Assembly: GCA_964247055.1 (NCBI GenBank)
Contig: OZ176056.1
Span: forward strand, 6,944,001 to 7,008,000
DNA: 64,000 nucleotides
Direction: 5' to 3'
Source: Paragordius varius
Lineage: Eukaryota; Animalia; Nematomorpha
Shown: positions 1-64,000 of the stretch, piece after piece
Layout: each line of letters opens with the position of its first letter
How positions within the stretch are numbered: position 1 is the stretch's first letter
Translations under genes and position numbers: made by a program
Notes under the pieces: generated by a model
Databases searched by the model: none
Told to the model about the DNA's origin: nothing
The model's input: the letters and a program-made list of their open reading frames with translations, nothing else

Positions 1-271
1 AATTTACTTATCTTAAGGGCCAAATACTGATAAAATTTAAATGGTGTTTGACATATTTGCATATGTTAAACTTCAAGTACGTTAGGGACACTTTAGTTTA
101 ATAAACACTGTTTTAGAAAGAGAGAGACTTTATATTCTTACTACTTTAAAAATAATTGATTGTAGTGTTAAATTTTATAATTAATTTCAAGTTTTTTATG
201 AGGATCATATGCAGATGCCATGTATCTTTTGATATCGCATTCATTTTAGGGGGTTAAATTTTTGTATATTA

Positions 272-548
272 CAGTAAAAATGAATTTATACGGACAAAAC
301 GTAAAATAAATAATTTTATCTAAAAGACAACCATACTTTTTTAAACCTTGGTTTTTCTTACATTATATATTTAATGACCCCGGGTAAAATTGATTGTGTT
401 ACCAATATACATGTCTAATAAATACTTTGCAAATTTTGAACAATGAGCAATAAAAAAAACAGATTTAAAAAATATGGTTGTTTTTTAGGAAAAAAAATTT
501 TTGTCTTTATATTTTTACATTTTGTCCGTATAATTCCAATTTTTACTG
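272..548. mobile_element. Tc1/mariner-type MITE (~277 bp)
   Basis: Ends are TA|CAGTAAAAA...TTTTTACTG|TA with imperfect TIRs of about 35 bp or more (tacagtaaaaatgaatttatacggacaaaacgtaaaa vs the reverse complement of 513-550). A second, interrupted copy lies at 2304-5570. Confidence 0.65.
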
Positions 549-1614
549 TATATATTCTGATGTTTTCCGTAATCTAAAAATACACTATACAAAAATAATT
601 CTGTTGGCAATCATTGTAAGCCTTTCCTCCCTAAAACATAAAGCCTTTTTGATGTTAGGGGTAGTCTTTACAAAAAAATTTGCGCTAACGTCAGCAGATA
701 CATATATTTTTTATAGACTAGTGTGCGAAAAATTGCTATAGTTGTGTCTAGGCCTATTGGCTGAGATAAATTTGTTGTTTTTTATCTTGATATATTTTAA
801 ACTGAAGCTCTGGGATATTGATATAACTACATGTTTTTATACTATATGTGTTTGGCAACATGTATGGAAAAACAACAAAATCTTGAAAAATTACATTTTT
901 TCCTATGTCATAATACATCTACTGTATTACATTTTAACCATAATGTGAAGCCAGCATAAGTGTGCAAACTGTGCAATTATAGGTCACCACAGCAATTTTT
1001 AAGAAATGTTTTCTGAGTATAAACGATTTTTTACATATATTTTCTAATAATTTTTAAACTTAATTTAAAATTTGCATAATAACATTTTCTTATCATTTTT
1101 TAATGTTTTGAGACATTGCACATGCTCCTTTCCTATGAACCCAGTAATTACCGCAACTTAAGGGTCACATGTGGCAATAAGTTGCTAGGGTCTTCAAATT
1201 ATTAAATTTATGTACTAATTTAGGTTATAATATGCAAATGTGAAAAATAGTTATCAAGTTTTAATTAATATTATGGCCGGAATAATATTATTTGGTGAGT
1301 ACCATTGTATTAAGCTATTTATTTCAAAATAATCCAATCTTTTTGAGTTATTTGGGAAACTTCATTTATGAAGTCCCAATTTTTTAAAAAAAATTCTTAC
1401 ATATTTATAAATTTTTTGTTTAAAAACATAGGGTGTTAAGTTTAGATTAATAAATTACAATATTATTATATATTATACGGGGGGCAGTATCTGTTAATTT
1501 ATTAATTTAAACTGAAATATGAGGCTGTTCAGGTTATGCACTAAAAATTAAATTAATTTTTATAAAATTTTTTGTAATATATATATATATATATACAACA
1601 TAAAAATATAAAAA

Positions 1615-1884
1615 ACCCGTTATCCAAATTTCATATTGGTAGGAATTGGTTGATGTATTACAGGTGTAATTTCCGCTATAATTCACCGCTCTGGGTATTA
1701 AAACTTCATTGTTAAAATTATTAATTTTATGATTCCACGATTGACAAAAATTAGCCTTAATGGGGATGTTTCTACCGTCGTAAGCGGAACGAAACAAAAA
1801 TATATATTTTTGTTCTGGTCCAATACCTAAAATTGGACTTAGGATAATAAATATTGGTATTAAAAAATAACGAATTTGAAACAT
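1615..1884 (-). CDS. Putative first coding exon of a small secreted or surface protein with an Ig-like F/G-strand motif
   Basis: ATG followed by a hydrophobic signal-like N-terminus (MFQIRYFLIPIFIILSPILG), the motif LIPRAVNYSGNYTC...YEIWITG, three N-glycosylation sequons, and a phase-1 GT donor after ITG. Downstream exons were not resolved. Confidence 0.4.
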
Positions 1885-2515
1885 AAATTACAATCTATAA
1901 AACAATTCGTACAATAATATAAACATAAAAATTATATAATAATAATATTTACTTAATTTATTAGGCGTTTTATTACTACATATCTACGTGGCAGAATTCA
2001 TCAGTATTTGTTATTTATCAATGTAATTGATTACATTTTTATTGTTTTTTTACTCAATTGTAATTAACACCCTATTAATTTGATAAAAAAAAGTAAAGGT
2101 AGACTACCAATTTCCGATAATTGTATTTATTAATCTGTTTTATTATGAACAAAATATTTAATCTATATTTTAGAGTGAATAAATTATTAATGCCAAATCG
2201 TATTTTCGAGCAACCTATAATATTCAATTTTTATGTCTGTCGCATGTTTCTTAAACGACTGGCTGACGGCGCGCCATGTTAAGTTCGCATTTTACCAAAT
2301 GTATAGTAAAAACTGAGATTATACAGATAAAACGTAAAAATATAAAGGCAAATATTTTTATCTAAAAGACAACCATACTTTTTAAAATCTTGATTTTTTA
2401 AAAAATAACTTATTGTTTAAAATGGCAATGTTTAAAATAGAGATTTATATCACAAATATAATTTATTTAATAATTTACAATTGTAACTAAATAGCTTATA
2501 AAAGAAGGTTTAAAG

Positions 2516-5493
2516 CAGTGGTACTCACCGAAAAAATTTTACGGGCCAAATAAAACATATTTCTTTTTCGAGGGCCATGAACCTTATAATGGCAAATATT
2601 CCATAGCTATTTGACACATACGCACATATTTTTACTCTAAATCAACACAATGAATTTTTTGCGGGTCGCATGTAAATCCAGCTAAAAACTCGTTTTGCAC
2701 CATTTAGTTTTAAAAATTAAAATATTTTGATAACAACATTTATTTTGATATTAACCAATATAATAATTTTTTAATTTGGTTTCGCCTCATGGCAGGCCAA
2801 TCTTAATACGTCGTCCATATGATCATTAATTAAGCGATTTCGGTATGTATTCTTGATATACTTCATTTTTGAATATGCCGTCTCACACGTGTAAGTTGAT
2901 GGAAAAACAGTTAAGATAACTTGAGCACATTTTCTTATATTTTCATATTTATTTGGCACAACTTGCCAAAACTCTACATATCTTTCTTCTCTACGATTTT
3001 CCTTAAATATAGCTTCCAAATTGGAATCATTTTTAAAATCAACGAATTCTTCAATGATAAGCGCCTGATCAAAACCGAAAAGCTTAAGTTACTTAATGTT
3101 GGATATATCCATATGCCAAGTATTTTCAACGAATTTTAAGCAATTTTTAATATTTTTTAATCCTTGAAATCTGAATGTCATCTCATTAGATAAAAATGTT
3201 AAATGATTGTTTATTAAATTAATCTCCGCGGTAAATTCCATATTTTCTTTATGAATCGTTTTAAGTGTTGGAAAATGTAGGAGTGTTTTATTTATAAAAT
3301 CTTGTTTATATATTATTAATTTTTCTTTAAAAGCAAATATATGATTAGCAAATTGGGTTATTATTTTGCTCCCTTGAAGACTTGTATTAAAAGTACTAAA
3401 TTTATAAGTAATGTCGCAAAGGTAGGCTAATAAAACCCACCATTTGTCACTATTAATATCCTCGTCAAACTTTCTGTTATCTTTTAAAAATAATAGAATT
3501 TCATGTCTTAAATCAAAAAATCTATTTAATATTTTGCTAAGGTTTAGCCATCTCACAGCGGTGTACAAAAGAATATCATCAAACTCACTTGCCCATGTGA
3601 AGGTTGAAACAATGTTCATACATTCGTTCTTTTGGTGAAGATAAAAAGCTCATCCTACCTTCACTTGCGTGCTATAAAACGAGCATATAAAATTGAGGAT
3701 CGTAGGATTTTTAATACTTAATAACTTTTGAACTATATGGAATTTTTGAATTCTGAAAAGTGTTCCAAATAAAGTAAACACTATATTATAATAAGATTAT
3801 TTGTTGAAAGTATTATCAAAAATTTTATTTATATTAGAAGGCATTAAAACTAAATAAATACTTGGGTATTTTTTATTAATTAGCTCTAATTTTTAGTCCA
3901 GTATAATTTTCGTTGGCAATTAAAACTAAAAATGCCATATAATTACTATCCATCAACATTCGACACTATAGGATAATCCTGGGTATATATCATATTTTAA
4001 TCGTCCAAGTAAGTTTCTTAAATCTTTTTTTATCTATTATTTATAGGCTTGGTCCCATATCTCAGACATCATCCAGTCCGAGTCTGGCTACTTGTTCAGC
4101 CACTCAACATTCACATAAAATAAACATATGATTTAAAACGAGCCCATTTCGGTGAAGGTAGAGACACCTTCACATGGGCCACTGTGGATATCTTTCAGAA
4201 GGTTTTAAATTTACGGCGATTGAATTCTCTGACACGGATGTAGTTAACAATATCCTCAACCGTTTTAATTACTAAATTTAGTGATTCATCTTTAACACGC
4301 GAAACCAAGTTTTGCTGATGAATAAAGCAGTGAAAAAAATATATTTTAATTATATTGGTTTTTTAAAAGAGGAATAAACCCTTTGTTTATCATAGAGGGA
4401 TAGCCATCTGTGCAGATCAAAACCAATTTTTTCATAGATATACCATTATTATCGAAAAAAGTGCTAATTATTTCAAGAAAATCACTGCCTTTTGTGGTAT
4501 TATTCATTGGTAAAAATTTCAAATATTCCTCGTTGATTATGTTGTCGAAGAGCGCACATTGAGGTGTTGAACTTATATCAGTGCTAGAATCGATTGCAAT
4601 ACTGTAGTATTTGTAGTTTTTCAGAGCCAATAATGTATTGTTAAAAATGTATTTAGACATATCTTCGATGCGTCGAAAACATGTTGAATCAGAAAGTTGA
4701 AGTTTTTTTTTGCCTCATGTCAAATAAAAAAGTGCCACCATTTATTAAACATTCTTTTATTTTTTGGGAATCAGTAAACGGTTTCAGCAAATTTCATACG
4801 AAGTTAATGTTACAGCTTCCTGGGAAAAAGCTATGGCCATAATAGATTTTTCATTCTCGTATAATTCCTTAAAATTTTTATATTTTACGTTTCTTTCCTC
4901 ATTATTTTCTAGTAATTTATAATGAGGATTTTAAAATGTCTAAATATTGTATTTTTTTATAATTATGTTGTCCTTGCATATAAGGCAGGTAGCAACATTG
5001 TTATTTAAAACGACAAAAAAATTATTTTCCCATTCTTTTTTAAAGAAGCGATTTTCATCGGATAATTTACGTTTTTGGCATTAGATGTCATCCTTTGAAT
5101 TTATGTTTAAATATTATGTAAAAAAAATAGGAATATAAATTGAATTATGCTATAAAAAACAGGTCAATATTTAATGATGTCGAGTTGAAAAATATGGTAA
5201 TGAGTTATAAAAATGATGCAGGATAGCAATGAAATGTATGTGCAATGGGTGAAAACAAAAAAGCGATATAAAAATTTCAAAAAGAAAAGAAAATAGAATA
5301 CAGAAAAAGAAACAACGTGTGCCCATAAATCATAAATTTTAAAATCATTTTAATGTAGGAAAATTTTCTACATTTCTTGGGTAAAAAAAATATTATCAAT
5401 TAAAAAAAAATAAGTATCAATATGGTCATAGGGCAATTTTAAAGCACACTTAGGGCCACATGCGGCCCGCGGGCCGCGGTTTGAGTATCACTG
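2516..5493 (-). mobile_element. hAT DNA transposon (Buster/Charlie, GTF2IRD2/EPM2AIP1-like transposase), decayed
   Basis: TIRs CAGTGGTACTCA / CAGTGATACTCA with a perfect 8-bp TSD GTTTAAAG (2508-2515, 5494-5501). Transposase fragments at 4346-4660 (SIAIDSSTD...CTDG), 3089-3619 (VRWL) and 2771-3019 (STYTCETAYSKMKYIK...RNRL). Subterminal palindrome GCGGCCCGCGGGCCGC. Confidence 0.92.
3590..4180. mobile_element. PIF/Harbinger-like MITE inserted in the hAT transposase
   Basis: TIR (G/T)GCCCATGTGAAGGT at both ends with a 3-bp TSD ACT. The sister hAT copies (near 10430 and 57375) show the empty site aaact(c/t)actgtgg. Confidence 0.75.
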
Positions 5494-6051
5494 GTTTAAA
5501 GTATGGTCTTTGAGATAAAAATTTTTGTCTTTATATTTTTATGTTGTCCCCATAATTTAAATTTTTACTGTAAAAGATACGTCCGTCTAAATAAACTGCA
5601 AAACCAACAAGATTCATCATGATTTGAAAGAATAGTTATTTTGTATAGAGACCTGATTTCATAAGAGAATTGGACAATCATGTTTTTAAGGAAAAAAAAT
5701 CCAGAAATTAAAGTTGATATCGATTGTATTTGAATAGATAAAATTTTACATGTTCATGATATTTCGCGTGTGAGATTAAAAATTCAATTAGTTTCAGCTA
5801 AAAACACTTAGTTTTCATAATAATTATTTGTTTGTATTACAAACATTTCCCGTTATCAGATACAGAAAATAATGTATATCATATATATATAACATTCTTA
5901 TTTTTTTAAATATATTAAAAAATATTTTTAAAATATATTCAAAAATAATCCAACGGGTTACATGCTATAAAAAACTAAAAGCCAATGTGAATATTAAATT
6001 ATTCCCAAAACACCTTTTTTTAAAATTTTGTGATACGACATTTATTATATC

Positions 6052-9000
6052 CAGTGGCCAAACCATAGAGAGCTAGGGGGAGCAGTGCGGGAGCCCAAGG
6101 CAAAGGCCCTTTTTTATTATTTATATTAAATTTTAATCCCCTTTCTATTTTGCTGGAGGGCCCAAAATTTATTACCTTTTTTATTACAGATATGTTAATA
6201 ATGATTGCCTGATTGTAAGTATACTGGCAAAGAATATTGAAAGGCAAAAAAGCGAATAGGCGTTATCATAAGTTGCTATAGATAAACACCTTAAAATCTC
6301 TCCGATTAACACTTCAAAATATAAAAATAGTTAAAAAATAAATAAATGAGTATAGATGTTTTACACCAAAAATAAATGAAGCTTATGAATTTTCAACCCT
6401 AAATTATTTTGTTATTAAATAGTATTAGTTTTATTTCCCAAAATTTTAACAGATGTATTTTTTCCCTCTATTAAGTAATAATAACAACAGATAAAATCAT
6501 TTGCATCATATAGCCTAATTTGTTTTTTAATTTAGTGTGAAAAACAACTTACATATTTTGATTATTATAAGAAAATTGGTTCATGTAAATATTACTATTA
6601 TTGTGGGAAAGAGCAAAAAATGCATTTTTCATTATCCACTAAATTAGTGTCGCTTTATTAATTTCTGGCAGTGTTAAAAGTGAACAAAAGGAGGAAAAAA
6701 ACATTCATTATAACAAATTCTCTAACAAGTCATCTCAATTTATTTATTTTGATTATACATTATGCAATTTAATGCAGCCCAATTCATTGGCCAATTCACA
6801 CAACAAAGTATGAGAAATAACAATAGTAAAAAAGTTTTTAATGCTTATAGAATGAAATTCATTAAATTTTACAGAATGATTGTTATTTCACATACTTTAC
6901 TGTAAAGTAAATTGGACAACAATTGGCTGTACATTAATGTGCATTATTTTTCTAATGTTTTTAACCTTTGATGCGTGTTATTTCAAATTTATTTTTATCT
7001 CTAAAACATAAAATTTTTGATTAACTTTCACCACACACTAAAACAGAGGGCGGCAATTTTTCAGCGGGCCATTCTCAATACTTAAAAATCATGGCGGTCC
7101 CACATTCATATTCCATTATTATTACATTTGTATATATTTATCAGGCCATTGAACCCGACCTTGTTCTTGCCTTAGGAACCGATTCCTGTTCCATTTTAAA
7201 TTTAGAGCCCGGTTCTAGTTCCACTTTTTTGGGACCGGTTCGGAGTCCTGTTATTATAATTTCAAAAAGCCATATTACTATAAAAAAATATTTTATCATT
7301 CTGACTAGACAGCTGTAAAAATTTTATTCATCCGAATTCTAACTTTTAGAAATTAGTTTTAATATTTAAGAGTTTCCCCGCTGCTATTCTTAGGTAGGCC
7401 TGTATTCCGCGCAATGGGTTTATATGAAGAACGAATATGTGAGACGAGAGATAAAAAAGCTTCACCAAACAAGCTGTCCCATTCATATAGGAATTAAATC
7501 TTCATAGTAAAGTAGTTTTAAAATTATGTCCATGTTAGTGATAGCAGGTCATGGTTCATATTTAATCGGGGGCCACACAAAAGGAAAGGTTGCCGATTCT
7601 AAACTAGAAAATTTTCATTCGGATCATGTTTTCACAATAATCGCATAGTTGTAAAATTTTTTATTCAAAATTTAATTCTAAATATTTTTTTATATTTCTT
7701 ATAAGCGGATCGTAAAAACGAAGAGCGAAAGAAAAAGCAATAAGCATTTCAAAATAAAATTTACAGATTTTCAAAACCCATTTCGACAAATATGTCCTTT
7801 GATGCTAGCTCACACGAGAGAAAAACAGTTGAGTTCAGCAATAATGTGGATTTTGTATAATTCGAGTCATACAATTAAACCCAGCCTTCATGTTAGCTCA
7901 AGCTCAAATAGAAAACGGTAGTGATTAGCAACAAAGGTGTAGATGATTTGGATATTTTGGGTTATACTAGCGTAGAACGTACATTTAAGCCGTTAGATTC
8001 CAGTGAATTCGGATATGGGTAATTATATAAATATAGAGTTATCAAATGAAAAATGAATTATCTTTCCCCGGGTCCTTTTAAAATAGATTTTTCTCAAGAA
8101 AATCGTTGCTTTTCAGAAGCCTATTACAAAAAGAACACTATATCTGGGCTTAAAAGATCATGTTACAATATAATTTTGGATGCAGCCTTGTGAACCGTGC
8201 CTGTTCTCTAATGACAGAAGGACATATGGAGAAAGGGTATGAGGAATTGGACGCTCTTCAAAATTTTTATACATGAAGGAAGTAAGTATCACACGGACTG
8301 CTCCTCTATTTCTGATAAATGGAAAGAGGGTAAAACGATTCGGGATTTTTAAAACAAATTAAAAATGAAACAAATTTTGGGTTAATGTATTAGAGAAATG
8401 AGTTAACATAACATTATTTTTGTCAAATTTTGTCTTTCCGTGGTACACGTAAAATAATAAAATCTATATAATTTTTTAAGTCAGGCTCACCTTTAAGCAA
8501 AATATGATAGTATAATGAAGCAAGTTCTGGATAAGCCTAAAGGGTAACATTTTGTGTCCATTATACGAGAGCGAATTATAGTAAATTGCAACGAGTTTGA
8601 GAGAAGTAATCATATAAAAAATAAAGAGGCGGCTTTTTACACTCTCATTTTAGATACCACTCAGGATAGTTAAGACAGATCACTTAAATCATACATTTAG
8701 ATTTGTTAAAATTATTAAGGAATATAGCATGACAAAAAATTGAGATAAAAGAAATGTTTTTAGGATTTAGATTTAGAGACATTGAAAAACATTTATCATA
8801 TAAGTTTATAGTATAATAAAAAAATCTTTTAAAAACTATATTTTATTAGATAAGTGAAGCCATGGTTATGAGAGAGGTGTTATGAGCGGAACTTACAATG
8901 GTGTACAATTTGTAAAAGGATATGCCATGTTCATTGCGCCGCCTATAATCTAGATTTAGTTTTAAATGATTCTATTAAATCTTGCATAGAGGCATCCGAT

Positions 9001-12000
9001 TTTGCTACTCTGGAGGCAATATATCCATTTTTTGGCTCCAGTATAAAATAAATGAAACCTTTAGAGAAGTTTTACTCAGAAATCTGAAATAAGTTTAAAA
9101 AAAATAAATTCCACTTTTTGGGCTGGAATGTATACGTCTCTTTTATCAATAAATCGTTATTTGATAATAAGGTTTTGATCAATATAACATTAACGAGCAC
9201 TATGAAAAAGGAGCGGAAAAAAGCTTCTATGTTAATCACAAAAATAAAAAATTTAAATTATATATCTTTGCATATTTTTATATCATAACAATCAAATGAT
9301 ATAGACCTTATAGAGCAAAAGAGCGTAGAAAACTTAGATACAAATTTTAAAATATAGAGTTAACTATAAAACCGCAAAAGATACCATGGAAATGGCAATA
9401 AAATGGAGCATTAAACCTGTTGTTAGTGATAAGTAACTAAAATTATGAAAAGTAAATGCCGATGACAATAGATTTTTTAATTTAGATCAGTGGTATTCAC
9501 CAAAAAAGTTTGGATATCCAAATAAAAAAAATTTTTTTTTCGAGGGCCAAAAACCTTATAATGGCAAATATTCCATAGCTATTTGACACATATGCACATA
9601 TACTCTAAATCAGCACAATGAATATTTTGCGGACCGCATGCAAATTCAGCTAAAAACTCGTTTTGCACCATTTAGTTTGAAAAATTAAAATATTTTGATT
9701 TCAAAACCAATAATTTTTGATAAATTTGGTTTCGCCTCTTGAAAAGCCACTCTTAATACATTATTATACGATCATCGTTTAAGCAATTTCTATATGTATT
9801 CTTGGCATTCTTCATTTTTGAATATGCCGTTCACACGTGTAAGTTGAGGGAAAAGTTACGATAACTTGAGCATATTTATTTATATTTTAATATTAATTTG
9901 GCACATATTTCCAAAACTTTACATATTTTTCTTTTCTACGATTCACCTTGAATATAACCTCCAAATTGGAATCATTTTTAAAATCTACGAATTCTTTAAT
10001 GATATGCACCTGATCAACACCGAAATGCTCAAGTTGCTTAATAGTGGATATATCCGTATGCCATGGATTTTTTTTTGAGCAATTTTTAATATTTCTTATT
10101 TTAAAATATGTATTTCATGATTGTCTATAATTATTCTCCGCAGTATTTTCCATATTTTCTTCATGAATCGTTTTAGGTGTTGGAGAATATAGGAGTCTTT
10201 TATTTTTATAATCTTGTTTATATATCATTAATTTTTCTTCAAAAGCGAATTGGGTCATTATTTTGCTCCCTTGAAGACTTGTATTAAAAATTCTATGTTT
10301 ATCAGTGTCGCAAAGGTAGGCTAAATCTCACCATTTGTCACTATTTATTTTCTCATCAAAATTTGTATTATCCTTTATAAATAATAGGATCTCATGTCTT
10401 AAAAAAATCACAAAAGAATATCATCAAACTTACTGTGGATATCTTTCTGAAGGTTTTTGAATTTACGACGGTTGAATCTCTGGCACGGACGTGGTTAACT
10501 ATACCCACAACCGTTTTTAGAATTGAGTGCTTAATCTTTTACTCGCGAAATTAAGTTTTGTTGATGAATAAAGCAGTAAATGTTAAAATATTTTGCATAT
10601 TATGTTTGTTTTTCAAAAGAAGAATAAATTATTTGTTTATTCCAATCATAGGGAGCCGTCTGTGCAGATCGAAACCAATTTTTTCGTAGATATACCATTA
10701 TTATCGAAAAAAGAACTATTTATATCAAGAAAATCGCTTCCTTTCTTGGTGTTCATTAGTAAAAATTTATAATATTCCTTCTTGATTATGTTGTCATTGC
10801 AAAATCTCACGAAAAGCGCTTATTGAGGTGTTGTACTAATCTCAGTGCTAGAATCAATTGCAATACTAAACTATTTGTTTTTCCGGGCCAATAATGTATT
10901 AAAAATATATTTATACATATATTCAATCCGTCGAGCACATGTTGAAAAAAGTTGAAGTTTTTTAATTGTCTCATGTTTGATCTTTATTATGGTCTTTATC
11001 AAATAAAAAAGTACAACCATTTGTTAGACATTCACTTATTAGTTGGGAATCAGAAAACGATTTCATATATTTTCCTAAAATATAGCAAATCTTATGAAGC
11101 TAGTGTTACAGCTTTTCCTGGGCGAAAGCTATGGACATAATAGCTTTTATTTTCTTTTATAAAGGAGGGATTTTCATCGGATGATATACGTTTTTTATTA
11201 GATGACATCCTTTGAATTTATGTTTAAATATAATGTAAATTTCAAAAAAATGGGAATATAATTTGAATTATGCTAAAACAGGTCGAAATTTAATGGTGTT
11301 GATTAAAAAATATTTTATGGGAATGAGTTATAAAAAATGATGGAGGATAGCAATGAGAAGAATATTTATATGCAAGTGTGAATGAAAGGCTGGTAAATAA
11401 AAAAGAATGTAATAAAAATTCCAAAAAAGAAAATGGAATACTTAAACAGAAACAACATGAGACAAAATTTTGAAATCATTTTAATGAAGGGAAAGTTTTC
11501 TACATTTCAAATTCGATAAAAAATAAAAATTACCAAAATTAAATCTAAACAAAAAAAATCAATATTAAAATAGGCTAAAATTCGTTTATGTATATTTTGA
11601 ATTCATACTTAAAAAAATAATTTAAGTATCAATATGGTCATAGGGCAATTTTAAAGCACTCTTAGGGCCACATGTGGGCCGCGGTTTGTGTATCACTGAT
11701 TTAGACGATAAGTTTAGAACGAATGTTTTCGATAATTTTAATATTTCGGTTAAGAACAGATTCGGCAGTTTTTATAGCGCAACTTTCATTTCTGTTTCCA
11801 TCAAAGTTAACTAAAATGAGAATAGAAATTAACAATTCAGCTAAAAATTTGATAAATTATTGTCTAAAGGATTGTGAATACTTTCAGATTCAAAAAGTGA
11901 CAGCTTCTAATTCAGGATGAGTTCGCTTAAATTAACAATGCCTGGTAATTTGCAGAGCTATTAAGTACCCAACAGTTTCAGCCAGTTGTGATAAAGTACA

Positions 12001-12520
12001 TCATTATTATTGTTTTTGACTTTACCAGTTGGGGTTGTTACAGCGGAACGTTCATTCTCAAAGTCAAGAATAATTAAAAAATATATTAGAAGCACGATGG
12101 CTGAATACAGGTTGAGCAATTTATGGTTGCTAACAATCGAAGCGGAGATGGCGGATCATATGGATAAATAGATATAATTAGAAAATTCGCTCACGAAACA
12201 AAATTTTAAAACATAATTTTTTGATTAATACATGCAATAATTAAATTATTTTAAACTTTAAAAATGAACATTAAGATTAATTAATTGGCGGTAATTATGG
12301 TGGGCGGGTGGGTACAAACTATTATATAAAAAATACCAGGTGCGCAAAACTTTTAGACTCAGGAGCCAAGTCATATAAATATTAACATTTTTATATATAA
12401 TATTTCTTTCCGAATCTAAGTGATGCGCCAGGTGAAAAGATAACTGCAACCAATTTTTTTGGAGGGAAGGGGACGCAGTATTCAAATCTTGCAGGACCAC
12501 AATTTATAGTTCCGCTACTG
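6052..12520 (+). mobile_element. hAT transposon with a ZMYM1/THAP12-like transposase, decayed
   Basis: Imperfect TIRs CAGTGGCCAAAC / CAGTAGCGGAAC with a perfect 8-bp TSD ATTATATC (6044-6051, 12521-12528). Frameshifted motifs TLILDTTQD, GY..MSG.YNGVQ and HCAA.NL.L, and a C-terminal VVTAERSFSK...RSTM..RLSNL dimerization motif. Confidence 0.85.
9488..11698 (-). mobile_element. hAT (same family as 2516-5493), deleted copy nested in the 6052-12520 element
   Basis: Ends CAGTGGTATTCA / CAGTGATACACA; TSD ATTTAGAT/ATTTAGAC; colinear with 2516-5493. Confidence 0.88.
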
Positions 12521-15500
12521 ATTATATCATATCTAATTTTTTAAAAACGCCTTAGTTTAAAGGTTAGTTCGCTTTGGATTCTAAAATAACACAATTTATA
12601 ATCAGTTTAGAGACGATCTAATAATTTAATTAAAATTCCGAGGTAATAAAGATGGACAGCATTACTGATATGTATAGATAAAGTCTTTTTAAATATCAAG
12701 CGTTTTTTACCATTTCCACATGCCTCAAAATCATATCAATTACACTTTAACAAAATTATGCTATAGTTATTACAAAAATATGCATTATAAAAAAAGTTTG
12801 ATATCGTATTTTTGCATAAATACTCAACATTTTATACTGCAATCACGGCATTTTGCGTTTACTCAAAAGAATTAGTTTTGAAAGAGCGATAGATTCGCAA
12901 CTTTCAAGTACGCATCTAAAACAAAAACATTGATTTGCTTCTTACATGAAGTTTATATTTTTTAGTAATATTTTCTGGAATGAAGCATTTACTTTAACCA
13001 AAAAAATGTGCTAAAATTTTGCCATTTTCTGATATGGAGCACTCACCACAAAAATATATATAATTTGTTTAAATCACTTGGAAGAAGCACAATGATAATC
13101 CTGACGCTCTTTTCTATCAGAATAAATTATTTTTATCAGTATATATTTTTTATACTCCCCGATCTTAGGCATAGTGTAAATTTAGATACATATCTAATTA
13201 AATAAGTTTTGTTTTTTAATAAATATTTTTGAAAATTAAAATAAGTCAAAATATCTTTAAGTGTATTATGTGGATAATCACCCCGAATTCTGACGTAACA
13301 GAAGTCTTTAATTGTATTGAATTATATGGAAAAATAATTTTAATATCGCTAAGTATTTTACCGTTTCATCATGTTTTAAAATGTCATAAAATACGGTTTA
13401 ACAAAATTTGTATTCATATTTGACCAAATAAATATTTATTTAAACAACATTTTGCTCACAATTATACCATATATAATTTTTTGTATTACGCATTATCAGC
13501 ATTTTTGCTATTATTCTAAGCTAAAAATTTAGAGGAACTAACTTAAATTCGTCCCCAAACCCAAAAGCATTAGAATTCTGATATATCTGTTTTTTGAAAG
13601 AAAAAACTCCTGAAAAATGGAACCATCCGCATGCTTAACTCAGGAAACCCCTTAACAATTGACTTTGCGGGGCTCATTTTCGAATAAATGGCGGGCCGCA
13701 TTAGAAGGCAATAAAATTTTAATACAAAATTACTACCATATATTTCACCAAATTTGGAGAGTTTATTGGTATGGAAAAAATCAGAATATTTGTTTATAAA
13801 GTTATATAAGATTAAAACAGATTTTTGTAAATTAGGAAATTTCGTATTTATTTGAAATTCTTCGAATTTCCTGCGTTTTGTCTGTACTACTCGGAGCAGT
13901 ATGCGGCCTGCGGGCCCCGTAGATTCCTACGTTTAGTTTAAAGATTTCTTTTGTGTAATATTGTTATATAAATTATTATCTCTTCCCTAACAAATTTGTA
14001 GATAAAGAGTTTACTAGAGATTAATCAGCGGGGATTAAAAAGTAACATATTGAATTAAACGTTTATAGAGCATGTATTATTACGAAAAATAATATTATAA
14101 AAAACTATCTCAAGATTATAACAGTGCCTTTAGTTTATTTGAACTAATTTAGCCTAGTTTTACGGTAAATGTTACGGATGTCTAACACAAAAACGGGTTA
14201 GCAGGCTGCATTTGAAACATATATGTTCATAAATAATTTGTTAATTTCTAACAGAAGACAGTAAAATGCGAACACAGATAACATTTTTTTGCCAATTGGA
14301 AGAAAATCCTATTTTCATATAAAATGCCAGTGTAGTTAAGTAATAACGCAGAAAAGCTGTGATTAATATGGATGTTGAAAATCTATTTATTTACTTTTAA
14401 AATTATTTTCATTTGATGAATTTAAAATATCTTGATCCATATTTTAATTATAAAAATATGGCAGTTTTTATCATCTAAAAATATAATTTTAAAAACCAAA
14501 ACATTATAAAATACAATTTTTCGAAATAAATTTTATGACAGCTGATATATGGGCTGGTTTCATATTATAAGATAAACCTAATAATGTATTTATATAACCT
14601 TGAAGGTATATTCGATTCACCTTTATCAAAATAATAGGTAAATATTTATACTAAAACTCTAATTTGGTGAACGGTGTTTATAATTTTATGTAAATACAGG
14701 GCTTCTTAAACTATGGGTCGCGACCCCATTTGGGGGCTAGTGATAAAAATACAATTTGACAAACAATGTTTTTTAACTTGTAAAATTAAGAAAAATAACA
14801 ACATTGTCTCTAGGAACGTTTTATAAAAAAGAACAATTATATTAGTGGTGTTTGATGCTCTTCTAGTGTTGTAATTTGTAGTGTCCCGTGTAATAATATT
14901 TTTTTTATTATTTATTCGGTAATTAATAAATCAAATATAATCTGCAACATGTTATTTTTATATATTCATCATATATAAAAATAATTATTGTCCACGGATA
15001 AATGACTGAACTTAAATAAGAATGGTAGCGACGCAATAATAAGCCAAACCTTCTCAGACACAAAGTATTGGAAAAGAGACATTTAATGTGCGAAAAAGAA
15101 AATATGATGATTCTTTTCTTCAATTTGGCTTTACATTTCAAAATTGTAAGGGTAATAAACATCTCTTTGTTTAATCTGCAATATCGCTTCGGAGATTATA
15201 AAACCATCAAAATTAAAAAGACATTTTGAATCAAAACACGTTGTCAATAAACGCAAAGATATTTTGAAAGATTGTGTATTTTAAATAAAGAAAAGAAAAA
15301 AATAAAATTTATAACCGTTAATATAATATATTTACTAGCATCATATGAAGTTTCATACTCTATTGCTAAAAATAAAAAGAGGTTCACCACTGGCGAAGAT
15401 CTTGTGTTACCTGCTGCTAAAAATGGTAGAAATACTACATGGAAAAAAATAAGGCAATGATATTCGAAAAATCCCTTTGTTGAACGACACTATCTGGAAC

Positions 15501-15709
15501 AAGGAGCAAGAATGAAAGAAAGCCCATAATTTCGGCTTCAGTTGGACGAAACAACTGATATTACTAAACTGGCTCAGTTGTTTATATATGTCAGGTACTA
15601 TAAAGAAAGCGTGGAGGAAGAATTGTTATTTTGTTGTCCTATGAACCATACTACAGGGAAAGACATATATCGCAAAGTTGACGAATTTTTAAAAGCAGAA
15701 GGTTTAGAA

Positions 15710-18348
15710 CAGGGATGTCCAACAGGGTACTCGCGAGCCACTAGTGGCTTATTGAAAATTTTGAGTGGCTCTTTGAAAATTTAAAAAAAAAATTTAAAAA
15801 AAAAATAATTTCTTATTTTTTTTAAAAAATTTTATATGTATATTATATTATTTTTAGAAACTTTTAAAATTCTTTTATTATAAATATCCATCGCATTCAT
15901 TTAATCATTTATAAAACACAATTTTTCCTGCATGTTATTTCCAACTTCAAGATGATAACTTTCACATTAAATTAAAACCTTAAATTACTTGCAAAATATA
16001 GGTATTTAAAATAATTTATTTAGCTTTCATACCAATACTGGGAATTATAATTGGGTCCATTGAAACATTGAAATACTTCCAAAAAATAGGTATTTAAAAT
16101 AATTTATTTAACGATACCAATACTGGGAATTATAGTTAAGGTCCATTGAAAAATTAAATTACTTGCAAAAAATAGGTATTTAAAATAATTTATTTAGCTT
16201 TCATACCAATACTTGGAATTATAATATAGGTCCATTGAAACATTAAATTACTTGCAAAAAAATAGATTTTTAAAAAATATTTAGCTTTCAATATGCCTAA
16301 ATCTAAAAAAGTAACTAGAAAATACAATCCCGACTGGGAATTAAAATATGAGTTTACTCAAATTTTCAACAAAGCGGAACGCCTTATTTAATTTACGACA
16401 AACGGGTATCGCGAATATAATTTAAAAAGACATGCCAATACCATGCATTTGGATTTTATTAATATGACCACAGAAATGAAAATAACTGTATATTTTGAAA
16501 AATCGTTAGTTTTACCAGCTTTAAATCTATTCAATTCTGAATGTCCAGCATTATTTTTTTTAAATGGCATTCAAAGAACGTCAATTTTTTACAAAACGCT
16601 TTAATATGGTTATTCGCATCAACAATTAAATTATCTTGCTTTTGATTCATTTAATTGATTTAGTTTTTCGGTAATATTTACGGAAAAGCATAATTCTGAC
16701 AACCAATCTTCATTGGTTAATTCATCTACCAAATAATTATTCTGCAATGGAAAAATATTTATTTCTTTTAATAAATAATAAAACCTTTTTAGACATTTCC
16801 CTCGACTAAACCACCTTACATTTGAAAAAAATATAAAATCTCCATATTCTGAATGAATTTTTATTAATAACTCCTCAAACTGCCTATGCTTCAAAGCATG
16901 AGATTTTATATAATTAACTACTTTAATAACGGTCATGACATTGTCCATTGTCAGAGCATGTGCGCAGAGACGGTGAATCGCAATGCATTATATATATATG
17001 GTCAATATTAATACCATCGGATTCCATCTTATTTAACAATAATTTCACGGTTCCCTTGTTTTTTCCCATCATAGCTGGGGCACCATCTGTTGTCAAACAA
17101 GATAGCGCCCTTAAATTTATTTTTTGTCCTCAGTACATTTTAAAATTGCATGAAACATATCATCTCCCTTGGTTGTATTTTTCATCGGAATAAGCCTAAC
17201 ATATCTTCTGTTATATTAAAAAATTAATCTATCCGAATAAAGACTACCAATTGTGATATGTTGCTTATATCTGTTTCATCAAATGACAAGAACTCCACAA
17301 AATTCTGAATACTTTATTTTAGGGAAAGTTGAATTTCTTCTGCGATGTCTGTAATTCGTCGACACATAGTATTGGGCGAAAGACTTATACTGGATATTAA
17401 TTCAACTTTATTAGGCAAAACACATTATATATTTTCTACGCATTCCTTTACAAACTCACCATCAGAATAAAACCTCATTTTTTTGGCGAGTAAATTGGCA
17501 ACAATATAACTTAATTTTACTATGGGATAAGGTTGCGTGAATGAAATTGTTGGTTGGAGATTATTAATATTTTTTAAAGATTCTAAAACATATTATCAAA
17601 AGCTTTTAATGGATACGGGGATATGACAAAATATGAAAAAAATGATTTATGTTGTCAATTGTAGCTATCAACCCTCCTATTAATTTACAAATGGAATTAC
17701 TTATTTGCAATCCAATAATGAATTAAAATTATTATTTGGGCAAACAAATAAAATTGAATTTTATAAAAAATATAACGTTTGATAAATTTCCTAATTTAGA
17801 ATTTTTGCACAAAGATTAATTTGTGCTTCTGGGTCCACTTATCTTTGTGAAAGTTTTTTTTCTAAAATGAAATACATAAAATTTCTTTCACGTTCTCTAT
17901 TAACTGATGAAAACTTGGAGAATGAAGTGAGATGTGCTGTATCAAATATTGATATAGATCTGAATAAAAAAATTACAAAACAAATCTCCCATTAAAAATT
18001 TAATTATGCAATGAAAAATATTTATTTCTTTTATTTTTATTAGATAAAAAAAGGTTACATTTTGGCGATTAAATTCGCCACAGTCTACTCTTGTCATACT
18101 ACGAATTGCAATAAGTTTCCCATATACAGGTATTTTTATCTTTTTTTACATATTGATATAATTTAATTAGCAAAGCATTATATTTATAATGTTTATTTTC
18201 TTTTTGATATGAAAATTAGCACATCTATATGTTAATATAATAAATTTTTTTGTTACCAATGTCTTGATATATATAAATAAAAAGTGGCTCTTTGAAATTT
18301 TGAGGTTGAAAAGGTGGCTCTTTAAGCCATTTGTGTTGGACACCCCTG
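15710..18348 (+). mobile_element. hAT (GTF2IRD2-like) nested in the 14697 element, with an internal inversion
   Basis: TIRs CAGGG(A/G)TGTCCAAC with a perfect TSD GTTTAGAA (15702-15709, 18349-18356). The N- and C-terminal transposase parts are on +, and the middle part (~16481-17582) is on -. Confidence 0.88.
15985..16290 (+). repeat. Tandem array of about 3.5 copies of a ~88-bp unit
   Basis: Repeated tacttgcaaaaaataggtatttaaaataatttatttagctttcataccaatactgggaattata...ggtccattgaaacatt, ending at the transposase ATG (~16291). Confidence 0.85.
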
Positions 18349-19137
18349 GTTTAGAATGATTGCTATGGAATATGCACAGATGGTGCAAGAGCGATGACGT
18401 GCAAAAATATTGGTTTTAAATCATTTTTTCAAGCTGCTCATCATGATCATTTAACTTTTACTCATTGCCTTATTCACCGAGAGGCTGCATCAAAAAAATA
18501 GCACCAGAATTGAACTGTGCTTCAGGATGCTGTTAAGATCATATTATTAAGAGCCATGCCCTTAACAGTCGCTTATTTTCAAATCTATGTAGGGATCCCA
18601 ACTACACAGCTTTGTTATTACATGCAGAAGTAAAAAATTATTATTATTAGAAGACGATATCGAAATATTTTTAACTGAACTAAAATGCGAATTTGCTGCT
18701 TGTTTTAAAATGACTCTTGGCTTTATGCCGTGTTATTTGTCAGATATTTTTGGGAAGTTAAACGATCTTAAAGGTTTTTTAAAAAAAAGATTATCATTTG
18801 GTAGTGTAGGGTCGAAAAAATTCGTTCTAAATGTTTTCCAGTGACACCAATTTTGTAATTGAGAAAATTCATTGTAAAACTTTTATTGCAAAAACTATTG
18901 TAGATCACTCAAAAGCGCTAGAAATACAGTTCCGGACATATTTTATATTGATGTTGATTTAAAAAATAGTTTGGATTCAAAAGCCGTTTTGGATGGCTTA
19001 AGTGAGATTGATCATCTGCCACTTAAACCTCAAGAGGAGTTTGCTTTCGTGTGACTCAAACATAAAACAACAATTCAAAAAAACCCCTTGACTGAATTTG
19101 GATAACTAGAACTGAATTTACAATCGCCGATAAGTTA

Positions 19138-19817
19138 TACCATTTGCACTTCAAGAGTAACACTTCAAGTTGGTCCTTGGACATTTCAAGTTGGTCCTTG
19201 AACATTTACAATTCAAGTTGGTCTTTGAACAGTTCAAGTTGGTCCTTGAACATTTCAAGTTGCTCCTTGAACACCTCAAGTTGGTCCTTTGACTTTTTTG
19301 TTTTGTTTTTAACTTTTATCAATCAAATCGTAAATTCATCTATTTATTGTTTTTAACCTATTTTCTATTATTTAACATAAATTTTAAATCGATATCAACT
19401 TTTAATTTTTGAGAAACCGTATATTTATATTGATTTCTTAAAATATTTTTGGATATTTATAGGATTTTAACACGAAATGAAAAAATATATAAGTTTTCTG
19501 GGTTATTAATTAAAAAAATTTATTAAAAACATTTAAAAGTCAATAATTTTGTTCAATTGGAAAAAAATAGTTTGAAACAAAAAAAAGTTGTTTTCAATAT
19601 AAATTTTTATATTTAAATGAATAAATATATAATAAATAAAATTAGGTAAATAAATAATAAAATAAAAAAATAAATGCAAAAATTATGGTTAAATCAAAAT
19701 TTAAAAATTTTAAGGCACCAATTTGAAGTGTTCAAGGACCAACTTGAAATGTTAAGGACCAACTTGAACTGTTCAAGGACCAACTTGAAGTGTTCAAGGA
19801 CACTCTTGAAGATGGTA
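19138..19817. mobile_element. Foldback-type non-autonomous element with 21-bp subterminal tandem repeats
   Basis: Ends TA|TACCAT...ATGGTA|TA. The arms are arrays of TTCAAGTTGGTCCTTGAACAn (~6 copies left, ~4-5 inverted right). Removing it with one TA restores the host frame DKLLNVLMPF. Confidence 0.75.
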
Positions 19818-20535
19818 TATTAAATGTACTTATGCCATTCACCACATATTTATGTGAAGTTACTTTCTTAGCTTTAACACACATTAAATCTCAATATCAT
19901 TCAGCGATAAAAAATGTTGAAGAGGTGTTACGTCCAGTTTCAAACATTACACCAAGATTTGATTTTGTTATGCAATAAAAAACAGGTACATCCATCATCA
20001 AATTTTTGACGTAAACTTTAATTTGATATTTACCACGTAATTACTTGAATATATTCGAGAGGATTGAGACGGTCAAAATCCACTTTTGTTTTTGAAATAA
20101 TAAAAACATTTCTATAACATTTTGTGTAAATATCAATTTTAGATTTTTATATATTTCATAGCATATATATATTGTTACCTAATAGGTATATCATCAAAAA
20201 GTATTAATTTATTTTTCTTTCATATTTGTTGGGGACTTTATAATACTTGAAATCATAAATAGGGTCGGGATTTACAAAAGTTCAAGAAGCCCTGTGTAAA
20301 CACAATGAATAAACATCGATATTTGATGTTTTTGGTAATAATAGCATCCCTTTATCCTGTAAAAAATATCAATTTATTAATAGTATAAATATAATATATA
20401 ACCCTGAAAATAAATCTATATATATACTTTGAGCCTATAATTAACATATACCATATTGAAAAAAATATTGACTTTAAGTTGTTATAAACACTAAAATTAA
20501 CTATTTCGCATCACACTACTATTTTATTCTAAAAA

Positions 20536-22222
20536 ATGTTAAAATCTGCAATCTTCTATCTAATTATTGTAATGGGACAAACATACAATAATGTCATTTC
20601 GATTAAGATATCAACAAATTTTATACGGGAACTAGGATTAATCGTAATTGCAGATAAGAGATCTTTACGGATGACTAACTTTGTTTTTTCACCACTCCTG
20701 ACGGCTATGTCATTGGGTGTTATCCATAAAGCTTCAAACTGCAGTTCATTTGCACAATACATTGTGAAAAAACCCAAAATTAATCCAATACTAAATGCTA
20801 AATTATTAAACGATCTATACATAAAAAAGGAAGTTACCGCTGAATATAGTGAGGGTTTTAAGAAAAATGTGATAAGTAAATATGGAGGATCATTGATATC
20901 AATTTGTCCTCCCGCACCTGAGAAGAAAGTATATGAATTTATAAACTATCGTACGTCATTCTATACAGAGGTTAATAGTATTACTTACGTTCCCCCTAAC
21001 TTCCAAGCTTTGATGCTTAACTCCTTATTTATAACGAGTGACTGGAAAAAACCTATACAATCCAAGTTATTCTATTGTATTATTTTTTATTTTGATCAAC
21101 TCATATATAGCCAATACCATATTTAAATAAATTATTTTTAGAAAAAAAATCCAACTTTTTTCCAAAGCTTACGGCCAAAATTTTCTAACCACTCTGCACA
21201 AAATGCTAAATTTTGAAATTTTTAATATTCTTATTCTCTAACCCCGTTTGCAATAACTCCCATGAATAATAAATTTATAAATTTTGATCTTAATGGGATT
21301 CACTATAAATTTGTTGATTGTGATTACCTTAACCCACCTGCCTTATAATGTGGATATTTTTACAGTTATGTGAGAAGTTTTGTGTCAGTACATAGTATTA
21401 TTTCCAATTTTAAAATTTTACGTTTCAATTGTCATTAAAATAGGGGATAGTATTGTATACAATACTATATGTACAAAAGTAATCAAAAAGCCTCTAAATT
21501 CCCCTTGCCCCCAAATAAACTTAAATAAATGCTTAGGTCATCCGAATTATGACTACTTTCTACAAACATATAAAATATCAAAATGGTTAAAGTGTATTTT
21601 AAATAATACTTTAATAATAATAAACTGTAAAATATTAATATAAAATTTCAAAGTATTTTACCCATAGAATAATGTAATAATTGTATAGTTAGCGGGGTGC
21701 TCGACTTTAATCAATAATAATTTATTATTTTATCTAAAACATGAACGGGTGTATGGTAAACAGTAAGTAGTGATAGGATGACTATTGTGTTATATTGAAT
21801 AACTTAGTCTTTTTTAAAACTTTTTTATGTAAACGCAAGATATAAATAAATATCCTGCCATATATCCAATATATTAATTCTAGAAATATTTTCCATGTTT
21901 TTTACGGTCTGCGAAAGTGGGTGGGAGTACCATTTTTACTGGATGAAAACCGACCAGCCCGTATTTACAATTCTTCAGGCCTTCAAGCAACACTTATTAG
22001 TTTAGATTTTATGGCTGACATGAGTTTAATAATTATATATCCGCATGAACACGAAACTAGGTTTCGAGGCAATGCTAACGTATCTTTTTTGGATGAACTA
22101 GCAAAGTTACCCAATGAAACACAAAACATTAAGTTTGCCATGCCTCACGTGATACAAGAATCAAATCTTTCGCTTGATCAGCTATTTCGATTTGAGAGGA
22201 ATTGTCAAAAGTTTAATATTTT

Positions 22223-22282
<60 letters not shown>

Positions 22283-23179
22283 CATTCATTTATTAATAGC
22301 TTTGGACAGATATGATGTTACAATAATTAGAGCGTCGGGCTCGACTAATCTGGTTATGAGAATAACAAGATTTTCTGAAACTTGAAAATTTTATTATCAA
22401 TAGCACTGTGCATAGAAATGTCATAGCCTTCAATCCTAAATAAAATTTAGTTTTTGCAATTAGAGAATCTAAATTGTATAAGTTTGCTTACAGGACTAAA
22501 TTAGGTTATACAAACTAATCAAGTTAATGCAATCCATAATAGTAAATTATCTTTGGGTTTTTTGACGATACAAAATGTATATTGCCATGCAACAAAATAT
22601 CATGTTACTAGGATATGCCATTTATATCTTTATTCACCCTCGAAAATTCAAATTCACCCTAAAACATTTAAATTCACCTTGGACATTTTTCACTCTAAAA
22701 TAAATTATTTGTTGTTAAATATTAAAAATTACCTATATTATATGTTTTTAAAAAATGTAATTACGTTTTAAATTAAAATAATACTGAAAATATAATAAAT
22801 TACGCCATAAAGATATATTTCATATCTATGATAAGATATAATACGAAAAACATGATTTATATTTCGGGTGAATGTGAATCGTTCAAGGGTCATTTTGAAG
22901 TGTAAATGGTATATCAATAACCTAAATTTCGTTTTTTTATTTTTTAGCAGCTTTCTAACAAAAGCTTTGAAAGGAAATCATGCTTTATCATTGAAATTAT
23001 GGCAGCAACACATTAAAATAAATATTACTGAAAGCGGATTAAATGCGATTAATGTACAATCAAATCCCAAATATTCGCCTTTTTCCAACGGCATAATACT
23101 TAAAAGACCATTTGATTACATGGTCGTTTTGAAAAAGACAGGACATATAATATACTTTGGCAAATTCGTTCAGCCTTAA
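20536..23179 (+). CDS. Serpin-fold secreted protein, type A1 (~361 aa, 3 exons), predicted non-inhibitory
   Basis: Exons 20536-21065, 21884-22210 and 22951-23179 (or 22948), joined by phase-2 GT-AG introns in one open frame. Serpin motifs NFVFSPL, MLNSLFITSDWKKP, FH..VGVPFL, MSLIIIYP, FAMPHVIQESNL and HIKINITESG...RPFDYMV...TGHIIYFGKFVQP. Signal-like N-terminus. Confidence 0.85.
22226..22278. repeat. (TA)n microsatellite
   Basis: About 26 TA units just inside intron 2 of serpin A1; absent in A2. Confidence 0.95.
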
Positions 23180-23581
23180 TAAAACACAAATAAATTTTTG
23201 CAAATTATTTAAATTTTTCATAGTTTAATTATTATATAATGCCTCTTATCCTAAACTGAAGCCAATATTTGACCTGGGGTCCCCAGGACAAATGGCTAAA
23301 ACTAATAAATTTAAAATTATTATATATTGAACACATTGTGAATAAATTTACCATCACAATTCAACCAATTATTAATTTGAAGAATTTTTGGTAGTTCCTA
23401 CATAGAAAAAGTGATTTTATGATATCATAGCGCTTTTTTACACCGTTTTCATCATGCTTCAAGACAGTAAGTGCGCTTTAACAAAATTTGGCGGAATTAA
23501 TTTTTTAAAAAAGGTAAGCATATTAAAAATATTTTTAGTTAATATCATGAAGCCTTCAAAATTTTTATCTCGCAGTCTCGG

Positions 23582-23600
23582 CAGTGGCGGAACAATAAAT

Positions 23601-23632
<32 letters not shown>

Positions 23633-25060
23633 GAAAGATTTAAATACTCCCCCTCCCCCCCTCCCAAAAAAAATCATTTGCAGTTATCTTTTTACCCCGC
23701 GCATCACTTCGATTAATAAAGAAACGTTATATTTAAAAAATTATAATATTTACATACTTGGCATCTATGATGGTTAGTACCCACCCGCCCACTTTAACGC
23801 CATTAATCTTAACGTCATTTTTAAAGTTTAAAATAATTAAAAAAATAACTTATTAAGATCATGTATTAATCAGAAAATTATGTTTTAACTGTCATTTTTT
23901 CATTTTTGAAAAGCATATTGCGTTTTCCTTCGCTCTTTTTCGTTTTTGCGCTCCGCAGATTGTCACTAAGAAATAAAAAAAATTATTTAGAATTAAATAT
24001 TTTGTAATAAAATTTTACAACTATGCGATTATTGTGAAAAAACATGATGCGAATTTCCAAAATCTTTTAGTTAAGAGGTTGGCAACCTTTTGTGTGGCCC
24101 CAAGGTAGTGACCATAATATTTTTAAAATAATTAAACATAAACTATCACGCGCTGTCACTAACATGGACATAATTATAAATTCTATTTTACTATAAACTT
24201 AATTCCTAATTCATTATGGAACAGCTTGTTTAGTGAAGCTTTCTCGTCCACATACTCACATATTCGTTTTTTATATAAACACATTGTCAACATATGGGCG
24301 GAATACAAGCCTACCTAGGAATAGCAGCAGTGAAACTTCTTAAATATAAATTAATTGCTAAAAGTTATCTTGGAATTTGGATAAAAATTTTACAGCTGTT
24401 TAAGAATAATAAAAATTTTTATGGTAATTTGGCCTTTCGAACCGGTCCCAAAAAAGTGGAACTAGAACCGAGCTCTAATTTAAAAATGGAACAATGATCG
24501 GTTCCTAAAACAAGAACCAGGTTCCGGTTCAAAGGCCTGATAAATATGTATAAATGTACTAATTAAATGGAATATAAATATGCGGACCGGCAAGATTTTT
24601 TGATTTTGAGAATAGCCCGCAACCCCTGTTTTAGTCTGTGGTGAGAGTTAATTAAAAATTTTATGTTTTTAAACTAAAACGAATTGAAGATGCATCAAAG
24701 GTTAAAAACATGCAAATGTTGGCCAATTCTCTTTACAGTAAAGTATGTGAAATAACAATCATTCTAAAATTTAATGAATTTCATACACGATATATGCATC
24801 GAAAAACATTTTTAAAATTATTATTTCTTTCTCATACTTTGCTGTAATATGAATTGGCAATGTGGCATTAAATTGCATATTGTATAATCACAATAAATAA
24901 ATTGAGATTACTTGTTAGAAAATATTGTTATAATGAATGGTTTTCTTATTTCCCTTTTTTTGTTCACCATTAAAACTGCCATAAAGGAACAAACAATAAA
25001 ATTTTGACTAAAATTTAATGGATAGTGAAAAAAATGCATTTTTTCCTTTCACTCGATAAT
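23582..25060 (-). mobile_element. Internally deleted, end-truncated copy of the 6052-12520 hAT family
   Basis: Reverse complement of ~12200-12520 joined to ~6600-7780. The terminus is CAGTGGCGGAACAATAAATTGTG followed by a poly-C run; no second end was found. Confidence 0.8.
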
Positions 25061-25074
25061 ATATAAATTATTTT

Positions 25075-25671
25075 AATATAATTATTAGGGTTATATTAGT
25101 ATTTAATTTAAAAAAATGAAAAAGCTTTTGGTTTGCCTTTTTAATAAAAATTATTATTATCATAAATATTTTACCTAGTGACTAAAATGCATAGTTATAA
25201 CTGTAAATTTATTACATAATGGCTATAAAAGATCAAAAATACCTTAAACTTTGTTTTAATCCTTAAAATTTCCAAATTATTAGCCTCGTAAAGAAAATAA
25301 TATCGATGAGATGGTAATTTTTAAAAAAAACTTAAAAATGGTTTTGAGTGACATAAGAGCAATAAAAAAATCATTTAATCAAAAAAACTCTCTTTGTTAT
25401 CTTTTTTGGACATTCATCACCATCTAGACAAAGTTTGAGCTATTTTCATCCATTAGTTTAAAAATATATATTAATTAAAAAAAATGCTCTCGCTTCGCGC
25501 GCTTGTCGCTCTCTGTGTCCAATATTAACTGTCGGGCCCATAATCAAAAAAATCAAATTATACAAAATTCTTAAGTGGAGTTATAATTTTTATTTCTGAT
25601 TTACTGTTAAACTGATGGTAAATATCAGAAAATGCAAAAAACTCGGTGGCATAAAAATTTGTTGTCCAGTG
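25075..25671 (-). mobile_element. Partial copy of the CACTG-ended element at 37493-38616
   Basis: Reverse complement of ~37493-38250; ends ...TTGTTGTCCAGTG|TTA. Confidence 0.75.
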
Positions 25672-26247
25672 TTAATAACGCAGAAAAGCTGGATTGATGA
25701 ATTAGGATTGATTTTTAAAAATACTTTTAAAAATCATATAAAAATGTAGTAAATGTGGCAGTTTCTATCATCTAAAATTATAATTTTGAAAACTAAAAAC
25801 ATGGAATATTTTACCATTATAATATATATATATATAGATAGATATAAATCCGCTGATATATGGGCTGTGTTACATATTATTAGATAAATCTAAAAATGTA
25901 TTTAACGTAACCTTGAAGCTATTTAAAAATTTTCACCTTTATAAAAAAAATAGGTAAATATTTATACTGAACCTTTAATTTGGTGAACGGTGTTTATAAT
26001 TTTATGCAAATACATTGAATAAACATTGATATTGGATGTGTTTGGCAATAATAGCATCCCTTTATTTTGTAATAAATATCAATTTATTAATAGTTGACAA
26101 ATATATTATATGTATAACCCTGAAAATAAATCTATATTTTAAGCCTAAAATAACATACACCATAGCGAAAATAATATTGACTGAGGTTCTTATAAATAAC
26201 ACTAAAACTAACCATTTCAAATCACACTACAATTTTAATTTAAAAAA

Positions 26248-29200
26248 ATGTTAAATTATGCAATCTTCTATCTAATTTTTTTATTGGGACATACATACAA
26301 TAATGTCATTTCCATTAAGATATCAAAGAATTTTATACGGGAACTAGGATTAATTACGATTGCAGATTATAGCTCTTTAAAGACGACTAACTTTGTTTTT
26401 TCACCACTCCTGACGGCTATATCATTGGGTGTTTTCCATAAAGCTTCAAACTGCACTTCATTTGCTTATCAATACATTGTGCAAAAACCCAAAATTAATC
26501 CAATACTAAATGCTAAATTATTAAACGATCTATACATAAAAAAGGAAGTTACCGCTGAATATAGTGAGGGTTTTAAGAAAAATGTGATAAGTAAATATGG
26601 AGGAGCATTAATATCAATTATTCCTACCACACCTAAGATGGAAGTAGAGGAATTTATAAACTATCGTACGTCATTCTATACAGACGTTAATAGTATTACT
26701 TACATTCCACCTAACTTCCAAGCTTTAATGCTTAATTCCTTATATATAACGAGTCATTGGAAAAAACCTATAAAATCCAAGTTTTTCTATTGCATATTAT
26801 TTGTTTTATTTATTAAGTCATATATAGCCAATACCATATTAAAATTAATTATTTTTAAAAAATACAAACTTTTATCCAAAGCTTACGGCGGAATTTCATT
26901 TTCTAAAACCACTCTGTACAGAATGCTAAATTATGAAATTTTTAATATTTTTCTCTCTATCCCCGTTTTTATACTCTATAAAGTGGTTTCCAATACCTCC
27001 CATAAATTTTTATTTTTGATGCGAATAGGATTTATTATAAAATATAATTATATTTATATCATATTTGTTAAATGTGATTACGTCCCATATTTTATATGAG
27101 ATGTTTTGTGTCAATACATAATATTCGATTAAATTTTGCGTTTCAATTGATATCGAAATAGGGAATAATTTGGTACTACAATACTATTTTATGAAAGTAA
27201 ACAAAGAACATAACCATAAACGCCTAAATAAAAATAAGATGCATGACTGCACTATGACTACTTTTACAAATATATAAAATATCAAAATTGGTTAAAATGT
27301 ATTTAATAACACTAGTCGACAAATTTGGACATTTTTAAGCACCACCACTCAAACATTTTAAATTATGACTAATTTCAGTGTTTTAAAACCGAATTTGAAA
27401 AAATTTTTGATCCCGCCAATCAGAATTTTGAAATTTTATAGGTTTTTCAATTTCTCAAAAACAAGAGAAAATCGAGAAAAAATTAAATATAACTTTATAA
27501 TAAAATGTTATTATATTATAAATTTAATATCATTTAATAAAGCGTTTTAAACTCTATCTTTTGAATATAAATATGTCATTTAAATATCAGAGAGAAAAAA
27601 ATAGTACAGACTTAAACGTCAAAATTTAGTCTTTTTTTTTCAAGTGAATTTTTAACACATATAAATTTTTTTTAACAAAATACTAAAAAAGGCATTATAT
27701 GGTTTAAACCTTCGGCTTTCAGATAGGCTATATTTTTTTTGTTAGATTTCGTTCTTTCGAGTACTTATTAGACTTTTTCTCTTGAGTTGGTTCTTATAAA
27801 AAATCCTTTATTTATACCTAGTGGATATACCTTATTTTTTTGAAATTATTGGTTGTTTTGTATTTTGAATTTCAGATAGATGTTGTGTAGCCACTTTTAG
27901 TAGAATTTACTGTTATGGGGTTGGACCATTTGTATTTACCTAATTTATATTTAATTTAATTGTAGAATTTATCTAACTTTATTCTGTAAATTGGTTAATT
28001 GGACATGTCAATTTGCCAGATTTTGCTTGCAAGTCTCTCTTATCGGACTTTACGATTACTTATTGTTATCTTTGCCATATCTGGCATAATTATAGGATCG
28101 CTTGGGGGATATGCAGAGCGTGTGCAGCCGCCCATATCTATCACACTATACATAAGCCTCTTTTAAATTTTTAATACTTTGGCTCTTAGCTTGTTTAGTA
28201 TCTCATTTAATGCCTAGAATTTGTTATCCATGCATGGAATATTACTTGTATCGACTTGCTTGTTTGAATTTTTAAACATATGTACACGAGGAATGATTGT
28301 TATTTTTGAATTAAATACAAATTTAAAAAGTAAATTTTGGAAAAATCCTATTGGTGGCCTCAATTTTCTTTTTTGTTTTGGCCTTTCCATGCCATTAGGT
28401 ATCAGAAAATGCAAAAATAATGGGATGGTGCAAAACCTTGTTGACTAGTGTAATACTTTACATATATTAGAATGAACTGTAAAAATATAATAGTAAATTT
28501 AAATATCCAAAGTATTGACCAATAAAATATTGTAATACTTGCATAGCTAGCTGGGTGCTCGACTTTAATCAGAAAATAATTTTTTAATTTATCTAAAAAT
28601 TGGGTATGAACACTAATTTATAGTGATTTGATGATAGTGATATATCGAATAACATAATGTTATATTTAAAAATATTTTCATGTGAACTCACGATATAAAT
28701 AAATATCATGCCATATATCTAATATATTAATTCTAGAAATATGTTCCATGTTTTTTACGGTGTGCGAAAGTCGGTGGGTCTACCGTTTTTACTGGATGAA
28801 AATCGACCAGCTCGTATTTACAATTCTTCAGGCCTTCAAGCAACACTTATTAGTTTAGATTTTATTGCTGACATGAGTTTACTAATTATATATCCGTATG
28901 AACACGAATCTATGTTTCAAAGCAATTCTAACGTATCTTTTTTGGATGAACTAGCAAAGTTACCCAATGAAACACAAAACATTAAGTTTGCCATGCCTCA
29001 CGTGATACAAGAATCAAATCTTTCGCTTGATCAGCTATTTCGATTTGAGAGAAATTGTCAAAAGTTTGATATTTGTATATCAATAGTATTTATTTTAGTA
29101 CTGAAGATATGATGTTACAATCAGTAGAGCGCCTGACTCGCCTAATCTGGTTATGAGAATAACAAAATTTTCTTTTATTATTATTAACAGCTATGGGCAG

Positions 29201-29936
29201 TGGGGTGTCATCAAAGCCTTTAAATTCCCTAAATATAATTTAGTTTTTGCAATTAGAGAATCTATATTGTAAGTTGTTAATGCTATCTTTAATAAGTTTC
29301 TTTGGATCGTTTGACGATTATATAAAATTATACCGCTGTGCATGTTATTCTGATAATATGCCATTTATATTTCAATTACCCTTGAACATTAAAATTCATT
29401 CTTGAACAACAATTCAAATTCATTCAAATCCTCCTTGAACCTCAAATTCACCCTAAAACAAATTATGTGTTTTTTAAAGTTAAAAACTACCTTAATTTTT
29501 AATATTTTTTTAAAAAAATGAAATTTTGTATACTGAAAAAAATACACTATGCGAAAAGATATGTTTCATAAAGATGAGTCAACCCGATTTAAAAGTTGTT
29601 TTTTGGCTAAATGTGGATTGTTCAATGGTCAATTTGAATTGTAAATGTATATCATTAACCTAAATTTTTCATTTTAATATAATTTTTAGCAGCTCTCTAA
29701 CAAAAGTTTTGAAGGGAAATCATGCGTTATCATTGGATTTATGGCAGCACCACATTAAAATAAATATTACTGATAGCGGAATAAACGCCAACAATCTACC
29801 AACAAAGCCCAAATATTCGCCTTTTTCCAATGGTATAATTCTCAATAGACCATTTGAATACATGGTCGTTCTGAAAAATACAGGACATATCATATACTTT
29901 GGCAAATTTGTTCAGCCTCAAGAAAACAACAAATAA
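26248..29936 (+). CDS. Serpin-fold secreted protein, type A2 (~367 aa, 3 exons), tandem paralog of A1
   Basis: Exons 26248-26780, 28737-29063 and 29693-29936 (or 29690), with the same phase-2 introns and motifs as A1 and an open frame throughout. Confidence 0.85.
27310..28450. mobile_element. Non-autonomous CACTA-ended element (CMC superfamily, Chapaev3-like), in intron 1 of A2
   Basis: TIRs CACTAGTCGACAA / CACTAGTCAACAA with a 3-bp TSD TAA. Absent from the A1 intron. A near-identical inverted copy lies at 40279-41407. Confidence 0.8.
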
Positions 29937-30205
29937 TTTTTTGCTAAAATTATTTACATTTTTTATAGTTATGTAATTTTTATATAATGCCTCCTTTACT
30001 AAAACTGTAGCCATCCCTGGAGTTCCTATGACAAATGGCAAAATAAAAACTAATGAATTAAAAATTATTATATATTAAACATGAGATTGTGAATAAATTT
30101 ACCATCATGCAACCTCCTATCAATTTTACGAATTTTTGGTTCCCACATAGAAAAAGTAATTATATCATAACACGTTTTTAAACTGTTTCCATCATGCCTC
30201 ATATA

Positions 30206-33200
30206 TAAGGTGACCAGATTTTTTGAAGGAAAAAGCGGGAAAATTTGAGAAGGGGGGGGGTCATTGGGGGGTACAACCAAAAATTTTTATACAAAAAACT
30301 TATTGTAATATTTATTTATTTTTAACATAACATTATGAATATAAAAAAATTTGTACCTTATTCAATAAATTTACATGTGCACGAACAAAGGGTGAAGTGA
30401 TTGTAATAATCTAGAAAAAAATAATAAAGACGAAATCATCACAGAGTGCGCCGGGTGATGCAAGAAGCGGCACAAAAAATATTTTTAACAATTTAGCGAA
30501 TAATCTTGATCAAAACATTATTGGCAGATACACAACGCTATTCAAACAGCTACTGATTTATTACCCCTGGATGTTGAAAATGTAGCTGGTAAAATGCTTG
30601 GATATTCTAAAACTCATTGGTTAGCTCTTTTGCCAGCTATTGAGAAAATTTTAAAAATGCATGATCGCCTAGAATCCTATTTTTTATCACAGGAAAAATG
30701 TCTAAAATTCCAAGTCAAGAGAGGTTAAAAATAATTTTATACCATTTAATCGCATTATTATAAATCTTCCAGAAAAACAAGGCTCAATGAATAGCCAGGA
30801 TAAAATGTTTTATACAAACAGAAACGATTATTTGGAAGACAAGACGGTGCAATTCAATGACACTTTTTTCTGAAGTATCATATTTAAATTGTAGAATTTG
30901 CATTATCTTTACCTGAATCACTGCTATTGAAGGCGTTTTTCCACAGTAAATTAAGTAAGGACACGGAATCAAATTTAAATGTTGAATAAAAGCCATTTTA
31001 TGTGTTCAAATATAATTTGACAGGAAGACTTATAATATTTAAGTAATTTTGTTTATTTTTTAACACAAAAACTTTAAAGAAAATATTTTATTCTTTGGTA
31101 TATTTTTTGTTTGAGTGAATGCGTTTTAGCAGATTGTCATCATTTTTAAAATATTGTAGAAGTCTTCACAAGAATTTGTCAAATTATATTTAAAAGATAA
31201 AACGGCCTTTAAAGTTTCAACATTTAAATTTGATTTTTCCGATGTCCACACTTGATTTACTGTGAAAAAACGCGCTCACAGCGTGGTTCCTGGTAAAGAT
31301 AGTGCGAATTCCACAATTTTTAAAATATTATTGTATGTAATAAAGTTGGCTTCAAAATAATGAAATATTTCCAACCATTTCTTTTCTACTGTATATTTTT
31401 CTTTTGTCCATAATTTAAGTTTTTTATTATATATTTTAACTAATGATTCTTCAGAAAAAAAATCATTTTCTGAAAGATTACTTTTTGAGAATTTTTGGGA
31501 ACAGATATAATCAAATGATTTTTGAACATCGCACCAATTAAATTCTGTTTTTATTTTATCCAATAAAATGATCAATTTCATTGAATTTCACCGTTCAGTC
31601 TTCCAAATAATCATTACAGTTTGTATAAAACATTTTTATATGGTACAGGATATCTTGGCGATGTATTAAGCCTTGTTTTTCTTTATTTATTATATTGCGG
31701 ATGGTTAATGGTATAAAATTATTTTCTAACCGTTCTTGACATTGGAATTTTAGGTTACTAACTTCATTGGCTACTTCGATTGCCGAAATTTTGTCACCTT
31801 CTATAAATTTAAACCATATTTTTGAAAAATCACTTTCAAAAAAGTTTTTTAAAGTTGTAGGACATTTGTCCTGTGATAAAAAAATGATTTTAAAGGATCA
31901 TTTTTCGATAGCTGGCATAAAAGCTAACCAACGAGTTTTACGATATCCAAGCATTTTTTTATATTGAACTTCTGCATTTCAGAATTCTTTAAGCGTTTCA
32001 ACACGTACTGTTTATATATAAAAATAGGAATATAATTTTACAACTACATTTTCCACATCTAGGGGTAACAAATCAGCAGCTGTTTGAATAGCGTTGTGTA
32101 TTTTATGCCACACCCGACGCTAATAATGTTTTGATAAGATTATCTGTAAATTTATGAAAAATATATTTTGTTCCCTTCGTATTGGTATTGTTAGCGTAAT
32201 ATGCGATAATTTTGTCTTTTAAATTTTTTTCTAGAATATGCATTATTGAAGTAAATATTATTTCGGAATTTTCACCGGGTAGAGAAATTAAATCTAAAAT
32301 TTTAATTTTTACTCCGGTTTCTGAGTCCAAATATCTTATTAAAGTGGGAAATAATTTTGTTTCATGGTGATTTGATGCATCAGAGTATAGGGATAAAAAA
32401 TTAATTTTCAGCAAATCTTTTTGCATTTCAGAAAATGCATGTGGCGAAAGGACATTGCACACAATGGCTTCAGCCTTTGTACGGGCACATGAAAATTTTT
32501 ATGGAATAACGTGCGAATAACATGTGAGGTACAGTCCATATATCTAAAGGAATGATTGTGATTAACGGCGTGAAAAGATAACTTGCCTTCAGCTAGTGCT
32601 AAATACTTTTCTTCCTCTTCAAAAGCGGTTTTTCGATAAAAATCGCTCATTTTGTAAGATGATGCCGCCATATCCAAACATTTTTTGTTTTGTGTTTCCA
32701 TATGCTTTGTAATATCATGCTTGCCGCCATGTTCTAGGGTGAATTTCTCCTCGCATAAAAAACAACAAATGATTCATTCTTCGTTTTGATAAAAGGAAAT
32801 TCTTTCAGTATTAACGTTGATATTACAACCTCTTTTTGTGCTCATATTTATAAACTACTATTGGTATAATAAATATTATATTACCTTAATTTTCTGGAAT
32901 AAACGTGTAAGGTACCGATTTGTGGTATCAATTTGTCTTTTAAGCTACCGATTTGTGGTATTAACTTGGCTTTTTGATAATGATGACAGTAGTAGTAGGA
33001 AGCAAAGTGTATAATCATATGATATAAATTCGAAAAAAATAAATATTTTTAATTTAAAAATAAAAAATTTTAATTTAAAATTGAATAGATTTTAAAGATA
33101 TTAAATGATAAAAAATTTAAACGGATAAAAAAATTTATTTGTATTGAAAAAAAAATTTTTTAGATAATCGTGAAAAAGCGGGACATTTAAAAACGTAGCG

Positions 33201-33245
33201 GGACGCGGGACAAAGTGTGAAAAAGCGGGACGTCTGGTAACCTTA
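30206..33245 (-). mobile_element. hAT (Blackjack-like) transposon, decayed
   Basis: TIRs TAAGGTGACCAGA / TAAGGTTACCAGA with repeated subterminal GCGGGAC; TSD CTCATATA/CTCATAGA. Transposase fragments at 32701-31276 (SLYSDASNH, VEFALSLPGT). Absent at the A1-paralogous site (~23460). Confidence 0.85.
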
Positions 33246-33644
33246 CTCATAGAGTAAGTGCGCTTCAACAAAATTTGTCTGAAATAATTTTTGAAAAAAG
33301 GTATACACATTAAAAAATATTTTTAGTAATATTATGTAGCTTATATGTAAAATTTTATCTCGCAGTCTCGGCATTAACTAGTCCATTTTAGAAGACCGAA
33401 AAGAGTTGGACTTTAATCCACAACTAAAATTTTTATTTTTGAAAATATTGTTTAGCTTTTTACATATAAAATGATATATTTTAGTGTTATTTTTTGGAAT
33501 GAATCCTATAGCACTCACCAAAAAAAAACTTATTTAAAAATATGTGCGCAAATCGACTTTATGATATGGAGCAATATTAATATCTATATTGTATCACTCG
33601 TAAAAAGCCAACAGTACCATGATAATATTGATAAAATTTTTTAT

Positions 33645-33647
<3 letters not shown>

Positions 33648-33706
<59 letters not shown>
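33648..33706. repeat. (TA)n microsatellite
   Basis: About 29 TA units. Confidence 0.95.
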
Positions 33707-33708
<2 letters not shown>

Positions 33709-33835
33709 CATCAGAAAATTTTTTATACACCCCGATTTTGGACGCTGTGTATATGATCTTCAAACATGATAAATATATAATAGATTAAAATAAGCTTTTT
33801 TATGTCTTACAGTTTTGTAATCCAACATTCTAACA

Positions 33836-34010
33836 CAGTGGCGATCACCAAAAAATGATAACCGAATATATATCTGGTCTCAAGGGCGATGTACCATATA
33901 AAACCGATAAAATCTAGCTGTTTGACAGCGGATATTATTACTACAAAAATTTTAACAATTATTTAGGGCCATAAAAAAGCACTTTTAGGGCCGCGGTTTG
34001 AGTGCCATTG
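33836..34010 (-). mobile_element. Possible miniature derivative of the 2516-5493 hAT family
   Basis: Starts CAGTGGCGATCACCAAAAAA and ends GGGCCGCGGTTTGAGTGCCATTG, resembling both family ends. No TSD. Confidence 0.4.
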
Positions 34011-37000
34011 CCCAAAAATAGTTAAACACATTATATAAAAACCATAAATTATTAAATGTATTAAAAGCATTTTATATAGTTAATTATTTTATTTCACCAT
34101 TATTTTGCTAATTAAAAAAATTGCCTAATATAATTGGCGAGGATCAATATTTTTTTATGTAATATTTCTTGAAAATTTTATTTTAAAATATGCGCCTAAA
34201 AGCTATAGAATGCATATTTTTCCTCTAACCCAATGAAATAGGTGCCTTATGTGTTATTTATGTAAATTTTTCTCCCTCAGAAAGCTACCACAAAAGTCGA
34301 TGGAGTATATAAAATTTGATTAGGCCTTAACAATGCAGTAATGCCTGTGAAATTATATTTTTAATTGAATAAAAACCAAATTTTTGAACAAATTATTTTG
34401 TAATGACAACTTTAGGAAATTATAGTTTAATTTTAATAAAACAAGTGTTTTGCCCATATAGTTTACACAAGCCGCTCTAGTATGTTAAAGTAAAACATGT
34501 TAATCATGCTTGATATTCGAGATGAAAAAAATAATATAATTTTTAGAACAATTTATAGAATATAGTAAAATTTTATTTTATTTCTCAAAAAAATCTTTAT
34601 AGTAGTATTTTTAACTGAAAATGCGCTGATAAAAAGAACAAAACACCACCGCTGCGCGGCGCCTATTATAGCAAAGATATTCTCGTCTTATATCTTAATT
34701 ACACAATCATATGAAATTTACATGAAGAGAGCTTATGTATATTAAAACCATAACTTTAATTTTCATAGTGTAACTTTTAGTAACAAAAGAAATTCCTAAA
34801 TATACAATGGTCAATGCTAAAATTACACAGTCTCTAAAATTAATAAATGAAATATTTAAATACTTTAGCTATTTATAAGAAATTTTAAATAAATGATAGA
34901 GAATTTAAGTTTTAGGGTTAATTGACTCATTTTTAAAAAATTTTGATCTAAATATATTGGGAAAAAACCACAGAATGCATTTTTTAAATTCAATACCTTA
35001 AAAATAAATTGTAATTAATTACTCTTTATTTTTTTAATTGTAAAAACTAACCCGAATGTTCATAAAAAATCATTTTAAAATAAAATTATTATTATTCTCT
35101 AGGATATAAACCGTAACATTATGCCAACTTTATCAAAATTAAATTATATATTTAACAACAAATTTTTTTTTCAAATGAGTGTCTAAAGTTTTTTGACGAT
35201 TTTATCTATGATACTAACAATATTTAATTAATGGTATTCTTTATTTTTGTGGTAATGAGGCAACACGTCCAAGCTACAAATCAATTTCGTAATATATTTT
35301 TCAATGATTGTGATGAGTAAACCCTTGTTTTATCTTTTATATAATTAATAATTATACTTTTGGGGTAGTTTTAGTACCCAGAGCCATTTAAAATTAAATA
35401 CTTAAAAAATATTAAGAGTATTGGGCTAAAATAAAAAATATGCTTTAAAAAGATTAAAAAGTGCAAATTCGTAATATTCTGATAATTATTGATTTGTAAA
35501 TCAATAATTATTGATTTACAAATCACTGGTTATTTAGTTTTTTGGAGAAATCCGAATTTGTGCCTCAAGCAGTTAAAAATTTGATAAATAAAAGGAATGT
35601 AACAGGAAAACAGGATTTGTAATTATATTACGACATTTTTAAAACAGTACTTTATTGATAAGCTCGGCCTGGGGTAGAAAATTACCCTCAGATGTAATCG
35701 ACTACAAAAAAGGAAAGTAATGAATTGTTAAAAATATAAGGGTACAAACGTAATATTAGTGGTAGAAACTGCATTAAAACAAATACACATAAATTTTATT
35801 ATGAAATAAATCAGTAAAATAGAGTGTGGGCTTGTGCAAACGGCACCAAACCCTGTTTTTATTATAGATTAATACTAATATTAAAATTTTGGGGAAAATG
35901 GAATCTCTTGGATGCAATTTTTTTATCGAAGATAATTTATGCTCAAACATATTGAATCATATATTATCATTTTATATCAAAATCAGAAACACCTGACTGC
36001 TAAAACAATTTTTTGGGTGTAATTGACAATGACCTATATTTCGGATTTTAAAAGCGGATGATGTGATCTTTTTAGCAATTAATTGATTTGTGCTATATCA
36101 TTTGGGTGGTATTTTAAAATTTTGGCTGTCTATATATATCGTTTTTTTAAAATAACTTTTAAATATGAGTATTATTAAGTAATTTTAGGCAAGGTTATAT
36201 TTTGATTGTATATTCCTTATATTATGGCAGCAAAAATCTTGTATTTTATAATACTCAGGATAAAATAATTCGATTGCAGTGATACTCCCTAAAATAGGGC
36301 GCCGTCAAGGATATCAGAAATATTGTATGTAGAAAAGGTACAATATTTTAATGTGTTTAAATACGCTTTCTAGCATGCCTCCATCTACGATCGATATTTT
36401 AATAATTCGAGATATACTAATTTACAGTTTTCTTATCTCAAGCGAATCCAGGGGAATTAAAAATCCAGGCATAAAAACAATCGGGTGGATTAGTGAATCT
36501 ACCTTTTATCAAAATTGATTTTAAGTCTTCGACCACAAAAGATAAGGAGTATCGATTGCTAGATTTTTTCCGCGCGAGCTCTTAAATCCGGTAAATAATT
36601 ATATTCATAACCAGATCCCAATGGTGTTACGGAAAACCTAACTGTGTGATCGATGAAATTTGCCAATTTCTTGTAGTTTTCCCTTTTCTTTGGCAAACAG
36701 CAAATCTAATTTACTAAATATCAGAAAATATATGCGTATATATATGAGCCAAACAACAGTAAAAGGGAGTTTTTATGATTGTATTAATATTAAGTAAACT
36801 TAAAATTATCGAATTTGGGGTCTTTGCACACTCGTCCAAAAAAACATTCAGATCTCGGATGTTAATCTATCATATAAACTTAACTAAAACGTTACAAAAT
36901 AATAGATTGTACGATATCGGTGACAAAATATAGGAATAACATTTTATACATTAAATAATGGAGTTATCTAGTATAAATAATGGCAATATATTCATAATTG

Positions 37001-37492
37001 GTAGTACTAAAGTATAATCCGTGCATACTCTGTTAATGTATTTCCCGAAAAATCAAAATGTTTCGAACCAAAACGTAAAAAAAATTTAATAAAATTATTT
37101 CAGTCCTCATAATAAATTTTTGTTTCCCTTAAACTTGTGTTTAATATCAATATGTGTATAACTGAAAATTTGAATCACACAGTTTGGAATTTTTTCCTTA
37201 TAAAAAAGGTTAGAGACTTTCAACAAATTAATGACTAATTAATATTTGAGCCTCAGAGCTTGCAGTGATGATGTGAAAAATCGTTTTTTATACTTTGGCA
37301 TCGCACACAAAGTGTCTGACTGCTACCTGTATACACTATCCACCATGCTTTCACAACTTAAATGAGGAGGTTTTAAAGCAAATATTTTTTAGTTTTAAAG
37401 CATTGGATTAGTGATTTATTATTGGCCTTAGAATTGTGATAAAAACATCGATCTATCTGAGTGTGATAATGAAAAAGTATATATATCAATAA

Positions 37493-38616
37493 CACTGGAC
37501 AACAAATTTTTCTGCCACTCGAGTTTTTTAAATTTTCTGATATTTAGTATCATTTTAACAGTAAATCTGAAATAAAAAATATAACTCGTTGGAAGAATTT
37601 TGTATAATTTGATTTTTTTGATTATGCGCCCTCTTTATCAAAATTTTACTAAAAAATATTTTTCTTTGAAAATATACAAGTAATGCCCATTTGTAATATA
37701 TCATTCGAAAGAGTAATAAAAACTCTATAAAATGTATACTAATATGTATTACATCGACAGTTAATATTGGACACAAAGGGCGACAAACGCGCGAAGCGAG
37801 AGCATTTTTTTTAATTATTATACTTTTAAAACTAATGGATGAAAATAGCTCAAACTTTGTTTAGATGGTGATGAATGTCCAAAAAAAATAACACAAGAAA
37901 GTTTTTTTGAATAAAACATTTTTTTATTGCTTTTATATCACTCAAAACAACCATTTTTAAGTTTTTAGTATTTTAAAAATTACCATCTATCAATATTAAT
38001 TTATTTTCTTTATAAGGCTGATAATTTGGAAATTTTAAAGATAAAAACAAAGTTTAAGGTATTTTTGATCTTTTATAGCCAATATGTATAAAATTTACAG
38101 TTATAACTATGCATTTTAATATCCACTAGGTAAAATATTTATGATAATAATAATTTTTATTAAAAAAGCAAACCAAAAGCTTTTTCAAACATTTTTTTAA
38201 AATTAAATATTAATATAACCCTAATAATTATATTAAAATAATTTATATGATTTTCAAATTAGTTTGTCTGTGAAAATTCTTGACTTATTTAAGGATTGAA
38301 AATTTCGACCATTTAAATCCAAATAATTTTTACATCCGATGGATTTAAATGACTTACTACCATTTAAAAGATGCAGTTTTTTGCGCTCTTTCGAATGATA
38401 TAAAATACATGGCTTCTTATCTAAAACTTTTAATTTTCGAAATTTCGAGTTTAATGTTAAATCGGGGCCAAAAATTATCGATAAACTCTAATATAAAAAA
38501 ATTCTTTCATGCTAGACCAATTTTCTTTTCAGATATACTAATTATGTACTTTAATGAAATAAATTTTAAATTTACAAGAATGGCAGTTAAAAAAAGTTAA
38601 AATTTGTTGTCTAGTG
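37493..38616. mobile_element. Non-autonomous CACT(G/A)-ended element, second family (Chapaev3-like)
   Basis: TIRs CACTGGACAACAAATTT / CACTAGACAACAAATTT; TSD TAA (37490-37492, 38617-38619). Confidence 0.8.
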
Positions 38617-40278
38617 TAATGTATTTTACATTTTACTAAAACCTAAAGAGACAAACAAAATTAGACACCATCCACATAAATTTTCACATTAATTATAGGA
38701 CATAATATTTTAGTTACCTATTGTATACCATTTTTCAGTCAAAAACAACATTTTTTCAAGCAAACGCAAAATTTTTTTTTCAAATTGCGTTTGCATTTTC
38801 AAGAAACAACATTTTCAATTTTTATTTCAAGCCAACATTCATCCAATCGCAACTTTTTAAGCAAATATTTCAAGCAAACGCAAAATTTTTTTAACCAAAG
38901 ACAACATTTTTTCAAACAAAAGTAACTTTTAAAATTAAATATTTCTTATTTTATGACAATTTATTATTAGGTATTTATATAATAAGTTAATGATTGATTA
39001 ATTAGCGTTGAATTATGATTTTAATTGTTTTTTATCAATATTTGATCGTATAATCTTCAAACATTTAAATGTTGCCCACAAGGTAATTGTATTATTTATA
39101 TGGAATAAACTTAATGACGTATAAGGATTACATTTTCAGATAATAAAGTTTTTTAATGTATATAGCAAAAGCAATGAATTTTTTTTAGAATTTTAATATA
39201 ATAAATAATACAATTCGGCTATGGCTAATAAAATGTTTGAAAATCATCATCAATATTGATAATAAAACAATAATATTTTAACGCTAAATTTTAACTAATT
39301 ATAAATACTTTATAATAAATAGTCAAATACTAAAAAAATGTTTTTTTTACAAAATTGTGCTTTTGCTTGAAAAGTTGTCTTTGGTTGAAAAAATGTTTCT
39401 ATGGATGAAGTAATGTTGCGTTTGTTTGATGTTGAGTAGATAACATTTTTTCAAGATAAGACAACATTTTGTCAAAACGCACATTTTTCAAGCAAACGCA
39501 AAATTTTTTCATCCAAATGCAACATTTTATTAACCAAAGACAACAATTTTCAAGCAAGAGAACAATTTATTAAATAATAAAAACAGTTTTTTTATTAAAT
39601 TTTAAACATGTGATTATATATTAAGTATTTATTGAATTTTAAGTTAATGTAACTATATTTTAGAGTTGAATTAAGGTTTTTATTGTTTTACAATATTTAA
39701 TGGTGATTTATTATATTAATTTACCCATAAACATTATTGATTATATTAATAATTTTTTCTTTTACAACTTTGGTATCACCTATAATCAATTTATACAATT
39801 GCATCAGGAGTGTTGAATATATAAGGTTAGTCCTTGAAAATTTCAAATTGGTCCTTCAATTTAATTTTGATTTTTTTATTAATGCAATAAAATACTCATC
39901 AAAATCATTTTAAACCTTTTCTATTTATTTAACCAAAACTTTTAAATGAAAACCTACTTTATAAGGACCGTATTATTTACTATTGTCTCTTTGAAATTTT
40001 ATATAAAAATATAAGTTTTGTGGGTTATTAATTGTAAGATTTAGTTAAACATTAAAAAGTTATTATATTAAATTGTAAATTAGTTCGAAACAAAAATAAG
40101 TTATTAAAATGAAAATGTGTTGAATCATAAAATACTAATATAGGTAAAATTAAAAAAATAGATAATTAATACAAAAATAACGGTTGTATGCAAACTACAA
40201 AATATAAAGTGATCAACTTTAAGTGTAGGACAACTTTAAATGTTAGGACACACTTTAAGTGGAAATATAGATTGATTA

Positions 40279-41407
40279 CACTGCTCAACAAGGTTTTGCA
40301 CCACCCCATTATTTTTGCATTCTCTGATACCTAATGGCATGGAAAGGCCAAAACAAAAAAGAAAATTGAGGCCACCAATAAGATTTTTCCAAGATTTAAT
40401 TTTTAAATTTGTATTTAATTCAAAAATAACAATCATTCCTCGTGTACATATGTTTAAATATTCAAACAAGCAAGTCGATACAAGTAATATTCCATGCATG
40501 GATAACAAATTCTAGGCATTAAATAAGATACTAAACAAGCTAAGAACCAAAGTATTAAAAATCTAAAAGGGGCTTATGTATAGTGGGATAGATATGGGCG
40601 GCTGCACAAGCTCTGCATATCCCCCAAGCGATCCTATAATTATGCCAGATATGGCAAAGATAACAATAAATAATCGTAAAGTTCGATAAGAGAGACTTGC
40701 AAGAAAAATTGTGGCAAATTGACATGTCAATTAACCAATTTACAGAATAAAGTTAGATAAATTCTACAATTAAATTGAATAAAAAGATTAGGTAAATACA
40801 AATGGTCCAACCCCATAATAGTAAATTCTACTAAAAGTAGCTACACAACATCCATCTGAAATTCAAAATACAAAACAACCAATAATTTTTAAAAAATAAG
40901 GTATATCCACTAGGTATAAATAAAGGAGTTTTTATAAGAACCAACTCAAGAGAAAAAGTCTAATAAGTACTCGAAAGAACGAAATCTAACAAAAAAATAA
41001 TAGCCTATCTGAAAGCCGAAGGTTTAAACCATAGAATGCCTTTTTTAGTATCTTTTTAAAAAAATTTTATATGTGTTAAAAATTCACTTGAAAAAAAAAG
41101 ACTAAATTTTGACGTTTAAGTCCGTACTATTTTTTTCTCTCTGATATTTAAATGACATATTTATATTTAAAAGATAGAGTTTAAAACGCTTTATTAAATG
41201 ATATTAAGTTTATAATATAATAACATTTTATTATAAAGTTATATTTAATTTTCTCTTGTTTTTGAAAAATTGAATAACCTATAAAATTTCAAAATTCTGA
41301 TTGGCGGGATCAAAAAAATTTTCAAATTCGGTTTTAAAACACTGAAATTAGTCATAATTTAAAAAGTTTGAGTGGTGGTTAAAAATGTCCAAATTTGTCG
41401 ACTAGTG
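40279..41407. mobile_element. Inverted copy of the 27310-28450 element
   Basis: Ends CACTGCTCAACAA / CACTAGTCGACAA; TSD TTA; colinear reverse complement. Confidence 0.85.
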
Positions 41408-42035
41408 TTATAGATATAACTAAAGTTGTAAAAGAAAAAAATAATTAATATAATTAATTAATGGATTATGGGCAAAATTAAAATGTTTGAAAATCGATTT
41501 ACCAAATATTGATGATAAAACAATAAAAATCATAATTTAACGCTAAAATTAACACTTGGATATATTCATTTCAATACTTCGATTTAAATTAGGGTAGTTT
41601 ACCCGCTTGTTAAAATTAAATATTTTAAAAAATATGGAATAAATTGAAACCATGGCAAAGGTTCCACTTTAATAATATTAATGAACCGAAATATTAAAAA
41701 AAATATTCAAAATTACTTGATATCACTTATTGAGGGGTAAAACCCACAGGTAACAATTTAGTCAAAATGACTGTGTTAAATATAAAAATAATGCAAAATA
41801 TAAGACTATTTCTGTTTATAAATATTAAATGTAATTTTAATAAAAAAATAAATTAATCTGGCTTAGAATTGATATTTTGCAAAAATGATGTGAATAAATG
41901 GCGTCCAAGTATTTTTAAGCTAAATTTATTTAAATATTTTGGCTTATTATAATTAATATTAGGATAGAAGCATAAATTTAAATTGAAACCGTTTCTATCA
42001 GTAGTTTTTTAAAAATATCAAAATATTGTCTAAAG

Positions 42036-43675
42036 CAGGGCTTCTTAAACTATGGGTCGCGACACCATTCGGGGTCCCGTAGCAAAGTTATGGGGTTAGA
42101 GTGATAAAAATACAATTGAAAAAAAATGTTTTTTAACTTTTAAAATTATTGTTATAAAGAAAAATAGCAATCGTAGATAAATATATCATAAAACTTTCTG
42201 GTTCGGAAAGACTGTATATATAAGCATTTCTATTGCGATCATATATATTTATAAAAATAACAAATGCTATTGTGATCTGTTTTCGGAAAACCGGTAGACC
42301 CATACAAATCCAAATTTCAAAAAAAATAATCATTAATGAATGCCCCGACAATGGCTTCGCCCTTTACCCCGTGTCAAAAACGGTTTTTTTTAAAAACACA
42401 AGTCCACAAAAATCGTGTCTTTGCGACAATCCGGAAAACGTGCTGGTCTATTACAAATATGATTTTTTTACCTATTTTCGATTGCGCCGAACATAGTCGG
42501 CTTACTTTTTCAATTTTGGCTCTTTTTTACCCGCTCCCCCCGTAAAATGCCATTTTTTCAAAAAAACTAAATAATTTTTTGCCCAGGGTAATAGAACGTT
42601 AAAATTTAATGAGGATTCCAGGTATTCCCTGTTAAAAGGCAAAAATTTTAGTCTTGCGTTTTTTTAATATTGGCTGCTGGGTAAACAGATAGCCGCCAAG
42701 AACCGCCACTATATAGAAATTGCGTTGTTTTGAAGCTATTTGCAGAAAATTTATGAAGCCATATGAGCTCATTAAAGGCTCTAAATATTACCCGTAACTA
42801 GGTAAAAATCAAGATCAAGTTTTTTTATTAGCCGTTAATTTGGGGCCTTAATGCCCTTACGCCATCATATAACGAGTATTTAGTGTTAGGGTATTTTTTC
42901 GAATAACCCATGAGACGATGGTATCAAAAATGTTTCCAAATATTTGCCCCATAAAGGCTAAGAATTTAATTCAGCGCTTTTTCCATATAGGTCAATTAGG
43001 GATCTACCGATTTAAAACCGAGCCATACAAAATGGCGTAGTTTTACAGCTAATTTTCAAAAAACTTAAGAAGTTATTCGAGTTCAGTTAAACACAAATCT
43101 GGGGAATTTGTATAATATCATTCTTTCCTTTAAAACGGGACCACAAATGATTTACTTTTTATATCCCTTGATCCCAGCTGTGGGAGCACTTGAAAATAGA
43201 ACTTTTGACATGATTTCGTAAAACAAAAATCTTAAAATAACTCCAATGATATTAGAATAACTTTAATAAGGGACAGTTTAAATATAGTTAATTTCGTGTA
43301 ACAATATTGAGCCTATGCAAAAACCCCTAAAAGAATTAAAGACATTCTTTTTATTAAATATGTTTTTTACCATTTTTTATCTCCATTAACTCTATATTTT
43401 GCAAATTTTTAAGAATAATTATCGGTGAGACTACGTCACAGCGAAGCGTGACAGGGCCAGCTAATATATAATTTACTATGAATCAGAAAATGTCATAGAA
43501 ATTATAAAAAATGTAGATTAATTTTTGTCAATCTCTTAAAACCGAAATAATCCTGATAGATATTATCTAGTGCTATTTCGAAGAAACTATTATTTTTCTT
43601 TTATATTTGTTGGGGTCGTTACGAAACTCGCAATCATAAATGGGGTCGGGAACTACAAAAGTTAAAGAAGCCCTG
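42036..43675 (+). mobile_element. Non-autonomous hAT of the 14697 family, containing a Helitron
   Basis: TIRs CAGGGCTTCTTAAAC / CAGGGCTTCTTTAAC with a perfect TSD GTCTAAAG. Confidence 0.88.
42239..43464 (+). mobile_element. Non-autonomous Helitron
   Basis: 5' end A|TCATATATATTTATAAAA; 3' hairpin GTCAC-A-GC-GAA-GC-GTGAC followed by CAGCTAA|T (CTRR end). No TSD. Confidence 0.6.
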
Positions 43676-46600
43676 GTCTAAAGGTATTTAGATACCCCAA
43701 ATTGAACCAAACTTTAAATAACTTTAACATAAAATTAAATAAATACTTAATATATTACTTAAGTGTTATAAAATAAAAAATATTGATTATAATTTTTAAA
43801 AAAATGTTGCTTTTGATTAAAAAGATGTTGTGTTTGGTTGAAAAAATGTTGTTTTGGGTGTATACAAGCAATATGTTTTAATATATAAAAACACAATTTT
43901 TCAAAATCTGATTTTTCGAGATAAAATATTTGCACCTATTTCCTTAATAAAATATATGTGATTTTAAAGCTGTATAATTTCTTTAATAACCAATTAAATG
44001 TTTACTTTTTATGGCACGTGAGTTCTTTGGAAAAAAGATCCATCATATTATAATTTGTTTGAAGGTCCATAAAAGGCACACCTACACTTCCTGTATACTA
44101 TTTAAATTTGCGTTTCTTTATTTGGTGAATAACATTAGGATACGCCTTAAGTGTTGTTTCAAGACGATTAGTATCATGATCATTTGGTATTAATTAGACC
44201 ATTTTATATTTCTTTCGATATGGGATTATGACGACTGATCTGAGTTCTCTATAATCACCTAATTGATATTTTATTCCTTCCCCAGATAACATTGCAACTG
44301 GAATAGGATTTCCATCGAAAAAAAAGGTAGCAGCACTTTATTTTAAAAATATTAAACTTGAGGCAGCGTATAAGGAAAATATAGAAATAAAATTTAATTT
44401 ACACCCTGTATAGCTAAATTGTTTTAACGTTTTGATATTTTTTTATGTCTTACAAATGAAATTTTAAACCAAAATCTGAGCTCTTTATCAGATGTATAAG
44501 TATTTAAAAATAAAAGCTTGTCTTATATGGATATATGACTTCGAAATTACAAAGATATAGAAGTAGATGAAAAGCTGTTTGTATAAAAGCATGTACGCCA
44601 CTATTATATTATCTGACCTGATTTTAACTATTATAATTTTAAAGCGATAGATAAGTTTTTTTAATTCAATTAAATTATCGAAAATATCTAACTAAAAAAA
44701 TATTCTTTTTATACACACTTAATATATGCTACCCAAATCACCTGTTAAAGAGCCCATGAAAAACAAGCCACCTCCAATCGTATATATACTGCTAGTGTTA
44801 TGGTTTCCCTTAACCGGTTCGAAAAGCGTTTAAAGTGTCCTCCAAACTCTCGAGTATAGTGTTCATTAAGTAAATTGGTGATGGAAGTAAGGTTATATAA
44901 CACAGAATAATAGAAATAAAGATATATTAAACAGAAATTTAAAGTATCAGAAATCAAAACATGTGTAATATTATAATACAGCAATTATATACTAGCTATT
45001 TCGCTTGAAGCTACAATTAACATTAACTAGGTGTATCACAAAGAGTTATAATTGTTTACAATTATATAGGTGCGTCTGTGTCTGCGACAGTAGGATCCAA
45101 CTTAACATCACTCTTCCCCCGTCCTTGATATCTATGTGGTGGGTGTCGGATTCGTGTAGGGTATCGCCGTTCTGTATGAGTGTCAGTGGTAGATGCTATA
45201 GTGGGTGTTTGTTGGGATGGCAACTCAATGATGGGTTGCGAGGGCTGGTGTGGAGGTGAAGTCGGGGCTTCGGTCGTGGCAGTAGGGTACCTAACATATA
45301 GGTCATGCGATGTTGGAGTTTCTTCGGGCGAAATTGTCTTACCCATTATTCTTTCGCCTCCTTCCCTTGGTCTCAGTTGGTCTGCGTGTTTTCGGATGAT
45401 TTTATTATCATCTTGTATTTCATATGAGAGTAATCCGAGTCGTTTATTTAAAATTCCTCGCCAACCATTCGATAGTTCATTTTTTATGTATACTTTTTCG
45501 TTTTCATGGTATTCGTGATTAGGTTGTACATCGTCTAAGAAGTTTGTTTGTTTATATTGAAGCCATGTGATTGGATTGGGTAGAGTACGTTTTAGAAAAA
45601 GTTGAGCGGGACATGTATTTGTAGCACTGTGTATGTTAGTGCGGTATCCCCAAAGTGTGTTATTTATTTTTGAATGTGGGTCATCGTCTTCTGCTGACCG
45701 ATAATGTGTTTTTAGGGTATATATTACTCGTTCCACCAATACGTTAGTTTTTGGATGATACGGAACTGATGTTACATGTTTAATGTTTCCCGTTTCCATG
45801 ACTTTTTTAAACTCCTCAGATGTAAAGTAAGACGCGTTGTCGGTTACTACTTGGAGATTCATATCGACTGAAACATTCGTCTACGAAATTTAAGATATTT
45901 TTGGTCGATATCATTTTCCATAGTTTAACTTCGACCCATCGAGAATAACTGTCAATAAGAACTACTAAATAATAATTGTCTATCGGGCCTGCTATATCTA
46001 GATGTAATCTCTCCCATATTGCTGTATTCGTGTTCCAATTGTATGTGGGATTCAGTTTTCGCATCGAACGGTTTTCTTGACACTTTTTACACGTATCTAC
46101 CCACTTTTTTATGTCGCTTTCCATATTGTGCTTAAAGACTATTTGTTTTGCTTGTTCGTACATTGCTTTGAATCCGGGGTGTCCGACGTGTAATAATTGT
46201 AAGATATTTATTTTTTGAGATTCGGGAATTATTAATCTATCATGCCAATATAATAACCCGTATGTATTTTCAATTTCATTTCTAAAACTGTGGAATGGAT
46301 GTAATATTTTATTGGACCAGTTGTTTGTTCTTAGTGCCCTTATTACATGTTTTAATACAGGGTCGGTTTCGGTCTGGCTTCTAATATGGTCACGATTTAT
46401 ATTGAATAGATTACTAATGACTAATCTTACATGTTCTGCTGTTTGAAAGCTTTCTGTGTCTTGTTGTTGTGGTTCTGTCGGCATGCGGGACAATGAATCT
46501 GCGATGTTTTCGTGACTTTTAATGTACCGTAGATTGTAATTAGTAGCTTGGAATTATTTATTTGGTCTAATTTACGATTATTTTTAAACAGTTATATTAG

Positions 46601-48190
46601 CGGTTTGTGATCAGTACGTAGTTCAAACTTCTTCCCCGTAATGAACGTTCTAAATTTTTCAAAAGCGAAAAGTATGGCTTGTGATTCCTTTTCTATCACT
46701 GAATAATTTTCTTCGGGTTTAGACCACTTTCTAGATGCGTAGGCAATGGGTTTATATATGCCCTCCTGCGTGTTCTGTAGTAACACTGCTCCGTACCCTT
46801 TATTCGAGGCGTCTGTTTCGATTATTATAGGTAACCCAGGGTTGAACGGAGTTAGTTTAACAGTATGACATATTATTTTACTGGCTCTGTTAAAATAATC
46901 GTGGTTTTTGGTCCATATCCAGGGTTTTTTATAACTGCTTAGGTCGTGAAGTATAGCCAAACTTCCATGCAATTTCGGGAGGAATCGTGTGTGACAATTT
47001 ATTAAGCCTAAGGAGGACTTGAGTGTTGTTTTGTCACTGGGTCTTGGGAAGTCTTATATGGCTTTAACTTATCGGCAGCTGGTGATATGCCTTGATATAA
47101 CATATTCCAAATAGCTTACAGACGGTTGAAAAAGTTTTAGTTTCCTTTTACTTAATTTTAAACCAGAATCGTCTAAACGCTTAAATACCCTTTCTAAGTT
47201 TCTTTTATGTTCGTTTCGGTTTTTTCCTGTTATTAAAATATCGTCTAAATATACAGCTGTTCCTGGGCATTCAAATAAAATCTTATCAATTATTCTTTGA
47301 ATAATGCAGGGGGCGCTTGTTAGGCCAAAGGGAAGCCTTTTATATATAAAATACCCTTGGGGTGTGATTGTTAATAACTTTTGATTTTCTTAATCTATTG
47401 GCAATTGCAGATATGCGTCTTTCAAATCGAATACCGAAAATGATTCTCCTAATCCTATTTTGGAAACTAAATCGTCAAATGTCGGTATATTATGACTGTC
47501 ATCTACTAGATGTGGATTTATTGTAACACGATAATCTGCACATAACCTTAGAGAACCATTCGAATTTGTTATACAAACAATAGGGGTGGCCCAGGTTAAT
47601 TTCTCAGTCGTAGGGTCTAATGGTTTGATTATGTCCGCTTCTAAAAGTCTCTTAATTTCAGAGTTGACTTTTTCTTTTAACGGTATCGGGATGCGGTGAC
47701 ACTTAAAAATTTTTGGTTTTGTATTGTTTTTTTAAAAAAAGTTTGATAGGGGTTCCCGTGAAACACCCTAACTTTTCACAAAAAAGTGAATTAAATTTAT
47801 TAACAAGTGAATTTTCCTCAAATGTATTAATATTAAAACATTTACAACAATTTCTCAACTGTTTTATGGCATTCGGGAATTCTTGTAGCCAATCCCAACC
47901 AAGGATTGCTGGGGCCTTCTTTCCGCTTACAACCATACACGCCAGAGATTTTGTTTCACCATCGCATTGTACCGTGACCATACAACTACCCTTGGAATTA
48001 ATTCTTTGTCCACCATAGCTATACAAATCTGGGCCTGTTTGTTGCAACTCGGGCTTACCAATATTTTCCCACGCTTGACAATCGATTATAGATACGCTTG
48101 AACCTGTGTCTATAATCATGTGTATTGGCTTGCCATTTATTATTATTGCTATCTTGGGGGTGGCTCCAGATTCAACATACTGAACGTTGC

Positions 48191-51100
48191 TGTAAGGTTA
48201 TAATATTCTATTTTGTTAACACACTCAATTCATGTTGCATCAGTTATTTTGTATTTGAATATTATATAAATATTTCGTGTTAAAGCTTATCTGTTGTTAA
48301 GAATAACGATTGTGTAACGTCTACACAAATAAGGCATGCACACAAAAAAAGAATTGTGATATAATAGCCAGTCACTTTTTTATTTTGATATACCATATTG
48401 CTATACGTGAATAAATCAACTTTTCATTTGGTGCCGTGTTAGCTTTCAATGAGCCAAGCGTTGGACATTTCAAAACTGATTTTAGAGCCTTTTAAGGAAC
48501 CGATGAATTTTACTCAATATATACGTCACATCAGGAGAGTCTTAAATTCCAAAAATATCGAATCCAATGACACCACAATGAAACGCACCTTTCTCGCTTT
48601 CGGCGGTATTCAAGTAATAATGAAAATCGAAACGCTAGCATTCCCAACACTCATAGATGACATGGAATGGGAGGAAATTGCAACCTTGGCCACTCAGATA
48701 TATTCACCAATCAGCTGCCTATGGTTAAATCGAGTTTAATTCTACCGATTAAAAAAAATGCCAGATGAATCAGTCATGGAGTTCCTGGAACGTCTGAAAG
48801 CAAAATGTGAAGCCGGGAAATTTGAAGGGGATATTCAGTCAAAATTACGCGATTTATTCCTGGTAGGTCTTGAAAATCCCAGAGTCGAACGCGAAATTCA
48901 ATCCAAATATCCAGATGGCAAAAAGGACGGGGGTCCGGTAACCCTTCAAGCGATTGTAGACATCGCTTATTCCTATGAATTAGAAGATAAAAAGGTTTAC
49001 AACATCAGAGATAATAATGATATGAACAATAATAATACCAGTGAACTTCCTCCAAGTATCCAACCAGTTGTTAATGATAATAATACAATCAATCAAATAA
49101 CCCGAAAGCTATGTAGTAATTGTGGGTATCGACATGGTTCCGCCACCTGTCCGGCAAAAGGAAAACGGTGTTTCAATTGCGACAAATGGAATCATTTCAG
49201 CACAGTATGCAAGGCAACGTTCCGACGGCCGTCAATCCGCACCATGACTAGCCCGAACAACACCCCCCGGATTTAAGTATTAATAAATAATATACCAACA
49301 ACGTTTATCTACGATACGGGCGCCGAGGTATCCGTTATTGGCAAGCGCATTTGGGTAAATCATGGTCGACCTCGTTTGCTACCAGCTCCAAATTTGCGAA
49401 CCTACAATGTTGGCCCGATAGAAGTACTCGGAAAATCGATGATTTCAGTGATTTTGAACGAAGAGGAGAAGTGCCTGCCCTGCGTGGGGACGCAAACTAA
49501 CCCGCCAGCCGTGTTCGGGATGAATTGGATGCGGGCGTTTCGGTTAGAATTCCCAAAAGATGTTTTTTCAGTTTTACATACGCAAGCACCTAATAATAAA
49601 ATGGTATTTGATTAATTTGACAAATTGTTTTCAGACGAGTTAGGTACTTTCAAGGGGCCTCCAATAAAATTATTTATCGACCCCGAGGCCAAACCTAAAG
49701 TTTTTCCTTGTCGTAGGGTACCTTTAACTCTAAAACCTTTAGTAGAAAATGAAATTGATAGATTAGTTAAACTCAAAATACTCCGACCTATCGATCCGAC
49801 CCAAACCCCAATAACATGGGCCTCTCCCACAGTAAATATAATTAAAGGAAATGGAGAAATTAGATGTGCCGATTTCCGAATTAGTATCAACCGTTATTTA
49901 GCAAAGGATTTTCATCTGATACCTACTTTTGACGAGTTGGCCACCAAAGTGGCAAATGGGATAATTTTTTCCACTTTAGACCTGAAAGATGCTTACTTAC
50001 AATTTCCGATAGACCGGGCGTCACAGACGCTAGTAACCATCACAACTCACAAAGGGTTTTATGCTTACCAACGACTTCCATTCGGATTAACTTCAGCACC
50101 TATGATCTTTCAAAGATGCATGGACAATCTTTTAAAGGACATACCTGGTATTTGTGTGTACCTGGATGATGTCTTAATTTCCGGAGCTACCAGGGAGGAA
50201 CATGATCAAAGATTAAGGGAAGTATTTAGAAGGTTACAAGAGGCGGGATTACGATTGCGCCGAGACAAATTGCAAATTGGTATCTCACGAGTCAAATAAT
50301 GGGGTACGTGATTTCTGACCAAGGTATTGAGCCGTCCAATGAAAAATTAGAGGCCATTAAAAATTGTCCGACACCTACAAACAAAACTGAGCTACGTTCG
50401 TTCTTAGGTTTAATAAATTTTCATGAGTGGTTTATACCAAACTGTCACCCACACCTAGCAACCTTACACAAGTTAAGTGGAAAGAATACACCTTGGCGGT
50501 GGACCCCGGCAGATGATAGTGAATTCGCGAAAGCAAAAAGCTTGCTAACCAGGCCCCCCGCTTTAATGCCATTTAACGACCGTTTTCCCTTGTTGATCGA
50601 AACAGATGCTTCCAACAAGGGGTTTGGGGCAATACTGTTTCATAAGACCCCACAGGGGAAACGCCCAATTTTTTACGCGTCACGAACTTGTTCAATAGCA
50701 GAAAAGGGTTATTCCACGATCGAAAAAGAGGCCAAGGCCATAGTGTTTGCCCTAGAAAAATTTAAATACTTTATATATGGAAGACCGTTCGAGATATATA
50801 CAGATCATAAACCGCTGGTGTCACTATTTGGGCGGAAGAGAGACATCAACAATATTAATAAGAGCAAACTGCTCAGGTGGATATCGAATACCATCGGGTA
50901 CGAGTATGAAATATTTTACAAGAAAGGGGAACAAAACTTAGCCGACGCGTTGTCGAGACTTCCCATAGAGCATAGCCAACCAGATGATGAAGATGACGCG
51001 GCCACCAAGCAGGTACGATTTTTGGCTCTAAAAATGCTGGATGTAAATAAGAAAGTGGTCGAAGAGGCAACGATCACTGACCAACGGTTATCAAAAGTTA

Positions 51101-52690
51101 AAAATGCTCTCAGGACAAACAGTTGGATCGACGAAGATCTGAAACCTTTTTTAAAACGTAAAAACGACTTGGAGTGTTGTTATAATCTGTTATACCTGAA
51201 TGATCGCTTAGTGATACCACAAGCGATGCAGGAAGCGATATTGAAACTTCTGCATGCGGGACACAGCGGGCTAAAAACAATGAAAGCCCAAGCCCGGTGT
51301 TCGGTATTTTGGCCCGAATTAGACACCGATCTAGCGAATTATGTGGAAAGGTGGGAGGCTTGCCAAACCTATCGACCTAACGCACCTGAAAATCTTCCCT
51401 ATCGATGGAATTTTAACACTTTGACATGGGAAAGGTTACATATAGATGTTGCTGGACCGGTGGATGGATATTATTGGTTAGTGACTATCGATAGCGCCTC
51501 ACGGTGGGTAGAGATAGATCCTCTTAAATCAATAACAAGTCAAAGCGTTTTAAATTGCCTGGAAAAACACATCGCACGATTTGGTTTTCCCCGCCAAATT
51601 GTGACCGATAATGCCACGTATTTTACTTCAAGAGAATTTACGACTCTCCTAAATCAGATGCATATAAAGCACGTCTGTGCAGCACCCTATCACCCCAAAA
51701 CAAACGGTCTAGTAGAGAGAGTAATAAAGACATTAAAAACGAAATACGCCGCTACTTAGACCCAACAAATGCATGCATATGAAGCTATAAACACGGTCCT
51801 TTATTCGTATCGAACTAGCATGCATTCTTCGCTAAAAGAAACGCCTTCCGCCATATTCCTGAAACGGCGTGTACACAATCCTATCTCTTGGGTAAAAACA
51901 ACCCCTGTCGAATTTATAGAGCACGAAAATGAACCGAGACGATAATTCCAACAAGACGATCCTGTCTACATTAAAAATGAAATGGCCTTAGGCTGGCGGC
52001 CAGGTCACATTCTGGAGAGAAGGGGGTTACTCTCGTATGAAGTGCAAGATGAGGAAGGGATTCGAAAACGTAAACATGCAGATCAGTTACGAAGTAGGTC
52101 AGGAGGGAATTCATACGAAACTAATCCCTTAATAGAGCATAAATATCCCAGCGTCGAAAGTGTCCCGGGTCATGTCGAGGGAGCCCACTCCGAACAAACC
52201 TTCCATCCCACCTCGGAATCTCAAATAGTCCATGCCCCAACTCCTGCTAACTCATTAGCCCCAGAATCGCTGACGCCTGTAGAGGCCACACCCGACGTGG
52301 TAAAGGGGGTTTCTGACCTACCCGAGCGTAGATATCCGCTAAGAAGACGGCAGCCTCCCGATCGTTTAATCTTATAGGTATAATGTACGAACACGACAGC
52401 CCCCGTGGTTAACTTAGGGGGAAAGTAATGTAAGGTTATAATATTCTATTTTGTTAACACACTCAATTCATGTTGCATCAGTTATTTTGTATTTGAATAT
52501 TATATATATATTTCGTGTTAAAGCTTATCTGTTGTTGAGAATAACGATTGTGTAACGTCTACGCAAATAAGGCCACACAAAAAAAGAACTTGTGATATAA
52601 TAGCCAGTCACTTTTTTATTTTGGTTCTTTTTATCGTTCAACTCTATTTTAATATACCATATTGCTATACGTGAATAAATCAACTTTTCA
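48191..52690 (+). mobile_element. Ty3/Gypsy (Mag-like) LTR retrotransposon, inner element (4.5 kb)
   Basis: TG...CA LTRs 48191-48426 and 52429-52690; TSD GTTGC (48186-48190, 52691-52695). PBS TGGTGCCGTG matches the first 10 nt of a tRNA-His primer site; PPT AGGGGGAAAG at ~52416. Confidence 0.96.
48449..52377 (+). pseudogene. gag-pol of the inner retrotransposon, disrupted
   Basis: Gag 48449-49276 (frameshift near 48735; CSNCGYRHGSATC and CFNCDKWNHFSTVC), PR YDTG after an in-frame TAA, RT 49625-50299 (YLDD), RNase H-integrase 50299-51759, and a tail to 52377. Confidence 0.9.
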
Positions 52691-54673
52691 GTTGCTAATC
52701 CTTTTCTTCTTACAGCACGGTTGGAAGTGATTCCAGCCTTGGCACTTAAAACATTGTTTGCCCCAAGCTGGGCATCTGCCCGGTGCATGACCTAACCCGC
52801 AGAATCGACACATGTTTTGGTATTTCCGAACTGTAGTCTGCAAAATCTGGCCATCTATTGTTATTAGTTGATGTGCTTTTTCATAGTTGGTCTACCACTT
52901 GTTTGAGCGTTACAGCTTCGTTTCCCCACATTGCATCGGGGAATCTAGCGAATAGATCTAGTTCTATTTTTTCCACTCCCAGGCCTGCAATGAACACGTC
53001 GCGCATTTTTTCATCGATGTCAAGCTTGAAGTTGCATTTTGCGGCTTCGGTTTTGACTCGTAACAGAGATTCCGTAAATGTTTTATTTTCTTTCCGACGG
53101 AGTTTTACGAAATTGAATCTGGCCTGGAATATGTTTGTCCTATTCGATTCGTAGATTTTCCTGCCGGCTTCAATGATGTCCGGCCAGGAGGTATTATCAA
53201 GTGAATTTGGGAAAAGGAATTGTTCGAATTTCTTTGTGACCAACATTCCTGCGTAAGCGAGGAATAACGTCTTGCAATTGTTATCGTTTGCCGTCATTTG
53301 CAGCTAACATTCGCTGAATGTACGAAACGTATCGGTCAAAATTTTCCTTTTCATCAAAACTTTCCAGAGAAATTTTTGCCAGGTTCATTATCGCGCCAAT
53401 GATGGAAGTATAACACAGAATAATAGAAGTAAAGATATATTAAACAGAAATTTATTAAAATATTAGAAATCAAAACATGTGTGTGTTATATTATAATACA
53501 GCAATTATATACTAGTTATTTTGCTTGAAGCTACAATTAACATTAACTAGGTGTATCACAAAGAGTTATAATTGTTTACAAATATATAGGCGCGTCTGTG
53601 TCTGCGACAGTAGAATCTAACTTAACGATTGGTGAAACTGAAATATGTTGGTATACTATATCCAGATAACTTCGATTTAAAAGATGGCATTAACCATTTT
53701 TCCGCTCGACCTGTTAAGGGTGCATCGTGCTTTTTATAGTCAATGTTGATGCGATTTAAAACGCTCAGTTGAGTAGATAATCCAAGACCTGCATTAAATG
53801 GGACCTTTTTCAAGATATTATTAAGTTCTTTGCAGCCGGCAGGTAGTAGTCCTTTTATTGTATTGGGACAAGTTGAAAAAAATTGAACCAACCCAAGACC
53901 CAGTTGTAAACCCGCAGGTGAGAAAACGTAAACCATATAGGTGTTATTTAAAACACTATTCAATGATACTTGGTTAAAATGGCCTTTATATTTAATTATA
54001 AAATTTTATATTGGAGTAGGTATTATTCTAATTTAATGTGTAAATATATTACAATACGGATCGATATAAATTTTATTATTACTTGCTCTTGCAATAAATA
54101 GAATTTAGGTTTTTTCTTTGAAGCATCCATCCCGTGTAAAAGATATAAAATGTGTGAAAAAAATTTAAAAATATTAAGAGTTTCATGGCTTTTTGAAAAA
54201 TAAAAAGAAGTATATGCGATTATTTTGGCAACTTATGTAATATCCAATTATATGATGTTATTTGGTTTTTGACGTGTTTGTATACATAGCTAAGGGTTTG
54301 GCCAATATTTAATTAGCATTTTTTATAACTTTATACGTTAATTAATCATTGACGCATTTAACACAGCCTACTAAAAAGCCAAAGTACCATGTTAAAGTAA
54401 GTAAAACTTATGTTCTTATGCTTACGTCCTTATGTACGTCCTTTTTTACTTATGCTTACACTTTTGAGTAAATATCACATACCATTTACACTTCAAATTC
54501 CCTTTAACAATAAGGGGTTAAGTAAACTTTGTGTCAAAAATTTGAAGCAACTTCACTCATATATATTATTTGTAAAATATCTTTGACTTTATTTCCTCCA
54601 ATTTACAGAATTAAATTCACAATATTTTTAAAGTTATACCAAATTGCACACACTTATGATCAATGATTTATAC

Positions 54674-55560
54674 CAGTGGTAATCAAACCGCAGCTCGCGG
54701 GCCGCATGCAGCCCTAAAAGTCCTTCAAAATCGTCCCATGACCATATTTATACTTTAATTATTTTTTTTGTTGATGAATTTTTATAATACACATAAACGA
54801 TTTCGCTTATTTTAATATTAATTTTTTAGATTTAATTTTAATAATTTTTTTACCCAATTTGAAATATAAAAAAAATTTCCTTACATTAAAATGATTTCAA
54901 AATTTTGGCGCACGTTGTTTTACTCTATTTTCTTTTTTATTATGAATTTCAGCATTCCCTTTTTTGTATTTAAGGAAGCTTTGCACCCAATGCATATACA
55001 TATTCTTTTCAATGCTATCCTGCATCATTCTTTATAACTCATTCCCATAAAATATTTTTCAATTAACATCATTAAATTTCGACCTGTTTTTTATAACATA
55101 ATTCAAATTATATTCCTATTTTTTTGAAAAAAAATGCACAATATCTAAACTTAAATTCAAAGGATTACACATAATGCTAAAAAACATAAATCATCCGATG
55201 AAAATCGCATTAAAAAAGAATGAAAAAAAATTATTTGTCGTTTAAAATAAAATTGATTACCTGCCTTATATGTAAGGACAACATAATTATAATATAAAAT
55301 AATATTGAAAGACATTTTACAATCCACATACTCATAGATTACCAGAAAATCACGAGGAAAGAAACGAAAAATAAAAAAAAAGATTAAGGAATTATACCAG
55401 AAAAATATCCAATATGTGCATAGCTATCTCCCAAATAAAAATTGTCTAATAAATGGTTGCACTTTTAATTTAATAAAGAACAAATCATGGGGCAAATTAA
55501 AAAACTTAGATTATCTTACATTTAACCCAATATCCAAAATAAGATTACACTTCTTTGCAT
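54674..55560 (+). mobile_element. 5' fragment of the 2516-5493 hAT family
   Basis: Starts CAGTGGTAATCAAACCGC...GGGCCGCATG and is the reverse complement of ~4740-5493. Confidence 0.75.
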
Positions 55561-55569
55561 GTTAGGTCT

Positions 55570-56508
55570 TTATTAATTGTGTCAATAAGAAAGTTGGTAT
55601 AAAATATCCCTTTTAAGGGTTTTAAATATTTAATAATGCAATGATTGAAAAGATAATAAAAATCTAAATATGGGTTATATTCAGTTATAAAATGAATCTC
55701 AATGCAATGGTAAAGCTGTGCTGGTGTGTATTCCGGTGTTCAACAAAATATTGGAGTAAAAGAGCAATATTTGTCAACTTTGGCAATCATTCTTTGAACT
55801 TAGTATGATTCAAGGTAGCAAAACAAGATGGTTTGGTGACCAGTTTTTAAATAATTTAGAATATTTATCTTTTTTTGTCGCGTTCAACTATTAGATGGGA
55901 TTTATTAATTAATAAACTAGAAAATATTTTAAGCGTGAATTAACCCGATAGAGCGCTGAATTATGTTAATGCCATTGTTGAGGAAATAGATGATATTATA
56001 GAGCATTAGAAGATTTTAGTAATACTTCAATAGAAGTGCGGCATCTGTTTTACTTCGGAGTGTTTTAAATTTTAATTTTTCAACATTAATTTTTTTCTGC
56101 CTCTAATATTTAGAGGAATCGATAGGGTTCAACATATATTGCAAGATCCCAAAATTAATATAAATAAACCAATTGAAAACCTTAAAACCTTAACTATATA
56201 ATTATCAAATATTCGGAATCAACTTTGCGAGGAAGCCATAGAAACGATAATAGTTATAACTTGGATGTTTTTATACCAATCCGTGCTAGAATGACAAAAA
56301 ATTCTCAGAATACTTACATGAATGTTGTTGTTATTTTTCCTTATTTAAAATTTATAAAAAAACATGACTAGGCGCCTGCCATGTTTTAAGGATTATTTAC
56401 ATGAATGTTCTTATCATTATTGCATAATACAAATAAATGATAAGCGCTCTTAATGAGGTCGGCATGATGCTCTCCCTTGCCCACCCCTTCTCACCTCCAC
56501 GCTTTTTG
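55570..56508 (+). mobile_element. Decayed ZMYM1-like hAT remnant
   Basis: Frameshifted AGVYSGVQQ and AIFVN.GNHSLNL motifs, and a C-rich end resembling the 6052 family. Confidence 0.5.
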
Positions 56509-58804
56509 TTGTGGTACTCACCAATTTTTTTTCGAGGGCCATGAACCTTATAATGGCAAATATTCCATAGCTATTTGACACATATACACATATTTATATT
56601 CTAAATCAGGATAATGAATCTTTTGCGGATCGTATATAAATTCAACTAAAAACTCGTATTGCACCATTTAGTTTAAAAAATTAAAATATTTTGACCAACA
56701 TTTATTCTGATATTAACCAATAATTTTTGACAAATTTGGTTTCGCCTCATGGCAGGCCATTCTTAATACGTCGTCCATATGATCATTAGTTAAGCGATTT
56801 CTGTAAGTATTCTTAATATACTTCATTTTTGAATATGCCGTCTCACATGTGTAAGGTGATGGAAAAATAGTTAAGATAACTTGAGTACATTTTTTTATAT
56901 TTTCATATTTATTTGGCACATCTTGCCATGCTCCATATATCTTTCTTCTTTACGATTCTCCTTAAATATAGCCTCCATATTGGAATCAATTTTAAAATCT
57001 ACGTATTCTTCATTGGCATGCGCCTGATAACGGACTAACGCGGTAAATTCCATATTTTCTTCATGAATCGTTTTAAGTATTGGAAAATATCGGAGTGTTA
57101 AAATCTTGTTATATTATTAATTTTTCTTCAATAGCGAATATTTGATTAGCAAATTGGGTTATTATTTTCCTCCCTTGAAGACTTGTAAAAATACTAAGTT
57201 TATAAGTAATGTCGCAAAGGTAGGCTAATAAAACCCACTATTTGTCACTATTAATTTTCTCGTCAAACTTTCTGTTATCTTTTATAAATAATATTTCATG
57301 TCTATAAACAAATAATCTATTTACTTTGCTAATGAGCCATCTCACAGGGGTGTACAAATGAATATCATCAAACTCACTGTGGATATCTTTCAGAAGGTTT
57401 TTGGATTTACGGCGGTTAATTTTTCTGCCACAATGTGGTTAACTATATACACAACCGTTTTAATTACTGAATTCTTCTTTTACACGCGAAACCAAGTTTT
57501 GCTGATGAATACAGTGAAAGGACAAAATATTTTGCATATTATATTTATTTTCCAAAAATAACCTTTTTTTATTCTAATCACAGATGGACAGCCATCTGTG
57601 ACAGATCGAAACCAATTTTTTAGATATACCATTATTATCGAAAAAAGTGCCTTTGAGAAAACCATTTCCTTTCGTGGTATTATTCATTGGTAAAAATTTT
57701 CAATATTTTTCGTTGATTATGTTGTCGTTGAAAAATCTCACTAAGAGCGCACATTGAGTTGTTGAACTATTTGTGCTAGAATCAATAGCTATACTAAAAT
57801 ATTTAGTTTTTCAGAGCCAATAATGTATTGTTAAAAATATATTTAGACATATCATCAATGCGTCGAGTGAATCAGAAAGTTGAAGTTTAATTTGCCTGTT
57901 GATTTGATCTTTATTATGGAATTTATCAAATAAAAAAGTGCAAGCATTTATTTGACATTTTTAATTAGTTGGGAATCAGTAAACGGTATATTTTTTCCCA
58001 AAATATAGCATATTTCATACGAAACTAATGTTACAGTTTATTCTTGGGTATGGATATAATGGATTTTTTTGGTATACTTTCTTAATCTTTTTATATTTTT
58101 CGTTTCTTTCCTCATGATTTTCTGGTAATTTATGAGAATGATGGATTATAAAATGTCTTTGAATATTGTATTTTTTTATAATTATGTTGTTCTTACATAT
58201 AAGGCAGGTAACAATATTTTTATTAAAACGACCATGAACTTTCCATTTTTAAAAGAGTGTCTTTCATCGGATAATTTACGTTTTTTAGCAATAGATGTCA
58301 TTATTTGAATTTATGTTTAAATATTATGTTTTTCAAAAAAAGGAATATAATTTGAATTATGCTATAAAAAAACAGGTCGATATTTAATGATGTTGATTCG
58401 AAAAATATTTTATGGAAATGACTTAAAAATGATGCAGGATAGCAATGAAAAGAATGTGCATATGCAAGTTTGGGCGAAAGGCTTGCTAAAAAACAAAAAA
58501 GGCAATAAAAGTTTTAAAATAGAAAAAAAAATAGAATACAGAAACAGAAACATGTGTGCCAAAATTATGAAATTATTTTAATGTAGGGAAATTCTTCTAC
58601 ATTTCGAATTGGGTAAAAAATAAAAATTACCAAAATTTAATCTAAAGAAAATAAATTGATATTATAATAAGCGAAAATTCGTTTATGTGTATTTTCAAAA
58701 TTCATCAATAAAAAAATAATTTAAGTATCAACAGGGTCAAAGGGCAATTTTAAAGCACTCTTAGAGTCGCATGCGGCCCGCGGACCTCGGTTTGAGTACC
58801 ACTG
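56509..58804 (-). mobile_element. Third near-full copy of the 2516-5493 hAT family, decayed
   Basis: Colinear with 9488-11698; ends ..GTGGTACTCA and TGAGTACCACTG; ORF 56713-56919 (PYTCETAYSKMKYIK). No TSD found. Confidence 0.85.
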
Positions 58805-59204
58805 TTATAAAGTCACTTAAAATATTATAAAAATACTTTTTCTATTTTTTTTTCAGAATTTTAATATAAAGATTCGTTTTTTACCAATTAATTTTAATAA
58901 ATTTTGGTTTATTAAGAATATGTAATTATTGTGTGTAGAAAAGGTGTTATATTTTATGTGTTTATATACGCTTTCTACCCTCAAACTACGATCGAGTTAT
59001 TTTAAGAATGCAAAACACCTACCGATTTGGCTATTCAAATTTTATTTAAAAATTAATATGAACAAAACAAGAAATATATTTAGCATAAAGCATGCTTTTG
59101 TAGATATATCAATCCACATTTTTCTTATCTCAAGCGAATTCAGAAATATTTATTCCGGGCATAAAATCAACATAAGTTTTTTTTAATTGGGTTTATTATT
59201 TGAT

Positions 59205-61868
59205 TTAATTCGAGAATTTCATTTTCAAAGGCGAGTCGTTGTGGGGGGTTGTTGTTGTATCATAAGCGGGTGGATTAGCAAATCGCCCTTTTATCAAAAT
59301 CGATTTTAAGTCTTCGACCACAAAGAAAAGATACGGTGTATCGATGGCTAGATTTACTTTTCCCGGGCGAGCTATTAAATCCGGTGAATAATTATATTCA
59401 TCACCAGATCCCAATGGTGTTACGGAAAACCTAACTGTGTGATCAATGTGCGAAATTTTGCCTATTTCTTGTGGTTTCCCTTCTTCTTTGGCAAACAGCA
59501 AATCTAATTTACTAAATATCAAATAATATTATAAATATTTAATGAGAACAACAGTTTAAACCGTTTATGATTATTATAATTGAATAAAACTAATTATAAA
59601 ATTTTGGGTTTTGATGTCAACAAATTTTGGTAAAAAAGGATACAACTTTTAAAATGTTTAGATTCAGGATTTAGGTATTATAAAGTAGCAATATTTTCAT
59701 TACCCGAAATAAATTTTAATCCGTGCATACTATGTTAATGTTTTATCCAAAAAAAACAAAATTTAACTGTTAAAAATGCTTTTGATTTTTAATCAAAATT
59801 ACTTCCCATTTCATCATAAAGCTTTGTTGACCCTAAATATTTCCTAGTTACTCCATCCACCTGTAGTTTAATGAATTGTTTAAAAATAATTATAATTTTT
59901 CATCCTAAATTTTAGTGTTACTGTGTAATCATAAATAGAATATCATATAAACTTGTGTTTAATTTCGAAATAAAATGGGCATAAATGCAAGTTCTAAATT
60001 ATACAGTTTAAAATTTCCCCCTTATATTTAAAGATTAGGGACTTTGAATCAACTAATTAATATTGGAGCCTGCCAGAGCTTGCAGTGATGAGTGAAAAGG
60101 AATCGTTTTTGTACTCCGGCATAGCACACAAAGTGTTTGACTGCTAAGCCTGTATCATTGCCACCATGCCTTCCATTTTTTTAAAACAGTTTAAATATAA
60201 AAATTAATATTTAAAACCGTTATATTTTTAAAAAATTTATCTAAAACTTAAAGGGACATAAATGAGACACCACATACAAATAAACCTATTTTACGTTAAT
60301 TATAAGATATTATTTCGGGGCTTAGCTAATATACAAATACGTTTTATTAATATTTTATGAAAGAATGTGGCCATACTCAAAATCTGATTTTTCAAGACAA
60401 GTTATTTGCATCTATTCACTTAATAAAATGTATGTGATTTTAAAGCTGTATAATTTCTTTAATAACCAATTAATAAATATATACTTTTTATGGCACGTGA
60501 GTTCCTTGGAAAAAAGATCCATCATATTAAAATTTGTTTGAAGGTCCATAAAAGGCACACGTACACTTCCTGTATACTGTTTAAATTTGCGTTTTTTTAT
60601 TTGGTGAATAACATTAGGATATGCCTTAAGTGTTGTTTCAAGACGATTAGTGTCATAATCATTCGGTATTAAATAGATCATTTTATATTTTTTTCGATAT
60701 GGGATTATGACGACTTTGGATTTGAGTTCTCTATAATCACCTAATTGATATTTTATTCCCTTCCCAGATAACATTGCAACTGGAACAGGAATCTTTCCAT
60801 TGAAAAAAAAGGTTAGCAGCACTCTACATTGATTTTATAAATATGTATTTTGAGGCAGCATATAAGGAAAATATTCAATTAAAATTTAATTACACCCTAT
60901 ATAACTAAATTTAGTTTTAACGTTCTGTAATTTTTTTTCTTTTTTATGTCTTATAAATGAAATAAAATCTGAGGTATTTATTAGATATATAAGTATTAAA
61001 AAATAAACGCTGTCTGATATATGACGTCAGAATTACAAAGATATAAAAATAAATGGAAAGCTATTTGTAGAAAAGCGTCACGCGATAGATAATTGTTGTG
61101 TTTTTTTAATTCAATTAAATTACCGAAAATATGCTACCCAAATCACCTGTTAAAATTATTTAACCAAGAGCTCATGAAAAACAGACCACCTCCAACCGTA
61201 TATATACTGCTAGTGTTAATGATTCCTTTAGCCGGTTCAGAAAAGCGTTTAAAATGTCCTCCAAACTCTCGAGTATAGTATTCATTTAGTAAATCGATCA
61301 AACTGAAATATGTTGGTGTTCTATATCCAGATAAATACGATCTAAAAGATGGCAATAACCATTTTTCCGCGCGACCTGTTAAGGGTGCATCGTGCTTTTT
61401 AGGGTCAATGTTGATGCGATTTAAAACGCTCAGTTGAGTAGGTAATCCAAGACCTGCATTATATGGGACCTTTTTCAAGATATTATTAAGTTCTTTGCAG
61501 CCGGATGCAGGTAGTAGTCCTTTTATTGTATTGGGACAAGTTGAAAGAAATTGAACCAACCCAAGACCCAGTTGTAAACCCGCAGGTGAGAAAACGTAAT
61601 CCACATCGGTGTTATTTAAAACACTATTTAATGATACTTGATTGGTTAGAATAGCCTTTATATTTATTTATAAAAAAATTTTATTGCAAAATATTTAGAT
61701 TCGTATTATTTTAATTTAATGAAAATATATCACAATACGAATTCATATATAGAAAATTATACTTACTTGCTCTCGCAATAAATCGTATTTTCGTTTTTTC
61801 TTTGAATCATCCATCCCATGTGAAAGATATAAAATGTGAAAAAATGTTAGAATTATTAAAAGTTTCAT
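59205..61868 (-). CDS. Serpin-fold secreted protein, type B (418 aa, 4 exons), predicted non-inhibitory
   Basis: Exons 61868-61767 (MKLLIILTFFHILYLSHG signal, GTAAGT donor), 61655-61147, 60823-60485 and 59511-59205 give one open frame. Motifs YVFSPAG, LFFMSSW, VPVAML, VVIIPY..MIYLIP, VRVPFM and HTVRFSVTPLG...TPYLFFV...ILIKGRFANP. Confidence 0.88.
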
Positions 61869-62351
61869 GGTAATTTTGTAAATAAAAAGAGTGAATACGC
61901 TTAATTTTTTGGCATCTTATATAATATCCAGTTATATGGTGTTATTCCGTTTGACGTGTTTACATAGCTACGGCCGCCAATATTTGATTAACATTTTTTA
62001 TAACTTTATAGGTTAATATTTGACCCATTTGAAACAGCCTAATAACTGATAAATTAAAAAAAGACATTGGCTTTATTTTGTTTTTTGTAAACAAACAAAT
62101 ATGGTTCAACTATTACTCGTCTAAACCGCATTTTGTATGAGTCATCAAACCGTTTTTTAATTAAATTTAATGGGCCTGCTAATATCCTATTTATACCGTT
62201 TGTGTATTTTAGTATATATATTTGATCGGTTCCACAAAATAATATAATATTTTTGTAATTTAATGTATAAAATAATCTATGGCAATTATTGCCTTGTAAC
62301 ATATGTACTCAAAATATAATAAGATTTCCATACAATTATTGAACATTATAC

Positions 62352-62860
62352 TTATACTAGGTACAGTCATAAATTATTCGTTATAGCTAAGCGAAGGCTT
62401 GAGTGAAAATTACGTAGCCGATTTATTTAACGACGCCATTTTGCTTTAAACTGAACACACGCAAGTTGAGTCTCAAAAACTAGCGTCTTATTTTCATCAA
62501 TCATATAACATTTATACATTATTAAGCAACGTATTCACTATTTTAATTATAGATAATTTTTTTTCATCCTTAGTAGATACTTATTTTTTATTCAATCTAC
62601 CCAATGGGTATTTTCGTTATACAATTACCTAACCCTATATTTATACTAGGTATAGTCATAAGTTATAACCGTTAGAGCTAAGAGAAAACTTGAGCGAAAG
62701 TACGCAGCTGGTTAATTTGACAAAGACGCCATTTAGCTCATCTATTAGGTGACCAAAACACGCTGGTTGAGTCCTAAAAACTAGTCTCTTATTTTATTCA
62801 AGTATATGAATTTTAATTATTTAATTTTAAGCAACATATTCACTATTTTAATCATAAATA
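62352..62860. repeat. Diverged tandem duplication (~290-bp unit) upstream of serpin B
   Basis: tatactaggta(c/t)agtcataa...gacgccattt...ttgagtc..aaaaactag occurs at ~62352 and ~62643. Confidence 0.75.
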
Positions 62861-64000
62861 ATTTTTTACTACAAAATTAAAAACAGCCGACTTCTAATAT
62901 TTTTGGAATATGTGGCCAAAACTTTTGATAAATCTGAAAATTATATAAATTCAATTACATTGCATAGACAGCCCTTTAAATACCCCTTTACAATAAGCTT
63001 TTTTATGTATGGAAAACTAGGCTTCTTTAGTCAAAGTTTCTTATAATGATTAAAGTTTAACACCAATCTCAAAAACTTTTTAGCTCTCTCAAAACCTAAA
63101 CTCGCCATAAATATTAAACATATAGTTAGTTTTTAGCGCTTATAATATTTATTATGCGGCACATACAAAATATGATGATAAAATAGAATTAGAAAGCCCA
63201 TATAACGTTTTTTGGAGTAATGTGTATTTGAAGTGAATAACCTTGTAAAAATAGCTTATAAATTTTTTACTCTGCACAATACCATTAACAAAATTGAAAC
63301 GTACGATAAAGCTTTTTCAATTTAAATCACCATAAAACCAACTTTCATTTATGATTTTAAAACTACAAAAATCAATGAACCTTACTACTAGAATAAATAT
63401 TATTAGGGTTAATTATAATTTTGGATTTTGTTTGTTGTTTATTATATTTATATTATAACTAAGCCTTTTTAATATTAAAAAATGCTTAACATACAATGAT
63501 CAGCTGCTCTTGCGTTTTGGTATTTCGCATGTATTGCCTTTTAAATGGCCTTGGGTTCCCAATTTTCGGGTTTTATGGCCCATCCTATATTATAAAATTT
63601 GAGTCACCCAAAACGTGAAACCGTAACATTAAAATTTAACTCTCTATATATAAACAAATAAAAATATGTATAATTTAATAAAATAGGTAATTACTGGCAT
63701 ATACTTTTATGTTTTAGACTGCGAAAATGAGGGTTTAATATTGAATCTTATAGCCAAATTAATATAACTATGCCACATAACAATGGCCCAAAAAATTTAA
63801 ATATAAAAGGTTTTGAAATAAAGCCCTTTACTTATCTGAAGTTTTAACTGAAAAAAATCATCTTTATGTATAATTTTTCGCGAAGAAACATATGGCTCCT
63901 CTATAATTATTATTGAGTGGAGTGACCTATATGGATATAGTTATTGTTATTGGCCGAACATATTTTAAAATAGTGTCTATCTCAAAGAAAACAATGATAT

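Follow-up and report, generated by a model that had tools for sequence, protein, structure and literature searches.

Two divergent clades of probably non-inhibitory serpin genes meet in a convergent cluster of the hairworm Paragordius varius

The window analysed here is a 64-kb stretch of the Paragordius varius genome, and positions are given in window coordinates. It carries three intact spliced genes, A1, A2 and B, and one B-type pseudogene, all four found where the original prediction had placed them. The arrangement is convergent as it had described, with A1 and A2 on the plus strand and the pseudogene and B on the minus strand. A1 (20536-23179, three exons, 362 aa) starts with the ATG at 20536. 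Its exon 1 (20536-21065) encodes a signal-like N-terminus and the helix B motif FVFSP and ends after the s3A Trp at a GT donor in phase 2; exon 2 (21884-22210) encodes the serpin core (Pfam positions about 190-279), and exon 3 (22948-23179) s5A, the hinge, the reactive loop, the C-terminal strands and the stop codon. A2 (26248-29936, 368 aa) is also split into three exons on the plus strand (26248-26780, 28737-29063 and 29690-29936, the last carrying the hinge), and its first intron holds an extra segment of ~1.1 kb (27313-28451) that is missing from A1. B (61868-59205, 418 aa), with its ATG at 61868, has four exons, not three, all on the minus strand: exon 1 (61767-61868) for a signal-like peptide and a basic stretch, ending in the donor GTAAGT in phase 0; exon 2 (61147-61655) for the helix B motif and an invariant Cys-x12-Cys loop, ending after the s3A Trp; exon 3 (60485-60823) for the serpin core; and exon 4 (59205-59511) for the hinge, the reactive loop, the C-terminal strands and a Thr-rich tail followed by the stop. 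GT-AG borders were present at every intron of the three genes and the exons contain no internal stops. The two introns within the serpin core are in phase 2, and their positions in A correspond to those in B. The signal-like N-termini claimed for all three proteins were found by inspection, with a hydrophobic core running up to SHG in B and VMG in A1. An Rfam scan of the window gave no match.

The pseudogene (36483-54178, minus strand) is a B-type copy that carries stops and frameshifts besides its insertions. From its 5' end it consists of an exon 1 remnant (54083-54178), the 5' part of exon 2 (53601-53975), the frameshifted 3' part of exon 2 (44749-44885), an exon 3 remnant with two stops (44008-44328) and a last-exon remnant with frameshifts and stops (36483-36712). 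Exon 2 is interrupted by the remnants of two nested Ty3/gypsy-like LTR retrotransposons (44886-53600), with outer LTRs at 44962-45106 and 53482-53626 and inner LTRs at 48191-48335 and 52429-52573; retrotransposon insertion thus broke this fourth gene copy. The statement that every transposon ORF in the surroundings is broken held for the retroelement pol, which is split over several frames, but one ORF of 486 aa encoding RNase H and integrase is intact. LTR and hAT-like remnants are abundant around the serpin genes.

To place the predicted proteins, the Pfam PF00079 profile was scored exon by exon with the curated cut-off of 27 bits. This check, which had been proposed with the prediction, came out positive for B exon 3 (36.1 bits alone, 32.8 bits in the genome scan), whereas no single A exon reached the cut-off (13.6-16.3 bits for exon 2, 19.5-22.1 bits for exon 3); the matches of the A exons follow one another in collinear order and together amount to about 33-38 bits. 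Family profiles were also compared with solved structures. The A exon 1 profile gave 89 matches at E<=1 (best 1.7e-5), and the best 60 of the 89 were all serpins; the profiles of A exon 3 (1.3e-4) and B exon 4 (1.8e-3) matched only or mainly serpins. The B exon 2 profile found no significant match among solved structures (best E 0.28), and in a search of 1.84 billion proteins it retrieved three bona fide ordinary serpins in end-to-end matches (E 1.7e-5 to 7.7e-4). The top entry of the latter search, P0001 (979 aa), is a repetitive protein without a serpin domain in which 11 repeats match the 19-residue Cys-loop motif alone, and we discarded it as a chance match. In hhalign, B exon 2 aligned with A exon 1 at 86.7% probability. 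An AlphaFold2 model of B exon 2 only, built from a 7-sequence alignment, had a mean pLDDT of 40.2, too poor for fold comparison. The serpin motif order that had been reported, here taken as FSP (helix B), N..Y.KG.W (s3A), core PY/P, H.. (s5A), the hinge Gly, PF (s1C) and F.G...P (C-terminus), was found in A1, A2, B and their paralogs, with Pro-Tyr in B where canonical serpins carry Pro-Phe. Based on the Pfam scores, the two kinds of profile search, the intron positions and phases common to A, B and a canonical-hinge gene pair on C4, and the paralog links to canonical serpins, assignment of A1, A2 and B to the serpin superfamily is supported exon by exon, weakly for single exons.

With 14-16% identity to each other, A and B fall into separate clades of a serpin radiation of about 40 loci in this genome, which bears out the description of two very divergent subfamilies. 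When A and B exons were compared by BLASTP, the only match was a stretch of 22 residues at helix B, and the middle and last exons gave none. Both clades are monophyletic in a tree that omits A2 and a few loci, and each has further members on other chromosomes; the B cluster itself extends just beyond the window end. The A clade has as its sister the canonical-hinge pair at C4:9.519 and 9.526 Mb (support 96/86). In the hinge census, which omits the same few loci, the two clades with non-canonical hinges contain at least 12 intact genes and account for a third or more of the ~40 loci, and both clades include several pseudogenes and fragments, so the predicted expansion of the family is real and of the birth-and-death kind. 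The B clade has additions of its own: in the helix C/D region its proteins carry the invariant Cys-x12-Cys loop, and their tails are either Thr-rich or acidic and Tyr-rich. A exon 1, entered in a word-based protein search as a 283-aa open frame, returned no match; a control search that used one of this genome's canonical serpins returned one match at 26% identity. Since even this lineage's ordinary serpins have no close relatives in the database, the failure to find relatives of A and B is little evidence of lineage restriction.

Coding constraint acts on both clades, as the prediction of a selected family implied. At the intron rate, 49.7 gap events would be expected between the exons of A1 and A2, but only 2 are seen (P = 3e-19), and mismatches are half as frequent in exons as in introns. 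In the comparison of B with its paralog B2, alignable sequence is left in the exons only. The dN/dS ratio is 0.22-0.31 in five paralog pairs drawn from both clades, including 0.25 for B/B2; it is 0.58 for A1/A2, weakly below 1, with 0.89 for exon 1. The loop segment shows a pN/pS of about 1.2 on small counts, compared with 0.2-0.6 for whole genes.

The hinge register was set by aligning the sequences with PAI-1 and, column for column, with the canonical hinges of paralogs in the same genome. The P17-P9 strings are ESGLNAINV in A1 (23030-23056, plus strand, register from the PAI-1 alignment), DSGINANNL in A2 (29772-29798, plus strand) and PLGSGDEYN in B (59391-59417, minus strand), and translation reproduced the originally reported strings exactly. 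Inhibitory serpins follow the consensus P17 E, P16 E/K/R, P15 G, P14 T/S and P12-P9 A/G/S (PMC2689274). A1, A2 and B depart from it, in agreement with the earlier reading of these hinges, and the P15 Gly is the sole position held in all three. Small residues occupy one of the four P12-P9 positions in A1 (AINV) and in A2 (ANNL) and none in B (DEYN). P14 is Leu/Ile in A and Ser/Thr/Ala in the B clade; all members of the B clade have Pro in place of Glu at P17, and their P12 is Asp, Gln, Asn or Thr, and A-clade paralogs on C6 carry Asp/Glu-Tyr-Tyr/Phe at P11-P9. Each clade conserves a hinge motif of its own, E/D-[RS]-G-[LIV]-N-[AG] in A and T-P-L-G-[STA]-G in B, and these motifs and the Cys loop are invariant among paralogs just 35-47% identical overall. 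Sister genes in the same genome (the C4 pair and genes on C10 and C3) retain the canonical hinges EEGI[IV]AASAT or ENGTVAAAAT. The reactive loop is of canonical length, the norm being some 17 residues for P17-P1. The distance from P17 to the conserved s1C Pro is 27 residues in B, as in alpha-1-antitrypsin, and 26 in A1, one below the aligned PAI-1. By counting, the predicted P1 is Arg in B and a different residue in B2.

We consider it fairly probable that the window is part of a lineage-specific birth-and-death expansion of serpins in which A and B are intact, constrained, non-inhibitory proteins of the secretory pathway, perhaps acting as loop-based binders. The N-termini suggest that A1, A2 and B enter the secretory pathway. 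Suicide-substrate protease inhibition would have been lost in A and B, because P12-P9 of the hinge, the segment that is due to enter beta-sheet A, are occupied by polar, charged or bulky residues and because B has Pro instead of Glu at P17. The non-inhibitory state is probably the best sequence-based reading of both. The rival that A and B, unorthodox hinges notwithstanding, still inhibit particular proteases of the worm or of its host as suicide substrates appears unlikely, even though it can draw on the loop lengths in A and B, the invariant P15 Gly, the Ser/Thr/Ala at P14 in the B clade, the Arg predicted at P1 in B and the canonical hinges of the nearest relatives of A. The distal loop evolves fastest, and such hypervariability among paralogs is also typical of inhibitory families. 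Against this stand AINV, ANNL and DEYN where A/G/S are required, the acidic and aromatic residues at P11-P9 in the C6 paralogs, the Pro at P17 and the P12 residues found throughout the B clade, and a predicted P1 that is not conserved between B and B2. That the genes are young, functionless duplicates drifting into pseudogenes in a transposon-rich region, with the odd hinges a product of decay, seems improbable. The surrounding element remnants, the pseudogenes and fragments of both clades and the A1/A2 ratios, including that of exon 1, would fit such a drift, but the frames are intact across 362-418 codons, exon indels are strongly depleted, the five other pairs have low dN/dS, and hinge motifs and Cys loop persist where the rest of the protein has diverged; the real pseudogenes of the same clades display what decay looks like in this genome.

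A further distinction concerns the role of a serpin that does not inhibit. The non-inhibitory serpins known so far mostly serve as storage, carrier or chaperone-type proteins within the organism. Such internal roles are also noted in PMC3394726. A and B might accordingly have housekeeping tasks, as ovalbumin-like egg storage, as matrix of the cuticle or egg string, or as chaperone or carrier, and not be directed at a host. The hinge evidence against insertion applies to this explanation just the same, and nothing in these data points to a host; still, we give it a small chance. A weak argument against it is that repeated duplication, rapid loop change and variable tails fit interaction under changing pressure better than fixed storage. 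For loop-based binders, the most likely mode of action would be a stable serpin scaffold that binds its partner through the fast-evolving exposed loop and, in the B clade, through the Cys-x12-Cys loop and the Thr-rich or acidic Tyr-rich tails; targets in the haemolymph of the insect host would be plausible. The proposed role as "binders, decoys or effectors" is speculation. A stronger version is doubtful: that two lineage-specific serpin-derived families abandoned protease trapping and, as secreted effectors, use new conserved elements to bind factors of the host's haemolymph or immune system in the parasitic stage. These elements would be, just as doubtfully, a fixed TPLGxG or ExGLNA for the hinge, a disulfide-type Cys-x12-Cys loop, an exposed loop that evolves fast, and tails of a glycosylatable or sulfotyrosine-like kind.

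Like ovalbumin, maspin, PEDF, HSP47 and the hormone-binding globulins, A and B keep the serpin core while the hinge is off the inhibitory consensus; both groups have a signal peptide (signal-like in A and B) and presumably act by binding instead of by covalent trapping. A and B have no specific sequence relationship to any of these proteins, and they differ by the conserved hinge motif particular to each clade and by the Cys loop and tails added in the B clade. The serpin expansions of parasites and blood feeders are likewise lineage-specific, clustered and mostly secreted (predicted for A and B). Ixodes scapularis has 45 serpin genes, and 41 of 43 are predicted to be inhibitory (PMC2689274), whereas here two whole clades have non-canonical hinges. 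The scabies mite serpins SMSB3 and SMSB4 act on host immune factors that are not proteases, and do so without recourse to the hinge mechanism, but they retain working hinges and inhibit chymotrypsin (PMC3394726). To call the cluster an undescribed system was an overstatement: A and B are subfamilies that are new and lineage-specific, but their superfamily is a known one, and both its non-inhibitory members and its expansions in parasites are familiar. On present evidence this is an ordinary finding, a divergent gene-family expansion within that superfamily. Our literature search found no paper on nematomorph serpins. Almost nothing is known of the molecules that hairworms release into the insect host, and the ~40 serpin loci are candidates for secretome and host-interaction work. 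The canonical-hinge genes (the C4 pair and those on C10 and C3) have the same three-exon core and intron phases as A and B, with only 10-33% identity per exon, and the C4 pair and the A clade further have in common the TGHI-YFG motif at the C-terminus and a Cys that precedes the second intron. The step from canonical sister genes to derived clades thus offers a natural series for how the serpin scaffold gets repurposed.

The three intact spliced genes of the original prediction were found in place on contig C7 (OZ176056.1) of the 110.5 Mb, 44-contig assembly, in a window (C7:6944001-7008000) whose GT-AG-intron genes and abundant LTR and hAT-like remnants mark an animal-type eukaryote. Serpin-like pieces lie there in the correct order within open frames. 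Exon borders were set from the sequence and from A1/A2 and B/paralogue comparisons, and were checked afterwards by script. The tandem genes A1 (20536-21065, 21884-22210, 22948-23179; 363 codons with stop; introns of 818 and 737 nt) and A2 (26248-26780, 28737-29063, 29690-29936; 369 codons with stop; introns of 1956 and 626 nt) are on the + strand; gene B (61868-61767, 61655-61147, 60823-60485, 59511-59205; 419 codons with stop; introns of 111, 323 and 973 nt) is on the - strand. Every junction is GT-AG and no exon contains an internal stop. The serpin core of both A and B carries two phase 2 introns at equivalent places, 6-7 residues past the strand-3A Trp and directly past a conserved Cys-Gln/His. 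By inspection, the N-termini also resemble signal peptides as predicted, being short and basic with a hydrophobic core that ends in small residues. A segment of ~1.1 kb (27313-28451) in A2 intron 1 is missing from A1.

The Pfam Serpin family (PF00079, cut-off 27 bits) was scored exon by exon: B exon 3 reached 36.1 bits, but A exon 2 (13.6-16.3 bits), A exon 3 (19.5-22.1 bits) and B exon 4 (13.1 bits) fell below the cut-off, and the first core exons of A and B gave no match to this profile. The profile positions of all matching exons are collinear. Profiles built from each exon and its paralogues were then compared with solved structures. Matches at E<=1 numbered 89 for A exon 1 (best 1.7e-5), and all of the 60 listed are serpins; A exon 3 (1.3e-4) found PAI-1 first, and the values were 1.8e-3 for B exon 4 and 0.28 at best for B exon 2. 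The B exon 2 profile was also run with HMMER against 1.84 billion proteins and had 4 matches, three of which cover the whole profile (E 1.7e-5 to 7.7e-4) and carry Pfam Serpin domains of 115-281 bits. The fourth, a 979-aa repetitive protein without a serpin domain, shares only the 19-residue Cys-loop motif of the B clade, with eleven copies of C-P-x-K-[IL]-[KR]-G-L-[LV]-P-x-P-G-C, and was set aside as a probable chance similarity multiplied by its repeats. Hhalign aligned B exon 2 with A exon 1 at 86.7% probability, and A is connected to canonical serpins through chains of paralogues. A structure model, made from a single exon only, was too poor for use (pLDDT 40). Together, the exon-level Pfam scores, structure profiles, HMMER and hhalign matches and paralogue chains make membership of A and B in the serpin superfamily secure at the level of profile comparison.

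Scanning the whole genome with PF00079 gave 87 exon-level matches, or roughly 40 loci. On contig C6, A has three intact relatives and one that is a pseudogene (44-47% identity); a pair of canonical-hinge serpins on contig C4 is more distant (35-36%). The B cluster extends past the window end: the intact gene B2 (C7:7011366-7014407, + strand; position 3366-6407 and slightly beyond in stretch L069, C7:7008001-7016000) stands head-to-head with B, a B-type fragment (L069:320-1499, - strand) lies between them, and a further B-type pseudogene with stops and a frameshift follows at 7.018 Mb (2401-4226 of stretch L070, C7:7016001-7023000). A block at 11.020-11.032 Mb of contig C2 has the same arrangement: a B-like pseudogene and a fragment, both on -, and an intact gene on +. 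Given this repeated order, and the pairing in the tree of B with the C2 pseudogene and of B2 with the C2 intact gene (dS 0.20), C7 and C2 may share a segmental duplication. Four deeper B paralogues (L073-L076; C7:2.73 and 2.76 Mb, C2:4.536 Mb, C4:9.964 Mb) are 35-47% identical. The maximum-likelihood tree has long branches and was built from a short alignment of the middle exon, with 36 rows and 112 columns (B in two rows, A2 absent). The A clade (support 100/100) has the C4 pair as its sister group (96/86), and the B clade (93/97) is nearest to two odd-hinge singletons; both fall inside a derived group of 27 (96/92), separate from the canonical genes of C10, C3 and C5. A and B share 14-16% identity per exon and BLASTP gave no alignment of their middle and last exons, in agreement with two very divergent subfamilies. 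We class them as two new subfamilies of the known serpin superfamily.

By the published consensus, inhibitory serpins have E at P17, E/K/R at P16, G at P15, T/S at P14 and A/G/S at P12-P9, and inhibition is abolished by a charged P14 or by Pro at P12 or P10 (PMC2689274). The hinge register was taken from a PAI-1 alignment and from an alignment, without gaps, to the canonical paralogues in this genome. The predicted hinge strings are exact translations: E-S-G-L-N-A-I-N-V in A1 and D-S-G-I-N-A-N-N-L in A2, each with a small residue at one of the four positions P12-P9, and P-L-G-S-G-D-E-Y-N in B, with a small residue at none of them. The A-clade hinges on C6 read E-R-G-L-N-A-[DE]-Y-[YF], and in all B-clade members the motif is T-P-L-G-[STA]-G, with P12 being D, Q, N or T. 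Inhibitor-type hinges (e.g., ENGTVAAAAT, EKGTEAAAAS, EEGIVAASAT) are present in ~22 loci of the same genome, among them the C4 pair that is sister to A. By this comparison the deviations are clade-wide, conserved and derived, and alignment noise or decay was ruled out as their source.

We consider it rather probable that A and B are secreted proteins in which the serpin scaffold no longer serves to trap proteases and would instead contact partners by way of the exposed loop and of features added in each clade. For the B clade these features would be the helix C/D segment C-P-N-x-I-K-G-L-L-P-x-x-G-C, which is invariant, a conserved basic stretch directly after the putative signal peptide, and the tails, which are Thr-rich or Thr/Pro-rich in B and B2 and acidic and Tyr-rich in the deeper paralogues (e.g., DYYYYD or DYSLYDDD runs). 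That they are unorthodox yet working inhibitors is unlikely given these hinges; on its side, the canonical loop length, the retained P15 Gly and the Arg at P1 of B (by counting; Pro in B2, A1 and A2) argue against a total loss of function. The distal loop evolves more rapidly than the scaffold (pN/pS ~1.2 on 29 substitutions), which fits a contact surface and equally an inhibitor's bait. An internal role as storage, matrix or carrier proteins is improbable.

That the genes are drifting duplicates is similarly improbable, although both clades contain many dead copies. A1/A2 is a tandem duplicate of the whole gene, introns included, differing by 8.2% and 2 gap events in exons against 16.4% and 85 gap events elsewhere; 49.7 exon gaps would be expected at the non-exon rate (P = 3e-19). 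Nei-Gojobori counts summed over exons gave dN/dS of 0.58 for A1/A2 (dS 0.13), 0.25 for B/B2 (dS 0.58) and values of 0.22-0.31 in four further pairs, and B and B2 can be aligned in exons only. The gap deficit, dN/dS and exon-only alignment thus indicate that the genes are maintained, B strongly and the young A1/A2 pair more loosely, as expected of a selected family. The predicted expansion is half of the story: duplications did occur, but the numerous dead copies point to birth-and-death turnover.

As predicted, the window holds one pseudogene, a B-type copy scattered over 36483-54178 (- strand; 74-85% nucleotide identity to B), whose serpin remnants also contain stops and frameshifts. Its exon 2 is broken at the site matching B 61294/61300 by ~8.7 kb (44886-53600) of two Ty3/gypsy-like LTR retrotransposon remnants, one nested in the other and oppositely oriented: an outer element (LTRs 44962-45106 and 53482-53626, 95% alike; pol pieces on -) and an inner one (LTRs 48191-48335 and 52429-52573, 98% alike; pol on +). 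Their pol genes are spread across several frames, with one 486-aa RNase H and integrase ORF (50299-51759) open, and the region forms a GC-rich island (35-42% at 44-54 kb against ~27% in the rest of the window). Open frames resembling remnants of hAT-type transposases were noticed by eye at 3089-4660, 16631-16948 and 31276-32701 (all -); Pfam gave no match at E 0.01 for two such frames (31276-31581 and 32103-32462).

Serpins without inhibitory activity are well known, as are expansions of the family in parasites. The scabies mite serpins SMSB3/4, whose action on host factors other than proteases does not require a functional hinge (PMC3394726), set a precedent for a host-directed parasite serpin. 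Such an action of A and B is speculative. Our literature search found no paper on serpins of Nematomorpha themselves, and the one paper in which both terms occur deals with proteins of the cricket host. The protein libraries, including the 1.84 billion proteins searched with the B exon 2 profile, yielded no close relative of A or B; this absence carries little weight, since by a control search they lack close relatives even of the ordinary serpins of this genome. Two more serpin types occur at C7:2.77-3.03 Mb (L010-L017, L028, L083) in five and at least four copies spaced ~50-51 kb apart, with N-G-T-E-G-A-S-V hinges and Val, Ile or Leu in place of the usual P17 Glu.
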